This document shows, piece by piece, positions 1-64,000 of a stretch of DNA of 64,000 nt; positions within the stretch are counted from its first letter, which is position 1; each line of letters opens with the position of its first letter. A model generated the notes under the pieces. It searched no databases. It was not told the DNA's origin and worked only from the letters and a program-made list of their open reading frames with translations. Source of the stretch: a virus (taxonomy: Duplodnaviria; Heunggongvirae; Uroviricota; Caudoviricetes); the IMG/VR virus record IMGVR_UViG_3300042564_004805, positions 1 through 64,000 of that record. One strand, written 5' to 3'. Both the position numbers and the translations under genes were made by a program.

Positions 1-55
1 GAGCTCGGAGTGCGTCATACTCTTCTTGGGTGAGCAGGTATTGCATGGATTTACC

Positions 56-268
56 TCATGTATTGTTTTGTAGGATAGCACAGAGGTTGGGTTGCGTCAA
101 CAGCCTTTCTGCCATGTGCTTATACCATGGCCATCCATCCACGTGATCATGATACCAGTCCGCATCAGCATCCAGGGGAGGTTCCGGAAAAGGCTCAAAG
201 CCACGGTATTCATCATCAGCTCGAGCCAAGGCCAGTGCTATATGCCGAGTTTTGAGATCCTGGTTCAT
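56..268 (-). CDS. hypothetical small protein (start at internal MNQDLK; ATGA start/stop overlap with upstream gene)
   Basis: ORF 56..352 trimmed to the ATG at 266-268, which overlaps the TGA of 265..648 (translational coupling). Confidence 0.4.
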   Translation of the reverse strand: MNQDLKTRHIALALARADDEYRGFEPFPEPPLDADADWYHDHVDGWPWYKHMAERLLTQPNLCAILQNNT

Positions 269-648
269 TCTTTTCCCTTCTTTGAGAACGTTTGAACAAT
301 CACCAACTTCTCCTCTTCCTTGACGTCTAGTTCGTAGGCCTCGCTCATCCAAGGAATGGATTCGGGTTCACCATGCTTGCCGCCACCATACCAGTAGGTC
401 CAGCCTACCCAGGAACCATCTGCCATCTGGGCAGCCACGCTCTGGCTTTCGTAGTGCCGGGAATATTCGCAGGGAATACCAGTTTCAACTTCGCCTTGGC
501 GAAAGTCACACTCAATGTCCCAGGCATCTTGCTCCTCGTAAAGCTCGTCCACATTGTCTGATGTGATAGCAGCAGGGTCAATGCTGAGTGAACCCTGGTT
601 AACAAGATCGAGAAGGATTCGCTGTTTGATTTTCTGTGCCGGGGTCAT
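265..648 (-). CDS. hypothetical protein
   Basis: 127-aa ORF with protein-like composition; no recognisable motif. Confidence 0.45.
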   Translation of the reverse strand: MTPAQKIKQRILLDLVNQGSLSIDPAAITSDNVDELYEEQDAWDIECDFRQGEVETGIPCEYSRHYESQSVAAQMADGSWVGWTYWYGGGKHGEPESIPWMSEAYELDVKEEEKLVIVQTFSKKGKE

Positions 649-660
649 CGTTTGTTGTCC

Positions 661-849
661 TTATTCACTTTGAGGATACCTTGTGTAATTCTGGGGCGGC
701 TCTACCAAATGTGCCCATGTCAACAGGAACATAGCATGATCTTCCCTGCGTGTCAACCACCAACTGCAACGCCACGCAGTGATGCCACCTGCTCTAAAAA
801 AAAGTTGTAGGTAGTGGCCATCCGCTGTCCCATACTGTCCCGCACTCAC
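661..849 (-). CDS. small W/C-rich protein, family 1 (C-terminal DxxMFLLTW motif)
   Basis: C-terminal ...REDHAMFLLTWAHLV matches the paralogs at 930..1726, 14184..16022 and 19102..20047. Confidence 0.45.
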   Translation of the reverse strand: MSAGQYGTADGHYLQLFFRAGGITAWRCSWWLTRREDHAMFLLTWAHLVEPPQNYTRYPQSE

Positions 850-929
850 CTGGCCACAACTGTTGGCACCATAGATTCACAGCTTCGAGTTCTCCCTTTG
901 TGTGGGCACTCAATGTTATCTTGAACTTG

Positions 930-1184
930 TCATTCACAACTTTCTGCCTCTTGGCTAGAGTCAACCAAATGACCCCAAGTCAGTAAAAACATGATGAGAT
1001 CATCCTTGTGTTGAAAAGCCCAATCGCAAACATATACTCCACGCAAAAGATCTGAATTAGCCCAACCCATACACCAAGTCTGATACAAGCTTGTATCGCC
1101 CCACATGCGGCAGCACCAGTTGTAAACTGGGATAAATTCTTCAAGTGAGTAAGCCATCACTGTCACAACATATGCATCACTCAT
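930..1184 (-). CDS. small W/C-rich protein, family 1
   Basis: C-terminus HKDDLIMFLLTWGHLVDS; tandem paralog. Confidence 0.55.
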   Translation of the reverse strand: MSDAYVVTVMAYSLEEFIPVYNWCCRMWGDTSLYQTWCMGWANSDLLRGVYVCDWAFQHKDDLIMFLLTWGHLVDSSQEAESCE

Positions 1185-1482
1185 GGCTGTCCACCAAATG
1201 ACTCCAGGTCAGCAGGAACATGGTGAGATCTTCTCGAAACTGAAAACTCCAGGTGCATTTGAATTCAAACCTTGCAAATACTTGCATTGTCATATTATCT
1301 TGATACCATGTGGCTCGATGAGTACAAGGCCACATTTGTAGGCACCATTCCTGAACTTGGTCAAGCTCCCGGAGTTTGGGTGCTACCAATGTGGCTGTGT
1401 AGGGCAGTATAGCCATCACTATCGCCTGTTTATCTAGATTCAACCAGGTGCGCCCATGTGAGCAGGAACATGGTGAGATCAT
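1177..1482 (-). CDS. small W/C-rich protein, family 1
   Basis: C-terminus FREDLTMFLLTWSHLVDS; tandem paralog. Confidence 0.55.
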   Translation of the reverse strand: MISPCSCSHGRTWLNLDKQAIVMAILPYTATLVAPKLRELDQVQEWCLQMWPCTHRATWYQDNMTMQVFARFEFKCTWSFQFREDLTMFLLTWSHLVDSHE

Positions 1483-1726
1483 CTTGGTGCCAGAAACTGC
1501 AAGTGATTTGCCACCCCTTGCCTCTAGTTGTTAATCCAGCCCAGTGTATATGCCAGCGCCGCTCCTTACACGGCCATTGTTGCATGCACCAATCACACAC
1601 TTGATCAAAATCATCGCACATAGGCGCTACCAAAGTTACAAGGTAAGAGTCACTCATCAGCCTTGACTTGCCGAACAAGGATCCTTGTGGTCTCAATCCT
1701 ATCCACTGCGGCCCAGGCCACACCAT
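1430..1726 (-). CDS. small W/C-rich protein, family 1 (true start probably internal)
   Basis: C-terminus HQDDLTMFLLTWAHLVES; overlaps its neighbour so the start is uncertain. Confidence 0.5.
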   Translation of the reverse strand: MVWPGPQWIGLRPQGSLFGKSRLMSDSYLVTLVAPMCDDFDQVCDWCMQQWPCKERRWHIHWAGLTTRGKGWQITCSFWHQDDLTMFLLTWAHLVESR

Positions 1727-1840
1727 AGGTGTCCACCAGAGTTTTGATCTCTTGCTCAGCCTCTTCCAGCGTGGAGACTGTGCGCCAAGTGCCGTTGGGA
1801 CTGCTCACTCGAAACTTCACCGTGTCACCTTTGTAGGCCA

Positions 1841-3058
1841 TCATTCGTCTCCCACACTTTGCTGGCTCCACCGCGGCGCACGGAACAGTGAGCGTGCCTC
1901 GTCCACCCGGGTCTGCGTGCCAGTGCATTTGCGGATCACATCGCACACCAGCTCACGCCAGTCCACGTGGCCCTCACGGGCCCAGACCTTGAACACAGCA
2001 CTACGCAGGTTGGGCTCAAGACCCGGTGCTGCCTCCAGTGCAAACCGCTTTCTATCGTCACCAAACTGCCGCCGGAGCTTGACATACTGGTCCTTCCATA
2101 TGTAGGCAGTTTGCCCCACACCCGTCCAGAAGGCGTTCTCGTAGGCGTCGATGCGAGCCAGGTCCTCCACAGGCAGAAAGCTCTTGACGTCGTCCAGCTT
2201 TTCCGCCAGCATGAGGTCGATGAGGTTCTTCTCCTGCGTGAGAGCATCCTTGGCACGGTGGATACGCACATACCAGGCCGATTTCAACTTGGCCATATGT
2301 CCATCATCCCACCGGATGATCCACCCCTCCTCGCCTTCCAGCTCATGCGTCTCCCGAACGAGCTGCTCCATGCTAGCCACAGTACCAGGATAGGCCTTGA
2401 CTAGATCCAGCTCATACTCGGCCGCCAGTTCCTGCATCTGAGAGTAGGTGAGATACTCACCCGAGTTGATGTGACGCACAGCAGTCAGCACCAGTCGATC
2501 AACTGGATAATCACACACAATCTTTTGTTGACGAGTACACCACTCGAAACAGGCAGTGTATCCCTGCTCCAGTGTGTCTCGGATAAATCGGTCATAGTTG
2601 TCTCGAGTTGCCACGAACGGCTCAACCTGTGCTGCTACAGCAGTGGGCCCCATCTTGGTTGCAAGACAGTAGCCCTTACCTAGAGGTAGAGCACGAATCA
2701 TACTTCCATCCAACTTCTCAAGGATGATGTGTGGCTGAGTGAGATCGATGTTTTCAATCAAAGTCTCGCGCCGTTCGCCCACGTTCCAAAACTTCTGAAA
2801 TGCGCGGCTCACCAACTTTCCATCAAGGCTGAACAGCAGCCCCCTACACTCCCGGCGGATAGCCTTGAGTCGAGTCTGCCGCTCGCGCATGCTGGCGCTG
2901 CCTCCAGCAGTATGGACCTCGGGGAACATGTCCGGGCCCATCTGAATGTAGTTGACCACAGTGCCCCAGGGCCGCTGGGCTACAATGAAGCCTTCCACAC
3001 CCTGGACAGCTTCCAGCACTTGATCCAGGTGCGTGATCTCGGGAAACGTGTAGTGCAT
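1841..3058 (-). CDS. rnlA: RNA ligase 1 (T4 RnlA / gene 63-like)
   Basis: ECRGLLFSLDGK, KFWNVGE and the lysine motif I IILEKLDGSM line up with T4 Rnl1 ECRGIMFEMDGE..KFFNLNE..ILTKEDGSL. Confidence 0.85.
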   Translation of the reverse strand: MHYTFPEITHLDQVLEAVQGVEGFIVAQRPWGTVVNYIQMGPDMFPEVHTAGGSASMRERQTRLKAIRRECRGLLFSLDGKLVSRAFQKFWNVGERRETLIENIDLTQPHIILEKLDGSMIRALPLGKGYCLATKMGPTAVAAQVEPFVATRDNYDRFIRDTLEQGYTACFEWCTRQQKIVCDYPVDRLVLTAVRHINSGEYLTYSQMQELAAEYELDLVKAYPGTVASMEQLVRETHELEGEEGWIIRWDDGHMAKLKSAWYVRIHRAKDALTQEKNLIDLMLAEKLDDVKSFLPVEDLARIDAYENAFWTGVGQTAYIWKDQYVKLRRQFGDDRKRFALEAAPGLEPNLRSAVFKVWAREGHVDWRELVCDVIRKCTGTQTRVDEARSLFRAPRWSQQSVGDE

Positions 3059-3126
3059 GTTCAGCGCCTTTCCAGCTACTGTGGGCAGTATAGCACGATT
3101 TTCAGGGCTGTCAACCCGTTTTTTGG

Positions 3127-4029
3127 CTAGATGTGGCAGTCAACAATGGTGATCAGTGTGTCCTCGGGCAGTCCGTTGATCATCTCATTCATCCGAGCAT
3201 ACCACTCACTCTTGGGCATGTCGTCTGTGCTCATGCCCCACCAGCCCATGCTGCCGCGCTCCATCCACGCACCGTCCTTGACAAATGCAAAGGTCATGCC
3301 AGCACTGTCTCGAGCAGTTTGCACATACTCTTCACGGCCGACCAGCACCGAGTCCTCACACCAAAACAAGTCTTTGGCTTGGTGCAGGGCCTGCCTGCCC
3401 GTTTGGTTATGATAGAAATTTCGAGCACCGTCAGTGTCCCTGGGGAAGCGTGAAATCACACTGTCCCAGCTTTCCCAAACATTTGGAGCAAGTGCCCGCA
3501 CCCGATCCCAATAGACTCCGGCCTTCTCGCCTGCCTCGTCACGCATGCCTGCCCAGTCGATGTCTCCCATCCTCGCCTGGTCAGCATACCCTTGTTTTGC
3601 TCCTTGGGTTCCCAGTCCAGGGCGGCCTTGCACACCCTTTGCACCAGGCTTGAGCTTGAGCGTGCCAGTCCATCGCCCACCAACCTCGTACCAGTCCCAC
3701 TGCTTGTTGGGGTTGGTGCGCTTCACAGCCCGGACGAGCTCACCGTCCCGGACCACCACAAATCCAAACTTGTGCTCACCCTCTCGATCAACTTCGCTCT
3801 CATCTTCAACTACCTGGTCTTCAAAACCGTAATATTCCAGCGCATAGTCAAGGGCAGATTGGTCTTCCTCTGCATGTTCCTCCGCATCTTTCATATCGGC
3901 AAGGAACTTGTCAGTGACGTCCACATCCACCACATACTGGTCTGCCACACCAGTGCATTCAAACTCGTGGTAGGGAGCAAGCTGGGCTTCATGGTCAGGC
4001 CCAATAACCATAACGGTGAAGTGACTCAT
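3127..4029 (-). CDS. conserved hypothetical protein (WDWYEVGGRW motif)
   Basis: 300-aa ORF; AGAGGA Shine-Dalgarno site and a sigma70 promoter upstream; function not recognised. Confidence 0.55.
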   Translation of the reverse strand: MSHFTVMVIGPDHEAQLAPYHEFECTGVADQYVVDVDVTDKFLADMKDAEEHAEEDQSALDYALEYYGFEDQVVEDESEVDREGEHKFGFVVVRDGELVRAVKRTNPNKQWDWYEVGGRWTGTLKLKPGAKGVQGRPGLGTQGAKQGYADQARMGDIDWAGMRDEAGEKAGVYWDRVRALAPNVWESWDSVISRFPRDTDGARNFYHNQTGRQALHQAKDLFWCEDSVLVGREEYVQTARDSAGMTFAFVKDGAWMERGSMGWWGMSTDDMPKSEWYARMNEMINGLPEDTLITIVDCHI

Positions 4030-4056
4030 TGCTGTATCCTCTGTTGCGTTGCGTGA

Positions 4057-4084
4057 GTTATAGCAGGTTTTGCAAGGTTGTCAA
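4057..4084 (-). promoter_or_regulatory. sigma70-like early promoter (TTGACA-16-TATAAC) for 3127..4029
   Basis: minus-strand -35 TTGACA at 4079-4084 and -10 TATAAC at 4057-4062, just upstream of the ATG at 4029. Confidence 0.5.
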
Positions 4085-4128
4085 CTGGTTTGTTTTCGGA
4101 TGATTGATGTGCTGGCTGCAGGCACACT

Positions 4129-4422
4129 TTACCTACAAAAACGTTCCACAACGGCACGACCATAAACATCATATCCCACTAGCCTATCAGTGCAAATGGG
4201 CTCTGGTGCAGGAGCATAGATGTTTGGTGCAATGATAGCGCCCAACACTGCACCGCCAACAATGCCCCCTACAAGAGGGGCTACCCAGTTTCCGCCACCG
4301 TGGTTATGGTGATGGTGGCGGTAGTGAGGCGCAGGAGTATAGCCATAGGGGCGGTAGTGGTATCCTTGCGCCCAACAGGGACTGGAGGACAGCAACATGA
4401 ATGCAACAAGGAACCTTTTCAT
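4129..4422 (-). CDS. secreted or membrane glycine-zipper protein
   Basis: N-terminal signal-peptide-like MKRFLVAFMLLSSSPCWA, a His-rich stretch, and a GGIVGGAVLGAII glycine zipper. Confidence 0.5.
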   Translation of the reverse strand: MKRFLVAFMLLSSSPCWAQGYHYRPYGYTPAPHYRHHHHNHGGGNWVAPLVGGIVGGAVLGAIIAPNIYAPAPEPICTDRLVGYDVYGRAVVERFCR

Positions 4423-4430
4423 AACCTTAT

Positions 4431-5213
4431 TTAAGCGGCTGCTTGCAGTGTGTCAACACTCTGCTTGTTACGCATACGCTCGTAGATGCGCCAGGGCCGA
4501 CTGTCCACTTCAAAAGGGTTGCTGACCTTTTGTGAGAGGGCTTGCAGTGCCAGTTGACGGTCAACTTCGCGACGCATCCTCTTGGCTCGTTGGAAACCAG
4601 CCAGCTGCAATCCTGGCAGCATGTCTGAGTATTGGGCTTCCAGTGACTTGCACTGTTCGCGTCGCGTTTGAGTAGCAGTGGCTTGCACCTCGTGGTTGCG
4701 CACCAAATGAGTCAACTGCTTGATGCGCTTGTTCTGCTCAGCAGCCTCTCGGCGCATCTTACGTTCAAAAGCCAGTGAGCGAAAGCTGCCAGTCTCAGGC
4801 GCGGGCCGACTCATTTCCATAGCCTGCAGGAAATCTTCCCAGGGCGTGTTGCCTCGACGGTTGTTGCATCGGCCACACGCCACAGCCAAGTTGGTGATGT
4901 GGTCAGTGCCACCACAACTGCGAGGAGTGATGTGCTCAATGGTGGCACTGTTCTTGAAGCCTTGTTCGCCACGCATCTCGCAGTGACACCAGCAGCAGCG
5001 CCAACGCTGCACCTCAGCTAGCCGTGTGCGATCATACGCCTTGCGAGCCAGTGCTCGAGCCCGGCGAGCTTGATCCTGATTGGGATATACCTCCAGCCAA
5101 TAGGGCAAGGTTCTCATCTGGGGATCATTTACGATGCTGGGCACATCAATTCGCATATCCGTCTCCTTTGCAACACCCACAACATACAGAGTCTGCACAT
5201 CCGTGTCAACCAC
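4431..5213 (-). CDS. HNH endonuclease
   Basis: CCWCHC...EHITPRSCGGTDHITNLAVACGRCNNRRGN is an HNH motif with Cys/His zinc ligands. Confidence 0.8.
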   Translation of the reverse strand: MVDTDVQTLYVVGVAKETDMRIDVPSIVNDPQMRTLPYWLEVYPNQDQARRARALARKAYDRTRLAEVQRWRCCWCHCEMRGEQGFKNSATIEHITPRSCGGTDHITNLAVACGRCNNRRGNTPWEDFLQAMEMSRPAPETGSFRSLAFERKMRREAAEQNKRIKQLTHLVRNHEVQATATQTRREQCKSLEAQYSDMLPGLQLAGFQRAKRMRREVDRQLALQALSQKVSNPFEVDSRPWRIYERMRNKQSVDTLQAAA

Positions 5214-5514
5214 TATGTCCTGTGTTGTTTTGCCAAACCAGCTGAAAATGCGTCACCAGTTCCCTAGTGGGGAAAGCGATATACTGGTATCCAAAAAGCT
5301 GTGTATATGCCCAAACGCACTCACCTTGTGGTGGATCACCAATTCCAGTGTCACCAGGTCCTTGTTGGCGTAGCCAATCCAAGATTTCGTATTGTTGGCG
5401 GTAGTATTCCTCGCCAAGTGTAACAGAGCAGCAGAAAAGATCTTTGGGAAACAAAAGCAGCGCATTGTGGAAGACTCTGTCTTCTGTCACTTGGCTATCA
5501 CAGTGAAATTCCAT
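5206..5514 (-). CDS. hypothetical protein
   Basis: ORF only. Confidence 0.3.
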   Translation of the reverse strand: MEFHCDSQVTEDRVFHNALLLFPKDLFCCSVTLGEEYYRQQYEILDWLRQQGPGDTGIGDPPQGECVWAYTQLFGYQYIAFPTRELVTHFQLVWQNNTGHSG

Positions 5515-5828
5515 CCATGGTATTGGATTTCCATGTGTTCACTTTCCAACCAAACTAGGAACTCTTGCCATAACTTGTGGTCTCGATGGCACACAAAACG
5601 TGGAGGGTGTTCAGGATTTTGAGGGTCAGTCCAGTTATTTCCAGGAGTAAACATGAGCATGGGCCGATTTTCCAAAACACAACTGATGATCTGGCTTTTA
5701 AAGCGTTCCAGATCATAGTGCTGGTCATGCACACGTTCTCGCTCACGTTGCACTGCCAACAACGTGGTTCTCAACAGCTCTTGATCCAACAGCATTTGGC
5801 GTTGGTGTAGGTGTTGTCCCAATTTCAC
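5487..5828 (-). CDS. hypothetical protein
   Basis: ORF only. Confidence 0.35.
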   Translation of the reverse strand: MKLGQHLHQRQMLLDQELLRTTLLAVQRERERVHDQHYDLERFKSQIISCVLENRPMLMFTPGNNWTDPQNPEHPPRFVCHRDHKLWQEFLVWLESEHMEIQYHGWNFTVIAK

Positions 5829-6010
5829 CGACGCGCCCTGCGATACTCGCGTTCAGCCCATGTACTCAGCTTGTCAGCTTCATCAGCATAGCGTGCCCGG
5901 CTGATCTCCCCTCGCATATAACGCTCGTCCAGGCGATCTGTTGCACGTTCCACGGTACGCTCAATCTGATCTTCGGTCATGTGTGGATAGCTCACTTGGT
6001 TTATCAACAT
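5825..6010 (-). CDS. hypothetical small protein
   Basis: ORF directly downstream of a sigma70-like promoter. Confidence 0.4.
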   Translation of the reverse strand: MLINQVSYPHMTEDQIERTVERATDRLDERYMRGEISRARYADEADKLSTWAEREYRRARR

Positions 6011-6014
6011 CTGT

Positions 6015-6042
6015 AATTTAGCGGGTTTGACACTTTTGTCAA
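6015..6042 (-). promoter_or_regulatory. sigma70-like promoter (TTGACA-16-TAAATT) facing an inverted plus-strand TTGACA
   Basis: plus-strand tgtcaa at 6037-6042 and aattta at 6015-6020; a plus-strand ttgaca at 6027-6032 forms an inverted pair with it. Confidence 0.45.
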
Positions 6043-6044
6043 GG

Positions 6045-6072
6045 AGAAAGGTGAGCTTTCACCCACCTTTCT
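6045..6072. terminator. hairpin (9-bp stem AGAAAGGTG / CACCTTTCT, 10-nt loop) downstream of the SPFH gene
   Basis: perfect inverted repeat just past the stop of 6079..6999; T-rich only on the plus side. Confidence 0.35.
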
Positions 6073-6078
6073 GTTTGA

Positions 6079-6999
6079 TTACTTCACATGCACAAAGGGC
6101 AGTGCTGCACCTGGGACCATAGTGGTAGGGAGCTTACCGTCCCATCGCTCTGCAGCCGTAAGTGTGACTAGCTCTGCGTTCGCGCGAAGTGCATCGCCTC
6201 GGGCCCGGATGGCCTTGGCTTCAGCTTCGCCGCGCAGTTGGATAGCTTCAGCTTCAGCTCCAGCTCGTGCCTTGACTGCATCAGCTTCGGCCTGCGCTTT
6301 GGTTACAACAATTTCAGCCTGCACCTTCTCTCGGATCGCATCCTGTCGATCTCTTTCAACAGCCACCTCCGCGAGCATTCGCTGTTCGATGGATTTTTCG
6401 TAAGCGTCACTGAAATCAATGTTTTCAATAGCCAGATTCTCGATCACAAACGGCCCTTTGATGTTGGCCACAATGGCCGCCTTGACATCTGTGCCCAGTC
6501 GGGTGCGATCCTGAATCGCTGTGACTGCGTTGTAGCGACCCATTACGTTCTTGAGCTCGTCACGCACACCCGGCAGGATCACACGGTCTTGAACTCCTCG
6601 GAGCCCGCCAAACTCCTTGTAGACATCGTCCACATTGTCTTCGCTCACACGCCAGCTCACCGAGAAGGTGATAGTTGCAGGTTGCTGGTCTCGGCTGTAG
6701 ACCGCTTCCTTGTCCAGTCGCAGCAGGACGGTCTCGGTGCTCATGAGCACCACATTGTCGATGAAGGGGATTTTGAATCCCAGCCCTGGCTGCACCACGC
6801 TCACCAGCTTGCCGTTGCGGAGCAGCACACCGCGCTGACGCTCATCAACTGTGTACCAGCTGCCGAGGATCACTGTGAGTGCCAGCAGAGCAGCCATTGC
6901 GCCACCTACCATGGTAGCGATGAATCGAGCGTTCACTCGGGGAGTCTCCTGTAGAGGGTTGATTCGAGGATTGGAGTCACGCGGAGGTTGATTCCACAT
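6079..6999 (-). CDS. SPFH/band-7 (prohibitin/HflK-like) membrane protein
   Basis: N-terminal TM helix, SPFH core (VVQPGLGFKIPFIDNV...), and a C-terminal Ala/Glu-rich coiled coil. Confidence 0.85.
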   Translation of the reverse strand: MWNQPPRDSNPRINPLQETPRVNARFIATMVGGAMAALLALTVILGSWYTVDERQRGVLLRNGKLVSVVQPGLGFKIPFIDNVVLMSTETVLLRLDKEAVYSRDQQPATITFSVSWRVSEDNVDDVYKEFGGLRGVQDRVILPGVRDELKNVMGRYNAVTAIQDRTRLGTDVKAAIVANIKGPFVIENLAIENIDFSDAYEKSIEQRMLAEVAVERDRQDAIREKVQAEIVVTKAQAEADAVKARAGAEAEAIQLRGEAEAKAIRARGDALRANAELVTLTAAERWDGKLPTTMVPGAALPFVHVK

Positions 7000-7002
7000 A
7001 TC

Positions 7003-7132
7003 AGTTGGGGTCCTTGCGGTCGGGAGGGGTTCGGTTGCGATCGTAGAAACTTTCGATCAGTTTGCTGGCACCATAGGCACATACGCCAATGAGCACCAGA
7101 GCACCGATGAGTTCAATCAGCAATAGCACAGG
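7003..7132 (-). CDS. possible small TM protein (GTG start) upstream of the SPFH gene, NfeD-like partner?
   Basis: unlisted ~43-codon frame LLLIELIGALVLIGVCAYGASKLIESFYDRNRTPPDRKDPN with an AAAGGA Shine-Dalgarno site; coordinates approximate. Confidence 0.25.
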
Positions 7133-7147
7133 CAGTGTCCTTTGTTG

Positions 7148-7630
7148 TTAGGGATAGAGTTTGAGATGGCCTAGAATGTCTGAAACTTCGGGCTTGTTGC
7201 GATCCACAAGGCACCAAATGCAAGTGGTCTCTTGGCGAGTCATCAGCACACGCCCATCATCCATGGTTTTGATGACAGCTGCCTTGCCATTAGCTGCAAC
7301 AAGATCAGCTACCTCTTGATTTTCCACAAAAAATGGGTAGCTGGGGTCGACGACTGACCCCTTGACAGTGAGGTGGTATTCCCAACCATAAGTGCATCTC
7401 AGACCATGAAGCTGGTCCATTGTGGCACCCAGCACAATTGTGGTGTTGAAGTAGTAGGCACCTTGTGAGACACCGTCGGCAACATACTGTTGAACTAGTG
7501 GATGATCTGCAAATAGGCTCATCATCTGGGTTCCAGCATGATGTACTTGTGCAGCCAGCTTTCCTGGGTTCATACTGGGCAGATCAGTTCGGGCCAGCAC
7601 GTAGACAGCTAGATCAGGCGTGGCTTCCAT
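7148..7630 (-). CDS. peptidyl-tRNA hydrolase, PTH2 family
   Basis: DLPSMNPGKLAAQVHHAG and C-terminal GHLKLYP match the PTH2 signature (DLKMGKGKIAAQCSHA...GHLKLY); start trimmed to MEATPD, which has an AAGGAG site and a promoter upstream. Confidence 0.8.
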   Translation of the reverse strand: MEATPDLAVYVLARTDLPSMNPGKLAAQVHHAGTQMMSLFADHPLVQQYVADGVSQGAYYFNTTIVLGATMDQLHGLRCTYGWEYHLTVKGSVVDPSYPFFVENQEVADLVAANGKAAVIKTMDDGRVLMTRQETTCIWCLVDRNKPEVSDILGHLKLYP

Positions 7631-7654
7631 TTGTTGTTCTCCTTGTGTAGCTTC

Positions 7655-7682
7655 AATATACAGCACAGACAGACTGTGTCAA
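7655..7682 (-). promoter_or_regulatory. sigma70-like promoter (TTGACA-16-TATATT) for the PTH2 gene
   Basis: plus-strand tgtcaa at 7677-7682 and aatata at 7655-7660; AAGGAG Shine-Dalgarno before the ATG at 7630. Confidence 0.55.
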
Positions 7683-7972
7683 CCTTTTTATCTCCGTCCA
7701 TAGAGAGGGTGTTGGTACATTGTATCACACGCAACAGACTCACAGATGCCGTCAACTCCATGTGAGCAAACATTGCAGATAAGTTTCTTGGTTGGGAAAC
7801 TCCATGCAGGACTTCCAGCGTCATGCGCCCAGGTTCTTGGCGACCGTGGTCGCGGCAGGCTGGCTCATGGCGTGGCGGTCCTCGCTGCGGCGGCTGGGCG
7901 GATGAGGACATAAGTAGGTGAAAAATGCACTTCTGAGAACACGCACAGGCCGATGCGCCGGGATGCGGTAAC

Positions 7973-8965
7973 TCATCCGCCGTAGCCGCGCGGATGGGCT
8001 TCGCGCCAGGCCAGGGCGGTGGCGACGATGTCATCCAGTGCTGCGAGGCGCGGCTGCCAGCCGGTTTCGCGCATGATCCGCGCCGGGCTGGCAACAAGGC
8101 GGGCGGGGTCGCCAGGGCGGCGTGGGGCGAAGCGGTGCGGCACCGGGCGGCGGCTGACGCGCTCCACGCTCTGGATCACCTCCAGCACCGAATGCCCGGC
8201 GGCGGTGCCGAGGTTGTAGGTGACGCTGGCGTGGTCCAGCCGCTCCAGCGCCGCGAGGTGGGCGGCGGCGAGGTCGGTGACATGGATGTAGTCGCGGATG
8301 CAGGTGCCGTCCGGCGTGTCGTAATCGGTGCCAAACACGGCGAGTTCGGCGCGACGGCCGAGCATGGCGTCGATGGCCAACGGGATCAGATGGGTTTCCG
8401 GCGTGTGGTCCTCGCCCAGGCGGCCCTGCGGGTCGGCGCCGGCGGCGTTGAAGTAGCGCAGGCAGGCGGAGCGCATGCCGTGGATGCGTTCGGCCCAGCC
8501 CAGCGCGCGCTCCATCATCCATTTGCTTTCGCCGTAGGGTGAGCCGGGGTCGATCGCGGTTTCCTCGTCGATCGGCATGCGGTCTGGCGTGCCGAACAGG
8601 GCGGCGGTGGAGGAGAACACGAAGCGGGGCACGCCGTGCTTCACGCAGGCCTCCAACAGGCGCAGGCCGTTGCCGACATTGGCCGAGAGATAGCCGATCG
8701 GGTCGCGCATGGAATCGCCCACCAGCGACAGCGCGGCGAAGTGGAACACCGCATGCCACGGCCCCTGCGCCAGCACGGACGCGATCGCATCGGGGTCCTC
8801 CAGCGCGCCGGTGACCAGCGTGGCGCCGGGGAGCACGGCTTCGCGATGGCCGGTGCGCAGGTTGTCGAACACCACCACCTCCGCGCCTTGGTCCAGCAGG
8901 GCGGCGACGAGATGGCTGCCGACGAAGCCGGCACCTCCGGTAACGAGAAAGCGGCGTGACATGGC
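7973..8965 (-). CDS. galE: UDP-glucose 4-epimerase (GalE) inside a ~70% GC island
   Basis: VTGGAGFVGSH Rossmann motif, catalytic YGESK, full-length SDR epimerase; the MSRRF ATG is at 8963-8965; GC far above the flanks. Confidence 0.9.
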   Translation of the reverse strand, partial: AMSRRFLVTGGAGFVGSHLVAALLDQGAEVVVFDNLRTGHREAVLPGATLVTGALEDPDAIASVLAQGPWHAVFHFAALSLVGDSMRDPIGYLSANVGNGLRLLEACVKHGVPRFVFSSTAALFGTPDRMPIDEETAIDPGSPYGESKWMMERALGWAERIHGMRSACLRYFNAAGADPQGRLGEDHTPETHLIPLAIDAMLGRRAELAVFGTDYDTPDGTCIRDYIHVTDLAAAHLAALERLDHASVTYNLGTAAGHSVLEVIQSVERVSRRPVPHRFAPRRPGDPARLVASPARIMRETGWQPRLAALDDIVATALAWREAHPRGYGG

Positions 8966-8988
8966 GGCATCCTGAAATGGCCAGCCGG

Positions 8989-9267
8989 CTAGCCAGCGGG
9001 GTCGCGTCCGAGAATGACCGGCTCCTGGGTTGCGATCCAGTGCAGCAGCCCTGTGGGGTCGTATGGGTTGGGGAAGGCACGGCGCGGGCACGCCAGAGCA
9101 GGCAGCAGTTCGCATATGATTTGTTTTTGTTCGGGAGTGTCCTGTTGGTGCATGGCGCTGGCACCCAACTCCATGTACTGTTTAATCAAACCTTGCGCCA
9201 CAGGGTTGTCAGCTACCCGATAGCCCTTGAGTGTGCCCCATTTCAAGAGAATATAGTTTTCGGTCAT
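8989..9267 (-). CDS. hypothetical ORF chimeric across the GC junction
   Basis: N-terminal two thirds encoded in ~45% GC DNA, C-terminal ~35 aa in ~70% GC DNA contiguous with the galE island. Confidence 0.35.
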   Translation of the reverse strand: MTENYILLKWGTLKGYRVADNPVAQGLIKQYMELGASAMHQQDTPEQKQIICELLPALACPRRAFPNPYDPTGLLHWIATQEPVILGRDPAG

Positions 9268-9280
9268 CGTGGCCCCGACT

Positions 9281-9362
9281 CAGTTGAACTCTGTTGTTTC
9301 ACCGTTCTTCACCCGTCGGAGAAGATATGACGGAGAGAGGAACTTGCAGATTTTCCTGCTAT
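9281..9362 (-). pseudogene. duplicated 3' fragment of the RNA ligase gene (RKICKFLSPSYLLRRVKNGETTEFN*)
   Basis: ~80-bp direct repeat of 9783-9860, which encodes the last 26 codons plus stop of 9784..10995, with synonymous and conservative changes. Confidence 0.5.
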
Positions 9363-9373
9363 GCAGTCGATAC

Positions 9374-9646
9374 TCACTTGGCCCGCGTGGTAGCTTTCGT
9401 GTGAGCCCGCACTTGCTTGGTGTACGCGCTCAGGTCACGGATGAAGCAATGCCAGGGGTCAACATCAGCCATCCACATCTGATACACATCCAGGTTTTGT
9501 TCCAGCCAACCAGGCATTTTGACCAGCGCGCGGAGCACAGTATCAGCACGATCACGACTGAGATTGCTAGTGTCTAGACCCAACGCGGCAGCAGCCACAT
9601 ACGCGCGGCCAACGTTAGCAAACATAGGCTTGGGGAGATCGCTCAT
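9374..9646 (-). CDS. hypothetical protein
   Basis: 90-aa ORF with a strong promoter upstream. Confidence 0.5.
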   Translation of the reverse strand: MSDLPKPMFANVGRAYVAAAALGLDTSNLSRDRADTVLRALVKMPGWLEQNLDVYQMWMADVDPWHCFIRDLSAYTKQVRAHTKATTRAK

Positions 9647-9673
9647 TTGTTAGTCCTTTATGTATTATACGTC

Positions 9674-9701
9674 ATATTAGCACAGTTCCGGACATTGTCA
9701 A
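9674..9701 (-). promoter_or_regulatory. sigma70-like promoter (TTGACA-16-TAATAT)
   Basis: plus-strand tgtcaa at 9696-9701 and atatta at 9674-9679, upstream of the ATG at 9646. Confidence 0.55.
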
Positions 9702-9783
9702 CCAGAAAGTTTCTGTTTCTGGGATCAATATGTCTAGGGACTTGGGCATAGGCAGCAGTAGACCTCCAGTAGATCGTAGCGCA

Positions 9784-10995
9784 TCAGTTGAACTCCGTTG
9801 CCTCGCCGTTCTTCACTCGGCGGAGCAGATACGCCGGAGAGATGAATTTGCAGATTTTCCTACCGTGCAGGGGATGCTCGGTGGGAACCAGGCTGCGCAC
9901 CACCACACCTTCCCGCACATTGGTGCCACCCACCGTTGTGACACCGTCTCTCACAGCCTCAATGGCAGTTTGGTCAAAGGGGCCAGTGTAGAGGGTAGGT
10001 ACACAGGGCAGGTCCTTTGCCCAGTAGGCCACGGCATCGGGACTTAGCCACTCCCGCCCGATCCGCATGTCGAACACCCGGAACGTGGGCTTAGTGGTGC
10101 CGTAGTCGAGGTCCTGCACGCCCTTGCCGAAAACTTCTCCCAGGATAGCCACCGGATGAGCACCGCCGTCCACCTTGCTCATCCTGTGGAGGAGCCCGGC
10201 GAGGTCATGGTCGGCTAGCAGTGTGCCAAGTGCCCGCACATAGAGGTTGTTGGCGTTGGCTTCGTTGTTCTTGAACACCAAACCCTGACCGCCTAGTCCC
10301 TTGCTGCTGACAGTGATGCTGCGGTAGCCTGCATGGTCGGGGAACATCTCGGGATGGTCCATGCCTGGGAAGTACTGGATGATGGTACAAGATCCATGAA
10401 TTTTTTCTTGGGCCACCACCACCTCACCAGGTTCGAAGATGTCAGGCACGCTCTCCCAACGCTGAAAATCGTAGGTAAGAGCAGCCTCAGCAACACTGGC
10501 AACTTCACCAGACATCGCAGCGGGAATGGGCGGCTCCCACCTGGTGATGCCCAAGATTGCAGCAGCATCCTCGCCTAGCTTGACTGGATATTCAAGACTG
10601 TCTTTGCCTACTACATGTACATCCGTCGCCGACCCAAAATCAGCAGAAAGGCAATCGTCATCACCATATGCAATGAGCCCATACAGCACACCTTCGCTGA
10701 AAATACCACGCAGCTTGAGTGGCTTCACACGGTTGCCATCACTGCCTGCCAGCACACCCTTACCAGCGTCTTCGTTCCAAAATCCCATGTCCTTGAGCAG
10801 CCATTCAGGCAGCACCGAGGCTGAGGGAATGTATACGACCCAGTCACCGGGCTTGTAGCGCGGGCTACCATCCTCTAGTTTGTTTGCGATGCAGAGATAA
10901 CCGAGGCCTTCAAGGCGCACAAGAGAAAGGCGATCCGCATTCGGATGTTCTTCGACTGCGGCCACACGCACCACAGGGCAACTGAACTTGCTCAT
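9784..10995 (-). CDS. RNA ligase (Rnl2/Rnl5-like nucleotidyltransferase) with N-terminal OB-fold tRNA-binding (Myf/EMAP-like) domain
   Basis: N-terminus VVRVAAVEEHPNADRLSLVRLEGLG...KLRGIFSEG is tRNA_bind-like; motif I EKIHGSC; EGVVVRS; C-terminal RKICKF lysine motif V. Confidence 0.75.
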   Translation of the reverse strand: MSKFSCPVVRVAAVEEHPNADRLSLVRLEGLGYLCIANKLEDGSPRYKPGDWVVYIPSASVLPEWLLKDMGFWNEDAGKGVLAGSDGNRVKPLKLRGIFSEGVLYGLIAYGDDDCLSADFGSATDVHVVGKDSLEYPVKLGEDAAAILGITRWEPPIPAAMSGEVASVAEAALTYDFQRWESVPDIFEPGEVVVAQEKIHGSCTIIQYFPGMDHPEMFPDHAGYRSITVSSKGLGGQGLVFKNNEANANNLYVRALGTLLADHDLAGLLHRMSKVDGGAHPVAILGEVFGKGVQDLDYGTTKPTFRVFDMRIGREWLSPDAVAYWAKDLPCVPTLYTGPFDQTAIEAVRDGVTTVGGTNVREGVVVRSLVPTEHPLHGRKICKFISPAYLLRRVKNGEATEFN

Positions 10996-11026
10996 CTCGT
11001 CCTCACAAAAACTGTCTTATCAACGC

Positions 11027-11055
11027 ACATTAGACTAGGTGTAGCTATGTGTCAA
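11027..11055 (-). promoter_or_regulatory. sigma70-like promoter (TTGACA-17-TAATGT) for the RNA ligase gene
   Basis: plus-strand tgtcaa at 11050-11055 and acatta at 11027-11032. Confidence 0.5.
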
Positions 11056-11064
11056 CCAAAAACT

Positions 11065-11361
11065 TTATGCCATTTCCTCAACCACCCACTCATCCACCAC
11101 CACAGCCCTCACACAGTAATGTGTTCCAGGAGCCATGTCTGTCACAGAATTGAACAAGTGAGTGTAGTATCTTTGGCCAATTTGCTTGATGGTAGGCAGT
11201 TTGAGATAGGTCTTACCAGTTTTGCTGAGATTGCTCTTTACTGCAATCGTGCCGCTGCCATAATAGCTGGGTAGGTCTGCGAGCTTGACTCGCACTTCCC
11301 TGCTGGGGCAAAAATACATGCTAGTAGGCACATGCAGGATCCGATAAACAGCAGCCATCAA
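11065..11361 (-). CDS. hypothetical protein
   Basis: ORF only. Confidence 0.4.
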   Translation of the reverse strand: MMAAVYRILHVPTSMYFCPSREVRVKLADLPSYYGSGTIAVKSNLSKTGKTYLKLPTIKQIGQRYYTHLFNSVTDMAPGTHYCVRAVVVDEWVVEEMA

Positions 11362-11945
11362 ACCAGGCCCATTTCCTGTCGGATGAAGCGGAGCAGGCCA
11401 GCCATGCTGTCCACATTGCCGTTAGCACCAATCACTGCCCGCAGTGCCCGGCTCCGAACGTCTCGAGAGATGTTCATCTGCAGGCTTGTGTTGATCCAGT
11501 CAATCTTCTCGTTCACCTTGGCCATTGTCATCCGGTTGGGGTTGAACTTGGCGTTCCAGTTGCTGCCCATGCCATCACTGCTGGGATCGCGCTTGCTGTT
11601 CACATTGCGCACACCAACGTTTGTAAGACCCTCCTGGATCAGCTGATCCGCCACCTGTTCCTTGTGTTCAGCAGCACGGATCATGTTGGGAAACTCGCCC
11701 TCCACGTCCTGTGTTTCCCAACCCTCATATTGGGTGTTGACAAAAGCCAGCATCAGCCCACCAGTGAGAACGCGATCGTTCTTGTAGTTGCCTACCAAGC
11801 CCTGTTCATATGCATAACGGCTCTTGCCTGCAATACCCTGCCAAGTGGTGTTAGCAGCCTTGCTGTCAACATTGTGAATGCTCACATGAAACAACCGCTT
11901 GGCGGCGTGCTTGTGAACAACGATCTTCTGAGGCTTGTTGGTCAT
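11358..11945 (-). CDS. hypothetical protein (faint amidase_2-like SIHNVD motif)
   Basis: 195-aa ORF with a promoter at 11970-11997; weak resemblance only. Confidence 0.5.
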   Translation of the reverse strand: MTNKPQKIVVHKHAAKRLFHVSIHNVDSKAANTTWQGIAGKSRYAYEQGLVGNYKNDRVLTGGLMLAFVNTQYEGWETQDVEGEFPNMIRAAEHKEQVADQLIQEGLTNVGVRNVNSKRDPSSDGMGSNWNAKFNPNRMTMAKVNEKIDWINTSLQMNISRDVRSRALRAVIGANGNVDSMAGLLRFIRQEMGLV

Positions 11946-11969
11946 GTCATGTACTCCATTTACCAGCGC

Positions 11970-11997
11970 AACATAGCAGGATATTGAGTGTTGTCAA
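11970..11997 (-). promoter_or_regulatory. sigma70-like promoter (TTGACA-16-TATGTT)
   Basis: plus-strand tgtcaa at 11992-11997 and aacata at 11970-11975. Confidence 0.45.
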
Positions 11998-12009
11998 CCA
12001 AAGATGTGC

Positions 12010-12381
12010 CTAAAAGGGCGTAATTGTGCTGGCAAAAGCCTCCACAACGTCCTTGGCCTCTTTCAGGCCCAGAGCCGTTTCAGTTCGCAGCTCTTTGATG
12101 GCATTGATCTTCATGCCAGCACGAACATAGTCTTCCACAGACTTGCTGATGGTGACCCCATACATGGTGGGACGTTCAGTATTTGTGAGGCGTCGCATAG
12201 CTTCCCGACTGGTTTCGTCCAGGATCAAGATGTCGCGTGCATCTCGTGACAGTGCGTAGATGTCGTGTGCCCGAGCTTGCCCTTCTCGAGCACCTTCGTG
12301 GCTTAGGTGGATGATCTCGTTCACCAGGTGCACTAGGCGCTTGAAGTCATTGTCAGAAAGGTTTCCGAGATCATCGGTCAT
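12010..12381 (-). CDS. protein with ribosomal L7/L12 C-terminal domain-like segment
   Basis: C-terminus [26 protein letters not shown] resembles the L7/L12 CTD ([24 protein letters not shown]). Confidence 0.6.
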   Translation of the reverse strand: [123 protein letters not shown]

Positions 12382-12392
12382 AACCGGTTTTC

Positions 12393-12629
12393 CTATTTCT
12401 CAAACACGTGAAGACGAGTGCTGCCAAACGAGGTCTTTACCTTGCGCACACGGTAGCCATGCCGCGCAAGGATCATGCTGGCCTCGCTGTAGAGGCGTTC
12501 ATCCCACCCCCATACCTTGATGCTGCGACCATTTTGAATGCGGTCGCTGAACAGGATTCGAGGTGTACCCAGCAGGGTGATGAGGCTGCGCACAAGACGG
12601 GCGGGAGTGGGTTTGGGTTTGTTGTTCAT
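12393..12629 (-). CDS. hypothetical small protein (start at MNNKPKP)
   Basis: a promoter sits immediately upstream of the internal ATG at 12627-12629. Confidence 0.4.
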   Translation of the reverse strand: MNNKPKPTPARLVRSLITLLGTPRILFSDRIQNGRSIKVWGWDERLYSEASMILARHGYRVRKVKTSFGSTRLHVFEK

Positions 12630-12635
12630 GTGCCT

Positions 12636-12664
12636 AAAGTAGCAGGGGGTTACGGGGTTGTCAA
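12636..12664 (-). promoter_or_regulatory. sigma70-like promoter (TTGACA-17-TACTTT)
   Basis: plus-strand tgtcaa at 12659-12664. Confidence 0.35.
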
Positions 12665-12672
12665 CAGTGGTT

Positions 12673-12978
12673 TTAGCGTTTCCAGCCCAGTTCTTCACCC
12701 TTGCGATATGCGCCCATGATCCAACCCAGTGCCTCAGGATATTCCTGCACATCGTCAAGGATAATGTCAGTAATGGCATCATCCAGTTCAGGATCCGGAT
12801 CCTGCTGGACCCCCATAAGTCGTTCAAGAGCCTCTTCGCGCTGAGCAGCAATGATGCTAGCCTCCAAGAGTGCTTGCATGATCCGAGCCATTTCTGGGTC
12901 ATCTTTCCATTCCGGTGGAAAATTCCCACCAATAATGGTCCACTTACCAAATGGGTTTGGTTGGTCTTTGGGTTCCAC
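12673..12978 (-). CDS. hypothetical acidic protein
   Basis: 101-aa ORF with protein-like composition. Confidence 0.45.
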   Translation of the reverse strand: MEPKDQPNPFGKWTIIGGNFPPEWKDDPEMARIMQALLEASIIAAQREEALERLMGVQQDPDPELDDAITDIILDDVQEYPEALGWIMGAYRKGEELGWKR

Positions 12979-13038
12979 AGCGTTGTTCCTCTATATGCCC
13001 AACAGTTGTAACAGGGCGTTTCACTAATGCAAGATTTT

Positions 13039-14097
13039 TTAGAGAGTTTTCAGGATAAGATGGTTGCTGTTTAGTTTGCCAGAGAGTGCCCACTTTTTGC
13101 CCTTGAGGCTGGTCATCAACACTTCTGCACGTCGAACTGTGGTAATGCTGGTAAATCGTGGCAGCCAACTGTCGGGCTCACGCAAAGCTCGCCCTTGACT
13201 CAAGGCAGGGTCAAAATTGGTGATGCGAGCCCCTTGCACACTGAGCTTTTGCTCTCCACTGGCTCGATACACTTCCACGTGATGAGTTTTGGTGTTGTAG
13301 ACTACGGCCAGTTCAGCACCAACCACATTAGTGGGATCCACTGACGTGATACCCAAATCAGTGTCTGTTGACTTCACTTTGATACGAGTGGCAGCAGCTT
13401 CTCCTTGGCGATCTCTAGTGTCAACAGTGCTGCTCATCAACCTAGCCCGTGCAGTTCGCTTGCCTTGTTTGATGCTGCCACGATTGCTGTTAAGTAGTGT
13501 GAGGGTTTCAACCACTGTTCGTAACACAGGCACCCAATTGCTGACAGTGGGGTCACTTTGGGCTTCATGCAAACAGTCTTTGTAATGAGTCAATAACTGA
13601 CGATGAACTCCGCTGTTGCTGGGTGCATACGCTGATACAATGTCTCGCACACCTGCTGCCACCTCACGTATTGTTCGAGTGCCTTGTAACGTTTGTGTTT
13701 TGAGGTTGTCAATTCGACTGTAACAGTTAACATACTGATCCCGCTGCCGTGTTTGGCTAGTAATGGGCAAATTTTGCCATGTGGGAGTAGCTCGCTCAGT
13801 TTGCTCTGCCAGGCGGTCCAGCAGCAACACCACTCGGGTGAGACTGCTTGCGTTCAACTCAGCACCATGGTTCAAACAAAATGCAATCTTGCCTTCGAGG
13901 CCAACAACACTGCTGCTCAAATCCAGCACACTGTTTTCTTTGCCTAAGGAAGCTGCATAAGTGGCCAGCTGCTTCTTCAACTCGCGTTGGTCCAGTTCAA
14001 CGTTGATTTGATTCAATAAATCAGCGTATTTTGCTTCAAAATCTGCATCAGTGCAACGCAAATTGGCCGCCAGTAGTTTGAGAGTTTCCATTGTCAT
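13039..14097 (-). CDS. hypothetical protein (start at MTMETLK; listed ORF begins at TTG)
   Basis: 352-aa ORF; the promoter at 14104-14133 is immediately upstream, so a leaderless or short-leader transcript is possible. Confidence 0.5.
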   Translation of the reverse strand: MTMETLKLLAANLRCTDADFEAKYADLLNQINVELDQRELKKQLATYAASLGKENSVLDLSSSVVGLEGKIAFCLNHGAELNASSLTRVVLLLDRLAEQTERATPTWQNLPITSQTRQRDQYVNCYSRIDNLKTQTLQGTRTIREVAAGVRDIVSAYAPSNSGVHRQLLTHYKDCLHEAQSDPTVSNWVPVLRTVVETLTLLNSNRGSIKQGKRTARARLMSSTVDTRDRQGEAAATRIKVKSTDTDLGITSVDPTNVVGAELAVVYNTKTHHVEVYRASGEQKLSVQGARITNFDPALSQGRALREPDSWLPRFTSITTVRRAEVLMTSLKGKKWALSGKLNSNHLILKTL

Positions 14098-14103
14098 ACT
14101 CCA

Positions 14104-14133
14104 ATTTATGCAGGCCAATTTGGTTTGTGTCAA
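14104..14133 (-). promoter_or_regulatory. sigma70-like promoter (TTGACA-18-ATAAAT)
   Basis: plus-strand tgtcaa at 14128-14133 and atttat at 14104-14109. Confidence 0.45.
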
Positions 14134-14183
14134 CTGACGGTCAGCAGCCAAAACAGGTAGCTATCGCTGCTGTCAAATTTTGT

Positions 14184-14381
14184 TCATGTCCAAATCAACG
14201 CAAACTCAGCAGCTTGCTCCTCTGAAGGAAACAACCAGCGACCTTGCCCAATATACATCCATTTGATGGGTTGGTCACCAAAGTTGTTGTTGCACCAGAT
14301 GCTGATCTTCAACAGATTGTGAACTGAGTTGATGGGCAAGGTAACTTCATAAGGCAAGTGGCTCCACGGTGTAGGGCCCAT
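14184..14381 (-). CDS. small protein, family 1 (divergent member, ...EEQAAEFALIWT)
   Basis: C-terminal motif W.F..E..A.EF.LIWT. Confidence 0.45.
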   Translation of the reverse strand: MGPTPWSHLPYEVTLPINSVHNLLKISIWCNNNFGDQPIKWMYIGQGRWLFPSEEQAAEFALIWT

Positions 14382-14569
14382 TTATAGCCAACTTAATGCG
14401 AACACAGCCTCATCTTCTTGGGAGATAAAAAACAAGTTCAACCTCAACACCCAAATAGACTTTATCAACGTTATAGGTTGTACATACCCACTGTTTGAAG
14501 CTCGCCCAATTATAATCATCTATGTGAGATTTTGTTTGGTAATAGGCTATAATTTTGTCCCACGTTGGT

Positions 14570-14857
14570 TCACTTATCTTCATTGGCAGCGACATCCCAA
14601 ACCAAGGTGAAAAGAACAACATCCGCTTGATACCAAAAACTCCATTTGAGATAGCATTCTTCCTCACATTGCCCAAACTGGGGGTGAACCATCCACCCAG
14701 TGTAGCCAAAACTTTGGTTGCACCAGCGTGACATTTCCTGACGTCTGGGCTCATCCAACGTGGTTGCTGCCCAATACTTCATGTCCAAATCAAACTGAAT
14801 CGCATAGCATCTTCTTTGTGCGAAAAATACACAACATTGGCTGCTGCAAAGAACCAA
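14570..14857 (-). CDS. small protein, family 1 (…WSFWYQADVVLFTLVWD)
   Basis: family motif near the C-terminus; overlaps 14410..14754, which is in another frame. Confidence 0.4.
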   Translation of the reverse strand: MVLCSSQCCVFFAQRRCYAIQFDLDMKYWAATTLDEPRRQEMSRWCNQSFGYTGWMVHPQFGQCEEECYLKWSFWYQADVVLFTLVWDVAANEDK

Positions 14858-14964
14858 GCAGTGCAGTCCACGTTCCGCTCAAGCCAACCACGCATGCCAG
14901 CTTGATCACTGCCCCCCAGAGTTTCAACTCTGTGGGGCCAAAGTTCTGCACCCAGGTTCTGCAT
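14779..14964 (-). CDS. small protein, family 1 (...HKEDAMRFSLIWT)
   Basis: C-terminal family motif. Confidence 0.45.
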   Translation of the reverse strand: MQNLGAELWPHRVETLGGSDQAGMRGWLERNVDCTAWFFAAANVVYFSHKEDAMRFSLIWT

Positions 14965-14969
14965 GCTTG

Positions 14970-15485
14970 TTACCCTGTGGTCCTTGCTAATTCTTCAAAA
15001 TTATTCACTTGATATTGAATAAGTTTGGGAATTACCATTGTGTTACGATTATACGTGAAAAAGATCCGTCCCATACCAGTTGTGGGATGCCGATTGATAT
15101 TTTGTGTCCAAAACTCTTTGGGTAAGTAAAAATACAAGATATTGTTTTCGCAAGGGTTATAAACTACACACCGTAATGCTCCCTGCTTGACAACACCAGC
15201 ACTGGTTTGTACACCTGAGATTTCACCTTTATGAGATGCTGTACCAGCTTTAACCGGTTCTGATCGAATACTTGCAGTTTTACAATCACTTCCATCACTG
15301 AAATCTTGATGATCCCCTCTGACCAAGTTGTAAGGACCCCATGCCGCCAGACATTCTTCAATCAGCATTTCCACCTTGAAAATCTCTGGCCGCAACATGC
15401 CGATCTCACGAAGTTGAGTGCTGTCAGCGAATTGCGGGTGATAATTTACAATTACCTCCTGCATTAACACAGTTTCTTTGTTCAT
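14970..15485 (-). CDS. hypothetical protein
   Basis: 171-aa ORF. Confidence 0.45.
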   Translation of the reverse strand: MNKETVLMQEVIVNYHPQFADSTQLREIGMLRPEIFKVEMLIEECLAAWGPYNLVRGDHQDFSDGSDCKTASIRSEPVKAGTASHKGEISGVQTSAGVVKQGALRCVVYNPCENNILYFYLPKEFWTQNINRHPTTGMGRIFFTYNRNTMVIPKLIQYQVNNFEELARTTG

Positions 15486-15778
15486 GCAGCTTGTTCCAGT
15501 GTTGTAGCTGCATAAGGATATGCTGTATTCACCAGATCAAAACGGATGTAATGCGTCCGTTCAAACATCATGTCGCAAGCCAGCTGCCTCATTGTACGCA
15601 GTTGCACTTTGATCACCGGATCATATGGCCGGCCGCGAGTTTGGCTTTTGAGTTCACGAATAGCCTTCACCACAACCACATATTGTTGACGCCATTTATC
15701 CCTACGAGCAATAGCTCGAGAATTTTCCCGACGCTGAGACTCAGAAACGCGAGTGTTCATTTTTCCTACTCCATACAC
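15482..15778 (-). CDS. hypothetical basic protein
   Basis: 98-aa ORF with ATGA-type overlap to its downstream gene. Confidence 0.45.
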   Translation of the reverse strand: MYGVGKMNTRVSESQRRENSRAIARRDKWRQQYVVVVKAIRELKSQTRGRPYDPVIKVQLRTMRQLACDMMFERTHYIRFDLVNTAYPYAATTLEQAA

Positions 15779-15821
15779 GAGTGTTTCAACAATCTGAAAC
15801 TTAACACACCCTGTTGTTCAG

Positions 15822-16022
15822 TCAACTTTCCCAAACAAGGCCAAACCAAATTAAATCATCCTTATTTGTAAACCACCATTCATAACGACTTCTGTCGTGG
15901 CATCGCACAGTCCACTTGATATCCCGGTCACCAAAATTATCAGCACACCAACAGATACGACTGTTGGCTTCTTGAATACTCATCCTGATTAGCCGTGTGT
16001 TGTAACAATGAGAAAGTGTCAT
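15822..16022 (-). CDS. small protein, family 1 (...NKDDLIWFGLVWES)
   Basis: C-terminal family motif. Confidence 0.5.
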   Translation of the reverse strand: MTLSHCYNTRLIRMSIQEANSRICWCADNFGDRDIKWTVRCHDRSRYEWWFTNKDDLIWFGLVWES

Positions 16023-16055
16023 GCCAGTGTAATCACACTACCAAATAGCTGCTTA

Positions 16056-16088
16056 CGATGTCAAGGAAAAAGCCCGGAATACACCGGG
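16056..16088. terminator. bidirectional rho-independent terminator
   Basis: aaaaAGCCCGGaatacacCCGGGCTtttt: 8-bp GC stem flanked by an A-run and a T-run; follows the stop of 16121..16327. Confidence 0.7.
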
Positions 16089-16120
16089 CTTTTTGCACTA
16101 TCTTAGATGTGGGCTAGCAC

Positions 16121-16327
16121 TCAGCCAGCAAAGTTGCCCTTGCCTGTGCACATGAAGTAGTCATATGCTTCTGGAGCATTTTCCTTGTACTCTGCGCGGA
16201 AATAATTGGCTAGTTCAGTGTTGCTGGACCAACGCAGGTTCATGTTGCTGTTGTGGGTTGAAACGTCGCCAAAAATAGCGCGGATAAGTGTAGTAAACAT
16301 TGCTTTCTCTCTTTCTCTATGTTGCAC
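16121..16327 (-). CDS. hypothetical small protein
   Basis: ORF followed by a terminator. Confidence 0.45.
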   Translation of the reverse strand: MQHREREKAMFTTLIRAIFGDVSTHNSNMNLRWSSNTELANYFRAEYKENAPEAYDYFMCTGKGNFAG

Positions 16328-16407
16328 TGCAATATTTACACTAGATTTATGCGATCAACAAGTTGCATAGCTACCAGACAGGCATGCTCAAAACACATAC
16401 CTCAATC

Positions 16408-16704
16408 TCAATTTGTGGAGCGTTCAGTATTTTTGATGAGTTGAGACATGTCTATTCCATTAACAGACAGCAGACTATCAAACCTCAGACTGCGCCAATT
16501 TCCCTTATCTAGATCCCAGAGGACCACTAGATTCAAGTTTTGCCCCTTTGACTTTCTATTGGTTGATACTTGCGTCGTGGATACTTGCGGCACAAGTTGT
16601 TCAGATAATGTGGCCTTCATTTTTCGGTGAGAGCCATCTCGTTTCTCAAACACTAGGTTGACTTCACCAGACAACAGTTTTTCAACAAATTGATCTCGTG
16701 TCAT
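16408..16704 (-). CDS. hypothetical protein
   Basis: ORF only. Confidence 0.4.
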   Translation of the reverse strand: MTRDQFVEKLLSGEVNLVFEKRDGSHRKMKATLSEQLVPQVSTTQVSTNRKSKGQNLNLVVLWDLDKGNWRSLRFDSLLSVNGIDMSQLIKNTERSTN

Positions 16705-17141
16705 TAAATTTCCTTCTCTACTTTTTTCAATACTTTTTGCATATCTGGATTGACTAAGTTTGCAGCTTCTTGCCAGGTGACTACTTTAAATTGATCCAAT
16801 TCTTTGACATCACGACCTTTGGAGTCTTTAAACGTGCTCTTGCAGACTAGGGAAGTGGGGTCTGGCATTTGTTCGACCTTCCAAAGATACAGCACTAGAT
16901 CCTTTTTTGGCTTATATAGGAACACGCCCAGAGGCGTAAGGGCTGAGGTGTCTTCCACTACCAAACCAGTTTCTTCATTTAGTTCCCTCAGTGCAGCTTC
17001 AAGAAAGCTTTCTCCAGGGTTCATGCCTCCTTTAGGTAGGTCCCACCATTTACCACGTGTTACATGCCCAACAACCAACTTGTTCCCGTCAGTTATCACC
17101 ACACCACAACTTGTTGATTTACCCATTGTAAGATTCTCCAT
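16704..17141 (-). CDS. Nudix hydrolase
   Basis: Nudix box GGMNPGESFLEAALRELNEETGL; start uncertain (listed ORF begins at TTG; tandem -35 elements at 17172-17207). Confidence 0.75.
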   Translation of the reverse strand: MENLTMGKSTSCGVVITDGNKLVVGHVTRGKWWDLPKGGMNPGESFLEAALRELNEETGLVVEDTSALTPLGVFLYKPKKDLVLYLWKVEQMPDPTSLVCKSTFKDSKGRDVKELDQFKVVTWQEAANLVNPDMQKVLKKVEKEI

Positions 17142-17219
17142 ATCCTTCCAGTGTAGGACAGACGACATCTTTGTCAACAAGTTATTTGTGATTTTCCACA
17201 ACGTCAACTACTATGGATT

Positions 17220-17948
17220 ATGATTCCCACGATCTATTGCCTAACTTTTCGCAATCTCAGCAAAGCAGAACGCATGCGACACCGGTTTGAGCAAGTGGGG
17301 CTAGACATCTCTCTTGTGGAGAGTGTTGCTGCATCGCACCCCACACTGGCACCAGATAACTGGCAAAAAGAAAGGATCAAAAAAGAAAACAAATGGAGCG
17401 AGCTGGCTTGGAGTTGCATGGCTGGTCACATGAAGATTCTCAAAAAGTTTATCTATTCAGGTGACGAAATTTGTATAGTAGTGGAGGATGATGTTATGAT
17501 CCGCCGAGACTTTGCTGAAGAATTGCCTTGTGTGGTAGCCAATTTCCAGAAGCTTGATTTGGATATATTGATGCTGGGATACCTAAGGCCTGAAACCATC
17601 TCTAGAGTAGAGGCCACTATGCCAATTATCAGTCAGCCCTACACGTATCACAGCTTTGAATTCAATGTTTATGGTACTCAAATGTATATGATACGCCGAC
17701 GTCATGCTCAATGGGCTGTAGACACATTTGAGGACCCAGTTCACCAATGGAAAACTTTGATTGATCCTCATTATAGCATTTCAAACAATGCTGACTGGAC
17801 TATCACCAAAAGCGGCCGCAGGGCCCTTATCTACCCAATGTTAGCTGTAGAAGAGAAGGGTGGTGGCAAAGCTTATAGAGATGACACTCAAACTCAGTGG
17901 CATGATCTCTGTCACAATGCCAACTACAACCCTGATGTTCACATCTGA
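17220..17948 (+). CDS. glycosyltransferase family 25-like (LPS/LOS-type)
   Basis: IYCLTFRNLSKAERMRH...HMKILKK...ICIVVEDDVMIRRDF...LMLGY resembles Glyco_transf_25. Confidence 0.65.
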   Translation: MIPTIYCLTFRNLSKAERMRHRFEQVGLDISLVESVAASHPTLAPDNWQKERIKKENKWSELAWSCMAGHMKILKKFIYSGDEICIVVEDDVMIRRDFAEELPCVVANFQKLDLDILMLGYLRPETISRVEATMPIISQPYTYHSFEFNVYGTQMYMIRRRHAQWAVDTFEDPVHQWKTLIDPHYSISNNADWTITKSGRRALIYPMLAVEEKGGGKAYRDDTQTQWHDLCHNANYNPDVHI

Positions 17949-18543
17949 AACAGCGGCTCCACCAAGAGACTGTCACATTTGATACCGCTTATAACGCTCG
18001 TGGAGAGATACTCAGCACAGGCGTTGGCTTCCTCTTTTGTGAGGAATCTCATGGCTTCCACCTGGTGATTACTCCAAAAACCCTGTGCTGTATCAGCAGG
18101 ATACAAACCTGATGGATGCTGCAAGATCCAATAGCCCATAGTATTCCGCTGATACAGCACTTTTCGTTCAGAACTCATCGTGAACCATTTCATCAGCTTC
18201 CAGTTGAGAAGCCTCAGCATCTGCGTCAGGCTCAGTTGAGCTTTTCAATGTAATGCGGCTGCCCTGGCTGGTAACAGCAAAGTAGCACCGAGTGGCAGGG
18301 TCCCAGTCTAGATACAAAACTCGCATGTGCAGTTTTCCTATTCTTTCATCAAAGCTTGATGAACAGCTTCGCTCTTGGCTAGTTCTTGGAGTGCCACCCA
18401 TTGGTCCTGAGAGATCAGTTCCAACCCCACAGCTCGCATTGCTGCATGACGGAAACTCACATCAAAATGCTTGCTCAGCTCACTCAGCACCATTGTGATA
18501 TGGTTGAGGGTGTTTTCATCGCAGCCCGCTTGCAGAGAGTGGC

Positions 18544-18924
18544 TCATGCAGCCACCACTTTACGGGGTCGACCACGCTTGCGAGGCGCCACACTGTCTTG
18601 GGACAGTGTTGGCTTGGCAGCCTTGGGCTCCTTCTTGCTCATAACCCGGGTCATGCGAGCACGACGCGTGCGTCGAGGAATACTCTCGCGAGGCACCAGC
18701 ATATCAGGCATTTCAAGCTTGCCCATCATCACAGCCGCAGCAGACTTCACCACCAGTTGGTCCTCTACAGGAAACTCGCGCAGTTGCGGCGCAAAAATTC
18801 TGTCCAGCTCAGTAAGTGCTTGTCCTACTCGTGCCCACTTGTTGAAGGTCACATCGCACTTAAAATTACTAGCACTCTGCATCATAAACTGACCCAGCTT
18901 AACTAGTGCTCGCTTGTTGCTCAT
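18544..18924 (-). CDS. hypothetical protein with C-terminal AT-hook (RKRGRPRK)
   Basis: AAGGAAAGAGGA Shine-Dalgarno site and a strong promoter upstream; AT-hook motif at the C-terminus. Confidence 0.5.
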   Translation of the reverse strand: MSNKRALVKLGQFMMQSASNFKCDVTFNKWARVGQALTELDRIFAPQLREFPVEDQLVVKSAAAVMMGKLEMPDMLVPRESIPRRTRRARMTRVMSKKEPKAAKPTLSQDSVAPRKRGRPRKVVAA

Positions 18925-18951
18925 CAACTTGTCCTCTTTCCTTGTGTGGTG

Positions 18952-18979
18952 AGTATAGCAGATTTAGGCAGGGTGTCAA
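18952..18979 (-). promoter_or_regulatory. sigma70-like promoter (TTGACA-16-TATACT)
   Basis: plus-strand tgtcaa at 18974-18979 and agtata at 18952-18957; an adjacent inverted plus-strand ttgaca (18988-18993) lies in a 9-bp stem hairpin, 18983-19004. Confidence 0.55.
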
Positions 18980-19101
18980 CCCTTGTTTGACAGCAAACAA
19001 GGCTTTATGCACGATGGAAACAGCTGATCACTATCACGTCTTTGAATGGCAACAGGGAGCAAAAGCGTGCCATGCTCTGACACTTTGCCGGCTTGCATCC
19101 C

Positions 19102-19332
19102 TCAACACCATGTGAGCTTGAACAAGAGCATGTCTTCTTCCCTCTCAAACCAAATGTTACCAGCTCGTGTCCAATAATACCGTTCCCCAGGTGCTGCGTC
19201 AAGCCAACTAAACATCTTGTCTCCGTTAACGGCGGAGAAATTCACTTGGCAGAGATGCCATTGGTCCAGCATGCTGTAGTCACGTCTCTGGTTGTGACCT
19301 TTGGCGAGATAGTCGTTGTCGATATCGTGCAC
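19102..19332 (-). CDS. small W/C-rich protein, family 1 (...WFEREEDMLLFKLTWC)
   Basis: first of four tandem paralogs with a conserved C-terminus. Confidence 0.6.
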   Translation of the reverse strand: MHDIDNDYLAKGHNQRRDYSMLDQWHLCQVNFSAVNGDKMFSWLDAAPGERYYWTRAGNIWFEREEDMLLFKLTWC

Positions 19333-19335
19333 GGG

Positions 19336-19557
19336 CTATGACCACGTGAGCGTGAACAAGATCATGTCTTCTTCTCTCTCAAACCATACTCGAGTTCCGC
19401 CCTCCCAAAAGCGGCCACCATCTGTTGTTTTGAGCCACTGGAGGATGGTATGTCGATCAGGCCCAACAAATTGGCGAATAGAACAGCTATGCCATTCCTG
19501 GATTTTAGTGTGGTTAGTGTGGTAGTCGCTGGGGTATTGTTGATCAATATCGATCAT
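19336..19557 (-). CDS. small W/C-rich protein, family 1 (...WFEREEDMILFTLTWS)
   Basis: tandem paralog. Confidence 0.6.
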   Translation of the reverse strand: MIDIDQQYPSDYHTNHTKIQEWHSCSIRQFVGPDRHTILQWLKTTDGGRFWEGGTRVWFEREEDMILFTLTWS

Positions 19558-19573
19558 TTATTCTTCCTACCAA

Positions 19574-19783
19574 TCAACACCATGTGAGCTGGAACAGGAT
19601 CATGTCTTCTTCTCGTTCAAAATAAATGGAGATGACACCAACCCAATAGCGTCCGCCATCTGTAGTGTTGAGCCAGTTGTAAACGGATTTTTGATCAGGC
19701 AACGGACTGCTCAGTCGACAACTGTGCCAGCCTTTGAGGATATCAAACCCAAGGTTGATTAGTTCTCTTTCAACGTCTGTCAT
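19574..19783 (-). CDS. small W/C-rich protein, family 1 (...YFEREEDMILFQLTWC)
   Basis: tandem paralog; shares W.NTTDGGRYW with its neighbour. Confidence 0.6.
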   Translation of the reverse strand: MTDVERELINLGFDILKGWHSCRLSSPLPDQKSVYNWLNTTDGGRYWVGVISIYFEREEDMILFQLTWC

Positions 19784-19789
19784 GTTGCC

Positions 19790-20047
19790 CTAGCACCAAG
19801 TGAGAGAGAACAGCACCATGTCATCTTCATGCCGGAACCAAATCCACATCTCCTGCTCTCCAGCAGTGCTTGTTTCAATCTGACATGCCCACAATGCGTC
19901 TTTGTGGAGTCTACTTGGTGAGCCCCAACGCTGTTTAGTCCAGCTGCAAATTTCCGTGTAGTGCGAAAAATTACTCACGTTGACGACTCGCACAAAGTAG
20001 GGAAATTGCCGGCGGTTCACCGCAGTATCTGGAGTGAGCTTCCTCAC
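19790..20047 (-). CDS. small W/C-rich protein, family 1 (...WFRHEDDMVLFSLTWC)
   Basis: tandem paralog. Confidence 0.6.
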   Translation of the reverse strand: MRKLTPDTAVNRRQFPYFVRVVNVSNFSHYTEICSWTKQRWGSPSRLHKDALWACQIETSTAGEQEMWIWFRHEDDMVLFSLTWC

Positions 20048-20050
20048 CGG

Positions 20051-20584
20051 TTATCCCCGAAGGACGTTCGCCAAACGCTGCCAAAATCCAGGCTTTTTGG
20101 GGATGGTTTCACCAGCTACATCTGGACCTGTAGGCCTCGTGTTGTTCTTGTTCTTGCTGTTCATCTCCGCTAAATAATCGTCCACTCGACCATTCCACCA
20201 TGCCAAACCACTTGCACTACCGTGCACCTTCACGCGCATGTCCAAGCCGCTGTTCAAGGTTTTGTCTCGGCATCGCAGGTGCAAGATCTCAATCTTCAAG
20301 CCACCACTCTGGGCGTCCTTCCAGATGGTTTCCATGAAGCTGTGCTGCCAACGAGCAGAGATCTTGAGACTGACTTCCATGCTGTGGCTGTAGTTGGGTT
20401 CCCGATACACCACACGTTCACGCACCACCTCCCGCACCTGTGGCTGCGAGGCAGCACCCAACAGCTTGTCCAAGCTGCTGGCCCCAACCATGCGACGTGC
20501 TGCACGGAAAGCCGAGTCCCACTCGCCCTCCATGGTGCTGGGATGCAGCGCTCGTTCCAGTATCTTGCGAAACTTGTCATCCAT
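20051..20584 (-). CDS. hypothetical protein
   Basis: 177-aa ORF. Confidence 0.45.
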   Translation of the reverse strand: MDDKFRKILERALHPSTMEGEWDSAFRAARRMVGASSLDKLLGAASQPQVREVVRERVVYREPNYSHSMEVSLKISARWQHSFMETIWKDAQSGGLKIEILHLRCRDKTLNSGLDMRVKVHGSASGLAWWNGRVDDYLAEMNSKNKNNTRPTGPDVAGETIPKKPGFWQRLANVLRG

Positions 20585-20587
20585 GGC

Positions 20588-20797
20588 TCAACTCAACATG
20601 ACTAGAGTGAATAGACAAAACAGGCCCGCTGCCAACGGCAACCACTCAACCACTGCCCAAAAGGCCAAGAAGCTGAAAAACCCACATAGCAGAGCCAAGC
20701 TTGCTGACGCTTTGAACCCCTGCCTCATGGTCCACAGAAGGTAGCCTGTGTACCAAAAGCCAGCTGCAATCACCAGCATGGCAACGTCAAGGATCAT
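20588..20797 (-). CDS. small membrane protein (2 TM)
   Basis: hydrophobic 69-aa ORF. Confidence 0.4.
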   Translation of the reverse strand: MILDVAMLVIAAGFWYTGYLLWTMRQGFKASASLALLCGFFSFLAFWAVVEWLPLAAGLFCLFTLVMLS

Positions 20798-21138
20798 GGC
20801 ACGTCGTAAGTGATGCTGAACTGACCGGTGAGGCTCGTCAGCATCACGTTGGCACGATTGACTCCAAAATCAATCTCCAGTTGGCGATACAGTCGGCTCG
20901 CTGCCACACATGTGCTGGTGATGATGGCTGTGATGAACTCCTCATCAAGTAGTGCAGCATCACTTACATTGATCTGCATGCTAGCGGAGATTTCGGCGGC
21001 TAGATCGCCTGGGAAATGGTGCTGGCTCACCAGCTGGTGATACACTCGTTTCATCACCTGGTAATTAGCTACTGTGCTGAAGTCCACAGTGCGCAAAAGT
21101 TCGGTTTGCTCCATCATACGCTTACGGAGGTAACTCAT
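20794..21138 (-). CDS. hypothetical protein
   Basis: AAAGGAG Shine-Dalgarno site and a promoter upstream. Confidence 0.5.
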   Translation of the reverse strand: MSYLRKRMMEQTELLRTVDFSTVANYQVMKRVYHQLVSQHHFPGDLAAEISASMQINVSDAALLDEEFITAIITSTCVAASRLYRQLEIDFGVNRANVMLTSLTGQFSITYDVP

Positions 21139-21162
21139 GTGTGGCTCCTTTTTTGTGTAGGG

Positions 21163-21190
21163 AATATAGCACGGTTGACGATCTTGTCAA
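21163..21190 (-). promoter_or_regulatory. sigma70-like promoter (TTGACA-16-TATATT) with inverted partner GTTGACG
   Basis: plus-strand tgtcaa at 21185-21190, aatata at 21163-21168, and ttgacg at 21175-21180. Confidence 0.5.
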
Positions 21191-21198
21191 CCTAGACC

Positions 21199-22086
21199 TT
21201 ATCGATATCTATCCAGCACAGTTTGCAGCTCATTTACCAGTTGATCAACACCAGTTTCTCGCTTGACACCGGTGGTGAGAGGGCCATAGTGCATTGACAA
21301 ACAGTCAAGAAGTAGATGTTTGATCCTCTTCTCATCTGGCTTATCTCGCAACGTGCTGTTGGCATGTAGTGTCTCTAGAGATTTTTCCTTGACATCAAAC
21401 CAACTGTCCAGCTGCTCTAGTGTCCACTCACCTCGCCGAATGCTCTTGAGCACCTCGCTGTTGCGCTCAATGTCAAGGTCATGCTCTACCAGGATCTGCT
21501 CGCATTGCAGCATGAGCCTCACTACATGCACTCCAAACTTCAGATCCCATCCGTGTTCAGCAATAGTGGCAGCTCTTTTGGGATTGCTGCTGTTGGTTTT
21601 GTTGCGAATTTTTGAAATTTGTGAAAATGCGTATCCCCGAAGTTTTCCCATAGCTCCTTTGTGGAGGAACTCTTTCCTATGCTCTCTCACATGCTCTGCG
21701 ATTTTGGTGCTGTGGAGAATGCAGCGGCGGGGAAGAAAGAGAACGTCCAAAACATTTGGATTATTTTCCATCGCCAGTTGCATAAAATCAACGATATTAT
21801 AAATAGAAAAGTCCAACTCTTTCCGTTGATCCGGCAGCTGAATGTGATGCTCGCTCCACACTCGAAACCGCTGTTCCTGTGTGCCAAAGCCATACACCCT
21901 GCCGCCGTCGGTGAAGGGGAACACAATCTCACGGGGCGGGATGCAGAAGCCAAAGCAGTCCATGTCACTCGTGTCGTTGCTGACACCATAGGCAGCACTA
22001 CCAGCATAGCCCAGAAATTGAGTGTTGTCGGGCAACCACTTGGGCGGGTGTATGAGTTTTCGGTCAACTAATGTGTGCAGCAGCAT
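21199..22086 (-). CDS. predicted nucleotidyltransferase (Pol-beta-like fold)
   Basis: GYAGSAAYGVSNDTSDMDCFGF matches the GS...D.D nucleotidyltransferase signature. Confidence 0.5.
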   Translation of the reverse strand: MLLHTLVDRKLIHPPKWLPDNTQFLGYAGSAAYGVSNDTSDMDCFGFCIPPREIVFPFTDGGRVYGFGTQEQRFRVWSEHHIQLPDQRKELDFSIYNIVDFMQLAMENNPNVLDVLFLPRRCILHSTKIAEHVREHRKEFLHKGAMGKLRGYAFSQISKIRNKTNSSNPKRAATIAEHGWDLKFGVHVVRLMLQCEQILVEHDLDIERNSEVLKSIRRGEWTLEQLDSWFDVKEKSLETLHANSTLRDKPDEKRIKHLLLDCLSMHYGPLTTGVKRETGVDQLVNELQTVLDRYR

Positions 22087-22098
22087 CCCAGTCTCCTG

Positions 22099-22284
22099 TC
22101 AAACAGTTTGCATGGTTTTGATGGCAGCTTCCAACTGAATCAACAGAGTTTGATGATCCTCATGGCAAGGGCATCGTCCTAGTGTCCTGTGAAGGCATAC
22201 ACATTCTCCATGCCAATCCTCTGAATCAATTCTCGCTCGTGCTGCCTCGAGTGCAGCTAAAACTTGTTGCTTATGGTCAAACAT
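22099..22284 (-). CDS. hypothetical small Cys/His-rich protein
   Basis: ORF only. Confidence 0.35.
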   Translation of the reverse strand: MFDHKQQVLAALEAARARIDSEDWHGECVCLHRTLGRCPCHEDHQTLLIQLEAAIKTMQTV

Positions 22285-22344
22285 GTGAAATGTTCCTGTT
22301 ACTGTTACTGTTACTACAGTAACAAAGTTTACACTAGAGTCAAC

Positions 22345-22944
22345 CTAAAATTTGATGTTTGGGTCTCGGGCTCGAAGGATGCTTTTGATTTTCTGAGCTG
22401 TTGATTTGGCCCACATTCCGCGCCTTACCTGTAAATCAATCACTCTCGGATCAGCTAAAAGTAGCTCGCGCGGAGCGTATGCATGAATGTCTATTATTTT
22501 GAAACATTTGGGGTTGAGTGCAATATAGCTTTTGCTGCGTGGACTTTCAATTCGGTTGTAGTACCAAAGATAGTCAATGCCTAGGCTTTTGAACATATCA
22601 GGAAGCTTTTCTGCCAGCTCATGATAAGGAGCATCTTTTGATATGTTGGTTTGTATTTCCGTTGGCATGCGATCCCAGTTGTAGGCAATGTGATCCCAGG
22701 GATCACCATAATCAGGATCGTCCTTGATTCTAATGCCTCGCTCACAGGCATCTATGTTGACTTGATACATGTAGGTTTTTGGGCCCAGATCGGCCATGAG
22801 CATGTCGGTATAAAAATCTTTTTGCAACGCACGTTCAACAGCAGCAGCCCAGGTTCCAAGATGTGTTAAAAACCTAAACTCTTGAATATCAGGAACATGG
22901 CTGCTGTGCCAAACTATGCGTTGTGTGATCTCATTTATCTTCAT
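22345..22944 (-). CDS. hypothetical protein
   Basis: 199-aa ORF. Confidence 0.45.
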   Translation of the reverse strand: MKINEITQRIVWHSSHVPDIQEFRFLTHLGTWAAAVERALQKDFYTDMLMADLGPKTYMYQVNIDACERGIRIKDDPDYGDPWDHIAYNWDRMPTEIQTNISKDAPYHELAEKLPDMFKSLGIDYLWYYNRIESPRSKSYIALNPKCFKIIDIHAYAPRELLLADPRVIDLQVRRGMWAKSTAQKIKSILRARDPNIKF

Positions 22945-22956
22945 GAGATATTTAAG

Positions 22957-23253
22957 CTATTCCTCAGTCAATGCTCGATAGGTTTTGGCACTCCTGCTAC
23001 CTTTGAGCACAACGCTGTTTTTGTTGATTTTGAACTTGCTTTTTGTGACGTCTACAATCACCATCCAGATTACGGCCGGCCATACGAACAAGCATACCAT
23101 CATTGCCCCAACGAGATCAAAGAGATCGCATAGCAGTACATCATCGCCTTGCCGCCATTTTTCCCAAATTGAAACAGCTCCACCTATCACTCCAACTAAG
23201 AAACCTGTTCCAAAATACATTACTATCCAAAAAATAACTGCGTCCATGTTCAA
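22957..23253 (-). CDS. small membrane protein
   Basis: hydrophobic ORF. Confidence 0.4.
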   Translation of the reverse strand: MNMDAVIFWIVMYFGTGFLVGVIGGAVSIWEKWRQGDDVLLCDLFDLVGAMMVCLFVWPAVIWMVIVDVTKSKFKINKNSVVLKGSRSAKTYRALTEE

Positions 23254-23609
23254 GAATCCTCACTTGAGCTAAGCAATGCTCGCATTGTTTTGGCACTCCG
23301 GCTGCCTGGCAGCATAAGGGTTTGAGAGCCAACTGGCTCGTAAATGCTGTTGGGTTGATATTGGCCCAACAATTCCACACTGTCTGGTGGAAATTTCCAC
23401 AAGATAAGCGCCAACAATACCAACCCAAGTCCGGTGGCGCCCATTGCAGAGAACAAAATCAACAGTTTGAAAAACTGTTCATATGTGAGATCGTTGCCCT
23501 TGCGCCACTCATACCAAATTATCAGGGGAAGCATGAGGCCCACACAAATGGCCATTATAGCCACTTGTGACCAAAAGAACACTGACAAAAATAAGGCCAC
23601 TATATTCAA
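23250..23609 (-). CDS. small membrane protein (TTG start)
   Basis: hydrophobic ORF; AAAGGA site 6 nt before the TTG; promoter-like TTGACT..TATATT at 23636-23662. Confidence 0.4.
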   Translation of the reverse strand: MNIVALFLSVFFWSQVAIMAICVGLMLPLIIWYEWRKGNDLTYEQFFKLLILFSAMGATGLGLVLLALILWKFPPDSVELLGQYQPNSIYEPVGSQTLMLPGSRSAKTMRALLSSSEDS

Positions 23610-23967
23610 TTGGAGTCCTTTCTCATTGACTCAACAATATAACACTCTCCTACCAAGTCAACAGAAAAGTTGGTGATTTTGATAGCATGAATGCGCCTTG
23701 GAGCTTAACATATGAGCAACAGCAGTATTGATATGGCGGTAAATGGCATCCGCTGGCGGAAGGGACAGGTGACCTGTCAGGAACGCAAACAAGTCGGTGG
23801 AACTCTGCCCACCGGACCGGGAAGCACCGCTGTCTGTTATGCAAAGAAACTCTCCAGCGCGAACCCGGAATAACAAGCCCAGTCACAGAATAGGCTCAAA
23901 TCATCTTCGCAGTGTGAGGCACTGTGTTCAAATGGATCGCTCTGTCTGTGCATTGACAACGATCAGG

Positions 23968-24004
23968 AAAACTGGAGGTTGATTGGGTCTCCTCCAGTTT
24001 TTTG
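23968..24004. terminator. rho-independent terminator (CTGGAGG stem, T7 run)
   Basis: ggaaaaCTGGAGGttgattgggtctCCTCCAGttttttg at the edge of an ORF-poor, GC-richer stretch. Confidence 0.6.
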
Positions 24005-24203
24005 CCGCTACTGAACAATTTTTGTTCGAGATAGGATGTGGATCCCCAAGGATCAAGAAGTACCGAGTAACCACTTCTGTAGACATACAGCATCAAAACC
24101 CAGTCTCTGCGTACTGCCGGGAAAGCTTTTATCTCCCTGACTTGCTCAGGGAGAGTATGTTCTCTGAGCCAACCAGGAAATACCCAATTGTATAATCAGG
24201 TGT

Positions 24204-24575
24204 TTATAGTATATCTACAAACTCTATTCGATTCCTGAATGCACTGTTGAAATAGAGTGCATCATCAAAATAGATTGCCAATATAAAACTCACATTGGGA
24301 TAGATCCCTCTGTAATACAAACTCAAGTGTTCCTCATTACTGTTCAACATCAGCCAGGTGTAGAGATCAGGCCAATGTGTCTGGAAAAACCGCATTCTCT
24401 CAGTTTCATCTTTAGTAACTTGTGTTGTTTCATTCTCATCAAGATCATCAGAGAGAGTATAGAAAAAACCATTGGCAAAACGCCGAGTGGCACGAATGGG
24501 ATCAAGCTGCCTCATCATCTTCTCCCCAAGCAGCTTGAAATCTCTCAAAGGCCCTTTCTCCCAACAGCAGCTCAA
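24204..24575 (-). CDS. small protein, family 2 (HWPDLYTW motif)
   Basis: one of three tandem paralogs sharing FP[DE]L[YW][TC]W..LN. Confidence 0.45.
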   Translation of the reverse strand: MSCCWEKGPLRDFKLLGEKMMRQLDPIRATRRFANGFFYTLSDDLDENETTQVTKDETERMRFFQTHWPDLYTWLMLNSNEEHLSLYYRGIYPNVSFILAIYFDDALYFNSAFRNRIEFVDIL

Positions 24576-24834
24576 ATTGCCAATTGGTGCTTGTGTCCCA
24601 GGCAGTCACTAAGTCCCACTCTTCACCATCTAAATTCAAGATACACCAGGTATAGAGATCAGGGAAATTTTCTTGAAACAACAGAAGTCTTGAGTGTGCG
24701 TTCCTTGTAGCCAGGACTTTTTCATGTTTGGTGAGATTGTTAGCCAATGGATACACAAACACACCATCTCCTCGACTATAAGGGGGGTTGTAGTCAAACG
24801 GTGTCAAGGATCTGATCCTCCCAGGCAGCTTCAA
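24502..24834 (-). CDS. small protein, family 2 (NFPDLYTWCILN)
   Basis: tandem paralog. Confidence 0.45.
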   Translation of the reverse strand: MKLPGRIRSLTPFDYNPPYSRGDGVFVYPLANNLTKHEKVLATRNAHSRLLLFQENFPDLYTWCILNLDGEEWDLVTAWDTSTNWQFELLLGERAFERFQAAWGEDDEAA

Positions 24835-25096
24835 ACAGAGGTCTCACATTATAGACCAGCAACAAATCAAGGGTTTCAAAAGGTATCTTGTAGCCTATAT
24901 CCCACTCATAATGCGGCACATTCAACTCTAGCCAACACCAAAGTTCAGGAAAATAGTGTTGTAGCCACCCTTTGCGACCACCATACTGGTGGAAAATGTT
25001 CTCCAAATGATGGTTGAGGAAATTGTCGGCTAATGGGTAGCGCCAGTGCCCACCAGCATCAATGCACTGCCATCGGTCAAGCTTTCTCATCATCAC
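24794..25096 (-). CDS. small protein, family 2 (YFPELWCWLELN)
   Basis: tandem paralog. Confidence 0.45.
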   Translation of the reverse strand: MMMRKLDRWQCIDAGGHWRYPLADNFLNHHLENIFHQYGGRKGWLQHYFPELWCWLELNVPHYEWDIGYKIPFETLDLLLVYNVRPLFEAAWEDQILDTV

Positions 25097-25655
25097 TTCC
25101 CATCAAATCCTTCAGCATGAGTTTGAAGGTCTCAGCCTGCTCGAGCGAATCTGCAAGAGCGTTGTGAGTGTGCGGCAACTTGCTAAACCAATGTCGTGGC
25201 CAATTCCTTTTCACACTCTCACGGTAAGGCAGCCGCAGCATGCACATGGCCATGGTCTTCATGTCTAACACACTGAAACTGAACACACTTTTCCCTGTGA
25301 AACGCATGAGATAGTAATACACCCAAGTGAAGTCAAATCCACTGGGCATGCACACTGCCACTGGACTACCAGGAAAACTTGCCACCCACTGACTGAAATG
25401 GGGCATAGCCTCCTCTGGGCTTTGACACCACACTCGCGTCTCATCATAATATTTTTGATGTTGTGCCCAGAAATCCATTGTTTTGGGGTCTGGTTTGGCC
25501 TCAGGCAACAGATTCAAGTTCACATAGTAGGTGTCAAGATTGTTGCCCTGTTCATCAAAAGCCACACAACCCAAGCTCAACATACTATTGAGTCCTGGAC
25601 AGGGTCCATCGGTTTCGATGTCTATGGAAAAATAAGCTGTTGTTTTCTTGCTCAT
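25077..25655 (-). CDS. DEDDh 3'-5' exonuclease (DnaQ-like)
   Basis: Exo I FSIDIETDG, Exo III H..NALADS. Confidence 0.75.
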   Translation of the reverse strand: MSKKTTAYFSIDIETDGPCPGLNSMLSLGCVAFDEQGNNLDTYYVNLNLLPEAKPDPKTMDFWAQHQKYYDETRVWCQSPEEAMPHFSQWVASFPGSPVAVCMPSGFDFTWVYYYLMRFTGKSVFSFSVLDMKTMAMCMLRLPYRESVKRNWPRHWFSKLPHTHNALADSLEQAETFKLMLKDLMGSDDEKA

Positions 25656-25907
25656 GGGGCCAAAATAACATGCCAGCCACTTGTGTCAAGGAGGAATTGG
25701 TAAATTCCCAATGTATTTGGTCACCAACTGAGTTAAACTCTATGGTGACGTCAATGTCATAAATTGTTTCCTGTTTGCGGAAACCTACATTTTCATATGT
25801 GTTTGTGATTTGAGTTTCCAGTACTGCTATTCTTAGCAGTGTCATGGAACAGTCTCGTGGAAATTTGAGACAAACAGTGAGGGGTTGGGTCACACCCCTA
25901 TTTAAGC

Positions 25908-26177
25908 TCAATCGTTCCTGATGAACATTTGTGTGAACTGCATTGAATAATCTTCGATATTCTCTCTGAGATGATCAATGCCTTTTGGTGTGTGAAGAGC
26001 CTCTGTTCGGAAGAGAGTGTTGACAACCACTGTAGGCAGTTGGTTTTCAATCATCTCTACGATCTTTTCCCGCTTGCTGGGCTCAAGATCTTTGCTGGCC
26101 ACATACAGCATTTCACTGACTCTGGTGACAATGCCCACAGCCAGTTCTTCAAGTTGGGTTGATATGTTGGTGCTCAT
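25908..26177 (-). CDS. hypothetical protein
   Basis: 89-aa ORF. Confidence 0.4.
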   Translation of the reverse strand: MSTNISTQLEELAVGIVTRVSEMLYVASKDLEPSKREKIVEMIENQLPTVVVNTLFRTEALHTPKGIDHLRENIEDYSMQFTQMFIRND

Positions 26178-26291
26178 AGCAGAGTTTGTACAATTATGTG
26201 TGTACGTGTCAAAATTGACACTAAATACAATTGCGGTCCGCGAGCCTCTAACCTCTCCGACCGCTCTAAACGCTATGAAGGAGCATTCAGC

Positions 26292-27227
26292 ATGAAATTA
26301 TTGCCTAGGGTATCTTTGCCTATCAACCATCCGTATTTAGACAACAAATACACTCAATGGTATTACAGTATAATTGAATCAGCAAGAATTCGTCAACTTG
26401 TTGGGTATACAGAACAACATCACATAGTCCCTGACTCTTTCTTTTTACATCGTAATCGGAAGGGTACAAGAGGATGGATTGAAGGAAATTCAAATGACCC
26501 TTCGAATTTAGTTCGCCTCACAGCAAGAGAACATTTGTTATGTCATCAACTATTGATTTATATAGTATCTACTGACTCAGCGAAAGCTAAAATGATTTAT
26601 GCACTGAATTATATGGTAGGTTATCGAACAAATTCACATTTTGTTACTGCATCTCTATATGAGAAGTGCAGAAAGATGGTATCACAAGTCAGGACAGGCA
26701 GAAAACATTCACCAGAAACCTGCAAGAAGATAGGAGAAAGTAGCAAAGGCAGAACTCCCTCAGAGGAGTCCAATAGAAAAAGATCAGAAGCTTTGAAAGG
26801 TAAAAAACAGCCACTAGAATTAGTGGCTAAACGCGCAGCTAAATTGAAGGGTCGTATTGTATCCGAGCAAACTAGAGCCTTATTATCCCAAATCAATATG
26901 GGCAAGGTCAGTAAACTCCGTGGCATTCCGCGCAGCGAAGAAGTAAAAGAAAAATCACGTCAAAAAAACAAGCAGAATTACACCAACGGAATGGTTAACC
27001 CGTTCAAAGGAAAGAAACACAGCGATTTGTCAAAACAGAAAATGAGCGAGATTAAAAAGGGTAAAACTCAATCTGAAGAAACAAAAAGGAAAATCAGCGA
27101 AAATAACAAAGGTCGCAAGCTTTCGGATGAGACAAAAAAGAAAATCAGTGAAAGCAGACAAGGTCTCAAACATTCTGACGAGTCAAAAAGAAAAATGTCT
27201 GCAAGTGCTAAAAATAGGCGGAAATAA
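26292..27227 (+). CDS. HNH homing endonuclease with NUMOD3 repeats
   Basis: HHIVPDS...N..NLVRLTAREH HNH motif followed by about eight SEETKKKIS-type NUMOD3 repeats; start set at MKLLPR after the AAGGAG site. Confidence 0.8.
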   Translation: MKLLPRVSLPINHPYLDNKYTQWYYSIIESARIRQLVGYTEQHHIVPDSFFLHRNRKGTRGWIEGNSNDPSNLVRLTAREHLLCHQLLIYIVSTDSAKAKMIYALNYMVGYRTNSHFVTASLYEKCRKMVSQVRTGRKHSPETCKKIGESSKGRTPSEESNRKRSEALKGKKQPLELVAKRAAKLKGRIVSEQTRALLSQINMGKVSKLRGIPRSEEVKEKSRQKNKQNYTNGMVNPFKGKKHSDLSKQKMSEIKKGKTQSEETKRKISENNKGRKLSDETKKKISESRQGLKHSDESKRKMSASAKNRRK

Positions 27228-27250
27228 CTTCCGCCTATTGAGGCAATTAT

Positions 27251-28513
27251 CTAGCCTGCATCTCCTGTTTCAGCCACCCCTTCTTCTTTTGTGAACCGCA
27301 CCCAGGTACCAAACGGCGGAACGATATTCTTGTTCCAAGGATTGTTGACAAGCCAAACAACGGGACAGAAATTGGGCTCGCCAAACTCACTTGATTCAAG
27401 ATCTGTGAAGATGATCAATACCTTGGGCTCAACATTCATTTCCTTGAGTGATCTAATAACCACAGAAATGTCGGTTCCGCCGCCACCCATGGGCTCATAC
27501 TCCAGCAGCTCTTCAATGTTTTCTGGAGTAAACTCCTGGCGATTATAGAGCCGGGTATCAAAGGTGCTGACTGCAAGCCGGAAATTATCATATTGTGAAG
27601 TTATCCCCAAAACTTCACTTAGAAAGTCGCGTGCCATGTCAGCAGAGATGCTGCCGCTTTGGTCAATGCTGACCTCCACATCCACAGTTTCCTCACGCTC
27701 CAGGCTGGCAAACACCACATCACCACCATGATGGCGACGATTGGGGCGCCGGTAGGTGTAGTCGCTTGTGAGTTGGCTTTGAATAGTCTCGCGAATGAAG
27801 TCACGCCAGTTGATCTTGGGCTCCACAAGATGGTCCACAAGACGTGCAATGCTGGCTGGAAGATTTCCAGCAGAGGCATTGGCAGCTTGCAGAACCTTGT
27901 CTTTGAGCTCAGCTCGAAGCTGTTTGAGGCTTTCCTCATCAATCTCAACAGGAATGCCTTGGTTGCTTTTTTGCCCATCTGAGTTTTGGGCATCTTTGCC
28001 CATCTCAATGTGCACGTCGAGAGTAAGCTGTTTCTTCACCTTGCGCTTTACAAGGTCGTCATAGACTTTTTCTGACGTCCAGCCCAGATACTTGCTGTCG
28101 TAGAGGCCAACACGCTGGGTGGATTTGCCATCAGCGTCTTTAACTTCTACCTTTTTTTCTGGCATTTTGCCAATCTTGTCTTGCACAAGTAGGCCGTTTA
28201 TAACGTAATCATTGGCCATGTTAAACCACTGCGGATCACGATGGCTGCGTCGACCAAAGTGATCAAAGATACAATGGTAGCACTCGTGCGCAAAAACAAA
28301 CAGCACTTCATCAACTGATAGGTCGTTGATGAAATTTCGGTTGTAGTAGATATATCGACCATCAACCGCAGCAGTCGGGCACCATCCAGCATCAGTTGCG
28401 TCCTTAACCGGAAGGTTCATGACCAATGTTCCGAAAAAAGGATGGGTGAACATCAACTTCAATCGAGCCTTGCGGATCTTGGTCATAGCTGAATCGTCAT
28501 TGGCGATAGACAT
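27251..28513 (-). CDS. VWA-domain protein with N-terminal HExxH putative metallopeptidase domain (DUF2201-like, MoxR partner type)
   Basis: HECYHCIFDH HExxH motif and a C-terminal VWA-like region; AAGGAGG Shine-Dalgarno site. Confidence 0.65.
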   Translation of the reverse strand: MSIANDDSAMTKIRKARLKLMFTHPFFGTLVMNLPVKDATDAGWCPTAAVDGRYIYYNRNFINDLSVDEVLFVFAHECYHCIFDHFGRRSHRDPQWFNMANDYVINGLLVQDKIGKMPEKKVEVKDADGKSTQRVGLYDSKYLGWTSEKVYDDLVKRKVKKQLTLDVHIEMGKDAQNSDGQKSNQGIPVEIDEESLKQLRAELKDKVLQAANASAGNLPASIARLVDHLVEPKINWRDFIRETIQSQLTSDYTYRRPNRRHHGGDVVFASLEREETVDVEVSIDQSGSISADMARDFLSEVLGITSQYDNFRLAVSTFDTRLYNRQEFTPENIEELLEYEPMGGGGTDISVVIRSLKEMNVEPKVLIIFTDLESSEFGEPNFCPVVWLVNNPWNKNIVPPFGTWVRFTKEEGVAETGDAG

Positions 28514-28588
28514 AATAAGTGGCCTCCTTGCGTAGTGGCATATTCAGCATAATATACAACCAAAAACTCTTAAGTCACGTGGAAATTT

Positions 28589-28622
28589 GGGAAAAAATTT
28601 TTCCCGACGGTGTCAGGACACC
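28589..28622. promoter_or_regulatory. paired palindromes in the divergent control region (GGGAAAAAATTTTTCCC and GGTGTC-AG-GACACC)
   Basis: two adjacent inverted repeats in the 273-bp gap between the divergently oriented VWA gene and the fibre gene. Confidence 0.4.
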
Positions 28623-28786
28623 TTAAAAAGGTAGAGGCAAAACGGTAATCAACTACCTAGCTCCAAGACCATTCCGTAAATAGGGGTAGCCGAGTTTGAT
28701 CCAGCAGGGGAGAGCGAAGATGGTTCAGCCATTTTTGTTGTAGTGCAGGAAAGAACTCTGAAAACGAAAACAAGGTGTAATCCACT

Positions 28787-31700
28787 ATGGCGATAAAAAT
28801 TTGTGGGAATATAGTGATTCCCAATAGTACAGGATGCAATACGACTGCACTTAACACAGCCGTGGGTATCAATGCACTTTGTAATCTCAACACAGGTGTT
28901 AGCAATACAGCTTTTGGTGGTGGGGCTCTTCTGGCTGTCTCAACCGGCTCTCTGAACATGGGTCTAGGTGTCTATGCTGGTGGTAGCATCACAACAGGCT
29001 GTGCCAACACAGTGATTGGGCAGTTGGCTGGTACCCCAGGCCTCGTTGACACTGTGCTGATTGGTGCTGGCACAACTGAGAGATTGCGTGTTGACGCCAA
29101 TTGTCTAGTTGTCAACAATGGCACTGGTGATGTGTGTGCCCGCTGCTTCTTTGGTTGTGGTGCTGGTTTAACTGGCATTTCTGGCGGGGCAGTTTCAGCA
29201 GCAACTCCAATTCAATTGGGAACTGTGTATGGCCTCACAAGCAACAACTCCAACACTGCAATAGGATACTGTGCAGGCAGCACAACCAGCACAGGCACAG
29301 AAAATATTGCTATTGGTTGTTTGGCGCTCAGCAATAACACAACTGGCGTTCAAAACACTGCCGTGGGGGTAGACGCGCTCAAATCCAATACGATTGGGCA
29401 AGAAAATACTGCCCTTGGCAGCGACGCGTTGTTCTCAAACACAACTGGCAATTGGAACGTGGCTGTAGGGCGGTGTGCACTATATGCCAACACTGTGGGC
29501 CAAATGAATGTGGCTGTTGGGCGGAACAGTCTGTGCACTAATACCACTGGCAGCTTCAATGCCGCATTTGGTGAAGCCACCCTGTTGTGCAACACAACAG
29601 GCAGCTACAATACTGCACTGGGCACAAGCGCCTTGCGTTGCAATACCCAAGGCAACTTGAACATTGCTGTTGGCAACAACAGTTTGTTTAACAACACCAG
29701 TGGCAGTCGGAACATTGCTGTTGGTGACTGTGCCCTGTTCAATAGTGTGAGTGGATCAGACAACGTAGCTGTTGGCAGCAGTGCCCTGGGAGGACTCACT
29801 AACGGCTTATGGAACATCGCTGTGGGCTCAAATGCTTTGCGCTGCAACACCACAGGCTGCAACAATATTGCTTTGGGATTCTCCAGCATGTGCAGCAGCT
29901 CAGTTGGTTCAGACAATGCTGCATTTGGATCGTTTGCCCTCTCTGCCAACACAACAGGAACCTTGAATACAGCTATCGGCCACTACGCATCATGTGCCAA
30001 CACCATTGGAGCATGCAATATTGCTCTTGGCGCATGCTCACTAGCTGCAAACACATCGGGTGGTAGCAACGTTGCTGTTGGGCCATTTGCTTTGGCCAGC
30101 AATACAGTAGGAGTTCGTAACATTGCAATGGGCAGATGTGCTTTGGCCGCTAATACTGGCAACTGCAACATTGGCATTGGTGTTCTTTCGCTACTCAACA
30201 CAACTACTGGTGCATGTAATATAGCAATTGGCAACAGCAGTGGGGGTAATATCACAACCGGAACCAGCAATACTATTATAGGTAATTTATCAGGTTGTGC
30301 TGGCCTCACCGCCACTGTATTGATTGGCGCAGGGGCTACTGAACGTATCCGTGTTGACGCCAATTGTCTAGTTGTAAACAATGGCACTGGTGATGTGTGT
30401 GCTCGCTGCTTCTTTGGCTGTGGTGCTGGTTTAACTGGCATTAGCGGCGGAAGTGTGTCTGCTGCTACTCCCACAAGTTTGGGGACAGTTTATGCCAACA
30501 CTCCTGTTGGGTCGAATGTGCAGTTGGGATATAATGCTGGCAATACTACTGCTACTGGAGCAGATAACATTGCAGTTGGTTGTCTAGCTTTGGTCAACAA
30601 CGGTTTTGGATGTCAAAACTTGGCATTTGGCAGCAGCAGCATGTGTGCAAGCACAACTGGGCGCAGTAATATCGCAATAGGCATTGACACCATGATGTTA
30701 GGAGGCGGGCCGTGTGGTAACATTGGTGTTGGTAACGGGGCTCTTTGTTGCGTAAGTGGCACACAGGGAACAGCCAATGTGGCTCTGGGACATTTTGCCT
30801 TGAGAAGGACTACAACTGGTGGCTACAACACTGCGGTTGGTGAGCAAGTACTTCAAAACAATACAATAGGATGCCAAAACATAGGTTTTGGTGCCTTTGC
30901 ATTGGGGGCTAATACCTCAGGCTTTAACAACATTGGAATTGGGGCTTATGCTGTAGACGCCAATACCACAGGAGTGGAAAATGTTGGTATAGGCACTTGC
31001 AGCCTTACAGCTAACACAATAGGTTTGTGCAATACTGCGGTTGGCGGGAATAGTCTTAAGTCAAATACTATAGGCTGTTTCAATACAGCACTTGGATTCA
31101 TGGCCCTGAACTGCAACACAACTGGTAACAGCAACATTGGTATAGGCGTTTGTGCAGGTTTTTCAATAACAACTGGGTGCAGTAATACAGTAATTGGTAA
31201 CTTGGCTGGCACAGCTGATTGTGTGAACACAGTGTTGATAGGCGCTGGAACAAACGAAAGACTAAGAGTTGACGCAAACTGTTTGGTTGTCAACAACGGC
31301 ACAGGGGACGTGTGTGCAAGATGTTATTTTGGTTGCGGCGCTGCTTTAACAGGTGTTGCGGCTACTACTGCCAATTTGGACATCTATGCCAGCTATAAGG
31401 TTGGTAACGGCCTTACAGTCAGTACAGGAACAAACAACTTTGCTTTTGGCCAAGGTGCGCTTTGTTGTAACCGAAATGGTTGTAGCAATACAGCTATCGG
31501 TGCGAGTGCTCTACGATGCAATACAACTGGTAGCAATAACATTGCAGTTGGTTGTTTGGCACTCCAATTTAATACAAGTGGTAACAATAACATAGGCATG
31601 GGCTTTGATGCCCTTGGCACTAATTTTAATGGCAGTGACAACATTGCATTGGGGGCATGTGCTCTAAGGAACAATATTACCAATTCAAACATAGCAATTG

Positions 31701-34700
31701 GCGGCGCTGCCCTACAGCAGAATACCAGTGGCACATTTAACATAGCACTGGGTATTGGTGCGCTGACTGCAAACACCGCTGGAATATGTAACATAGCAAT
31801 TGGCCAACTCGCTGGAAGTCTGATCACAACTGGGTTCAACAACACAATAATTGGCAATTTGTCACCAGCAGCCGGCAGTGTATGTTGTGTGCTGATTGCT
31901 GCTGGCAGTTGTCAGCGACTGGCTATAGATGTGAATGGATTTGCTATAAACGGCAGCGGTGTGGGCTGTTGCGGATATGCGTGTTTGGACTGCACTAGCA
32001 GTTATAAAATAGGCACATTCAATACCAGCAGCACTGGGACATTTAACATGGCATTTGGCCAAGGTGCGCTTTGTTGTAACCGAAATGGTTGTAGCAATAC
32101 AGCTATCGGTGCGTCTGCTCTACGATGCAATACTAGCGGGTGTCACAATATTGCAGTTGGTTGTTTAGCACTCCAACTTAACCTAACTGGTAACAATAAC
32201 ATAGGCATGGGCTTTGATGCCCTTGGCACCCTTGGCACTACCTCTGGTGGCAGTGACAACATTGCATTGGGGGCATGTGCTCTAAGGAACAATCAGACCA
32301 ATTCAAACATAGCAATTGGCGGCGCTGCCCTACAGCAGAATTGCAGTGGCACATTTAACATAGCACTGGGTATTGGTGCGCTAGGTGCAAACACCGTTGG
32401 AACATGTAACATAGCAATTGGCCAACTCGCTGGAAGTCTGATCACAACTGGGTGCAACAACACAATAATTGGCAATTTGTCTGGCACTACGGGTTTGAAT
32501 AACACTGTATTGATTGGTGCTGGCAGTTGTGAACGACTGAAAGTAGACTCAAGTGGGCTTTATGTTAATGGGGCATCTATTGGTAGCTGTGGATATGCGT
32601 GTTTGGACGTCTATAGCAGTTATAAAATAGGCACATTTATGTCCAGCAGCACTGGGTTATATAACATGGCATTTGGCCTAGCTGCGCTTTGTCTTAATCT
32701 AAATGGTAGTAATAATACAGCTATCGGTGCGTCTGCTCTACGATGCAATACAACTGGTAGCAATAACATTGCAGTTGGTTGTCTGGCACTCCAATTTAAT
32801 ACAAGTGGTAACAATAACATAGGCATGGGCTTTGATGCCCTTGGCACCCTTGGCACTACCTCTGGTGGCAGTGACAACATTGCATTGGGGGCATGTGCTC
32901 TAAGGAACAATCAGACCAATTCAAACATAGCAATTGGCGGCGCTGCCCTACAGCAGAATTGCAGTGGCACATTTAACATAGCACTGGGTATTGGTGCGCT
33001 AGGTGCAAACACCGTTGGAACATGTAACATAGCAATTGGCCAACTCGCTGGAAGTCTGATCACAACTGGGTGCAACAACACAATAATTGGCAATTTGTCT
33101 GGCACTACGGGTTTGAATAACACTGTATTGATTGGTGCTGGCAGTTGTGAACGACTGAAAGTAGACTCAAGTGGGCTTTATGTTAATGGGGCATCTATTG
33201 GTAGCTGTGGATATGCGTCTTTGGACTGCACTAGCAGTTATAAAATAGGCACATTTATGTCCAGCAGCACTGGGTTATATAACATGGCATTTGGCCTAGG
33301 TGCGCTTTGTTGCAACCGTAATGGTAGTAGCAATACAGCTATCGGTGCGTCTGCTCTACGATGCAATACTGCTGGTAGCAATAACATTGCAGTTGGTTGT
33401 TTGGCACTCCAATTAAACCTAACTGGTAACAATAACATAGGCATGGGCTTTGATGCCCTTGGCATTAACCCTGGTGGCTGTGACAACATTGCATTGGGGG
33501 CATGTGCTCTAAGGAACAATCTTACCAATTCAAACATAGCAATTGGCGGCGCTGCCCTACAGCAGAATACCAATGGCACATTTAACATAGCACTGGGTAT
33601 TGGTGCGCTGACTGCCAACACCACTGGAACATGTAACATAGCAATTGGCCAAAACGCTGGCTCCCTAATAACCACTGGGTTCAACAACACGGTAATTGGC
33701 AATTTGTCTGGCACCGGGGGTTTGGTTTGCACTGTATTGATTGGTGCTGGCGCATGTGAACGACTGCGAGTAGACGGAACTGGGCTTTATGTTAATGGAG
33801 CATCTATTGGTAGCTGTGGATATGCATGTTTGGACTGCACTTCCAGTTATAAAATAGGCACATTTATGTCCAGCAGTGCTGGGACATTTAACATGGCATT
33901 TGGCCAAGGGGCGCTTTGTTGTAATTTAACTGGTTGTAGCAATACAGCTATCGGTGCGTCTGCTCTACGATGCAACCAGAACGGGTCTCATAATATTGCA
34001 ATTGGTTGTTTGGCACTTCAATTCAACACACTAGGTTGCAATAACATAGGCATGGGAGTTAATGCCCTAGGCACTAACTTGAATGGAAGTGACAACATAG
34101 CATTGGGGGCATTGGCCCTTTGCTCAAACACCACCGGTTGCAACATAGCAATTGGTTACTTTGCCCTATCGCAGAATACTACTGGGACTGGTAACATAGC
34201 ACTGGGTATTGGTGCGCTGACTGCCAACACCACTGGAACATGTAACATAGCAATTGGCCAAAACGCTGGAAGTCTGATCACAACTGGGTTCAACAACACG
34301 GTAATTGGCAATGTAACACCAGCAGCAGGCAGTGTATCTTGTGTGCTGATTGCTGCTGGCAGTTGTCTGCGACTGGCTATAGATGGGAATGGATTTGCTA
34401 TAAACGGCAACCCTGTGGGCTGTTGTGGATATGCGTGTTTGGACTGCACTAGCAGTTATAAAATAGGCACATCCAATACCAGCAGCACTGGGCTATTTAA
34501 CATGGCATTTGGCCTAGCTGCGCTTTGTTGCAACCGTAATGGTTGTAGCAATACAGCTATCGGTGCGTCTGCTCTACGATGCAATACTAGCGGGTGTCAC
34601 AACATTGCAGTTGGTTGTTTAGCACTCCAATTTAATACAAGTGGTAACAATAACATAGGCATGGGCTTTGATGCCCTTGGAATTAACCCTGGTGGCTGTG

Positions 34701-35923
34701 ACAACATTGCATTGGGGGCATGTGCTCTAAGGAACAATACCACCAATTCAAACATAGCAATTGGCGGCGCTGCCCTACAGCAGAATACTACTGGGACTGG
34801 TAACATAGCACTGGGTATTGGTGCGCTGACTGCCAACACCACTGGAACATGTAACATAGCAATTGGCCAAAACGCTGGAAGTCTGATCACAACTGGGTTC
34901 AACAACACGGTAATTGGCAATGTAACACCAGCAGCAGGCAGTGTATCTTGTGTGCTGATTGCTGCTGGCAGTTGTCTGCGACTGGCTATAGATGGGAATG
35001 GATTTGCTATAAACGGCAACCCTGTGGGCTGTTGTGGATATGCGTGTTTGGACTGCACTAGCAGTTATAAAATAGGCACATCCAATACCAGCAGCACTGG
35101 GCTATTTAACATGGCATTTGGCCTAGCTGCGCTTTGTTGCAACCAAAATGGTAGTAATAATACAGCTATCGGTGCTTGTGCTCTACGATGCAATACAACT
35201 GGTAGCAATAACATTGCAGTTGGTTGTTGGGCACTCCAATTTAATACAAGTGGTATCAATAATATAGGCCTGGGCTTTGATGCCCTTGGCACTAACTTTT
35301 GTGGCAGTGACAACATTGCATTGGGGGCATGTGCTCTAAGGAACAATACCACCAATTCAAACATAGCAATTGGCGGCGCTGCCCTACAGCAGAATACCAA
35401 TGGCACAAACAACACTGCAATAGGACGATCAGCAGGTACGAGCAACACAAATGGCAGTAACAACGTGTTTTTGGGATGCGGTGCAAGTGGAGCAACAGCA
35501 ACCAGCAACAACACAATAACTTTTGGTGATTCCAGCATTACTACACTGCGAGCTCAGGTAACTACTATTACTGCTTTGTCTGATGCTAGAGACAAAACTG
35601 ACATCGAAGATATTCCTTTGGGATTGCAGCTGATACGTGATCTACGTCCAGTAAAATTCACATGGAATACTAGAGATGGCAGCCGAGTAGGGGTCAAGAG
35701 CGCTGGATTTATTGCTCAAGAAGTACTGGAAGTCAGCAATCGATATAATCTACAAGACTGGCTGCATTTGGTGCTTGAGGACAACCCAGAGAAGCTTGAA
35801 GCCACAGTAGCTAACGTGTTCCCTGTGTTGATTCGAGCTGTGCAAGAGTTGGCTGAAAGCAACGATCAGCTCAATCAGCGTGTGACAGCTCTTGAACTTG
35901 CACTCACTGCCAAAGGTGTGTAG
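28787..35923 (+). CDS. giant tail fibre/adhesin (2378 aa): Hep_Hag-like N/G-rich beta-roll repeats plus C-terminal peptidase S74 intramolecular chaperone domain
   Basis: pervasive NTAIG..AL..NTTG..N.A.G repeats; C-terminus SDARDKTDIEDIPLGLQLIRDLRPVKFTWN...GFIAQEV matches the S74 Ser-Lys dyad autoproteolytic chaperone. Confidence 0.9.
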   Translation: MAIKICGNIVIPNSTGCNTTALNTAVGINALCNLNTGVSNTAFGGGALLAVSTGSLNMGLGVYAGGSITTGCANTVIGQLAGTPGLVDTVLIGAGTTERLRVDANCLVVNNGTGDVCARCFFGCGAGLTGISGGAVSAATPIQLGTVYGLTSNNSNTAIGYCAGSTTSTGTENIAIGCLALSNNTTGVQNTAVGVDALKSNTIGQENTALGSDALFSNTTGNWNVAVGRCALYANTVGQMNVAVGRNSLCTNTTGSFNAAFGEATLLCNTTGSYNTALGTSALRCNTQGNLNIAVGNNSLFNNTSGSRNIAVGDCALFNSVSGSDNVAVGSSALGGLTNGLWNIAVGSNALRCNTTGCNNIALGFSSMCSSSVGSDNAAFGSFALSANTTGTLNTAIGHYASCANTIGACNIALGACSLAANTSGGSNVAVGPFALASNTVGVRNIAMGRCALAANTGNCNIGIGVLSLLNTTTGACNIAIGNSSGGNITTGTSNTIIGNLSGCAGLTATVLIGAGATERIRVDANCLVVNNGTGDVCARCFFGCGAGLTGISGGSVSAATPTSLGTVYANTPVGSNVQLGYNAGNTTATGADNIAVGCLALVNNGFGCQNLAFGSSSMCASTTGRSNIAIGIDTMMLGGGPCGNIGVGNGALCCVSGTQGTANVALGHFALRRTTTGGYNTAVGEQVLQNNTIGCQNIGFGAFALGANTSGFNNIGIGAYAVDANTTGVENVGIGTCSLTANTIGLCNTAVGGNSLKSNTIGCFNTALGFMALNCNTTGNSNIGIGVCAGFSITTGCSNTVIGNLAGTADCVNTVLIGAGTNERLRVDANCLVVNNGTGDVCARCYFGCGAALTGVAATTANLDIYASYKVGNGLTVSTGTNNFAFGQGALCCNRNGCSNTAIGASALRCNTTGSNNIAVGCLALQFNTSGNNNIGMGFDALGTNFNGSDNIALGACALRNNITNSNIAIGGAALQQNTSGTFNIALGIGALTANTAGICNIAIGQLAGSLITTGFNNTIIGNLSPAAGSVCCVLIAAGSCQRLAIDVNGFAINGSGVGCCGYACLDCTSSYKIGTFNTSSTGTFNMAFGQGALCCNRNGCSNTAIGASALRCNTSGCHNIAVGCLALQLNLTGNNNIGMGFDALGTLGTTSGGSDNIALGACALRNNQTNSNIAIGGAALQQNCSGTFNIALGIGALGANTVGTCNIAIGQLAGSLITTGCNNTIIGNLSGTTGLNNTVLIGAGSCERLKVDSSGLYVNGASIGSCGYACLDVYSSYKIGTFMSSSTGLYNMAFGLAALCLNLNGSNNTAIGASALRCNTTGSNNIAVGCLALQFNTSGNNNIGMGFDALGTLGTTSGGSDNIALGACALRNNQTNSNIAIGGAALQQNCSGTFNIALGIGALGANTVGTCNIAIGQLAGSLITTGCNNTIIGNLSGTTGLNNTVLIGAGSCERLKVDSSGLYVNGASIGSCGYASLDCTSSYKIGTFMSSSTGLYNMAFGLGALCCNRNGSSNTAIGASALRCNTAGSNNIAVGCLALQLNLTGNNNIGMGFDALGINPGGCDNIALGACALRNNLTNSNIAIGGAALQQNTNGTFNIALGIGALTANTTGTCNIAIGQNAGSLITTGFNNTVIGNLSGTGGLVCTVLIGAGACERLRVDGTGLYVNGASIGSCGYACLDCTSSYKIGTFMSSSAGTFNMAFGQGALCCNLTGCSNTAIGASALRCNQNGSHNIAIGCLALQFNTLGCNNIGMGVNALGTNLNGSDNIALGALALCSNTTGCNIAIGYFALSQNTTGTGNIALGIGALTANTTGTCNIAIGQNAGSLITTGFNNTVIGNVTPAAGSVSCVLIAAGSCLRLAIDGNGFAINGNPVGCCGYACLDCTSSYKIGTSNTSSTGLFNMAFGLAALCCNRNGCSNTAIGASALRCNTSGCHNIAVGCLALQFNTSGNNNIGMGFDALGINPGGCDNIALGACALRNNTTNSNIAIGGAALQQNTTGTGNIALGIGALTANTTGTCNIAIGQNAGSLITTGFNNTVIGNVTPAAGSVSCVLIAAGSCLRLAIDGNGFAINGNPVGCCGYACLDCTSSYKIGTSNTSSTGLFNMAFGLAALCCNQNGSNNTAIGACALRCNTTGSNNIAVGCWALQFNTSGINNIGLGFDALGTNFCGSDNIALGACALRNNTTNSNIAIGGAALQQNTNGTNNTAIGRSAGTSNTNGSNNVFLGCGASGATATSNNTITFGDSSITTLRAQVTTITALSDARDKTDIEDIPLGLQLIRDLRPVKFTWNTRDGSRVGVKSAGFIAQEVLEVSNRYNLQDWLHLVLEDNPEKLEATVANVFPVLIRAVQELAESNDQLNQRVTALELALTAKGV
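31385..35530 (+). repeat. about seven in-frame tandem ~604-618-bp (~206-aa) near-identical modules inside the fibre gene
   Basis: module landmark ...CGYACLDCTSSYKIGT recurs at ~31992, 32610, 33228, 33846, 34450 and 35058; identical 70-aa antisense ORFs at 32293 and 32911 confirm the 618-bp period. Confidence 0.85.
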
Positions 35924-35934
35924 ACTTTAGGCTT

Positions 35935-36843
35935 ATGATCCCACGCGGTGGCACTGAACTCATGATGGCCAATCTCTCTCAACAACTGGGAGGTTGGCCA
36001 ACATCGTTGAATCTCATAGTAAGCAATTGCAGCTTACATCAAATAGATCCCAACAAAAAGAACGTTGTTTGGCAGCATCTCGACACCGACCAAGAGGCCA
36101 GTCAAGGTGCGGCTAATCCACAGTTTCAACAGGCTGTTGCTTGCTGGATATTTGTAAGTGAATGGCAACGTATAAAATGGATAAACTATTTTGGCATAGA
36201 TCCAAACAAAACAGTTGTGATCCGCAATGCCATACACTCTTTCAATTGGCAACTCAAACCCGCCTCTCAGCAAATTGAAATGATCTACACCAGCACTCCT
36301 TGGAGAGGACTTGATGTGTTGCTGGATGCTGTAGACCAACTGCAATATCAAAACTGGCGTCTCACAGTTTACAGCAGCACCATTATCTATGGCAAAGGTT
36401 TCAGTGACAGCACCATGAGAGGCTATCAGTCTTTGTTTGATCGCTGTCGCCAGCACACTCAAATCCAGTATGTTGGTTACGGGCTCAATCAAGCTGTGAG
36501 AAAGAGATTGCAAGGCAGTCACTTATGGGTATATCCCAGCACTTTCCCAGAAACCAGCTGCATCTCAGCAATAGAGGCTGCTAGTGCTGGGTGCCAGGTG
36601 GTCACCACTCGACTTGGTGCTCTTGAAGAAACCCTTGGCGAAAGTGCTTGTTTTGTAGACTATACTACCAACAAACGGGTATTGTCAGCAGCCTTTGCTA
36701 AATCTCTTGATAACCAATTGAGCAAATATGATTCAAATAACCCTCAATGGCAAAATCAAGCATTATTATTTGACAAACTCTACAGTTGGAACACTAGAAT
36801 ACACGAATGGCAAATTTTAATCAATCAACTCGTCGCAGAGTAA
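35935..36843 (+). CDS. glycosyltransferase (GT-B, group 1/GT4-like C-domain)
   Basis: RGLDVLLDAV...EAASAGCQVVTTRLGALEE resembles the Glycos_transf_1 C-terminus; starts 11 nt after the fibre stop. Confidence 0.55.
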   Translation: MIPRGGTELMMANLSQQLGGWPTSLNLIVSNCSLHQIDPNKKNVVWQHLDTDQEASQGAANPQFQQAVACWIFVSEWQRIKWINYFGIDPNKTVVIRNAIHSFNWQLKPASQQIEMIYTSTPWRGLDVLLDAVDQLQYQNWRLTVYSSTIIYGKGFSDSTMRGYQSLFDRCRQHTQIQYVGYGLNQAVRKRLQGSHLWVYPSTFPETSCISAIEAASAGCQVVTTRLGALEETLGESACFVDYTTNKRVLSAAFAKSLDNQLSKYDSNNPQWQNQALLFDKLYSWNTRIHEWQILINQLVAE

Positions 36844-37505
36844 TGATAGGCACCCCTAGCTATGATGGCAAGGTAGAGGTCAGCTACACTAGCAGTTTAT
36901 TTTATACTACTAAAGCTGCTGAAAAAAGAAACATTGAACTTTTACCCTTATGGGTCAGCTTCGATGCATTGATTCAAAGAGCTAGAAATGACACCTTGCA
37001 ATTAGCATATGAGATCGGTGTTGATGATCTCGTATGGATTGATCAAGATATTGAATGGACCCCGCAACAGTTTTTTAAACTACTGGATCATCCTGTAGAT
37101 GTTGTGGGTGGCACATATCCCAAAAAAGGGGATCGTCCAGAATATGTTGTAAGACAAATGACTAAACGCCCTATTGACCCGCAAACTGGTTTGATGGAAG
37201 TTGATGGCTTGGGCACAGGATTTGCACGCATGAGTCGACAAGCTATAAACCATTTGTGGAACACCAGTCAAGCCTATATTGATCCCAAAGACATGAAGCA
37301 ACGCCGAATGATCTGTGATGTGATAGTTACCAACACCGGTCTTATGAGTGAGGACATACGTATGTTTGAAAAACTTCAGGAAGGCGGATTTCCCATATAT
37401 CTTGACACCACAATCACTTGCAAGCACGGCGGCTATAAGCAATATCAGGGTGACTTCCTACAATGGTACACAGGGCTGGGACAGACAAAAGGCCGGCAAT
37501 TGTGA
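36807..37505 (+). CDS. putative glycosyltransferase (GT-A-like)
   Basis: weak GT2-like features (RRVMIGTPSYDG...VWIDQDIEW); embedded in the glycosyltransferase cluster. Confidence 0.4.
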   Translation: MANFNQSTRRRVMIGTPSYDGKVEVSYTSSLFYTTKAAEKRNIELLPLWVSFDALIQRARNDTLQLAYEIGVDDLVWIDQDIEWTPQQFFKLLDHPVDVVGGTYPKKGDRPEYVVRQMTKRPIDPQTGLMEVDGLGTGFARMSRQAINHLWNTSQAYIDPKDMKQRRMICDVIVTNTGLMSEDIRMFEKLQEGGFPIYLDTTITCKHGGYKQYQGDFLQWYTGLGQTKGRQL

Positions 37506-37573
37506 CTACCTACAAGTGTTGGTCAAGTTCTCAACAGCTTTTTAGTCTATTATAGGCAGATGAATCTTAAATT

Positions 37574-37603
37574 TTGGCAAAAATAGTCAATTTGCCTTAT
37601 AAT
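37574..37603 (+). promoter_or_regulatory. sigma70-like promoter (TTGGCA-18-TATAAT) internal to the plus-strand cluster
   Basis: ttggca at 37574-37579 and tataat at 37598-37603; AGGAA Shine-Dalgarno site before the ATG at 37628. Confidence 0.5.
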
Positions 37604-37627
37604 ATCTTGAAGCTTCGAGGAACTAGA

Positions 37628-38560
37628 ATGACAAAAAAGATATTTTGGATAGACGGTGGTGCTGGTAGAGTAATCACCGCTATTCCTGCATTAATCAAAT
37701 ACGGTCGATTGCATCCCAACAGCGAATGGGCTGTGTTGGTTGGGGCATGGGATTTCTTATACTGGGGTATTCCCGAGCTGCAAGATCGCACCTACAATCT
37801 TGATACAAAAGGTGTTTTTGACAACGTAGTCAAGAATGCTGATCAAATAGTAACCCCGGAGCCTTATCGTATCCCAGCATATTTTAGGCAAGAGATAAGT
37901 TTGGCTGAAGCTTTTGACAGGGAAATCAACCAAACTACAGATCACAGTGATTTATTGCCACCACGCTTGGCATTCAATCAACAAGAAACTCTAGTAGCCA
38001 AGAATACCATAGCTGATCTCAAAAGTGTGAGCAAAAAGAACAAAACTATTGTATTTCAACCCTTTGGCCGTGGTGCCAAACTGGATCGTGCCACAGTGAT
38101 TGACGAAGAAAGCAGAAGCTTAAGCTCAAACGACTATTTGAGCCTGAGCCGGCGTCTTAATCAAAAATACAACATGATCTTTTTTGGCGAGCCTGACTTT
38201 CAATTGAAAGACGACAACTGGAGTGCCAAATACACTGCTGATTTAAGAGTTTGGTCAGCTCTAGTTGCCAACTCTGACTATTTTGTAGGATGTGACAGTG
38301 TAGGCCAGCATATTGCTAGAGCCTCTGGAGTACCAGGCACAGTAATTATTGGGAGTACGTTTCCCAAGAACACCAGCTATCCAGATTACTTTCAAATAAT
38401 TGAAAAGCCTGCTGCTAGGAAATATAGTCCTATTCGTATTGCTGGTCTGGACGTAAATCTCAGCAATAGGCTGAATGAAGGCACAATGAAATTCTCAACC
38501 AAAGAACTAGACGACATCTATCAAAAGATTGTTGCAGATATTGAAAGGAAAACACGCTGA
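37628..38560 (+). CDS. glycosyltransferase family 9-like (heptosyltransferase-like)
   Basis: KKIFWIDGGAGRVITAIPALIKY N-terminus typical of GT9; start set at MTKKIF. Confidence 0.5.
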   Translation: MTKKIFWIDGGAGRVITAIPALIKYGRLHPNSEWAVLVGAWDFLYWGIPELQDRTYNLDTKGVFDNVVKNADQIVTPEPYRIPAYFRQEISLAEAFDREINQTTDHSDLLPPRLAFNQQETLVAKNTIADLKSVSKKNKTIVFQPFGRGAKLDRATVIDEESRSLSSNDYLSLSRRLNQKYNMIFFGEPDFQLKDDNWSAKYTADLRVWSALVANSDYFVGCDSVGQHIARASGVPGTVIIGSTFPKNTSYPDYFQIIEKPAARKYSPIRIAGLDVNLSNRLNEGTMKFSTKELDDIYQKIVADIERKTR

Positions 38561-40257
38561 TGAAAATAATGGCCATCAATCCCGGTCACAACAGCAGTGT
38601 GGCGCTTGTTGAAGACGGTAAGTTGCTGTTTTATAGCGAGGAAGAACGATGGAGTCGCCTAAAGTATGACGGTAATCCATTTAGAGCCATGCTATGGGTA
38701 CTAACTAATCATTTGGTAGACCACTTGATCATTGGTGGGACCACCACTAATTGGGTTACTCTTCCTTGGACTAACGAGAATGCCTATGCTGCATTAGCTC
38801 GCAAATTCAGTCCTAATGTGCAAGTTACCCTAATGGGCCATCTACATCACTTGGGTCATGCAGCTAATGCCTTCTATGGCAGTGGTTTTGAAACAGCATG
38901 CGCCTTGGTCGTAGATGGGGCCGGAAGCTATGTGCAAGAAAGCATGGGAGAAGGACTACCACTTACTGGGGGTTTTGAAACTGAAAGCATCTATCATTGC
39001 AGCTATCCACATGAGTTCAACGCAGTTTACAAAAGATACAGTGACGGTGCGGAAACCAGCCTCTACTACGACAACGGTATCCAAGAATTTGATAATAATG
39101 TTACTATTGTTAAGGCATACGAGAGTGTAAGTGATTATTTAGGATTTGGGGCTATTGAAGCTGGGAAGACCATGGGACTAGCTCCTTATGGCCAAGAAGA
39201 CAGCAACATTCCTGCCTTTTTCATCAACAATAAAGGCAACAAGAACTTGTTGATTCCTCGATATCCCACCGGCGCACACATTGACGAGAATAGATTTCCT
39301 TACTTGCGTAGATACACACAACCAAGTGACTGGCATAATAACTTTGAATTAGTGCGAGATCAAGACAAGAATCTAGCCTACCATGTGCAGAAAGAAACTG
39401 AAGAGCAGATGGTGAAGTTGATTGAGCGTGCTATTGACATTACTGGAGAAAATCGCATTGTAATCAGTGGTGGTTATGCACTCAACTGTGTTGCCAACTA
39501 CAAATATCTAGAACGTTTCCCTAATATTGAGTTTTACATTGATCCCATTGCACATGATGGTGGAACAGCCATTGGTTTAGCTCGGCATGCTTATTATGTT
39601 CTGAGCCAAGATACTACACCTCAACCACTCTCTCATCTCTACTTGAGTGTGTTGCCAGACTATAATCAGATTGAAACCACTATTGCTTCTGTTGAAGGTA
39701 TCAGCATGAGAGACACATCACCTGCTGAAGTGGCACTACTGCTGGCAGAAGGCAATATTGTGGCTTTGTTTCAAGGCGCTAGTGAAGGTGGGCCTCGTGC
39801 ACTAGGCAACAGAAGCATTCTTTTTGATCCTCGAGTAACCAACGGCAAGGATATTGTTAACCAAGTTAAAAATCGTGAATGGTTCCGCCCTTTTGCTGCG
39901 AGTGTGATGGCAGAACATGCAAATGACTGGTTTGACATGCGCAATCTCAATGAAAGCCCTTACATGATGTATGCTGTAAATGTGAAGGAAAGCCAAAGAG
40001 AGTTGATTCCTGCAGTTACACATGTGGATGGCACCTGCAGAGTACAAACTGTCACCAGCGAGCAAAACTTGCATTTGTATCAGCTGCTAGATGCTTTTCG
40101 GCAACAAACCGAAACACCGTTGCTGTTTAACACTAGTTTCAATCTAGCTGGGCAGCCATTGGTGGAAACACTGGTAGACGCCTTGATAACAATCTTCAAC
40201 TGTGATATCCACTACCTGTATCTTCCCGATCTGGGAATGTTAGTATGCAAACAGTAA
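38560..40257 (+). CDS. carbamoyltransferase (NodU/CmcH family)
   Basis: N-terminus MKIMAINPGHNSSVALVEDGKLLFYSEEERWSRLKYD matches Carbam_trans_N; length 565 aa fits. Confidence 0.8.
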   Translation: MKIMAINPGHNSSVALVEDGKLLFYSEEERWSRLKYDGNPFRAMLWVLTNHLVDHLIIGGTTTNWVTLPWTNENAYAALARKFSPNVQVTLMGHLHHLGHAANAFYGSGFETACALVVDGAGSYVQESMGEGLPLTGGFETESIYHCSYPHEFNAVYKRYSDGAETSLYYDNGIQEFDNNVTIVKAYESVSDYLGFGAIEAGKTMGLAPYGQEDSNIPAFFINNKGNKNLLIPRYPTGAHIDENRFPYLRRYTQPSDWHNNFELVRDQDKNLAYHVQKETEEQMVKLIERAIDITGENRIVISGGYALNCVANYKYLERFPNIEFYIDPIAHDGGTAIGLARHAYYVLSQDTTPQPLSHLYLSVLPDYNQIETTIASVEGISMRDTSPAEVALLLAEGNIVALFQGASEGGPRALGNRSILFDPRVTNGKDIVNQVKNREWFRPFAASVMAEHANDWFDMRNLNESPYMMYAVNVKESQRELIPAVTHVDGTCRVQTVTSEQNLHLYQLLDAFRQQTETPLLFNTSFNLAGQPLVETLVDALITIFNCDIHYLYLPDLGMLVCKQ

Positions 40258-40687
40258 ATTTAAAAGAGTTTCACTTGAGCAGTGCGTTACCTGGAGCAGG
40301 TAGCCCACTGCTCAACAGCATAATTAAACAAAATCCAAAGTTCTCTGCCACTATAAGTGATCCTTTGCATAGTTTTGTGCACATCCTTATAAGAGACATC
40401 AACAGCCCTGTTGGTGTGGTTGCACAAATAACTTGAGATCGACGCCGGCAAATACTCACAATGAGTTTGATATTGGATAGCATACAGTCCAAAAAAAGTG
40501 GTCGCTACTACCAATTCTCCAAGAGACTTGACGACTGTGTTGTAGGATCTGTAATTACCTTATGATTTTTTGGTAATGAAACAGCTTAGAATTACAAAAT
40601 ATCCTCTAGATTCACGCATATAGCAGATCTTTTAACAAAAGTATGCAACACTGGAAGTTTCATACACCTACAAGAAAGCAATTATAA

Positions 40688-41563
40688 ATGGCAGGCACCT
40701 TATATGGGATGATAACTGTTGCAAGCAGCAACCAATATACACATGTAGCCCTTACAAGTTTTTTCAAACACACAAAATTATCTGCAGAAGATAGGTTTGT
40801 GTTGATTGACAACGACGGAGAATGGACTAAAAACTGGCATTTGGACTGTTTTGATCCCAACCTAGTATATGTGAATTCAAACCCTCAGAATTTTAGCACA
40901 AATATCAATCAATTGCTGAGATGGGCTGATGAACAATATGCAGATTTAGTTTTCCTCAGCAATGATGTTGTTTTTACCCCCAAGTGGGCTACCCGTCTAG
41001 TGATAAATGACAGGACAGTGAGCATTCCCAGTTGTAATCAAACTCATTTTTATGGCTTTGACCCTACCTTAAATCTACAGCAATTTGGTGGTAGATTTCT
41101 ACATTTGAATGTAGCTGCTCACACACATGCTGCACGGTCACCAGCACCTTTTGAGCGCCTTCTCATGCCCACCTATGTATGTAGAATTCCACGTCTAATT
41201 TACCAAGAAGTTGGAGGCTTTGATGAAGCGTTCAACATGGGAGGTGAAGATGTGGACTATAGATTGCGCCTACTTCAAAAAGGCTTTGAAATCAAATATT
41301 GCAGCAGTTATTTGCTACACTTCAACGGTTGCAGTAGTTGGAACGGGGCGGAAACCTTAGCTGAAACTCAACTGCGTAACCGGTTGTATATGCAAACTTT
41401 TATTGAGAAATGGGGAGAAGATTTACACGACTTGTGTATGAGTTCAGGACAACCAACATCTATTATTGAAAAATATCAATTACACGGGTTACTTAACGAA
41501 TGCCGTTTCAACGACATAATAAAATCCTTGCTAACTGCACTAGAGTTCAATAAAGTTATATAA
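40688..41563 (+). CDS. glycosyltransferase family 2-like
   Basis: MITVASSNQY...FVLIDNDGEW...FLSNDVVFTP suggests a GT-A fold. Confidence 0.45.
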   Translation: MAGTLYGMITVASSNQYTHVALTSFFKHTKLSAEDRFVLIDNDGEWTKNWHLDCFDPNLVYVNSNPQNFSTNINQLLRWADEQYADLVFLSNDVVFTPKWATRLVINDRTVSIPSCNQTHFYGFDPTLNLQQFGGRFLHLNVAAHTHAARSPAPFERLLMPTYVCRIPRLIYQEVGGFDEAFNMGGEDVDYRLRLLQKGFEIKYCSSYLLHFNGCSSWNGAETLAETQLRNRLYMQTFIEKWGEDLHDLCMSSGQPTSIIEKYQLHGLLNECRFNDIIKSLLTALEFNKVI

Positions 41564-41566
41564 ATA
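41559..41566 (+). promoter_or_regulatory. T4-late-type promoter TATAAATA
   Basis: TATAAATA overlaps the upstream stop; 10 nt later AAGGAG, then the ATG at 41591. Confidence 0.5.
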
Positions 41567-41590
41567 TGTTATATCCAAGGAGAAAAAAAC

Positions 41591-41899
41591 ATGAGTGAGA
41601 CAGTGGGATCAATTATTGATCCACAAACAATAACTACTGAAATTGTTTTAAGTGAAAGAGTAGTAACAAATGAGTTTGTTATTGCTGAAATTTATGAAAG
41701 CATTGTGAACCGTTCTGTGCGGGCTGAGATTGAGCTTGGGCCATTTGTTACTGACACAAGACCAGATGGCAGCACGCAAACAAGAGGAAGCAGTCGTCGA
41801 GGGATTACAGTGTGGGACAATGATGCGTATGATGCTATAAGGGACACTTGGCGCAACGAAGATCTCATTACACGTATCAAGACCATTTTGAACGGATAA
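41591..41899 (+). CDS. hypothetical protein (late-type expression signals)
   Basis: 102-aa ORF with TATAAATA plus AAGGAG upstream and a strong terminator downstream. Confidence 0.55.
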   Translation: MSETVGSIIDPQTITTEIVLSERVVTNEFVIAEIYESIVNRSVRAEIELGPFVTDTRPDGSTQTRGSSRRGITVWDNDAYDAIRDTWRNEDLITRIKTILNG

Positions 41900-41920
41900 T
41901 TTAAGTTATGCAAAAACATG

Positions 41921-41950
41921 AAAACGGAGGGCATATTGTCCTCCGTTTTC
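41921..41950. terminator. bidirectional rho-independent terminator
   Basis: AAAACGGAGGgcatattgtCCTCCGTTTT: perfect 10-bp stem between convergent genes. Confidence 0.75.
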
Positions 41951-42159
41951 ACCTATGGTGCTATAGACGTGCACGCGGGGAAGACTGATTCACAAACAAC
42001 CTTACACGTAGAAAGTTGATTTGGCTTGAGGTATCATAAATCCTTTTGAGGATCGCAACCTTGCTAGTGCATATGAAAGGAACGCAGTAGCTAAAAAGAA
42101 CAAAGGTGCAGTGCTCCACAACGCTGCACCCTTGTTCTTGGTAACTCTAGTAGCTGAGT

Positions 42160-43374
42160 TTAGTTTGCGTTCATGCTCGGAATAAGTGACGAATATTGTT
42201 TCACAAAAACTTTCCATGAACTCAGTTGATTTGGCTTGATGGGGTGGTCACGTGTAGTTGCCATAAACGACCGAGCACCCATTACAACCATCTCCGGTTC
42301 AAAGTTGTCCATCATGAACTGGAAGAAGCGATCGGCGCTCTTATACATGTCATCGTGCGAATTCTTCACACCATTCTGCTTATTACTCTCAGCTTTCTTG
42401 ACATCATCTGTGAGCTCATACACCAGTGCAGTGGTCAGTGCATAGCAAATGTCCATCTGCTTCACGTTCAGCTTGGTGACTGTGCCATCAAGGATGTCGC
42501 GTGCACGGGGTAGGTTAGCTGCTTGTCGACGATAGCTGAGGAACTTCAGGGCAGGACCCTCACCTACAGTGCCCTTGATGAGATCGCCAAGCACATCTGC
42601 TGGCAGATCCGTCTCGCGGTAGCTGCCATCCAGTTGGGGCTCATACAGCAGTTCGCTGACAAAGCTCCAGCTACGTGGGGTAGCAAACGCATAGCTTTCG
42701 CGACGGGGATCAAAGTCAAAGAGATCATTGGGCTGATAGCTGAGGTAACCCACCACATGCTCGTGGATGCGATTCATCATAGCCCATTCCTGCCAGTCAT
42801 CAAAGTCCACAGCCAGCGTTGCATGGATGAAGCGATTTGCCAGCGGAGTTGGCATGTTGTAGGCCACACCCTTGTCACGCACTCGGTTACCAGCAGCAAC
42901 CATCACTGCATCATCAGGCAGCTGGTAACTGCCAATGCGCCGGTTCAGGATCAGCTGATATGTGGCAGCCTGCACAGAGGGTGGTGCTGCGCTCATCTCA
43001 TCAAAAAACACCATTGCGCGGCTGTTGGGATCAGTGGGCAGATCGGTAGGGTTGCTCCACTTGAAAATCTTCTCTGTCAGTGGAACGTTGTGCTCATTCT
43101 TTACCACGTTGCCTTCTGCATCGCGGATAGTCACTTCTGCGAGGTGCGGAATGCCTCGAATGTCAGTGGCCTCAAGTAGGGGAAGTCGAATGTCAATCAG
43201 TGGGCGCTTCTGAGCACGAGCAACCTCTGCAACAATGTCACTCTTGCCAATGCCAGGAGGGCCGGCGATGAAGAGAGGTCGCTTCCTACGCGTCACGTGA
43301 TCGATCATCACCTTCAGCTTGCTGGGACTGACAGTAGTGATTGTCTGGATTTTCTCTTGAGCTGCCTTAGCCAT
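42160..43374 (-). CDS. MoxR-like AAA+ ATPase
   Basis: Walker A FIAGPPGIGKSDI; AAA_5-type core. Confidence 0.8.
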   Translation of the reverse strand: MAKAAQEKIQTITTVSPSKLKVMIDHVTRRKRPLFIAGPPGIGKSDIVAEVARAQKRPLIDIRLPLLEATDIRGIPHLAEVTIRDAEGNVVKNEHNVPLTEKIFKWSNPTDLPTDPNSRAMVFFDEMSAAPPSVQAATYQLILNRRIGSYQLPDDAVMVAAGNRVRDKGVAYNMPTPLANRFIHATLAVDFDDWQEWAMMNRIHEHVVGYLSYQPNDLFDFDPRRESYAFATPRSWSFVSELLYEPQLDGSYRETDLPADVLGDLIKGTVGEGPALKFLSYRRQAANLPRARDILDGTVTKLNVKQMDICYALTTALVYELTDDVKKAESNKQNGVKNSHDDMYKSADRFFQFMMDNFEPEMVVMGARSFMATTRDHPIKPNQLSSWKVFVKQYSSLIPSMNAN

Positions 43375-43447
43375 GTCTGCGTGTGTCCTTGCTGTTGTGT
43401 ATTACCAGCTGAATATATGGCAGGTATTTTTTACGTCAACACAAAAA

Positions 43448-43843
43448 TCATCCGAACATTTCAGCCCACGTCAGTATATTGCCACCCGCCATCTCCAGTT
43501 CCATAGCACGCTCAGAATGAAAAACTACAAACCGTTTTTGATCATAGTGATAAGGGCTTTTCACACTCCTATACAGATGGATGTGAACCTTTGGAATATT
43601 AAATGTGTTGAAAGGCTGTTTGCTGATATCAAATTCCCAAAATTGGTACATCCTACAAAGGATCAGAAGCCCTGTTGATGTTAACCGAAAACTAGGGCGT
43701 GTGCTGCTCCAATTTACAAACAGAATTTTACAAAAACCTTCAAAACCACCTTCCACAAGGTTTTCTGGAAAAGCTTGCTCAGTTGCATCTGGGTTGATCT
43801 GCTCGCAAAAATCTTCCCAGATTGCCCGCTGTAATTGGGTCAC
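43448..43843 (-). CDS. hypothetical protein
   Basis: ORF only. Confidence 0.4.
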   Translation of the reverse strand: MTQLQRAIWEDFCEQINPDATEQAFPENLVEGGFEGFCKILFVNWSSTRPSFRLTSTGLLILCRMYQFWEFDISKQPFNTFNIPKVHIHLYRSVKSPYHYDQKRFVVFHSERAMELEMAGGNILTWAEMFG

Positions 43844-44173
43844 TTACACCTTGGGAGGTCTAGATATCTTAACACCTTGGGAAAACTCAAACACTTCAAA
43901 TTTAGTTGTTTTGAACATTTTGTTAAGTTTATCAGCAAGATTGAAGGCATGCCCAGGACTTTCTGGAAAAGTGACCCTACGATATTTTGGATTTGAATCG
44001 TCATGCAGTGTATTGACACTCTTGAGGTTGATGGGGGTTCCATCATAAAATACAGCATAAATTGCCTTGGCCGCAATAATCTGTTCGCTCTGAAATGTCT
44101 TGGGATCAGTGTAGCTCAACAACACTTTGGGCTTGGGACGACTCATGACTATTGCCTTGTTTCTGGTGTGCAA
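43844..44173 (-). CDS. hypothetical protein
   Basis: ORF only. Confidence 0.4.
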   Translation of the reverse strand: MHTRNKAIVMSRPKPKVLLSYTDPKTFQSEQIIAAKAIYAVFYDGTPINLKSVNTLHDDSNPKYRRVTFPESPGHAFNLADKLNKMFKTTKFEVFEFSQGVKISRPPKV

Positions 44174-44199
44174 TATTTATGAGTCGTGAGTTTTCTCAG

Positions 44200-44613
44200 T
44201 CAGTCCACCTCGTAAACCACTCGCTTGAAAGTGGCAAAACGCTCCTCATGGGTCATGTTCTTGAGTTTTTTGCTGAGAATACTGAAGAGAAAGCTGAGAA
44301 AACGCTCAGGCACAAACTGAGTGTCTTTGCACACATGAGCATAGACATTGGGATTTAACAGTCGCATATCACGGATCAGCTCATGTTCACCATCTTTGCA
44401 GATGTTTGCTTGATACCATTTGCCACCCATGCATAGCCACATCCAAAATGTGGTGAAACTGCGAGATGTGAACAAAAGGCTGCCAGCAGCAATTACGCAA
44501 GTGGTGCCCTCTGAGGTTGGCAACCGGTCTACCAGGACACTTTCACCCAAATCGCTGGCGATTCGGAGGCATTCCAAATCTGAATGCTGGAAGTCTAGTA
44601 ATCGTTGTCCCAT
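44200..44613 (-). CDS. hypothetical protein
   Basis: ORF only. Confidence 0.4.
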   Translation of the reverse strand: MGQRLLDFQHSDLECLRIASDLGESVLVDRLPTSEGTTCVIAAGSLLFTSRSFTTFWMWLCMGGKWYQANICKDGEHELIRDMRLLNPNVYAHVCKDTQFVPERFLSFLFSILSKKLKNMTHEERFATFKRVVYEVD

Positions 44614-45287
44614 GTTACTCCTCCCTTTGTAAGTTGCTCTACCGCAGTCAATAGCAATTCTTTGCTGGCTTCAAAACCATGCAAATGATATTTCAAGGTT
44701 CTCAAGGGCAAGTTGCGGGTGTTGTCAGAGTCTTTCAAGAGCAGCTCTCCAGAAAGGCTGCCCCAAGCAGCAGATTCTGAAGCCAGCAGTGTTTTCCCAT
44801 CTGTGGCAAACTCACAATTGTGGAAGTCAAAGCTGTCCCAAACCTTCTCTACACTTTCTCCAAAGCGGCGTTTGATCATTTGCACTGTTATTCCTGTGAG
44901 CGGGGAATCACCTGGCATCCGATAAGTGATGGCATTATCACTTTGGTGTGCAACGTAAAACTTGTTTTTGGGTTTGGTCTGTAGGCATTTGAAGTTGTTG
45001 AAAAGCTCTACTGTGAAGGTGTTGTCTTCTTGTTCCATGCATTCAGTTTCTTTTTCAAACTCCTCCTGCACATTCACCATAAGAGAGGTTTCAAAGATTT
45101 TTTTCCAAGTGGCCAGCTGTTCCCCGCTGGTGAAAAACACATCTAAGTCACCAGTAGTCCAGGGATTGTTTTCCCAAAGTTTGCGTGCCGCGCCGCCAGC
45201 AATCCAAGGCCCTTCAGTAATACTCAAAGGAGGCATTCGAGCAATCAAAGTTTGGAATAAGGGATCAACCACAGGCTTCATCAACAT
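44595..45287 (-). CDS. hypothetical protein (possible nucleotidyltransferase-like GGAAR..GDLDVFF)
   Basis: weak G[GS]...D.D pattern. Confidence 0.4.
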   Translation of the reverse strand: MLMKPVVDPLFQTLIARMPPLSITEGPWIAGGAARKLWENNPWTTGDLDVFFTSGEQLATWKKIFETSLMVNVQEEFEKETECMEQEDNTFTVELFNNFKCLQTKPKNKFYVAHQSDNAITYRMPGDSPLTGITVQMIKRRFGESVEKVWDSFDFHNCEFATDGKTLLASESAAWGSLSGELLLKDSDNTRNLPLRTLKYHLHGFEASKELLLTAVEQLTKGGVTWDNDY

Positions 45288-45643
45288 CAGAACGTGCCTC
45301 CATTGAGATCTAGATTGCGTGGGGTTGATTGCAGTTGCCCCACAAGTTTTTCTTGTAGTTCCATCACTTTTTGTGCAAGATTTACATCGCGAGCCAACAA
45401 TGCAGTTAAGCTCAAGGCCAAACTTTCCGCGTCTTCTCTTGACATGCGAATCTCTTTTGAGTTGTAGTCGCGAGCAGTGTTCACCAGTTTCACAAACTGA
45501 TTGATGGGATCACTGGAAAAGTTGCTGCTCATGGCTGTTTTTGTCCCTCTTTTTGTTTTTTGTTGAGCACTGTATTGAGTTCCAACTTGCTGGAAAATGG
45601 CCCCACAGTAGGGGCGTTTTCTACAGTTTCCATCTTGGGACAA
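45287..45643 (-). CDS. hypothetical protein
   Basis: ORF only. Confidence 0.4.
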   Translation of the reverse strand: MSQDGNCRKRPYCGAIFQQVGTQYSAQQKTKRGTKTAMSSNFSSDPINQFVKLVNTARDYNSKEIRMSREDAESLALSLTALLARDVNLAQKVMELQEKLVGQLQSTPRNLDLNGGTF

Positions 45644-46011
45644 AAACTGGGACTCCAGCCATGACTATAGTGAATGCCCCAATATCCAGCTGCAAATCTA
45701 CTTTTGCTGTGTGCTGTTTTTGAATAGGTAACAAAAGGAGAGTCTTGGACATTTTGTGGATTCGTATGCTTGATTGGCCAAACGCCAATTTTGTCCAAAG
45801 GTTCTTCCTTTGCTTCCAGTTGCTCAAAAGTGATGTGCCACCCCAGCGACTTTTCCAACGCCTCTTGACTAGAGAATGTTTCAGTTGTTTGGCTGCTTAG
45901 GAGCGTGTAAGATCCATCCTGGGCACTGAGCACTCCAACTCTATTCCCCCATTCAGTCAACATCCAACTTTGTGCACTGATGGGTTTGGCTGAGATTTTC
46001 TTCATTGTCAA
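45529..46011 (-). CDS. hypothetical protein
   Basis: ORF only. Confidence 0.4.
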   Translation of the reverse strand: MTMKKISAKPISAQSWMLTEWGNRVGVLSAQDGSYTLLSSQTTETFSSQEALEKSLGWHITFEQLEAKEEPLDKIGVWPIKHTNPQNVQDSPFVTYSKTAHSKSRFAAGYWGIHYSHGWSPSFCPKMETVENAPTVGPFSSKLELNTVLNKKQKEGQKQP

Positions 46012-46507
46012 CTACCTTGAACTTTGCCCTACGGGCCTTCGCTTGTGTTTCTGTCTGCCAGTTACACATCAAGTCTGCAACAGCAACCAGCTTTGTCAAC
46101 TCATCAGGTGCTAGTGCCCCTGGATAAGATTCGTTGAATTTAAGCAATTGTTTTCTTAAGGAGTTTCCATGTTGGTTAAATGAATTTTCAAAAGGCAATA
46201 TGTTGTAGTCAAAAACACCATCTGCTATTTTTAGGGTTATATCTATACCATCGCGGCACCAAATGCTAGCAGTATTTGGAATTGGGGCCTGTTGCCAATC
46301 AAAACTTTCACTAGTAATACAAACCAAACGATTGTTGTTTTTGATGATGCGACTCCAAATTTTGTATAGGTCTGGTTCACCAATAAGTGGTACACACGTC
46401 TTTAACCACCATCCGCGGCCAGGATGGCTCTTTTGTTGAAAGTGTGTGATCTCAGGAGGTTGACATGAGACTAGGATGTTCCAGATGTTTTGAAAATCCA
46501 AATCCAT
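45953..46507 (-). CDS. hypothetical protein
   Basis: ORF only. Confidence 0.4.
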   Translation of the reverse strand: MDLDFQNIWNILVSCQPPEITHFQQKSHPGRGWWLKTCVPLIGEPDLYKIWSRIIKNNNRLVCITSESFDWQQAPIPNTASIWCRDGIDITLKIADGVFDYNILPFENSFNQHGNSLRKQLLKFNESYPGALAPDELTKLVAVADLMCNWQTETQAKARRAKFKVVDNEENLSQTHQCTKLDVD

Positions 46508-46515
46508 AGCCTTAT

Positions 46516-47496
46516 TTACTCGGTCAAGTGTCCTTGATATTCACTACTGAAACACACACTGTAATCTGAGGCTGTTTTTTCAATCCGCATCAAACCCCAC
46601 TGTGCTGCAAATTTCAGCAATGCAATGCCCACTTGTGCCTTACGGGGTTGGTTTACTGCATTTTTGATGCAAGTATCCCAAGTTTCCACAAACTCTTGAG
46701 GCTGAGCGGTGAGATCAACAAGAGTACAGTTTCTTTCATATGCGTCACGAACTCGAATCTCTTCTCCGTTGTGGTCTGTCCACGTGCTGAGCATGAGATT
46801 GTTCCAGGAATAGCCTTGGGACACTTTGTTTTCAAATGCTTCCAACATCTTTTTCTTCCGCACACCTGGGAATGCACTCATGACATTATCACTGGCATCA
46901 CCCCTAATGCATTTTTCAAACAAAATCCATTCAGGATGAGGCACTGGTAGTGCCTCGCCCTTCTTGTTGTGCGCAAGATTGCCATCTTTGTCGTAAATTC
47001 CGTTTATGGTATAGAGCAACGCACTGATACCATCGTAAATTTTAACATTCGTGGCTAGCAGTTGTTGAAAGTCACTGTCAGTGCTGACAATCACATGATC
47101 ATCACCCGGATGCAATTGGATCCAACGTGCAATGAGATCATCTGCTTCAGCTTGTGGCGCCTTCAACACTGTTGCATTGGTACGCGAGCTTACGAACTTA
47201 ATGAAGTCATCAAGAGCTTCATAAAACACTCGATCTTCTTCCTGTTCATCCGCTGTGCGCTGTCCAGCAGCTACTCGGCGATGAGCTTTGTAAGGCTGGT
47301 AAAAATCCCGTCGCCAACTCCTGCTTTCGAGGCAGCACACTAAATGTGACCCATTGAAATCGTTCCACACCTTTTTGATGCTGGTGAAAATAATGTGCAT
47401 GGCCAAGCCCACTTGTGCATTGAAATCTGGAGCTCTTACACCATATCGAACACGCATCGCCAAATTTTGCAGATCTACAATTACATAAGTGCTCAA
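46516..47496 (-). CDS. rnh: 5'-3' exonuclease / RNase H (T4 rnh, FEN family); TTG start with GGAG Shine-Dalgarno site
   Basis: YVIVDLQNLAMR..LVCCLESRSWRRDFYQPYKAHR..EADDLIA..STDSDF aligns with T4 RNase H; the promoter at 47522-47549 sits inside the listed upstream extension, so the ORF was trimmed. Confidence 0.75.
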   Translation of the reverse strand: MSTYVIVDLQNLAMRVRYGVRAPDFNAQVGLAMHIIFTSIKKVWNDFNGSHLVCCLESRSWRRDFYQPYKAHRRVAAGQRTADEQEEDRVFYEALDDFIKFVSSRTNATVLKAPQAEADDLIARWIQLHPGDDHVIVSTDSDFQQLLATNVKIYDGISALLYTINGIYDKDGNLAHNKKGEALPVPHPEWILFEKCIRGDASDNVMSAFPGVRKKKMLEAFENKVSQGYSWNNLMLSTWTDHNGEEIRVRDAYERNCTLVDLTAQPQEFVETWDTCIKNAVNQPRKAQVGIALLKFAAQWGLMRIEKTASDYSVCFSSEYQGHLTE

Positions 47497-47521
47497 AGTT
47501 CTATCTCCACTATATGACACA

Positions 47522-47549
47522 ACTCTAGCAAGGCTAGGCAGTGTGTCAA
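47522..47549 (-). promoter_or_regulatory. sigma70-like promoter (TTGACA-16-TAGAGT) for rnh
   Basis: plus-strand tgtcaa at 47544-47549 and actcta at 47522-47527. Confidence 0.45.
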
Positions 47550-48166
47550 CTGTATTCAGTCTTCTGTTTGTTAGGTCGCCTTGCTCTCCGGTTAGTTGGT
47601 ATAGCAGTGGCAACAAATGCATCATCTTGTTCGCCCAAATCTGAGGCTACGGCTCGACAAACATCTGTTAACCACTTTTCCACTACTTCTTGCTCACTGG
47701 CACCTTCATAACCGTGGTTGCGGAGAAATTCCACAAAATAACTGTTGTAATCCAATTCAAAAAAGCTTCGTGACGGATCAGTGGGGTCCCAACTGATGTT
47801 GGGCATAGCTACCCAAGGCTCTTTTTTGGCCTCAGCTGTTTGCTTCTCATGCTCATTGCGATCAATTTTGTTGTGTTTGAGTTCAACATCCAACAGGGCT
47901 ATTGCACGATCAACACTGGTTTCTTCAGTAGTCAGCATGCATATTTGCTGGTCAAACTCATACTCAGTAAGTTGCCCATATTTCTTTTTGGATTTGAGAG
48001 TTTTGATCTCTTTCTGAAGAGGATCTTCCTCATTTATTTCAATCAAGCGTAACTCAAGGTCAAGACCCTGCATAGTGTATTCGGCTTCTGCAATTTGTCT
48101 TGTGCGACCTCGTAGACCCCAACTTCCTGGCCAAAGGCCAAAGGGGATTTTTAGATTCTTGCTCAT
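47546..48166 (-). CDS. hypothetical protein
   Basis: 206-aa ORF. Confidence 0.45.
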   Translation of the reverse strand: MSKNLKIPFGLWPGSWGLRGRTRQIAEAEYTMQGLDLELRLIEINEEDPLQKEIKTLKSKKKYGQLTEYEFDQQICMLTTEETSVDRAIALLDVELKHNKIDRNEHEKQTAEAKKEPWVAMPNISWDPTDPSRSFFELDYNSYFVEFLRNHGYEGASEQEVVEKWLTDVCRAVASDLGEQDDAFVATAIPTNRRARRPNKQKTEYS

Positions 48167-48429
48167 GTTTTTTCCTTGAAGTTGTTTGGTAGCACATAAC
48201 TGAGATCTTGTAGATCAAACATGTAGTCGGGTGCTGAAAGTGGCACTGCATACCTCACTTGGGGATGGATGTATTTTTGGTGCTCTGAAATAGGACACTC
48301 AGCCACCCTACTAGCTAGCGTGGAGAGATTGTGGGGATCCTGACCATACGAGATGGTGAAGAATCCCCGGTTGGCCACCAACAGCTCGCCACTATCTGAA
48401 TACCAATCAAATCTGACAGGTATGCTCAT
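48163..48429 (-). CDS. hypothetical protein
   Basis: ORF only. Confidence 0.4.
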   Translation of the reverse strand: MSIPVRFDWYSDSGELLVANRGFFTISYGQDPHNLSTLASRVAECPISEHQKYIHPQVRYAVPLSAPDYMFDLQDLSYVLPNNFKEKT

Positions 48430-48431
48430 GC

Positions 48432-49313
48432 TTAGGCGTAACTTCCAAATAAATGCAATTGCATATTAAAGACGAATCCGTTCTGGACACAATAACGAGC
48501 AGCGTGTTCGTGATTGGCTTGAGCAGTTTGCATATTGATAAGCCCTGGCGTCCAAAAACTCACAACTTCATCCACAATACTGCGTTCTTCAAGACTAATT
48601 TGATTTTTCTCAGCTCGAATTTGCTTGCTTTTCTGCGGTTCATGGTTGTAAATGTTCATGGGACTTACAAACACCTTCTTACCAGTTTGGTCCCGCCAGT
48701 TGTGTGCCCAGTCAGGGACATTATTGTAAGGAGTATCAGAATCTGCACTCATTACAAATTTCAAACAGTCTGCTCTTCCTAGCATTTCTGCTCGTGGTTC
48801 AAGATATTTCACCGGACGGCCATTTTTTTCACTGCACTTGGGACTTACTACTAAGGTAGTTTCCTGAGGAATGTTCTGGACGATAGTGCCGTTGCTTTCA
48901 ATTTGCGTTCGGGCAAACTGGGTATTCATATGCTCTAAAAATGGAACAATGTTTTTTTGTAGCATGGGCTCACCGCCAGTAAGCACGAGAACCATGTTGC
49001 GTTTCTTTACAGGATCACTTCCTGGACCCCCATACACAACATCAGCCCAAAGAGGGGTATTACCATTGAAGCTGTCAGAGATGCTCTTTGCGATTTTGGA
49101 GTCAATCTCTTGGATTGTCATCCAATCACCATCATCAAAGAAAGTATCACAAAATGAACATTGGAGATTGCACTTGGCTAGCCTAACAAACACAGCAGGC
49201 TCGCCTCGATATGGGCCTTCTCCCTGAAATGTGGTGAAAATACTAGTTACAAAAAGTTCATCTTCTGCATTTTTGAAGTAACGTTCACCAACCAGCTCAT
49301 TGCGTCCAAACAT
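48432..49313 (-). CDS. queE: 7-carboxy-7-deazaguanine synthase (QueE, radical SAM)
   Basis: FTTFQGEGPYRGEPAVFVRLAKCNLQCSFCDT and TGGEP match QueE IQGEG..FVR..C..CSWCD..SGGNP. Confidence 0.8.
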   Translation of the reverse strand: MFGRNELVGERYFKNAEDELFVTSIFTTFQGEGPYRGEPAVFVRLAKCNLQCSFCDTFFDDGDWMTIQEIDSKIAKSISDSFNGNTPLWADVVYGGPGSDPVKKRNMVLVLTGGEPMLQKNIVPFLEHMNTQFARTQIESNGTIVQNIPQETTLVVSPKCSEKNGRPVKYLEPRAEMLGRADCLKFVMSADSDTPYNNVPDWAHNWRDQTGKKVFVSPMNIYNHEPQKSKQIRAEKNQISLEERSIVDEVVSFWTPGLINMQTAQANHEHAARYCVQNGFVFNMQLHLFGSYA

Positions 49314-49375
49314 CCTAGATTCTCCTATTTGTTATAATTTTGTTGTAACCATGCAGACAAGTCAAGGAGCTTGTG

Positions 49376-50032
49376 TTAAAGCTGCCAAACTAGTTGATAG
49401 CCGTCATATACAAGCGGCACACAAATGTTTTGAAAGAATTCTTCCACATACTTGCCTTTGCCTATCCGAGAAGAAGAGTCACCAAAATTATCGTCCACAG
49501 CAATCATTGTGCCTGGACCCAAACAACTCCAAATTGCAGTCAATTCTTTCATATGATGAAAACTACTGGGATGAGGATTGTCTGGGTAAAAATCAAAACT
49601 GTCGAGATAGAGTAAGTTTATCTGACGGTTTTCTGCCTGCAACTTTTGACTTAAATTTCGTAACCAAACAACACTGTCTTGACAAAAAATTTGTGTGTTT
49701 GAGCACACTTGTGAGCGAGAAAAATTCACATGAGACTCATCCAAATCAACTGTCAATAGTTGCCCAGAAAAAGTTTCCACATACTTGTCAAAAATTATTG
49801 TACTGAAACCATCACCGTGGAATCCATGTTGTAGGCTGCGACTGCATCCAGTTTCAACAATCAACGGATTGGCAGTTTGTTTTAGATGATTTATCATTAT
49901 TTCAAAGCTGGCTTGGCGCTTACCTGTTTGGGCCAGCATTTGTTCAAGGCTCATGTCCATTTTTATTTCTCCCTTGTTATGTTCTGTAAGTGTGTTGGGT
50001 ATCAAAAGGATAGATATCACTTGTTTTGACAC
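49376..50032 (-). CDS. SAM-dependent methyltransferase (class I, O-MT/Methyltransf_24-like)
   Basis: IVETGCSRS...LLYLDSFD pattern. Confidence 0.5.
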   Translation of the reverse strand: MSKQVISILLIPNTLTEHNKGEIKMDMSLEQMLAQTGKRQASFEIMINHLKQTANPLIVETGCSRSLQHGFHGDGFSTIIFDKYVETFSGQLLTVDLDESHVNFSRSQVCSNTQIFCQDSVVWLRNLSQKLQAENRQINLLYLDSFDFYPDNPHPSSFHHMKELTAIWSCLGPGTMIAVDDNFGDSSSRIGKGKYVEEFFQNICVPLVYDGYQLVWQL

Positions 50033-50849
50033 CTAACCCAGGTGCAACATGTTGCGAGAATTTTTGTGCATTGGATAAGACAAAATTGGGAAAATAGTTG
50101 TTCAATTCCACTGTTTCAAAAAACTGTCCTGGGGTGTGATGGCTACCTTTTGTGGCTATAAATCTGTCAATGTCAAAGTTTTCGACTATTTCAGGTATAT
50201 TCTCATTTGTATGAACAAAACTGTTGATCTTTTGAATACAATGCTGATTGTTTCCCAATGAGCTCCAATGCCAACCTCCATGCGCAACAAAGGCTGTGCC
50301 ATCAGGCAACCCAACCCATGGAAACGTAAATGTTCGTTCTGTTTGAGGGTCAGTAAAGTCTTGAGACTTTGAGACAATAATACTTGGACCAGCTTGCCAA
50401 TCTACCCCATTTGTGGTTTTGATTCTCATGTAATTTAATTTATACAAATACTGTGGAGCAAACAAAATCCAACGAGTGTGCTGACTATCATGTTTTATGC
50501 TAGAAACTACTGATGCTCGAGGAATTTCATCGGCATCAGTTACAATGATCAAATCATCAGGGCTTTTGTCTCCTAGTCCTCGAGCAAGACATCTGCGTTG
50601 ATGATTTTCTCTGAACCAAAGGTTGTCTTCACCGCCAGGCATGTCATCAACAACAATGTGACGAATTTTCTGGGCATATTTTTCAAAGCGTTGTTTGTTT
50701 AGATCAAAATACAAGGGCTTGAACATGCCAGTATGTGTAACATTTGATTCAGCTAACACAAAATAGTCAACAACGTCCCATAGCTCTTCAAGGCGTATTT
50801 CAAGTAGATCTAACTCATTGAAAAAAGTAAAACAATCATATACTTTCAA
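49977..50849 (-). CDS. glycosyltransferase family 17-like (beta-1,4-GlcNAc transferase-like)
   Basis: N-terminus VYDCFTFFNELDLLEIRLEELWDVVDYFVLAESNVTHTGMFKPLYF is the GT17 signature. Confidence 0.75.
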   Translation of the reverse strand: MKVYDCFTFFNELDLLEIRLEELWDVVDYFVLAESNVTHTGMFKPLYFDLNKQRFEKYAQKIRHIVVDDMPGGEDNLWFRENHQRRCLARGLGDKSPDDLIIVTDADEIPRASVVSSIKHDSQHTRWILFAPQYLYKLNYMRIKTTNGVDWQAGPSIIVSKSQDFTDPQTERTFTFPWVGLPDGTAFVAHGGWHWSSLGNNQHCIQKINSFVHTNENIPEIVENFDIDRFIATKGSHHTPGQFFETVELNNYFPNFVLSNAQKFSQHVAPGLGVKTSDIYPFDTQHTYRT

Positions 50850-50867
50850 TTTTTTGTCCTTTGGCAG

Positions 50868-51575
50868 TTACAACAGTATTTTGTTTTGCCAACTGTTGCA
50901 CAAATTTATTTTTTCTGATTCACTTACACCAGGAAAATGCACAGCCCAATCGCCTGGCTGCCATGAGCCATCTGTCAACAGTTTGTCCAAGGCAGGTTTT
51001 GGTATATAAGGATATAGGTTGTAATCATAGCTGTTTAACATTCGTTGAGGCACAACTTGAATCGTTTTGTCCCAAGGATGTGGAATTTTCAAAGACTCGC
51101 CTTGCGGGTAACTTGGGTGGTGTGTGCCGGGGAACCCAAATAACTGATTCAATGCCCACTGTTCTGAGTCCCAATGTTGCAAAGCTTCTTTTTCCACTTT
51201 CAATAACTCGTGCAGTAATGACCGACACTGACTTGAGTTACGAAATAAAATGCTGCCTGTATTGAGGCCATTTACATCAGTTGAGATGAGTAAATCATGT
51301 GTGTCACTAGTTTTTTCTTGTATGGTTGTTTTGAAGTTGGTGATCAAAACATCAGTATCAGTATACCAAAGCCAACTGAGATGTGGGTGTGTGTCAAAAA
51401 GTTCCAACACCGCATGGATTCTGTCAAAGTGACTGGTCCAAGTGGTTTTTTCAAACAGATGATAATTGTGTCTCTGAGCATACAGCTTTTTGTTTTTGTC
51501 CAAGGTTATTTTTGAAAGTTCTGAGAAATTGTTGTTGTAAACAACCAGCAGTCCATACATGTGTTGCCCGATCAA
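50868..51575 (-). CDS. glycosyltransferase (GT34/GMA12-like)
   Basis: YAQRHNYHL...SWLWYTDTDVLITN. Confidence 0.5.
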   Translation of the reverse strand: MIGQHMYGLLVVYNNNFSELSKITLDKNKKLYAQRHNYHLFEKTTWTSHFDRIHAVLELFDTHPHLSWLWYTDTDVLITNFKTTIQEKTSDTHDLLISTDVNGLNTGSILFRNSSQCRSLLHELLKVEKEALQHWDSEQWALNQLFGFPGTHHPSYPQGESLKIPHPWDKTIQVVPQRMLNSYDYNLYPYIPKPALDKLLTDGSWQPGDWAVHFPGVSESEKINLCNSWQNKILL

Positions 51576-52369
51576 AAATAATTTCCATTTATGCGGTCAA
51601 ACCAACAATCGCCCCCGCCTCCTAGAGGAGTTTGTGTTTTTGTATCCCGATTGCCTTCGCACCAATAGCTTTTGCCCAAACCTATCGCTATAGCCAATGG
51701 CGCACTTTGATTGCCAATGAACATTTCACAACCTTGAATTACCTGTGCCAAATGCAACAGATCTAGGGTAGGAAAATAGTCAATAGTCTCCTTGAACTCT
51801 GTTTGCCACTCTTGATGTTCTCTAGGTGTGCCCACAAACACAGCCTGCTTGCACAGACCTTGTTTGATAAAATCCATCCATTTTTGTGTAGCACTGTTGT
51901 CTCTATGTCTAGGTGTTCGATTGATTACTATGGGTCGATTGGGGATAAGGATTGGGCTAACCTGTGTGAGCCAAGGCTCTCTCAACAACTGGTGCTGCAA
52001 TTGAACGTCAGTCATATCCCATCCCAGTCCCAAGGCATAGGCTTGAGTTTGATTACCTTGCCAACCAGAAGGTAATATGAATTTCCAATTTTCAGCTGCT
52101 AAATCATAATCAATGTGCTGGTTGGTATAGATTTGCACTTCATGCAAATAACTTTGGTGTAACAACAGGCTTTCAATGTTTTGAAAATCTTTTTCACTTA
52201 TTCTGCCTGTGAAGGGCTGATTGTACCAACCCAACACATTTCGGCAAAACTCATCAAGGTATCCCAATTTGAGGTAAATGTTGCCACCCCCAAGGATTTT
52301 TACTGCACAAAGACTGTATATTATATCACCAGCAGTGGCATAGGTTATGAAGTTTTTCAGCACAATCAA
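51572..52369 (-). CDS. glycosyltransferase family 9-like
   Basis: N-terminal ATAGDIIYSLCAVKIL GT9-like signature. Confidence 0.45.
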   Translation of the reverse strand: MIVLKNFITYATAGDIIYSLCAVKILGGGNIYLKLGYLDEFCRNVLGWYNQPFTGRISEKDFQNIESLLLHQSYLHEVQIYTNQHIDYDLAAENWKFILPSGWQGNQTQAYALGLGWDMTDVQLQHQLLREPWLTQVSPILIPNRPIVINRTPRHRDNSATQKWMDFIKQGLCKQAVFVGTPREHQEWQTEFKETIDYFPTLDLLHLAQVIQGCEMFIGNQSAPLAIAIGLGKSYWCEGNRDTKTQTPLGGGGDCWFDRINGNYF

Positions 52370-52414
52370 CCCAAGAAAACTATTTCAAAACTATACCAGA
52401 GTCGTGCAAGATTG

Positions 52415-52996
52415 TCACTTTTTCCTAAGAATGATTTCGATAGCTGATTCACCAATGGGTGTCAGTGTTTGATCTTGATTTTGAATATGGTATCGATAAC
52501 TGGCATCCAAAAGCTCAAGCTTCAAGATAGTGAGTTCGGGAAAGTTGGCTAGGAAACTTGTGCAGCTTACAGAAACAGGACTCCAGCTGAGATTTTTTTG
52601 AATTGTCCAAGTAGTTTTGTGATCCCAGTTGAAACGACTGGGAAAAACCCCTTGTTCATAAAGGTCTTCATCTGGAACCAATAGGACCATATGCCCACCT
52701 GGTTGCAAAATTCTGCTCCAGTTTCTCATAGCTTCTGTAGGGTCTCTCATGTGCTCAAGACAATGGCTGCTGAGTAACCAATCAAAACTGTTGTCAGCTA
52801 CACCTGCCATCAACTGCGCATCACCATCAGGTAGGTCCCAATTTCTCACCTGCTGCATTCCTGGAAAAAAATCTTTGTAATTGCTGACTGGGTCATCCCC
52901 AGCACCAATGTCAATGCCATTGCCTACGAAATATCGAGTAATAAATCTGCTGTCAGAGAGCCTTCTCATAACAGCTTTACTGGTTTCATGTGTCAT
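52415..52996 (-). CDS. SAM-dependent methyltransferase (Methyltransf_11/23-like)
   Basis: GIDIGAGDD motif I; LQPGGHMVLLVPD. Confidence 0.7.
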   Translation of the reverse strand: MTHETSKAVMRRLSDSRFITRYFVGNGIDIGAGDDPVSNYKDFFPGMQQVRNWDLPDGDAQLMAGVADNSFDWLLSSHCLEHMRDPTEAMRNWSRILQPGGHMVLLVPDEDLYEQGVFPSRFNWDHKTTWTIQKNLSWSPVSVSCTSFLANFPELTILKLELLDASYRYHIQNQDQTLTPIGESAIEIILRKK

Positions 52997-53501
52997 TTTG
53001 ATTCTCCAAACTGTTGTTTAACGCCTGCCAAGTGAGTTTCCCTTCTCTATGCTCAACTTCTGTTTCCAATGGCCTAATCAGGTCCTCATGGGAAACTTGT
53101 TTAGCTATCCTCAAACACTTTTTAACCCCTTGTAGATAACTTCTTGCTATAGCTACTTCCCCAGCGGCTTTTATGTCAATGCAGTTCTGCAAACTGTCTA
53201 CCAACTTAGATGCTGCCTTAGTGGGATGGTTTTGATGCCAAGTGACCTCACCTTGTATGCTGATGCTTAAGATGGTTTCGCCATAGTCATTGTCAACTCG
53301 CAATGCTTGAGTAGGCCTGGCATTACTGCTACCAAATGTCAGTAACGTACCAACCGTGTAACCTGATCCAAGGTTATTCACTGTGATACCGGTTACACTG
53401 CCTTGACAGACACTGGTTACCTTAAAAATATTAGAGGCCATCAGGAACCTCTGGGCGATTGCAAAAACTCTATAAAACGAGCTTGATCTTCCACAGCCCA
53501 A
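52986..53501 (-). CDS. hypothetical protein
   Basis: ORF only. Confidence 0.4.
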   Translation of the reverse strand: MGCGRSSSFYRVFAIAQRFLMASNIFKVTSVCQGSVTGITVNNLGSGYTVGTLLTFGSSNARPTQALRVDNDYGETILSISIQGEVTWHQNHPTKAASKLVDSLQNCIDIKAAGEVAIARSYLQGVKKCLRIAKQVSHEDLIRPLETEVEHREGKLTWQALNNSLENQNDT

Positions 53502-53725
53502 AAACTGAACCGAAAACTCTCATAGCTGATTTTTTCTGTGGACCAAATATTGGTGCAATTTTCCACACACCAATTGAACAACAGTTCATAACTGGGTTCA
53601 TAACGTTGGTTGGATGGCTTGTAAAGCTCTTCGAAGCTAAGGAGTAATTGATTGTGAATGAGTATTGCCCGAACACTCTCGGGCAACACATTCCACTCTC
53701 TATATCTACTGTTGATGATTTTCAT
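53441..53725 (-). CDS. hypothetical protein
   Basis: ORF only. Confidence 0.4.
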   Translation of the reverse strand: MKIINSRYREWNVLPESVRAILIHNQLLLSFEELYKPSNQRYEPSYELLFNWCVENCTNIWSTEKISYESFRFSFWAVEDQARFIEFLQSPRGS

Positions 53726-53764
53726 ATTTTGACCTAAAAATTCTCTGTTACAATAACTGTTGTA

Positions 53765-54481
53765 TTAGAGAGAGGTCAAGTCAACCATCTTCATAAATTC
53801 AGCACGAGCACTGGGATCCTGTTTGAACGCACCACCCAGCTTGCTGGTAACTGTGCTGCTGCAATCATCTTCAACGCCACGATGACTTACGCAATAGTGC
53901 TTGCCGTGAATGACGACAGCAATGCTATCGGTTTCCAGGATATATTCCATTGCATGAAAGATCTGCTCAGTCAAACGCTCTTGAATTTGTGGTCGGCGGC
54001 TAAAGTATTCGACAATTCGATTGATCTTGCTTAGGCCCAATACCTTTTCTTTGGGAATATAAGCCACAGTTGCTACACCATCAATCACAATGAAGTGATG
54101 TTCGCAGGCACTTTTGACAGTGACATTTCGTTCACACACCATTTCATCATAGCCCATTTTGTTGGCAACAGTGGTGCACTTGGGGAAAGCTTCCCAATCA
54201 AGACCCCAAAAAAGTTCCTGGATAAACATGCGAGCCACTCGTGTCGGCGTTTCAGCCAAACTATCATCTGATAGATTCAAGCCCATTGTTTCCATGATGT
54301 CCTTGAACTTGCGTTCAATAATATCAATTTTGTCTGTGCGGCTTAGGGAATTTTCCACTGTTGGGGTTTCAACCCCTTTGGAAACTAGGTATTCATGTAC
54401 TTTGCGACCCAGTTCAGGATCACATTTTGTGCGATTATAGCTCATATCTTTCCTTTCAAAGCATCTGTCGTTTATGCACAA
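53765..54481 (-). CDS. folE: GTP cyclohydrolase I (FolE)
   Basis: CEHHFIVIDGVATVAYIP..VLGLSKINRIVEYFSRRPQIQERLT..HCVSHRGV..STVTSKLGGAF are canonical FolE motifs. Confidence 0.9.
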   Translation of the reverse strand: MCINDRCFERKDMSYNRTKCDPELGRKVHEYLVSKGVETPTVENSLSRTDKIDIIERKFKDIMETMGLNLSDDSLAETPTRVARMFIQELFWGLDWEAFPKCTTVANKMGYDEMVCERNVTVKSACEHHFIVIDGVATVAYIPKEKVLGLSKINRIVEYFSRRPQIQERLTEQIFHAMEYILETDSIAVVIHGKHYCVSHRGVEDDCSSTVTSKLGGAFKQDPSARAEFMKMVDLTSL

Positions 54482-54548
54482 CGGGTGTTTCCACCAATTT
54501 GCTACCGTAATGTAGCAGACTATTTATAACACAAAAATTGTGTTATTG

Positions 54549-56207
54549 CTATTCAAATTCATCAAAATCCATGACAATGTTGTTATCAGCGTTCATTCCT
54601 GTGATTTTGGCTAACATAGCAGAATGTTTTTCAATCAGTTGCATGGGTTTTTCACTAGTGAAGATCTCTTCACAAAGTCCCCCAGCAAATTCAATCAAGT
54701 CTTCGCTGATGTGATGTTTCCTCTCCTCCATTGGCAGGTCTTGCATTGCACATGCATGTTGAATAGCTTCAATATGAAGCTCAACATTGTGGCTCATGCC
54801 CAGCACATAGCTGAGACCATCCATGCTGCTGGGCCATTTGACCTGATACTTTTCATGGTCCTTAAACTCTTTCTTGCCCCAATCAAACATGCCGCTGCCG
54901 TGGTCAGTGTGCTCATGCATAAGATAATGTTTGTATTCATCACTGTAGCGAAACTTCTCGCCATGAACGCCTTCCAAGCTTTGTTGATACAACAAGCTTT
55001 CAAACTCTTTTTGTGAAAAAGCTTGTTTTTTGAAATTGAGATCTTCATAACCTTTGACACAGATATCACCAATGGTGATCCGCTTGCCAATGCTGCTTTC
55101 GCGAACAGCATGTTTTTGATTGTGGCGATTGATCCAGTCTTGAAACAGTTCTTGACTGCCCTTAAGCTCTTTTTTGTCTGGCAACGAGTTGTTTTTATAT
55201 GCAATGCTTTGCGGACTTACTTCCCAACTGTAGTAGATGTTGCCTTTTGCTACGTTCACAAAAGGACTTGCTGCATCGTAACTGAGAGTTGTACGCTCGT
55301 TGATGTGCTTTCTCCACACTCGTTGAAGTGTAGTAAGAGCGCAGCCTGCCTTGATTTTGCCATTGCCTAGATAATGGATCCAATCTCTGTTATCCAAATA
55401 CTTGCCATCTCGCATGATAATGATCCGACGGAGATTTATAGCAAAGTTGCTGGCTTGCACATTACTGAATGCCCAGGTTTCAAAAGGAAGATCTTTCACA
55501 ACGTCCCACCAAATGTCACCTTCTTCTTGATTGCGCCCCTGCAACACATTCAAAAATTGTGTACTACCTTCCCGACGATTTTTGATGAAAAAGTTGTGAT
55601 TCTCCATACTGCTTTCAAGACAGTCTCTAAAGTTCTTAACCCCAGGATGTAGGTTCTCACCTGTGATGGGATCGTTACCAAACTTCAACAAGCTGCCTGT
55701 GGGGACATCTAATACCATACTGTAGTCACAAGTGTGTTCAAGCCAGCGTAGGATTTTCATCCTAATGGCGTCTTTGTCCTTCATCCAGTCTTGATCAGTT
55801 TGCTTTTCTTTTTTCTGCCAAGGCCATTTGAGAACGCCAGTAGCAATCTGATAACCACCACTGTCGCCCACAATTACTGAGGCGTTTTTGTCTCGCTTTT
55901 GCACCATAGCTTCTTGGATATCACTTTGAGCAGGATCCCAATAACTGTGACCGCTGCTGTAGAGTGCAGTGGGATAATAAAATAAGTTGGTATTGGTTTG
56001 CAGAAAGTCCAAATCCTGCAATCCACCCGGCAGCCCCTTGACTGTGCGAGCGTTGGGCTGACTTACTAGTCGCACATAGATCGCTGAGATTGAAGGAAGA
56101 AAAATAGCATAGTCCTTGTTGGTGGTCCACATGTCTCTACCCACCACAGGTTGCATGTTTTGATCAATTTTTTTCAAATGTGGGTTGGGGCTGGAAAGTT
56201 TTGTCAT
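54549..56207 (-). CDS. tRNA-guanine transglycosylase-like protein (candidate DpdA-type DNA 7-deazaguanine transglycosylase)
   Basis: VIVGDSGGYQIATG resembles the TGT catalytic ILTDSGGFQVFSL; sits next to FolE; 552 aa is longer than known TGT/DpdA. Confidence 0.5.
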   Translation of the reverse strand: MTKLSSPNPHLKKIDQNMQPVVGRDMWTTNKDYAIFLPSISAIYVRLVSQPNARTVKGLPGGLQDLDFLQTNTNLFYYPTALYSSGHSYWDPAQSDIQEAMVQKRDKNASVIVGDSGGYQIATGVLKWPWQKKEKQTDQDWMKDKDAIRMKILRWLEHTCDYSMVLDVPTGSLLKFGNDPITGENLHPGVKNFRDCLESSMENHNFFIKNRREGSTQFLNVLQGRNQEEGDIWWDVVKDLPFETWAFSNVQASNFAINLRRIIIMRDGKYLDNRDWIHYLGNGKIKAGCALTTLQRVWRKHINERTTLSYDAASPFVNVAKGNIYYSWEVSPQSIAYKNNSLPDKKELKGSQELFQDWINRHNQKHAVRESSIGKRITIGDICVKGYEDLNFKKQAFSQKEFESLLYQQSLEGVHGEKFRYSDEYKHYLMHEHTDHGSGMFDWGKKEFKDHEKYQVKWPSSMDGLSYVLGMSHNVELHIEAIQHACAMQDLPMEERKHHISEDLIEFAGGLCEEIFTSEKPMQLIEKHSAMLAKITGMNADNNIVMDFDEFE

Positions 56208-56216
56208 AGATATATC

Positions 56217-57305
56217 TTACTTTACTGTGGTTGATCTAGCAACTGTGTTGCTGATGTTTTCAAACATTACGCTAGCTGAAAGATATTTTTGTAAGAGCAC
56301 TTTCTTTTGCTTTTCCAACTGCCTACTGAACTTTTTGGGGTGATTCAATCTGTACTGAATAAATTCAGTCAATTGTTGTTTGTGTGTTTGATAACTTTCC
56401 CAATCTTGAGTCCAGTTGCTGGGATAGAGAAAATCAGGATGATACATTTCGCTGTAGCTGCACCGATTGGGCAGCACTGGGATCACATCTGCCAGCACAG
56501 CTTCCATTACACTGATGCCCAAGTTTTCATGCAAGCTACAGGAAAAAATTACTTGGCAGTCAGCCAGCTTTTCGTAATAACTGCTTTTGTTGAGATTCAT
56601 TTTTTGTGTAATACACCAAGGCTGTTTCATGCTGTTGGAGAGATCTTCAGCAATTTCAGGCTGCTTATCTGGATTGTAACGGTGTGGCCAAATAACGCCC
56701 TGTTTCCTCTCTCGGCTGTCCTGCATAATATCTTGCATTTGTTTGACAATAGCAGAGTGTGGTTGCCCACTAGTTTTGGCTTTGTGATGATATTCATTGC
56801 TGATGCCCAGATTGCTCAAAAACATTTTTTTATGAAAATCTGTTGCATACCAATTCTCATCGCAGGCATGAAACAGTGCCTGCTCAGCTAGCCAGGGCCA
56901 CGGTTTGCTCATTTTATATCCAAGGATATCAGTGGGATCGTATGCTCCAGCATGCCAGTAACCTTGTATGTTCCAATTATATCCCATGAGATCATTCATA
57001 TACTTGACTTGCAGAATCACTGGATTCCAAGCGTCAGTGAACAAATGCACATCATTTGGAGTTGTTTCTCCAGCATCATGTTTGTTGAGAAACTCAACCA
57101 GTTGAGTGCTTTTCCATCTGTTGGTGTCGCTGAAATTCAAAAATGCACCAGATGTGGTGCTTGTAGTGTTTTGGACCCCATCAAGTTGGATTACTTTTGC
57201 TGCATTTCCAACTATTTCTTGGAGCCGCAACGGAATCTCGTGATACCATTGTTGGGTGTAGCGATTATCCAATGGCTCGATAGGCCATACAAATACATTG
57301 GGCAT
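56217..57305 (-). CDS. glycosyltransferase (GT4-like)
   Basis: C-terminus HENLGISVMEAVLADVIPVL is Glycos_transf_1-like. Confidence 0.55.
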   Translation of the reverse strand: MPNVFVWPIEPLDNRYTQQWYHEIPLRLQEIVGNAAKVIQLDGVQNTTSTTSGAFLNFSDTNRWKSTQLVEFLNKHDAGETTPNDVHLFTDAWNPVILQVKYMNDLMGYNWNIQGYWHAGAYDPTDILGYKMSKPWPWLAEQALFHACDENWYATDFHKKMFLSNLGISNEYHHKAKTSGQPHSAIVKQMQDIMQDSRERKQGVIWPHRYNPDKQPEIAEDLSNSMKQPWCITQKMNLNKSSYYEKLADCQVIFSCSLHENLGISVMEAVLADVIPVLPNRCSYSEMYHPDFLYPSNWTQDWESYQTHKQQLTEFIQYRLNHPKKFSRQLEKQKKVLLQKYLSASVMFENISNTVARSTTVK

Positions 57306-57358
57306 TTTTGATCCTTCAAATATTCTCTAATAGAGATAGTATATAAACCACAGGAGTT

Positions 57359-57388
57359 TTTGACAATTATAGCATTGAAAATTATAAG
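57359..57388 (+). promoter_or_regulatory. orphan plus-strand sigma70-like promoter (TTGACA-18-TATAAG) abutting a long hairpin
   Basis: ttgaca at 57359-57364 and tataag at 57383-57388; no plus-strand ORF downstream. Confidence 0.35.
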
Positions 57389-57398
57389 GTTATCGCCA

Positions 57399-57460
57399 AT
57401 ACAAAGTATTTGAGCCAGCACAATCCTATCTCGATCTCCTGGCGCTCAAATACTTTGTAT
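57399..57460. terminator. long hairpin (17-bp perfect stem ATACAAAGTATTTGAGC, 28-nt loop) downstream of the QueD-like gene
   Basis: perfect inverted repeat at 57399-57415 and 57444-57460. Confidence 0.4.
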
Positions 57461-57475
57461 AGCAATCCTTGGTGG

Positions 57476-57847
57476 TTATGCAGCGTCCCAGGCTAGCACA
57501 GCCCCATTCTCACCATCTTCACTAACGTCAATGCTCACTGCACGACCTGGATAGCGAGCAGAGATTTGGGCGTAGAGGTCTTCGGCGATCATCTCGCAGC
57601 TTTTGAAATCCAGTTGGATCACACCATCACCATAGAGACTTTCCAGCCAACGCTTGAAAATGATAAATTCAATGTCTCGGTCTAGGTGATTGACGCCAAT
57701 TCCAACCTTGAAATGAAACATGTGCCTATGCGGATATTGAAGAAAATTTACATCTGCAAGGGAGGGGTCAGTTCCAGCTGCTGGATACTTGTGAATCCCT
57801 TCACGTTGAAAAGTCACGTAGATTTTTCTTGTAGTTGGTTCTGTCAT
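57476..57847 (-). CDS. possible QueD/PTPS-like T-fold protein (weak)
   Basis: VTFQREGIHKYP and PHRHMFHFKV loosely parallel QueD FTFEAAHRLP and HGHSFMVRL; the catalytic Cys is not evident. Confidence 0.3.
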   Translation of the reverse strand: MTEPTTRKIYVTFQREGIHKYPAAGTDPSLADVNFLQYPHRHMFHFKVGIGVNHLDRDIEFIIFKRWLESLYGDGVIQLDFKSCEMIAEDLYAQISARYPGRAVSIDVSEDGENGAVLAWDAA

Positions 57848-57903
57848 TATTTCTCTCTTTGTTATGTGTTCAGATTATATGCTGTAGTCAGCTAAATCAA
57901 CCG

Positions 57904-58131
57904 CTACACCAATTGATTTACTGTGCAATATTTGAGGCCACATTGTGCACTACAAAACTCAATACGGGTGGTCCCCATGTCACGGAAATATTCTGGCCAA
58001 ATGTCACTTTGAGTATGGACTACTGCCCCATCATTGTCACAAACGTATTTCCTGTAAGGCTCACAGCTTGTGCCGCATGCAACACATTTGAGAGTGGGAA
58101 AATTTGATGGAATGGTTTTTTTATGTTTCAT
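57904..58131 (-). CDS. small zinc-ribbon-like Cys-rich protein
   Basis: CVACGTSC...C...CSAQCGLKYC. Confidence 0.35.
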   Translation of the reverse strand: MKHKKTIPSNFPTLKCVACGTSCEPYRKYVCDNDGAVVHTQSDIWPEYFRDMGTTRIEFCSAQCGLKYCTVNQLV

Positions 58132-59120
58132 TTGGGTACCAGCGTATCAACAAAGATATCAGTTGTTTTTTCCCAACTCCATCGCTTGCTGCCTTCAAAA
58201 ACAGTTTTTCGACTCAATGTCAAACATTGCGAGATAGCTGTCTGAATATCCTCATTTAGCACACCAGTCACCCCATCATCTACAACATCTATTGGACCCT
58301 GCACAGGAAATGCTGCAACAGGAGTACCAACACTCATGCTTTCAATCATAACCAACCCAAACGTGTCACTTTTGCTGGTGAAAACAAAGCAGTCAGCATT
58401 TTGGAACTGCTGTACCAGTTGCTTACCGCTCAATTGCCCAGTAAATGTCACCCAGGGGTATTTGTTCTGTAACCGCTTGAGATCAGGGCCATCACCAACA
58501 CACACTAGATTGTATTTTTCTGCTGATAGGCTACAAAACACCTCTAAATTTTTCTCAGCACTGATTCGACCAACACTCAACAATGTGGGCTTGGTGTCAC
58601 ACTTGCGGTCATTAAATTGAAACAGTTGGGTGTTGACTCCCCGTGACCATGTGATGGCTTGAGACAGGCCAAGCGACACCATCTCTCTTTGCATAGTAGG
58701 AGTGTTGACCAAAGTTGCTGCACTATTTTGATGAAACCATTTGAGATACCTCATGGTTTTGAGGGCCGGCACACCAAATTTTTCCTTGAGATAGTGATCC
58801 CATCTTGTGTGAAAGCTAGTTGTGTAGCGCCAATTTTTGTTTTGAAAAAATTGCCTAGCAGTTAAGCCCAGCACACCTTCTGTACAAATGTGCAAGTGTG
58901 TGGGTTCATACGCCTCTATTCTTTTTTTCAAATTCCAAAAATTCAATGGTATGCGAGCACCTGGATATACCAATGCAGGCATAGACATCATTTGATCAGG
59001 AGTGATGTGAATGAGATTCTGTATGCCTCGAGAAAACATTTGTTTTTTCACTGCATTCATTGTAGTTACAACACCATTCACTTGGTCTTGGCAGTTGTCA
59101 TCAACAATCACAAGTCTCAT
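58128..59120 (-). CDS. glycosyltransferase (GT4)
   Basis: C-terminus DTFGLVMIESMSVGTPVAAFPVQGPIDVVDDGVTGVL is a Glycos_transf_1 signature. Confidence 0.65.
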   Translation of the reverse strand: MRLVIVDDNCQDQVNGVVTTMNAVKKQMFSRGIQNLIHITPDQMMSMPALVYPGARIPLNFWNLKKRIEAYEPTHLHICTEGVLGLTARQFFQNKNWRYTTSFHTRWDHYLKEKFGVPALKTMRYLKWFHQNSAATLVNTPTMQREMVSLGLSQAITWSRGVNTQLFQFNDRKCDTKPTLLSVGRISAEKNLEVFCSLSAEKYNLVCVGDGPDLKRLQNKYPWVTFTGQLSGKQLVQQFQNADCFVFTSKSDTFGLVMIESMSVGTPVAAFPVQGPIDVVDDGVTGVLNEDIQTAISQCLTLSRKTVFEGSKRWSWEKTTDIFVDTLVPK

Positions 59121-59905
59121 TCAAGGCTCCATGTGTTTTTCGTCATCATACTTTTTGTTTCAGTGTCGTAAACCAGTAGCTCTATTGAGCCATCAAAGTT
59201 TTCAACCAAAGCTGACACAGTTTCACAAAAATCACCACAATTCATATACACAAACCCATCCTCAAACGTTTTCAACGATGGAGAATGAATATGGCCACAA
59301 ATTACTCCATGAAATGCTTCGTCCCGAGCATATTGTACTACATGTTGCTCGTATTTGGTGATAAATGCAACAGCTTGTTTCGTGTTTGTTTTAAGGTATG
59401 AACTTAGACTCCAATAATCTTTTCCAAAAAACCGGCGCATATGATTCAAATGTGTGTTCAACCACAGTAAAAAACTGTGTGCTTTGTCGCCCATCAAGCT
59501 AAGCCATTTGTGATATCGAATTACACCGTCAAACAAATCACCGTGTGTTACCAAAAATCTCTGCCCATGAACAGAGTGATGTTCAAAGGCATTGCCCAGC
59601 TCAATGTTGCCAAAAGTGTGTATGTCTGGAATCCATGCTCGAAGGTACTCATCATGATTACCTAAAACATATCTCACCTGTGTGCCTCTCTTGGCCGCAG
59701 TGAGAATTCTTCGAACCACATTGCTATGTGTTTGTGGCCAGAATTTGCTGCTTTTCAATTTCCACAAATCAAATATGTCACCAACGAGGTATAGATTTTG
59801 GCAGGAGTTGTGTTTCAAAAACTCCACAAGTAGCTCAGCTTGGCATGCACGACTACCAAGATGCGTATCGCTTATGAAGATGCTACGATATTTGCTGTTT
59901 GGCAT
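59117..59905 (-). CDS. calcineurin-like metallophosphoesterase (LpxH-like)
   Basis: ISDTHLG, LYLVGDIFD, GNHDE motifs. Confidence 0.7.
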   Translation of the reverse strand: MPNSKYRSIFISDTHLGSRACQAELLVEFLKHNSCQNLYLVGDIFDLWKLKSSKFWPQTHSNVVRRILTAAKRGTQVRYVLGNHDEYLRAWIPDIHTFGNIELGNAFEHHSVHGQRFLVTHGDLFDGVIRYHKWLSLMGDKAHSFLLWLNTHLNHMRRFFGKDYWSLSSYLKTNTKQAVAFITKYEQHVVQYARDEAFHGVICGHIHSPSLKTFEDGFVYMNCGDFCETVSALVENFDGSIELLVYDTETKSMMTKNTWSLE

Positions 59906-60459
59906 TATAGACCTTTCAGGTTCATCAAAACTTTTTTATAGTTACTAAGATTCTTGTTCTGAAACCTCTTGTCGTTTGCGTCAATCCAGCGCCAAAAATT
60001 CTCCTGTAAGAGAGGATGAACCTCAGGAAGGTCTAACTCAAATTCTGGCATTTCCACTTCTGCCATGCTCAAATAAATGTCGCCGCTTTTGGGATTTTTG
60101 AAAAAATCCACGTCCCAACAGTTCAACCCTTCTTGAAACTTGCAGCGAGTTTTGTGGATTACGGGTTTAGCTATCAAGAAAAGTTTGTGATAGTCGTGGA
60201 TTGAAATTTCTGTTTCGATCTCCACTGTATTTCCAGTAACCTTGGTTTTGAAAGTGAACCAATGCGTTTCTGCATCACCATTGTGTGGTACCACATGTCG
60301 AATTCTTGCACTTTTGTTGATATAACCCTGTGTTATTTCAAAGGTTTGCACAAGGGGTTGGCGTTTCAAATGTCGTAGTAGCTCCTGCGGGCTTTCAGGT
60401 CGCAGGAGCATTTTGCGTTCGTGTTCAACTGGCACAAGCAGTCTCCAAAAAATGGGCAC
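59905..60459 (-). CDS. CYTH-domain (triphosphate tunnel metalloenzyme) protein
   Basis: N-terminal VEHERKMLL is EiErKfLv-like; later acidic EVEMPEFELDL. Confidence 0.55.
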   Translation of the reverse strand: MPIFWRLLVPVEHERKMLLRPESPQELLRHLKRQPLVQTFEITQGYINKSARIRHVVPHNGDAETHWFTFKTKVTGNTVEIETEISIHDYHKLFLIAKPVIHKTRCKFQEGLNCWDVDFFKNPKSGDIYLSMAEVEMPEFELDLPEVHPLLQENFWRWIDANDKRFQNKNLSNYKKVLMNLKGL

Positions 60460-60482
60460 TGTGGGGTGCCCACTGTGTCCTA

Positions 60483-61241
60483 TTAGCGCAGCTTTGCTGG
60501 CAGCACATACTTGTATGTGGTAATGCCAGTATTGAGCTTGAGCTGAATAGCACCCTTGACGGAGAAGCTCATTTCAGCATCAGCACCATCAACCAGCTTC
60601 AAAAGTGCAGATACAAGAGCAATAGGCCATTTGTGTGAGCTTTCAAACTCGCCCGTAACCCCTGTAGCAAACACTACACCGCCGCGTTGAGTAGCTGCAC
60701 CTTCATCTCCAATGAAAAACTTGAGGTTACCATCAACTGTCTTGGGAATGAAGTATTGCTCGTAGCTGCTGAGACTGCCAGCAGCCCAATTGAACTGTTG
60801 AATGTTGCTTTTGCTGGGTTTGATTTTCACGTCCCACTGTGGTTCCATGTACTTGGGTTGATCTGGGACCATGTTTTTTGCTAGGAAGCGATAATTGATG
60901 AAACTATTGCTCTTGTTTGTGTAGTGCATCTCAGTGGGAACGTCTACACCTTCACGCTCAGTAAGCACTAGTTCAAGCTTGCTGTCTTTGTGGGCAAACT
61001 CGGAATCATTCACAATGCTGTTGAGCAAGCCTAGATTGGCAAGGCCAAATTCTCCAGCCCAGCCGTCCACAGGATGCAAAGTTTCAGCCTTGAGAATCAC
61101 TTGTTTGTCTTTGTCAATAGCCTCAATGGTGCTGGTTTTGGCGCCACCAGACACCTTGATTTTTTCGTAAAAGCCAGTACTGATCACGTTCTTTGCAAGA
61201 TCAGAAATTGCATCCTTAATAGCTGTTGCTGTCATTTTCAA
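60483..61241 (-). CDS. sliding clamp (T4 gp45-like)
   Basis: FGLANLGLLNSIVNDSEFA parallels gp45 LNGFLGILSLVNDDAEI; ~250 aa; position near the polymerase. Confidence 0.5.
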   Translation of the reverse strand: MKMTATAIKDAISDLAKNVISTGFYEKIKVSGGAKTSTIEAIDKDKQVILKAETLHPVDGWAGEFGLANLGLLNSIVNDSEFAHKDSKLELVLTEREGVDVPTEMHYTNKSNSFINYRFLAKNMVPDQPKYMEPQWDVKIKPSKSNIQQFNWAAGSLSSYEQYFIPKTVDGNLKFFIGDEGAATQRGGVVFATGVTGEFESSHKWPIALVSALLKLVDGADAEMSFSVKGAIQLKLNTGITTYKYVLPAKLR

Positions 61242-61441
61242 TAACTCCCTTTGTTACCCATTTTGCGTTGTGTTGTCTCTTCGTCAACCAGGATGGCATT
61301 TTGTTTCAAATCATCATCAGTCCAACCCATCATGTTCTTGAGTATGAACCTTCGACTTAGCCAAGGTGGTGCACTGTTCAATGCTTCAAATAAAGTTTTG
61401 AGTTCAGTAGGCTCATATATTCGAGTTTTTTGGGATTTCAT
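61238..61441 (-). CDS. hypothetical small protein
   Basis: ORF only. Confidence 0.35.
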   Translation of the reverse strand: MKSQKTRIYEPTELKTLFEALNSAPPWLSRRFILKNMMGWTDDDLKQNAILVDEETTQRKMGNKGSY

Positions 61442-61459
61442 AATTTTTCCACAATTGAG

Positions 61460-62092
61460 TCAGTTGTCAAACACAACCTTTGTAATATAGTGAGCGATGC
61501 TCACGGGTATGTCAACTCTTAAGGGACACCACAGTCGCATTTGATCTTCTTTTTTGAACAGGAGTGCAACGCTGTCTAAATCACTTGAACCTTTGTATGC
61601 CACATAGGCAGTGTGCTCGGGTACCCGATCACTAACAAATATTTGACTGCCTTGTTTGTCAAATTTGCGCAACACGCCTGCTGAGTACCAACAGCCCACT
61701 TGTTTACAGGAATTGCTGTCATCAATATACAGTTGATTGTCTGGTATTTGGGCACGTATCTCCGGAGTTGTGAAAATGAGATTACCACAGCCTCGACGAT
61801 TTTGATGCCCTAATAAGGTTGACTGTCTACGGAGTGCAAATGGCAATCCATCGTATTTTTCCACCACAGTGTTTGCTTGTGAAAACAGCAAATCTTCAGC
61901 TTCAATTATGCTGTCGACTTCATGAAAGTCGTCCACTACTGAATCTAGACACACATGGCCAGTAACGAACACTAAGGTGCTAGTGGGGGTGCTTGTTGGT
62001 GAGTTCCAAGAAGCCGGTGAAGTTGGAGGGTAGGACTTATACCGTAAGAGTTGAGCCCTCTCTTCAAGAGAGGTTCCAAAGAGAGGGCTCAC
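61460..62092 (-). CDS. hypothetical protein
   Basis: 210-aa ORF. Confidence 0.45.
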   Translation of the reverse strand: MSPLFGTSLEERAQLLRYKSYPPTSPASWNSPTSTPTSTLVFVTGHVCLDSVVDDFHEVDSIIEAEDLLFSQANTVVEKYDGLPFALRRQSTLLGHQNRRGCGNLIFTTPEIRAQIPDNQLYIDDSNSCKQVGCWYSAGVLRKFDKQGSQIFVSDRVPEHTAYVAYKGSSDLDSVALLFKKEDQMRLWCPLRVDIPVSIAHYITKVVFDN

Positions 62093-62101
62093 TAGAATTG
62101 G

Positions 62102-62476
62102 CTAATTAGTTTTCTTTTTGGCTGGTGCCTTGCGTTGACTAGGCGCCTTGGGTTCCTTAAGGGCTGTTGTAGCTTTTGGCTTTTTCCCTGTTTTAGCTGG
62201 GGGAGGTTCCTGTGATGGCTCTTGTTTGGCAGTAATTACAGGGGCAGGTTGCTGCAACACTGGTGGATCTGTTGGACTAGACGTGATTGGTTGGTATGCA
62301 CCTTTTTCAATTACAAGGGCTGCCTTCTCTGAGCTGGGTGGCACAGGATTTCCAGCGGGTGTCACAACTATTGGCTGGATTGGTTCTGTCCTGGGTGCAA
62401 GAGTAGTTGAAACTGGTGTTTGATCAGGCCCAAACATCCGTCGTATGCGTTCGTATAAGGCAGAAAAAATATTCAT
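62102..62476 (-). CDS. Pro/Lys-rich hypothetical protein
   Basis: AAGGAA Shine-Dalgarno site; promoter at 62506-62535. Confidence 0.5.
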   Translation of the reverse strand: MNIFSALYERIRRMFGPDQTPVSTTLAPRTEPIQPIVVTPAGNPVPPSSEKAALVIEKGAYQPITSSPTDPPVLQQPAPVITAKQEPSQEPPPAKTGKKPKATTALKEPKAPSQRKAPAKKKTN

Positions 62477-62505
62477 GAATTATTCCTTAAGGTTGACTTT
62501 TGTCA

Positions 62506-62535
62506 AATCTACTTGACATATAGCTCCGTTGTCAA
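62506..62535 (-). promoter_or_regulatory. sigma70-like promoter (TTGACA-18-TAGATT) in a cluster of three TTGAC elements
   Basis: plus-strand tgtcaa at 62530-62535 and aatcta at 62506-62511; additional ttgact at 62492-62497 and ttgaca at 62512-62517. Confidence 0.45.
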
Positions 62536-62539
62536 CCTT

Positions 62540-64000
62540 TCAAAAACTAAACATGCTGTCAAAAGTTTCGTTGTTTTTGGCATCTTCAAGATTCCAGTGC
62601 AATACACCCAACAAGTTTTCCAGTTTCTTGTCCAAAATTGTGGCCTCCATAAGAGCGTTGTCAAAAGGCATAGACTTGAACCAATCAGGAAGATACAGTT
62701 GATCTACAGGGTATGCAACAGATGTCATACCCAAAGGGTTTGATCTCAGCTTACAGACAATCACCTTTTGCCCGTCTTGAATTCGCATTGATCCATAATC
62801 GTTGTAGATCTCACACAATAGGTTCCAGTTTAGGCTCGCAAGGACATGGCCCGGAATAGTTTTTCTTTTCCCAGTGTCTTTGTTGAGGTCAACGCTTTCC
62901 TGAGCTTTCTTAATCATGCCATATTGAGTAAGGTTATTCACCCTTTTGGGGCTGCCTTTTGCCCAGCTGGGCCATTGGCTGAACTCTGTGCGGAACTCCT
63001 TGATGCGCGTGAAAATGCTGTCTTTGTCAACCTCAGTCAAAACCAAAGTTAAAATCTCACTCAAGAAGTCCTGGACTGGTTTTGGTGTATCACTTCTCTT
63101 GAGATCAAGCCCCATAACTTTGATCTCACCTGGCTTGCCATCTACATCCTTTCGCTTGCCTTCTTTGTCGTAGATCATCACAGCATACCGTTTTTTGGTA
63201 ATGAACAATCCATGGCTTGCTACTAGTTCACGGCCAGCTTTGATCACACTCCTGGATTCAGGTACATTGAATGCCTGTTTCATAAATCCAGGAAAGCTTT
63301 GGTTAGTGATGTCTGCAACTTGATCATACAGTTGCACCACTGCTTCACGACTCCAATCAAAGCTTTTGAAGTCTTCAAGCTGGCTCATTACTGGATATGC
63401 GCTAAAATAAATGCTGTCGGTGTCGCCATATATGACAGCATCACCTTTGTAGTGATATTTCCCTGATATTACCTCATTGATCTTACTACCCATGTGTTTG
63501 ACGATACATCTACCTGTTAAAGTAGTACTTTGTGCAATACGGTTGTCAAACCACGATGAGCTAGAATTTCCGATAGCTCCATAAAGTGAATTTAGCAAAA
63601 TTTTCTTAATCAACTGCCTTCTGTCATAAAAATCAGCTTTTTCTTGATACTCACTCTTCTTAGAGGGATTAGGTTCTTCATCAGCTTTTTTGAAACATGC
63701 TTTGGCTTCTGCCTGCAACTCCTTTCTCTCACCATACCAGCGGGCCAGCAAGCCTGGTACCACACCTTCCTTGTTGAGATCAAAAATAGTGCCATTGGCA
63801 CTGAGCGTCATTTGCTTTTTGGGATTTTCAAAAATCCATTGATACAGTTCGTCAGCACTGAGTTCCACAGTGGTGCCGTCTTCAAAGTCCACAGTCAGCA
63901 TAACCATTTCCCTATTCATCACTTGGTTATACTCAATAATGCCAAACATCTCGTTCCAACTGTCAGCAAAAGTGCGTTTTTCCTTTTGCATCCTGTGTTG
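62540..64000 (-). CDS. family B DNA polymerase (T4 gp43-like), C-terminal part; gene continues beyond the window end
   Basis: motif B KKILLNSLYGAIGN and motif C YGDTDSIYFS; motif A and the exonuclease domain lie upstream, outside the window. Confidence 0.9.
   Translation of the reverse strand, partial: QHRMQKEKRTFADSWNEMFGIIEYNQVMNREMVMLTVDFEDGTTVELSADELYQWIFENPKKQMTLSANGTIFDLNKEGVVPGLLARWYGERKELQAEAKACFKKADEEPNPSKKSEYQEKADFYDRRQLIKKILLNSLYGAIGNSSSSWFDNRIAQSTTLTGRCIVKHMGSKINEVISGKYHYKGDAVIYGDTDSIYFSAYPVMSQLEDFKSFDWSREAVVQLYDQVADITNQSFPGFMKQAFNVPESRSVIKAGRELVASHGLFITKKRYAVMIYDKEGKRKDVDGKPGEIKVMGLDLKRSDTPKPVQDFLSEILTLVLTEVDKDSIFTRIKEFRTEFSQWPSWAKGSPKRVNNLTQYGMIKKAQESVDLNKDTGKRKTIPGHVLASLNWNLLCEIYNDYGSMRIQDGQKVIVCKLRSNPLGMTSVAYPVDQLYLPDWFKSMPFDNALMEATILDKKLENLLGVLHWNLEDAKNNETFDSMFSF

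Follow-up and report, generated by a model that had tools for sequence, protein, structure and literature searches.

A MoxR-type AAA+ ATPase gene and the gene for its VWA-metallopeptidase partner, which are usually neighbours, lie far apart in this phage with virion and sugar-modifying genes between them, and this raises the question of how the two became separated. The window analysed here comprises 64,000 nucleotides and originates from a jumbo phage of roughly 330 kb; the largest contig with an identical (100%) copy of its VWA protein measures 328,603 bp. Both genes are located on the minus strand, as part of a long run of genes for replication and nucleotide metabolism in the same orientation, and are parted by 13.6 kb of plus-strand genes. 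As reported in the initial annotation, both ORFs are intact (MoxR, 42160-43374; VWA, 27251-28513) and all genes in the gap (28787-41899) are encoded on the plus strand. Immediately downstream of the VWA gene, a NUMOD3 homing endonuclease gene is found on the plus strand (26196-27227; Pfam NUMOD3 1.2e-25, PHROG 655).

The 404 amino acid MoxR protein barely exceeds the cut-offs of Pfam AAA_5 (25.9 versus 22 bits) and AAA (21.8 versus 21.2 bits); it matches the PHROG 1297 ATPase family with an E-value of 2.7e-90, contains Walker A (GPPGIGKS) and Walker B (FFDE) motifs and is 36% identical (E 4e-62) to a published phage MoxR, ASV44729.1 of Atu_ph07. Its partner combines an N-terminal HExxH metallopeptidase domain (HECYH; DUF2201_N, E 2.5e-42) with a VWA-like domain (DUF2201, E 2e-16) carrying an intact DQSGS MIDAS motif. 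With dN/dS values of 0.075 for MoxR and 0.079 for VWA in comparison to the close relative L166, both genes are under strong purifying selection (about 0.08) and are still functional.

The pair itself has already been described for group 2.2 jumbo phages, as exemplified by ASV44729.1 and ASV44728.2 of Atu_ph07 (Iyer, Anantharaman, Krishnan, Burroughs and Aravind 2021, PMC7824862). The window shares with these phages the DUF2201_N plus DUF2201 architecture of the VWA protein and the nearby genes for DNA polymerase I, glutaredoxin and RNA ligase, but differs by the 13.6-kb opposite-strand block, because the two genes are adjacent in Atu_ph07 and Phosso. The pairing of an AAA+ ATPase with a MIDAS-bearing VWA adaptor also resembles RavA-ViaA, NorQ-NorD and CbbQ-CbbO. 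The top matches of a Foldseek search with a structure model comprised MoxR 2r44, RavA and NorQ, the last also in NorQ-NorD VWA complexes, although confidence in the model is low (pLDDT 65, TM 0.22-0.34) and MCM proteins score equally. Different from these systems, the VWA partner in the window is fused to an HExxH peptidase and, as judged from predicted signals, the phage genes would not be co-transcribed even where they are adjacent.

How unusual the separation is becomes apparent from 76 related loci that contain both genes. MoxR comes first and VWA follows on the same strand in all 76. No more than 200 bp part the genes in 63 of these loci, 201-1500 bp in eight and 1.5-4 kb in five, and no gap is wider than 4 kb; the adjacency presumed for such pairs is thus the rule. 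Adjacent genes are present in Atu_ph07, Phosso, L170, L010, L084 and L212-214, and among loci whose sequence continues for 5 kb or more downstream of MoxR, VWA is missing from it only where the block is present. Related contigs (L166/L172), at about 77% nucleotide identity, align with the window on either side of the block but do not contain it; they are collinear with window positions 50849-18831 except for 28514-42092 and the NUMOD3 gene (26196-27227), which they lack. With outgroups and about 70 relatives showing adjacency, and collinear relatives devoid of the block, it is very probably a derived insertion between ancestrally neighbouring genes.

The initial annotation had further assumed that the insertion split an operon, and this is not supported. 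The MoxR-VWA spacer of relatives contains a terminator hairpin as well as a sigma70 promoter of consensus type (TTGACA-17-TATAAT/TATATT), and the window retains the MoxR intrinsic terminator (42089-42146, minus strand; fold z -4.96), the core of which is conserved in L007, L008 and L009. The ancestral order would thus have been MoxR, terminator, sigma70-type promoter and VWA, i.e., two adjacent but separate transcription units. A sigma70-like promoter (TTGACG-16-TATATT) also precedes MoxR on the minus strand (43412-43439); it is a consensus match only, at 10 of 12 positions, and all promoter and terminator assignments are predictions from such matches. Upstream of VWA, a window-specific minus-strand segment (28514-28612) replaces the conserved VWA promoter of the relatives and contains a sigma70-like GTGACT-16-TATATT sequence (28578-28551), so the VWA gene has presumably gained a new upstream region. 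MoxR and VWA would still work at a distance of 13.6 kb because each gene has its own predicted promoter.

The first gene of the inserted cassette encodes a tail fibre or spike of 2378 amino acids (28787-35923; PHROG 23837/4636/6002, virion structural/tail spike). Self-similarity and composition indicate beta-roll-like repeats of about 15 residues, and about 6.5 near-identical copies of a 609-618-nt (205 amino acid) unit occupy 31420-35407. The protein contains 134 cysteines (5.6%) and 86 NxS/T sequons versus 55 expected, an excess that is inherent in the structural repeat motif. A Peptidase_S74 intramolecular chaperone forms its C-terminus (residues 2265-2316, about 35579-35734; Pfam E 3e-11); in L194, this part is encoded by a separate gene. 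The fibre thereby resembles endosialidase-type spikes and fibres, which likewise end in an S74 intramolecular chaperone (PF13884), also in its PHROG tail-spike families, but it is distinguished from them by its length, its 205-residue units and its cysteine content.

The fibre gene and the glycosyltransferase genes are co-oriented, with a 12-nt intergenic gap followed by overlapping ORFs. A GT4-type glycosyltransferase (35935-36843; Pfam Glycos_transf_1, 2.2e-10 and 6.4e-10; PHROG 2170) is followed by a 232 amino acid protein (36807-37505; PHROG 1574, function unassigned) that is remotely glycosyltransferase-like (PHROG 34859, E 7e-8). Next is a GT9, heptosyltransferase-like enzyme of 310 amino acids (37628-38560; PHROG 8954), most homologues of which contain PF01075, some being named ADP-heptose:LPS heptosyltransferase; the ORF list places its start at a TTG codon (37574), but the homologues begin at M19, i.e., at 37628. 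The subsequent gene (38560-40257) encodes a NodU/NolO-type carbamoyltransferase (Carbam_trans_C 6.5e-60, Carbam_trans_N 4.7e-24; PHROG 1601). Its predicted likeness to NodU is at the family level only, because the match to NCBIfam NodU (6.5e-40) reaches 137 bits, far below the equivalog cut-off of 1000. A GT2-like glycosyltransferase (40688-41563) is proposed from weak matches (sub-threshold Pfam GT2/Glyco_transf_7C and NCBIfam MftF/EpsD fragments), and the gene is conserved in other cassette copies. Counting five sugar-modifying genes was thus reasonable; in addition, the first 72 codons of a sulfotransferase gene persist as a pseudogene with an in-frame stop (40245-40457; tblastn 69% identity, E 7e-25); the gene is intact in L008, where it matches Pfam Sulfotransfer_3, and in L194. 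The last gene, a 102 amino acid ORF (41591-41899), has no match in Pfam, PHROG or NCBIfam, and copies of 49-100% identity terminate the cassette in many loci.

The enzymes of the cassette would most plausibly equip the fibre of the same cassette with a decorated glycan, although fibre glycosylation, as judged from gene content, is an assignment we consider rather more doubtful than probable. Chloroviruses encode their own capsid glycosylation. Virion glycosylation cassettes are also present in mycobacteriophages (Freeman et al. 2023, PMC10527164, as cited in PMC12619734). Such systems share with the window a close linkage of glycosyltransferase genes to a virion structural gene of the same orientation, a linkage that for the fibre described here persists across lineages and contexts. 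They differ in that the putative target here is a fibre instead of a capsid or tail tube, and that the predicted enzymes are GT4, GT9 and GT2-like glycosyltransferases and carbamoyl-, sulfo- and methyltransferases. The Carbam_trans_N/C domains, together with the sulfotransferases or methyltransferases of some cassette variants, recall the decoration of Nod factors by NodU/NolO- and NodH-type enzymes, from which the phage carbamoyltransferase is set apart by its low NodU score.

Homology to other cassette copies would place the limits of the cassette at about 28613 and 41957, giving a unit of about 13.4-13.5 kb that includes an upstream region and a terminator of its own. At the left end, the fibre upstream region (28613-28786, plus strand) is delimited by a local alignment of L205 positions 8095-8300 to window positions 28803-28613. 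The palindrome at which a control region had been suspected (GGGAAAAAATTTTTCCC, 17 nt, 28589-28605) is present and unique in the window, but its fold signal is not significant (z about -1) and it falls outside the sequence common to other cassette copies. At the right end, the proposed bidirectional terminator is real (41919-41951; fold z -5.3 on one strand and -6.0 on the other), and homology with the L008 cassette begins at 41957. What had been listed as a 17-bp direct repeat exists as a repeat, but is in fact the 16-nt exact core of a decayed duplicate of the MoxR 3' coding end: the stub at 41980-42029 (minus strand) is identical to 42191-42239 at 39 of 50 positions, with an alignment score of 53 versus a maximum of 28 in 500 shuffles. 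It is followed by a remnant of the ancestral MoxR-VWA spacer on the minus strand (42035-42093; local alignment to L009 6495-6568), which contains no homing endonuclease and stops just short of where the -35 box of the VWA promoter is located in relatives.

Within the MoxR-VWA gap, the cassette is present in three backbone sublineages, the window clade (L004-6, L206-210), L008 and L194/L205, and absent from L007, L009/L166/L172, L167/8, L010, L084, L170, L211 and L212-214. The spaced arrangement with homologous intervening genes is thus shared by L008 and L194/L205, but module-free relatives fall between them, and in every deeper outgroup the genes are adjacent. More than 30 further contigs of jumbo phages also carry the block as a conserved unit (40-94% amino acid identity); there it occupies no fewer than three or four distinct neighbourhoods, next to tail-fibre and tail-sheath-stabiliser genes or to Cpn10 and clamp loader genes. 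Its gene order is repeated in L090-L116, L173, L182, L198 and L200-L202, where neither MoxR, VWA nor any other window gene is found within 10 kb.

This patchy distribution could also have arisen if one ancient insertion preceded the divergence of the close group (the window, L007-9 and the L010/L084/L194 types) and the cassette-free members then lost the block by precise deletion; the polymorphism seen today would in that case reflect loss and not mobility. Cassette divergence (80-85% nucleotide identity between the window and L008 or L194) is similar to, and tracks, that of the backbone (67-84%); one old gain with several precise losses accounts for this as readily as lateral spread would. 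Duplicated 5' segments of VWA, as in L008 and L205, would supply direct repeats through which the block could be cut out precisely, and the junctions appear progressively eroded, from 74 nt with one terminator in L194 to 260 nt in the window and 1.3 kb in L008. Yet this scenario requires at least 4-5 independent precise losses, each restoring the conserved terminator-promoter spacer. Moreover, L008 and L007 are 97.5% identical in spacer and promoter but differ by the whole cassette, and the flanking genes of L194 (amino acid identity of 66% for VWA and 79% for MoxR) have diverged markedly more than its cassette enzymes (87-94%). We thus regard a single ancient insertion with later losses as unlikely.

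A functional reason for the position is less probable still. As the initial annotation offered as its alternative, MoxR and the VWA-peptidase might act as a chaperone pair for the fibre; in this reading they would also process it, with the cassette being retained between them for co-regulation. The occurrence of the cassette in exactly this gap in three sublineages and the huge, cysteine-rich fibre, a plausible chaperone client, are in line with this, as is the proposal of Iyer et al. (2021, PMC7824862), who drew an analogy with the tail of ATV, an archaeal virus, and assigned the phage pair a putative role in virion assembly and proteolytic processing. But the pair and the cassette each occur without the other: in about 70 relatives the two genes remain neighbours with no fibre gene in their vicinity, close cassette-less relatives hold both under the same constraint, and more than 30 contigs carry the cassette without MoxR or VWA within 10 kb. 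In addition, the pair resides amid replication genes, with sigma70-type promoters and on the strand opposite to the cassette, and the fibre has its own S74 chaperone. A dedicated chaperone role is therefore disfavoured and, in our view, quite improbable.

The initial annotation had considered the module a mobile cassette, which is partly borne out, the module being a coherent unit that occurs patchily and in several neighbourhoods. A self-mobile transposon, integrative island or integron cassette, inserted by its own machinery, would agree with a discrete block, sharp homology breakpoints and repeats at one edge. Against this, the cassette ends share no terminal direct or inverted repeats (the longest common word, 8 nt, is at chance level and equalled in 94.5% of shuffles), the edge repeat is the MoxR stub and not a target-site duplication, no recombinase, transposase or integrase domain was detected in any cassette ORF with Pfam, PHROG or NCBIfam, and the junctions differ across all three bearing lineages, which makes self-mobility highly improbable. 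An assembly chimera joining a structural to an early region, as the change in strand and gene class might suggest, can be dismissed, because the same junctions are present in independent assemblies (L004-6, L206, L207 and L208-210, with L206 being 99.85% identical over 21 kb on a 241-kb contig and L207 measuring 326 kb), recur in diverged form in L008 and L194/L205, and the VWA protein is present on 15 contigs.

In the absence of terminal repeats and of a recombinase or transposase, any movement would have occurred via recombination, and spread or loss of the cassette by this route, not by self-mobility, is likely. A derived insertion that is exchanged or lost by recombination is also the best explanation overall, and one in which we have good confidence. 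The gap is a homing-endonuclease hot spot: HNH_3 genes are located inside it in L007, L009, L167/8 and L211, a NUMOD3 gene in L008, a 505 amino acid HNH protein in L205 and a homing endonuclease in PA5oct, while the NUMOD3 gene of the window and a GIY-YIG gene of L211 are found just downstream of VWA. The gap of the window itself contains no endonuclease gene. Junction scars are present in all three block-bearing lineages, and two of the three adjoin endonuclease genes: L008 retains an orphan VWA promoter and a decayed VWA stub of about 30 codons, L205 a 5' stub of VWA that borders its endonuclease gene, and the window its spacer remnant and MoxR 3' stub.

T4-like phages contain plastic regions rich in homing endonucleases, in which seg/mob-type genes promote the exchange of flanking DNA. 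The locus described here is similar in that free-standing HNH, NUMOD3 and GIY-YIG genes lie between or beside conserved genes and vary among close relatives, and in that duplicated stubs of flanking genes adjoin endonuclease genes. It differs in that the polymorphic insert is a 13-kb structural and glycan module, beyond an endonuclease gene alone. We propose that the cassette of about 13.4 kb came to occupy the short MoxR-VWA spacer on the opposite strand, and that co-infecting relatives would gain, exchange or lose it by recombination, with MoxR and VWA serving as homology arms. Double-strand breaks introduced into the spacer by endonucleases, and repaired between cassette-plus and cassette-minus alleles, could leave the observed junction scars; as the driver of exchange, such breaks are a serious but tentative candidate, a little short of an even chance.

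With the cassette-minus relatives compared as contigs, translocation of the cassette from elsewhere in the same genome may account for the difference as well as outright gain or loss, and its position in exactly this gap in three sublineages could be selected. The separation of MoxR and VWA is a clear, though ordinary, instance of mosaicism in phage genomes, located at a recombination hot spot.

The AAA+ ATPase MoxR (42160-43374) and the VWA protein (27251-28513) are both encoded on the minus strand of the window and lie 13.6 kb apart, and the ORF map places all intervening genes on the plus strand, as the initial annotation had described. The usual arrangement was determined from a set of loci that had been retrieved by searching with MoxR or VWA alone and comprised 80 IMG/VR contigs, metagenome contigs and four GenBank phages. 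Both genes are present in 76 of these loci, and in 76 of 76 the two share a strand, with MoxR upstream. The distance between them is at most 200 bp in 63 of the 76 loci, which substantiates the assumption that adjacency is the norm; it measures 201-1500 bp in eight and 1.5-4 kb in five, and never exceeds 4 kb. Only four loci extend at least 5 kb downstream of MoxR without encoding VWA, and all of them carry the plus-strand block found in the window, here referred to as the cassette. MoxR and VWA are adjacent in Phosso and Atu_ph07, a single gene lies between them in a Vibrio jumbo phage, and the 2.9 kb gap of PA5oct contains an annotated homing endonuclease.

A megablast search with positions 27000-44000 of the window against GenBank phages retrieved no match, and the virus is therefore without a close cultured relative. 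Synteny was compared with related viral and metagenomic contigs (designated by L numbers), in many of which MoxR and VWA proved to be adjacent or nearly so and the fibre block to be absent, as had been predicted for a split gene pair. L166 and L172, which share approx. 77% nucleotide identity with the window, are collinear with it gene for gene from 50849 to 18831 with two exceptions: a 0.9-kb HNH homing endonuclease gene is found in place of the 13.6-kb block, and the NUMOD3 homing endonuclease gene of the window (26196-27227) is missing. L007, L009, L167 and L168 are also free of the cassette, MoxR and VWA are directly adjacent in L010, L084, L170 and L212-214, and an HNH gene alone separates them in L211. 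The cassette occupies the gap in the window clade (L004-6, L206-210), in L008 and in the ENA contig L194/L205. Its distribution in the close group is thus patchy, and it is polymorphic among backbones that are 75-95% identical. MoxR of L008 shares 92-95% nucleotide identity with the cassette-free L007 and L009, and MoxR (79% amino acid identity) and VWA (66%) of L194/L205 group with the otherwise adjacent L010/L084 type. Because the deeper outgroups are all adjacent, the insertion is derived; MoxR and VWA are ancestral neighbours, and the insert comprises several genes that are conserved as one unit. An identical VWA protein is encoded on contigs that reach 328,603 bp, and a 241-kb contig matches the window with 99.85% identity across 21 kb. 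The source is therefore a jumbo phage of approx. 330 kb, and an assembly artefact can be dismissed as the cause of the arrangement.

The first gene of the cassette (28787-35923, plus strand) encodes a protein of 2378 amino acids that matches PHROG families of tail spikes (4636) and virion structural proteins (23837 and 6002) and contains a C-terminal Peptidase_S74 domain (PF13884, E 3e-11, residues 2265-2316), by which it is predicted to be a tail fibre with an intramolecular S74 chaperone. It is followed on the same strand by genes for a GT4-type glycosyltransferase (35935-36843), a GT-like protein of 232 amino acids (36807-37505), a GT9-like enzyme (37628-38560; start codon corrected, homologues carry PF01075) and a NodU/NolO-type carbamoyltransferase (38560-40257). 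Next is a sulfotransferase pseudogene (40245-40457, plus strand), which retains the first 72 codons followed by an in-frame stop, with the remainder deleted, and which shares 69% identity with its intact counterparts in L008 and L194; its remnant accounts for an apparent 430-bp non-coding stretch within the cassette. A weakly GT2-like protein (40688-41563, plus strand) and a conserved 102-aa ORF without a family match (41591-41899, plus strand) complete the unit. Elsewhere the window consists of an almost continuous minus-strand array of replication and nucleotide metabolism genes, including those for DNA polymerase, exonuclease, QueE, RNA ligases and a nucleotidyltransferase, and the cassette therefore forms a strand-reversed structural island in an early/middle region.

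Further genes outside the cassette deserve mention. The two RNA ligase genes are located at 1841-3058 and 9784-10995 (both minus strand); one of them belongs to the T4 RnlA-like family annotated as 'RNA ligase and tail fiber attachment catalyst', and in Phosso and Atu_ph07 the genes downstream of MoxR and VWA likewise include one for an RNA ligase. On the plus strand there is a second, small island (17220-17948), also present in L206-L209, which encodes a GT25 glycosyltransferase of the LPS type (Pfam 5.3e-7). An NAD-dependent sugar epimerase/dehydratase (7973-9115, minus strand; Pfam Epimerase, 6.6e-57) lies in the sole kilobase with 70.8% GC, the remainder of the window ranging from 39 to 57%. 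This gene looks like a recent gain from a high-GC bacterium and could serve as a nucleotide-sugar source for the cassette enzymes.

The fibre protein is highly repetitive. It contains repeats of approx. 15 residues of the form NTAhGxxALxxNTTGxx, and self-BLAST revealed about 6.5 tandem copies of a 609-618-nt (205-aa) unit between 31420 and 35407 with 82-93% nucleotide identity; Tandem Repeats Finder, for which the period exceeds 500, reported no repeat in the fibre gene. The copy number of the repeat differs even among near-identical genomes, and the fibre of L207 accordingly has 1968 residues versus 2378 in the window. Cysteine is abundant (134 residues, 5.6%), and 86 NxS/T sequons are present versus 55 expected by composition, an excess that may hint at glycosylation. 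In L005 (11304-13915) and L006 (17729-20340), contigs that are elsewhere 98-99% identical to the window, 2.6 kb with five small ORFs, including those for tail-fibre-like and tail-assembly-like proteins, replace the C-terminal tip of the fibre (window 35466-35858). This looks like a swap of the receptor-binding tip.

The cassette is not confined to the vicinity of MoxR and VWA. Its gene order, i.e., fibre, GT4, GT-like, in some cases GT2, GT9, carbamoyltransferase, further genes and the 102-aa ORF, is kept, at 40-94% amino acid identity, in over 30 further contigs of viral and metagenomic origin, and neither MoxR, VWA nor any other window gene was found within 10 kb of these copies. Their neighbours are instead tail-fibre and tail-sheath-stabiliser genes, or other fibre genes followed by Cpn10 and the clamp loader. 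The GT9-carbamoyltransferase pair by itself is conserved in approx. 50 additional contigs. Variants of the cassette contain additional sulfotransferases (one or two), methyltransferases, extra glycosyltransferases or an epimerase; in L194 (14380-16240) and L200 (9121-10984), two methyltransferase genes (Methyltransf_24 and Methyltransf_13/23/14) follow the GT2-like gene and precede the 102-aa ORF. It is the decoration enzymes that vary among cassettes.

The distance between the fibre gene and the first enzyme gene is only 12 nt, the enzyme ORFs overlap, and the enzymes remain linked to the fibre across contexts. Glycosyltransferases are thereby linked to a putative structural target across lineages and at more than 30 loci, as would be expected for a glycosylation cassette. 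In analogy to virion glycosylation in mycobacteriophages (Freeman et al., 2023, as cited in PMC12619734), we tentatively propose that the cassette may glycosylate its fibre with a decorated glycan, although the odds are somewhat against this proposal. The main alternative is that the enzymes modify the host surface instead. The recurrent fibre and enzyme cassette is the part worth following up.

The junctions of the insert reveal how it is embedded in the spacer. Reading from MoxR, the right junction starts with the MoxR stop codon (42160, minus strand) and the terminator hairpin (42089-42146, minus strand), the core of which is conserved in L007-9. A spacer remnant (42093-42035, minus strand) is homologous to the part of L009 that separates the endonuclease gene from the VWA promoter, and it stops just before the -35 box. 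It is followed by a stub (42029-41980, minus strand), a decayed copy of the 3' coding end of MoxR with 39 of 50 positions identical (score 53, versus a null maximum of 28), and by the bidirectional terminator of the cassette (41919-41951), the presence of which agrees with the initial annotation. The direct repeat reported at this edge also exists, albeit as part of the decayed MoxR copy at 42029-41980. The possibility that this MoxR-like fragment is a relic of an L194-type donor was rejected, because it matches MoxR of clades A and B (39-43 identities) and not that of L194, L010 or L084.

At the left junction, the region upstream of the fibre gene (28613-28786, plus strand) is common to L205 and therefore part of the cassette. 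The adjoining 99 nt (28514-28612) are specific to the window and contain a palindrome and a sigma70-like GTGACT-16-TATATT sequence; they stand in for the VWA promoter that is conserved in all relatives. The palindrome (28589-28605) had been regarded as a divergent control region, a view that we abandon, as it occurs once in the window, shows no fold signal and lies outside the conserved cassette sequence. A search with the fibre N-terminus for additional left junctions yielded only relatives with at most 46% identity, none of them beside VWA.

Stubs of flanking genes are found in all three cassette-bearing lineages, and two of the three adjoin a homing endonuclease gene. In L008, MoxR is followed by its terminator, a NUMOD3 endonuclease gene, the spacer, an orphan VWA promoter, a VWA stub and the cassette terminator. 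The orphan promoter is intact and 97.5% identical to that of L007, and the stub, comprising the first approx. 30 VWA codons, has decayed by loss of the start codon, a frameshift and a stop. In L205, the cassette is followed by a VWA 5' stub with about one mismatch in 45 nt compared to its own VWA, a 505-aa HNH endonuclease gene, the VWA promoter and VWA; at the other end of the L194/L205 contig, the 102-aa ORF and MoxR share one terminator within 74 nt. The L008 stub had been considered as the footprint of the original insertion, and this idea was dropped after the L205 stub next to an endonuclease gene and the MoxR stub of the window were recognized. HNH_3 genes occupy the gap in L007, L009, L167/8 and L211, in addition to the NUMOD3 gene of L008 and the 505-aa HNH gene of L205. 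Directly downstream of VWA, the NUMOD3 gene of the window lies on the opposite (plus) strand, and L211 has a GIY-YIG (SegE-like) gene at the equivalent spot. The MoxR-VWA gap thus appears to be an insertion hot spot for putative homing endonuclease genes of at least four kinds.

Each of the three lineages has junctions of its own, and the ends of the cassette share neither direct or inverted repeats nor a target-site duplication, the longest common word being 8 nt, a length reached in 94.5% of shuffles. No transposase, integrase or recombinase was detected among the seven cassette ORFs with Pfam, PHROG and NCBIfam. The initial proposal of a mobile cassette that split the gene pair consequently holds with regard to the derived insertion, the conserved unit and its other neighbourhoods, but not with regard to self-mobility; the cassette is mobile in the recombinational sense only. 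Co-infecting relatives would exchange or lose it by recombination, with MoxR and VWA as homology arms, and breaks by the predicted endonucleases that are repaired across structurally different alleles would generate the stubs, which we interpret as scars of repair events involving one allele with and one without the cassette. Precise loss of the cassette could also proceed through the duplicated VWA 5' segments. A single old insertion followed by several losses, instead of lateral spread, would fit the cassette divergence (80-85% nucleotide identity), which is close to that of the backbone (67-84%). However, the flanks of L194 are clearly more diverged than its cassette enzymes, a discordance that is moderate at the nucleotide level and suggestive for lateral transfer, and we therefore lean towards exchange and consider the old insertion less likely. 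It is also conceivable, if rather doubtful, that the giant Cys/Asn-rich fibre and a complete decorating set for carbamoylated, sulfated or methylated glycans form a portable 'glyco-fibre' unit that is block-swapped by aquatic jumbo phages, with MoxR-VWA and other conserved gene pairs, once broken by homing endonucleases, as the landing pads.

MoxR and VWA had been described as an operon, a view that their spacer sequences argue against. Close relatives contain a terminator followed by TTGACA-17-TATATT between the two genes, and a hairpin with TTGACA-17-TATAAT/TATATT was found in 11 of 13 inspected spacers as well as in L007-9, L010, L084, L167/8 and L205. In the distant relatives (L020, L028, L030, L049, L056, L070 and others), a consensus sigma70 promoter of the downstream gene makes up the region between MoxR and VWA, and the 17 nt between its two boxes form a GC hairpin (TTGACA-GGACCTTCGGGTCC-TGT-TATAAT), so that a terminator-like stem-loop resides inside this promoter. 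MoxR of the window is preceded by a promoter-like TTGACG-16-TATATT and followed by its own terminator. Judged from these sequence signals, MoxR and VWA are probably separate, early transcription units, which would explain why their separation is tolerated.

VWA (420 aa) combines DUF2201_N (putative metallopeptidase, E 2.5e-42) and DUF2201 (VWA-like, E 2e-16) with an HECYH motif and an intact MIDAS (DQSGS), and weakly matches the minigluzincin MJ1213. MoxR (404 aa; PHROG 1297) contains Walker A (GPPGIGKS) and Walker B (VFFDE) motifs and matches AAA_5 (25.9 bits, cut-off 22) and AAA (21.8 bits, cut-off 21.2) barely above threshold, while AAA_3 scores under its cut-off; its homologues carry PF07728, PF00004 and occasionally PF07726. 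Together, these features define a P-loop AAA+ core of the AAA_5/AAA_3 type. The AF2 model of MoxR has a pLDDT of 65, and its top Foldseek matches include MoxR (2r44), NorQ and RavA at TM-scores of 0.22-0.34, with MCM proteins scoring equally; PDB sequence searches with GT9, MoxR and VWA gave only marginal matches. Each of the two proteins matches more than 800 GenBank phages, and both are under strong purifying selection compared to the cassette-free L166 (dN/dS 0.075 for MoxR, 0.079 for VWA). Group 2.2 jumbo phages contain a MoxR AAA+ protein and a vWA partner with an N-terminal metallopeptidase, for which a role in virion assembly was proposed (Iyer et al., 2021; PMC7824862). The window proteins match their examples ASV44729.1 and ASV44728.2, which are encoded side by side in Atu_ph07 (36% identity and E 4e-62 for MoxR against the ATPase locus, tblastn), and by homology the window genes represent this already published pair. 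By analogy with RavA-ViaA and NorQ-NorD, MoxR is likely to act as an AAA+ hexamer that engages VWA as its MIDAS adaptor, the fused peptidase of which would process a client; the MoxR structure model gives this mode of action limited backing. The suggestion that MoxR and VWA are a dedicated chaperone pair for the cassette fibre is unlikely, because pair and cassette occur independently almost everywhere.

The insertion of a module at a hot spot rich in endonuclease genes is nothing unusual in phages, and the present case adds to the study of phage mosaicism a base-level map of how a 13-kb structural module sits in such a spacer and which scars are left. It is a natural and well-documented case in which the MoxR/VWA-peptidase system of a jumbo phage is kept without adjacency or co-transcription, and for annotation it implies that a MoxR or VWA partner should be sought past the immediate neighbours. 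That the cassette recurs in more than 30 jumbo-phage contigs points to glycosylation of the fibre by virus-encoded enzymes, which, if real, would have a bearing on host recognition and on the evasion of immune and defence systems. If fibre and decorating enzymes indeed move as one portable unit, host range or virion surface chemistry could be altered by a single recombination step.

What the first reader, a model, noticed from the sequence alone, without database searches (positions are those of the whole stretch)
28787..35923. 2378-aa fibre built from near-identical 618-bp in-frame tandem modules, with a self-cleaving S74 chaperone end and very high N-x-S/T sequon density
- **Protein layout:** an N-terminal region of Hep_Hag/YadA-head-like N/G/T-rich repeats is followed by about seven ~206-aa modules, then a peptidase S74 intramolecular-chaperone domain.
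- **Modules:** each ends in a Cys-containing CGYACLDCTSSYKIGT segment.
- **Neck segment:** TVLIGAG.ERLRVDANCLVVNNGTGDVCARCFFGCGAGLTG recurs three times, near nt 29050, 30320 and 31230.
- **Sequence identity:** the modules are nearly identical at nucleotide level with a 604-618-bp period, so copy number is probably recombinationally unstable and may be collapsed or expanded in assembly.
- **Sequons:** the protein is saturated with NxT/NxS (NTT, NTS, NNT and so on) and is immediately followed by glycosyltransferase genes.
- **Inference:** this makes it a candidate heavily glycosylated host-recognition fibre. That is inference only.
Basis: partly seen in the sequence, partly recalled or inferred. 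Interest (0 to 1): 0.75.

Follow-up and report, generated by a model that had tools for sequence, protein, structure and literature searches.

The report
Giant phage fibre heading a sugar-enzyme operon
This is a real 2378-residue virion fibre gene of a large aquatic phage, an ordinary kind of self-cleaving fibre in itself. It always travels with a set of sugar-adding enzyme genes, which makes a sugar-coated fibre a testable idea.

Summary
The ORF (28787-35923, +, 2378 aa) is real. Its last 114 residues are a Peptidase_S74 intramolecular chaperone with the SDxRxK Ser/Lys motif (Ser2265).

Six complete 203/206-aa units (609/618 nt) and a truncated seventh form the distal array. They are 74-94% identical, not near-identical. 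The mosaic includes exact runs of 413 and 365 nt, which indicates gene conversion.

The sequon density (3.6 per 100 aa) is a by-product of the repeat consensus and typical of the family (2.99 ± 0.57). The unusual feature is 5.6% cysteine.

New context:
- The fibre is the first gene of a + strand block: GT4, GT-like, GT9/heptosyltransferase-like, carbamoyltransferase, GT2-like.
- The block is a 13.6-kb insertion between genes that are adjacent in relatives.
- The fibre-then-enzymes order recurs in 17 of about 20 distinct related phage arrangements.

Glycosylation of the fibre is therefore plausible (about 0.4) but untested. Module copy number cannot be verified.

The parts
28787..35923 (+). Fibre gene, 2378 codons plus stop.
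   Evidence: The ORF and its translation are. PHROG families 23837, 4636 and 6002 ('virion structural protein', 'tail spike protein') match at E 1e-217 to 1e-282. More than 2000 homologues were found.
28787..28825 (+). Conserved N-terminal motif MAIKICGNIVIPN, presumed to be the virion-attachment end.
   Evidence: The same M[AS]I[KR]I[CS]GN.I[IL]P[ND] start occurs in fibres of L016, L035, L037, L041, L052, L067, L094, L095 and L096. The attachment role is inferred.
28826..31387 (+). Three heads of 17-residue turns (aa 14-89, 136-510, 557-815). Each head is closed by a long Cys-rich connector (aa 90-135, 511-556, 816-867).
   Evidence: The repeat consensus N-[IT]-A-[IVL]-G-x-x-A-L-x-x-N-T-[TS]-G-x-x comes. 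These segments match L094 fibre B best, at 51-53%.
31388..35059 (+). Array of six tandem modules M1-M6 (starts at nt 31388, 31997, 32615, 33233, 33842, 34451). Each is one head of about nine turns plus a short connector, ending in CGYACLDCT.
   Evidence: Pairwise nt identity is 74-94%, and the mosaic contains exact runs of 413 and 365 nt. dN/dS is 0.38-0.69. The same 203-aa periodicity occurs in L094 fibre A.
35060..35578 (+). Seventh, truncated module and the last head turns, leading up to the cleavage site.
   Evidence: Close relatives L004/L005 diverge from the window inside this segment, after nt 35466.
35579..35920 (+). Peptidase_S74 intramolecular chaperone domain. Ser2265 and Lys2270 lie in ..TTITAL|SDARDK... 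The 114 residues are predicted to be released.
   Evidence: Pfam match and motif. The profile of 11 C-termini hits solved chaperone domains: 8jov (4.6e-9), MYRF 7dc3, T5 pb1 6f45 and GA-1 3gud.
35935..36843 (+). GT-B glycosyltransferase (Glycos_transf_1 / GT4-like). It starts 11 nt after the fibre's stop codon.
   Evidence: Pfam E 2e-10, phrog_2170 and NCBIfam.
36807..37505 (+). 232-aa putative glycosyltransferase ('GTx'). It overlaps the previous gene by 37 nt.
   Evidence: phrog_1574 and phrog_34859 'glycosyltransferase'. It is conserved in the cassette. There is no Pfam or PDB match.
37628..38560 (+). GT9 (heptosyltransferase-family)-like glycosyltransferase. The ORF is open from 37574, and the likely start is Met19.
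38560..40257 (+). NodU/NolO-type carbamoyltransferase.
   Evidence: Carbam_trans_C E 6.5e-60 and Carbam_trans_N E 4.7e-24. phrog_1601.
40688..41563 (+). Weak GT-A / GT2-like protein.
   Evidence: Pfam and NCBIfam hits lie below their cut-offs. It recurs in the cassette.
41921..41949 (+). Hairpin AAAACGGAGGG-CATATTG-TCCTCCGTTTT after the last + strand ORF (41591-41899). It is a likely operon terminator.
   Evidence: Read directly from the sequence. The consensus scan did not list it because its T tail has only four T.
28516..42104 (.). A 13.6-kb island, transcribed against the flanking genes. It lies between a DUF2201/VWA (cobT-like) gene and an AAA ATPase (cobS-like) gene.
   Evidence: In L008, L009 and L010 the two flanking genes are adjacent, with only an HNH-like ORF between them.

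Best explanation
The ORF encodes a very long homotrimeric virion fibre of a large T4-related aquatic myovirus.

**Shown**
- The chain is a string of ten heads built from about 93-110 turns of 17 residues. The predicted fold matches YadA-like left-handed beta-roll heads best.
- The heads are joined by conserved 'VLIGAG-xx-ERLRVD-xx-G' connectors.
- The chain ends in a Peptidase_S74 intramolecular chaperone with the Ser/Lys motif.
- The distal two thirds are six and a half tandem copies of a 203/206-aa head-plus-connector unit.
- The unit mosaic (the best partner changes block by block, with exact runs of 413 and 365 nt) shows ongoing gene conversion.
- Close relatives differ at exactly this place: an alternative non-S74 tip, a decayed second fibre gene, and length variants.
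- The gene is the first of a tightly packed + strand block (GT4-like, GT-like, GT9-like, carbamoyltransferase, GT2-like). The block forms a 13.6-kb island, and the fibre-then-enzymes order is conserved in many phages and in different genomic neighbourhoods.

**Inferred**
- The S74 domain drives trimer folding and then cuts itself off at Ser2265. This leaves a 2264-residue mature chain, roughly 50-80 nm long.
- The conserved MAIKICGN end anchors the fibre to the virion.
- The module array sets fibre length and surface, and it supplies homology for swapping distal ends.
- The many cysteines at variable repeat positions form disulfides outside the cell.
- The co-transcribed enzymes build a decorated (carbamoylated) glycan on the fibre in the cytoplasm, as TibC/Aah do for autotransporter adhesins. 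I rate this last step at about 0.4. It is the single most likely target, but it is not established.
For: **ORF, family and domains**
- ORF and families.
- Homologues are annotated as virion structural, tail fibre or tail spike proteins in cyanophages, pelagiphages and SPO1-like phages.
- S74 motif and matches to solved chaperone domains.

**Fold**
- The AF2 model has pLDDT 80-95 over the head.

**Repeats and variation**
- Repeat anatomy.
- Mosaic and exact runs.
- Locus variation in genomes 97-99% identical in the flanks.
- P0001 (2855 aa) and P0006 (2556 aa) sit in identical contexts but differ in length.
- Independent assemblies carry 2137- and 2182-aa MAIKICGN fibres with S74 ends directly before the same enzymes.

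**Island and cassette**
- Island boundaries.
- Cassette synteny:
  - 17 of about 20 distinct arrangements have a head-repeat and/or S74 ORF upstream on the same strand.
  - In the loci checked, that ORF's stop codon lies within 70 nt of the first enzyme gene.
  - None of the 20 has such an ORF in the 10 kb downstream.
- The cassette is also seen in L014-L016.
- The GT9 fold family includes the protein heptosyltransferase TibC.
- Cassette-linked fibres are Cys-rich: median 3.9%, against 0.12% for the family.
Against: - No glycan has been observed.
- The sequons are structural consensus positions.
- No GT41/HMW1C-type N-glycosyltransferase is in the cassette.
- Three arrangements carry the enzymes without a fibre within 10 kb: L040/L063, L055 and L057.
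- Cys-rich fibres also occur without the enzymes (L102).
- The same enzyme genes in cultured cyanophages were read as 'LPS genes' of unknown function (PMC3037559).
- The trimer state, the cleavage and the fibre's position on the virion are inferred from family membership.
- The AF2 model is a monomer built from a 29-row alignment.
Confidence: 0.6

Rival explanations
1. The fibre is as described but is not glycosylated. The downstream enzymes act on something else. Candidates are the host envelope (LPS or exopolysaccharide remodelling during infection), another virion protein, or phage DNA. Under this reading, adjacency to the fibre gene only reflects a shared late or accessory gene island.
For: - The homologous cluster in P-SSM2, S-SM2 and S-SSM7 was described as LPS biosynthesis genes of unknown function (PMC3037559).
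- The S-SSM7 record annotates heptose-pathway genes near its GT9-like gene.
- The nearest structural neighbours of the GT9-like protein are LPS heptosyltransferases.
- A few loci have the enzymes without a fibre.
- The window holds further sugar genes far from the fibre: GalE at 7973-9115, GT17 at 49977-50849 and GT4 at 58128-59120.
- Phage glycosyltransferases are known to modify DNA or host serotype (PMC12619734).
Against: - The fibre's stop codon abuts the first enzyme gene in 17 of about 20 arrangements, and no fibre lies downstream.
- The pair keeps together in at least three unrelated neighbourhoods:
  - between cobT- and cobS-like genes in the window;
  - next to T4-like gp13/gp15/sheath genes in L014;
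  - next to PAAR and heme-oxygenase genes in L016.
- Co-transcription with a structural gene would place expression late, which is a poor time to remodel host LPS. This point is inference.
Confidence: 0.4
2. The number and order of modules in the window is partly an assembly artefact. The true gene has more or fewer copies, or the join between the B-type N-terminal third and the A-type module array is chimeric.
For: - Exact repeats of 413 and 365 nt at offsets of 618 and 609 nt exceed common short-read lengths.
- Several related contigs start inside a fibre's repeat region, as expected when assemblies break at repeats: L004/L005, L012, and further cassette loci such as L022/L023, L036, L039, L047 and L049.
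- No independent assembly of this fibre was found in IMG/VR or in the JGI metagenome contigs; the best N-terminal match is 62%.
- The N-terminal third matches L094 fibre B best, while the modules match fibre A best.
Against: - The reading frame is intact over 7.1 kb.
- Every module is distinguishable from the others (74-94% identity).
- Independent contigs carry fibres of similar size and layout (2137 and 2182 aa).
- One relative has the same 203-aa periodicity with diverged copies.
- The differences in match strength between A and B are small: 51-56% against 43-46%.
Confidence: 0.25
3. The protein is not a host-recognition tail fibre. It could instead be another appendage (head or neck fibre, whisker) or an adhesin for non-host surfaces.
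For: - The gene lies outside any structural gene cluster in this window.
- There is no recognisable receptor-binding tip once the S74 domain is removed.
- Bacterial genomes (Limnobacter) carry homologues that some sources name trimeric autotransporter adhesin.
Against: - Close relatives swap the distal end for a typical fibre tip domain.
- In L014 and P-SSM2 the homologues sit among tail and tail-fibre genes.
- The PHROG and GenBank names are tail fibre or tail spike.
Confidence: 0.15

Closest known systems
Phage fibres and spikes with a C-terminal intramolecular chaperone (Peptidase_S74), such as K1F endosialidase, T5 pb1 (6f45), GA-1/phi29 gp12 (3gud) and the 8jov tail fibre
   Same: - It has a C-terminal S74 domain with the SDxRxK Ser/Lys motif, placed after a beta-helical trimeric body.
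- The C-terminal profile matches these solved domains.
   Different: - The body is a chain of YadA-like 17-residue beta-roll heads, not a triple beta-helix or a right-handed beta-helix enzyme.
- It is far longer (2264 aa mature).
- It is Cys-rich.
- It is followed by a sugar-enzyme operon.
YadA-like heads of trimeric autotransporter adhesins (YadA 1p9h, BpaC 7o23, UspA1 3pr7, BoaA 3s6l, EibD 2xqh)
   Same: - Heads alternate with short connectors.
- The presumed function is adhesion.
   Different: - No Pfam YadA_head hit.
- The turn has 17 residues, not 14.
- There is no coiled-coil stalk.
- No YadA membrane-anchor domain was reported by Pfam on the full protein.
- Trimerisation is presumably driven by a cleavable S74 domain.
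- It is a phage protein.
Cyanomyovirus 'virion structural protein / tail spike' families (phrog_4636, 23837, 6002; P-SSM2 PSSM2_298; S-CAM4 structural protein) and the 'LPS gene cluster' of P-SSM2, S-SM2 and S-SSM7
   Same: - The repeat family is the same.
- The GT9-like plus carbamoyltransferase pair is the same, at 36-39% identity.
- In P-SSM2 and S-SSM7 that pair lies a few kb downstream of tail-fibre genes.
   Different: - Identity to any cultured phage is below 45%.
- Here the fibre abuts the enzymes directly.
- It is twice as long and Cys-rich.
- The block is an island in a replication-gene region of a phage whose polymerase is closest (44%) to Atu_ph07/Rak2-like jumbo phages.
Adhesin plus dedicated cytoplasmic glycosyltransferase pairs: TibA/TibC, AIDA-I/Aah (heptosylation), HMW1/HMW1C (N-glycosylation at NxS/T)
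   Same: - A repetitive beta-helical adhesin is encoded next to a glycosyltransferase.
   Different: - No glycan is shown here.
- The enzyme is nearer to LPS-type GT9.
- No GT41 enzyme is present.
- Five enzymes, including a carbamoyltransferase, suggest an oligosaccharide rather than single sugars.
Virion glycosylation in mycobacteriophages, where capsid and tail-tube C-termini are glycosylated by phage-encoded enzymes (Freeman et al. 2023, as cited in PMC12619734)
   Same: Phage-encoded glycosyltransferases could act on virion proteins in the cytoplasm.
   Different: - The target here would be a fibre.
- The enzymes and the host group are different.
- The paper itself could not be read.

Membership tests
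Peptidase_S74 / intramolecular chaperone auto-processing domain | Match to PF13884 above the gathering score | tested here: met
   E 3e-11 and 43.9 bits against a cut-off of 22, at aa 2265-2316. On the C-terminal fragment the score is 47.6 bits.
Peptidase_S74 / intramolecular chaperone auto-processing domain | Catalytic Ser and Lys in an S-D-x-R-x-K motif at the start of the domain | tested here: met
   S2265-D-A-R-D-K2270. S, D, R and K are invariant in the alignment of 11 C-termini.
Peptidase_S74 / intramolecular chaperone auto-processing domain | Sequence relationship to solved chaperone domains, including the C-terminal helix | tested here: met
   Profile hits: 8jov 4.6e-9, 7dc3 2.2e-8, 6f45 2.7e-8, 3gud 1.9e-4. 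The best two alignments reach profile positions 133 and 137 of 139.
Peptidase_S74 / intramolecular chaperone auto-processing domain | Autoproteolytic release after trimer folding | not testable with these tools
   This needs protein chemistry, for example SDS-PAGE or MS of the wild type against S2265A.
Trimeric autotransporter adhesin, YadA-like head (Hep_Hag, PF05658) | Pfam YadA_head / Hep_Hag repeat match | tested here: not met
   No hit on the full protein at E<=0.01 or on five segments at E<=10. Only two distant homologues carry a precomputed PF05658 hit.
Trimeric autotransporter adhesin, YadA-like head (Hep_Hag, PF05658) | Left-handed parallel beta-roll fold | tested here: inconclusive
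   [not shown]
Trimeric autotransporter adhesin, YadA-like head (Hep_Hag, PF05658) | 14-residue repeat | tested here: not met
   The repeat spacing is 17 residues in 71 of 92 successive intervals and 16 in 8.
Trimeric autotransporter adhesin, YadA-like head (Hep_Hag, PF05658) | C-terminal YadA membrane anchor and secretion as an autotransporter | tested here: not met
   The C-terminus is an S74 domain. Pfam on the full protein reports no other domain. The genomic context is a phage.
Phage tail fibre / tail spike families (phrog_4636, phrog_23837, phrog_6002) | Profile match | tested here: met
   E 1.9e-263, 2.3e-282 and 7.2e-217.
Phage tail fibre / tail spike families (phrog_4636, phrog_23837, phrog_6002) | Presence in the virion, attached to the tail | not testable with these tools
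   Only homologues' annotations are available ('virion structural protein' in S-CAM4 and ACG-2014j).
Glycosylated adhesin with dedicated glycosyltransferase (TibA/TibC, AIDA/Aah, HMW1/HMW1C) | Glycosyltransferase gene adjacent to and co-oriented with the adhesin gene | tested here: met
   The gap to the GT4-like gene is 11 nt. The arrangement is conserved in 17 of about 20 cases.
Glycosylated adhesin with dedicated glycosyltransferase (TibA/TibC, AIDA/Aah, HMW1/HMW1C) | Enzyme of the autotransporter heptosyltransferase type (TibC/Aah) | tested here: inconclusive
   [not shown]
Glycosylated adhesin with dedicated glycosyltransferase (TibA/TibC, AIDA/Aah, HMW1/HMW1C) | HMW1C-type (GT41) enzyme acting on NxS/T | tested here: not met
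   No GT41 family hit in any of the cassette proteins. The rest of the phage genome was not seen.
Glycosylated adhesin with dedicated glycosyltransferase (TibA/TibC, AIDA/Aah, HMW1/HMW1C) | Glycan attached to the adhesin | not testable with these tools
   This needs glycoproteomics of virions or of co-expressed protein.

The most novel reading that the evidence does not exclude
A widespread group of large aquatic T4-related phages carries a mobile cassette. In it, a Cys-rich, YadA-like, S74-matured fibre is made together with its own glycan-building enzymes: GT4, GT-A-like, GT9/heptosyltransferase-like and carbamoyltransferase, plus sulfo- and methyltransferases in relatives. The virion fibre would then be coated with a decorated oligosaccharide. 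This would be a phage counterpart of autotransporter-adhesin glycosylation. It would also explain the long-unexplained 'LPS gene clusters' of cyanomyoviruses.
Probability: 0.35. Interest if true: 0.8.

Novelty: new variant of a known kind. Interest (0 to 1): 0.55.

Why it matters
- **Host range.** Fibres decide which host a phage can infect. This locus shows in one place how such fibres change:
  - tandem head modules are homogenised by gene conversion;
  - distal ends are swapped between near-identical genomes;
  - a whole fibre-plus-enzymes island is inserted between two genes that are otherwise adjacent.
- **The sugar genes.** The conserved linkage gives the sugar genes of large marine phages a concrete candidate substrate that can be tested. 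They have been called 'LPS genes' since 2010 without a known role.
- **If the fibre is glycosylated.** It would extend virion glycosylation from mycobacteriophage capsids and tail tubes to the receptor-binding apparatus of abundant aquatic phages. That would bear on adsorption, camouflage and particle stability.
- **If it is not.** The fibre is still a useful example of a large, poorly described subfamily.

Tried and rejected
**Searches that found nothing**
- Megablast of 35300-42000 against phage records gave no match.
- phmmer of the full protein, the C-terminal 151 aa and a head segment against PDB gave nothing. A profile of C-termini was needed.
- Pfam at E<=10 on segments gave no YadA_head or any other repeat family.
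- PDB sequence searches for the GT4-like, GTx and GT9-like proteins gave nothing useful.
- No independent assembly of this fibre was found in IMG/VR or in the JGI metagenome contigs.

**Signals and boundaries**
- The T4 late-promoter motif TATAAATA is absent upstream of the fibre.
- The sigma-70 and terminator scans were at chance level.
- No flanking direct repeats mark the island; the longest shared word is a 10-mer.

**Ideas tested and weakened**
- Cys-richness as a strict marker of the cassette is rejected. L102 has Cys-rich tandem S74 fibres without the enzymes.
- A B/A chimera origin of the gene is only weakly supported.
- Diversifying selection on the modules is not supported; dN/dS is 0.38-0.69.

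- Four literature searches found no paper linking these fibres to glycosylation.
- Freeman et al. 2023 is not held.
Full report
**1. The observation**

The window holds one uninterrupted ORF at 28787..35923 on the + strand, 2378 codons long.

Composition is extreme:
- Gly 15.5%
- Asn 12.8%
- Ala 12.2%
- Thr 10.5%
- Cys 5.6%

*Repeat period.* repeat finder recovers seven copies in register, with start-to-start spacings of 609 or 618 nt. TRF missed them because its period limit is 500.

*Modules.* At protein level there are six complete units, starting at aa 868, 1071, 1277, 1483, 1686 and 1889. Their lengths are 203, 206, 206, 203, 203 and 203 aa. A seventh unit (aa 2092) keeps about 125 homologous residues and then leads into the C-terminal domain.

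A shorter version (VLI[GA]AG-xx-[EQL]RL-x-[VI]D) closes every module.

*Identity.* The copies are not near-identical. Pairwise identity is 74-94% (nt) and 69-91% (aa). The pattern is a mosaic:
- In 20-codon blocks the closest partner of each module keeps changing.
- Exact runs of 413 nt (32188/32806) and 365 nt (34171/34780) link M2 with M3 and M5 with M6; the 365-nt run continues about 85 nt across the module boundary into the starts of M6 and M7.

This is the signature of gene conversion among tandem copies.

*Selection.* dN/dS between modules is 0.38-0.69, which indicates relaxed purifying rather than diversifying selection.

**2. What the protein is**

*S74 end.*
- Pfam finds only Peptidase_S74, at aa 2265-2316 (E 3e-11, above the gathering score).
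- The domain begins with S2265-D-A-R-D-K2270 in the context ..TTITAL|SDARDK...
- S, D, R and K are invariant in an alignment with ten other C-termini.
- The profile of that alignment hits solved intramolecular chaperone domains:
  - tail fibre 8jov, E 4.6e-9
  - MYRF 7dc3, E 2.2e-8
  - T5 pb1 6f45, E 2.7e-8
  - GA-1 appendage 3gud, E 1.9e-4
- By family knowledge, the domain assists trimer folding and then cuts itself off. That would leave a 2264-residue mature chain and a 114-residue fragment. This step is inferred.

*The body.*
- It is built of 17-residue turns with the consensus N-[IT]-A-[IVL]-G-x-x-A-L-x-x-N-T-[TS]-G-x-x. Of 92 successive spacings, 71 are exactly 17 residues.
- Pfam gives no YadA_head/Hep_Hag hit, even at E<=10 on five segments.
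- An AlphaFold model of aa 1440-1700 has one short strand per turn, with pLDDT 80-95 over the head (29-row alignment).
  - Sequence identity to these is 19-29%.
The protein is not a member of the autotransporter family:
  - no Pfam match;
  - 17- rather than 14-residue turns;
  - an S74 domain, not a membrane anchor, at the C-terminus.

*Family.*
- PHROG families 23837, 4636 and 6002 ('virion structural protein', 'tail spike protein') match at E 1e-217 to 1e-282.
- tblastn finds relatives at 30-40% identity annotated as tail fibre, tail spike or virion structural proteins. These occur in pelagiphages, Methylophilales phage Venkman, roseophages, P-SSM2, S-CAM4 and SPO1-like phages.
- The protein database holds more than 2000 homologues, many of 1400-4000 aa with S74 ends. 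None is above 46% identity in its best local alignment.

**3. Sequons and cysteines**

*Sequons.*
- There are 86 NxS/T sequons, against 54 ± 6 in shuffles.
- Thirty-one of the sequon Asn sit at position 12 of the repeat consensus (N-T-[TS]-G).
- The density (3.62 per 100 aa) is ordinary for the family: 2.99 ± 0.57, and 12% of 120 homologues are denser.
- Sequon density is therefore a by-product of the structural repeat and says little about glycosylation.

*Cysteines.*
- What stands out is cysteine, at 5.63%. Other ORFs of the window average 1.3%. The 120 best homologues have a median of 0.12% and a maximum of 4.04%.
- The Cys residues fall at the variable positions 6, 7, 10, 11, 16 and 17 of the turn.

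**4. Genomic context**

*The phage.*
- The surrounding genes are phage replication and nucleotide-metabolism genes: two RNA ligases, a family B polymerase fragment, a 5'-3' exonuclease and homing endonucleases.
- The polymerase is closest, at about 44%, to Atu_ph07 and Rak2-like jumbo phages.

*The operon.* The fibre gene opens a run of + strand genes among − strand genes:
- a GT4-like glycosyltransferase, 11 nt after the fibre's stop codon (35935-36843);
- a 232-aa GT-like protein overlapping it (36807-37505);
- a GT9-like protein (37628-38560);
- a NodU/NolO-type carbamoyltransferase (38560-40257);
- a weak GT2-like protein (40688-41563);
- a small ORF (41591-41899).

A terminator-like hairpin follows at 41921-41949.

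*The GT9 assignment* rests on two lines of evidence:
- Homologues carry PF01075 and the JGI name 'ADP-heptose:LPS heptosyltransferase'.

*The island.* In three related contigs (L008-L010) the DUF2201/VWA gene (27251-28513) and the AAA ATPase gene (42160-43374) are neighbours, with only an HNH-like ORF between them. The 13.6 kb from 28516 to 42104 is therefore an inserted island.

**5. The locus varies between close relatives**

Four IMG/VR contigs are 97-99% identical to window 35858-46628, yet they differ upstream. The details below were read in L004; L005 gives the same matches at its 5' end.
- The contig begins inside an M7-like head (95.7% to 35281-35466).
- The fibre then ends in a non-S74 tip of about 110 aa.
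- Three other genes follow.
- Just before the GT4 gene lies a 92-codon remnant. It keeps the first 12 and last 22 codons of a MAIKICGN/S74 fibre, with frameshifted head turns in between.

Other relatives add to the picture:
- L012 (82% nt identity) has the S74 end and the same enzymes, and it too begins in the last head.
- P0001 (2855 aa) and P0006 (2556 aa) lie in identical contexts. They are 95% identical over about 2400 aa and then differ in length.
- L094 and L095 carry two giant fibres in tandem. The second (2137 and 2182 aa) starts MAIKICGN, ends in S74 and abuts GT4-GTx; in L094 the whole order GT4-GTx-GT9-carbamoyltransferase-GT2-like follows.
- L094's first fibre has the same 203-aa periodicity with more diverged copies.
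- The window's N-terminal third matches L094 fibre B slightly better, and its modules match fibre A better. This hints at a recombinant origin, but the margins are small.

They also show that a fibre of this size is not an assembly fiction.

The exact copy number in the window cannot be verified:
- Several related short contigs begin inside a fibre's repeat region.
- No independent assembly of this fibre was found.

**6. The fibre-enzyme cassette**

Sixty-four IMG/VR loci encode a relative of the GT9-like protein. I translated all ORFs in them and scored them with HMMs of the module and of the S74 end, and with the window's enzymes.

Among about 20 distinct arrangements with at least 7 kb upstream and at least 59% GT9 identity:
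- Seventeen have a head-repeat and/or S74 ORF upstream on the same strand.
- In the loci I checked, that ORF's stop codon lies within 70 nt of the first enzyme gene.
- None has such an ORF in the 10 kb downstream.
- Two orders occur:
  - fibre, GT4, GTx, (GT2-like), GT9, carbamoyltransferase;
  - fibre, GT9, carbamoyltransferase, ..., GTx, GT4.
- The exceptions are L040/L063, L055 and L057.
- More distant GT9 relatives (48% identity or less) show no linkage.

The pair appears in unrelated neighbourhoods:
- between cobT- and cobS-like genes in the window;
- beside T4-like gp13/gp15/sheath genes in the 343-374-kb contigs L014/L015;
- beside PAAR and heme-oxygenase genes in L016.

Relatives add sulfotransferases and a methyltransferase to the cluster.

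Cassette-linked head fibres are Cys-rich: median 3.9%, n = 26. Cys-rich fibres also exist without the enzymes, as in L102.

In cultured cyanophages:
- The GT9-like and carbamoyltransferase pair lies a few kb downstream of tail-fibre genes in P-SSM2 and S-SSM7.
- The S-SSM7 record annotates ADP-heptose pathway genes close by.
- These clusters were described in 2010 as LPS genes of unknown function (PMC3037559).
- Four full-text searches found no paper that links them to fibres or to fibre glycosylation.

**7. How it most likely works**

*Shown:*
- the domain order;
- the repeat anatomy and the mosaic;
- the S74 motif;
- the operon-like packing;
- the island;
- the conserved synteny.

*Inferred from family knowledge:*
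- Three chains fold from the C-terminal chaperone, which then autocleaves.
- The conserved N-terminus attaches to the virion.
- About 93-110 turns at roughly 0.48 nm each, plus nine connectors, give a rod of roughly 50-80 nm.

*Inferred from context, at about 0.4:* the co-encoded enzymes decorate the fibre in the cytoplasm before assembly. The analogues are TibC/Aah on autotransporter adhesins and the phage enzymes that glycosylate mycobacteriophage capsid and tail-tube proteins (cited in PMC12619734).

*The main rival, also at about 0.4:* the enzymes act on the host envelope, on another virion protein or on DNA. The fold of the GT9-like protein cannot decide between these. It is nearer to LPS heptosyltransferases, but TibC is in the same fold family. 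No GT41-type N-glycosyltransferase is in the cassette.

**8. Verdict**

- The fibre is a new, very long, Cys-rich variant of the well-known class of S74-matured phage fibres. It has YadA-like heads.
- The added value of this analysis is the conserved, mobile fibre-plus-sugar-enzyme cassette. It turns 'glycosylated fibre' from a guess based on sequons into a hypothesis based on synteny that can be tested by mass spectrometry.
- Interest is moderate (0.55). It would be high if the glycan is found on the fibre.

Noticed in passing
L004:1-2870 (IMG/VR 3300044952_000782); also L003, L005, L006: In phages 97-99% identical to window 35858-46628, the fibre ends in a non-S74 tip domain of about 110 aa. 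It is followed by a 342-aa protein made of repeats of about 40 aa (..SPYV.VYPWS.SGFGTKY.NPATLP..) and two small ORFs. A 92-codon remnant of a MAIKICGN/S74 fibre then sits just before the GT4 gene.
   Followed up: partly
L001:10001-25173 and L002:10001-24276: The best homologues (P0001 and P0006, Cys-poor) are followed by a 450-aa GT2-family protein, a radical SAM protein and a YcaO protein. This is a different set of possible modification enzymes next to a fibre gene. The two fibres differ by 299 aa in otherwise identical contexts.
   Followed up: partly
window 28787-35923, and cassette-linked fibres in L015, L021, L035, L036, L039, L049, L094, L095: Cysteine makes up 5.6% of the fibre (133 residues), placed at the variable positions of the 17-residue turn. 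This compares with a 0.12% median in the wider family and 1.3% in the window's other ORFs. The reason is unknown; disulfide stapling or another modification are possibilities.
   Followed up: partly
window 7973-9115 (-), in the GC-rich stretch 8001-10000: A GalE (UDP-glucose 4-epimerase) gene scores 387 bits against a cut-off of 262. It sits in a 2-kb stretch of 62.5% GC, in a window that is mostly 40-55% GC. This looks like a recent acquisition.
   Followed up: partly
window 49977-50849 (-) and 58128-59120 (-): There are further glycosyltransferases far from the fibre: a Glyco_transf_17 family protein (E 3e-27) and a second GT4 enzyme. A methyltransferase lies at 52415-52996, and a radical-SAM-like ORF at 48432-49313.
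   Followed up: no
window 26196-27227 (+), repeat at 27081-27196: A NUMOD3/HNH-type homing endonuclease gene lies just outside the island. It contains a 51-nt tandem repeat (2.3 copies, 78% matches).
   Followed up: no
window 1841-3058 (-) and 9784-10995 (-): There are two RNA ligase genes: one T4 Rnl1-like and one of the RNA_ligase/PHA02142 type. At 4431-5213 lies an HNH protein whose HNH domain resembles that of IscB/Cas9 (E 1.4e-11). At 6079-6999 lies an HflK/HflC-like band-7 protein.
   Followed up: no
window 62540-63991 (-): The family B DNA polymerase ORF covers only part of the Pfam model (positions 97-343 of 453). Its best hits (Atu_ph07) are annotated as two polymerase genes. The polymerase may be split, but the window ends at 64000.
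   Followed up: no
L103 (Synechococcus phage S-SSM7, 91344-114240): The record annotates ADP-heptose pathway genes a few kb downstream of the GT9-like and carbamoyltransferase pair and of a 1477-aa tail fibre gene. These are a heptose 7-phosphate kinase/adenylyltransferase, a phosphoheptose isomerase and a nucleotide-sugar epimerase. This fits a real heptosyltransferase activity. No heptose pathway gene was identified among the window ORFs scanned.
   Followed up: partly
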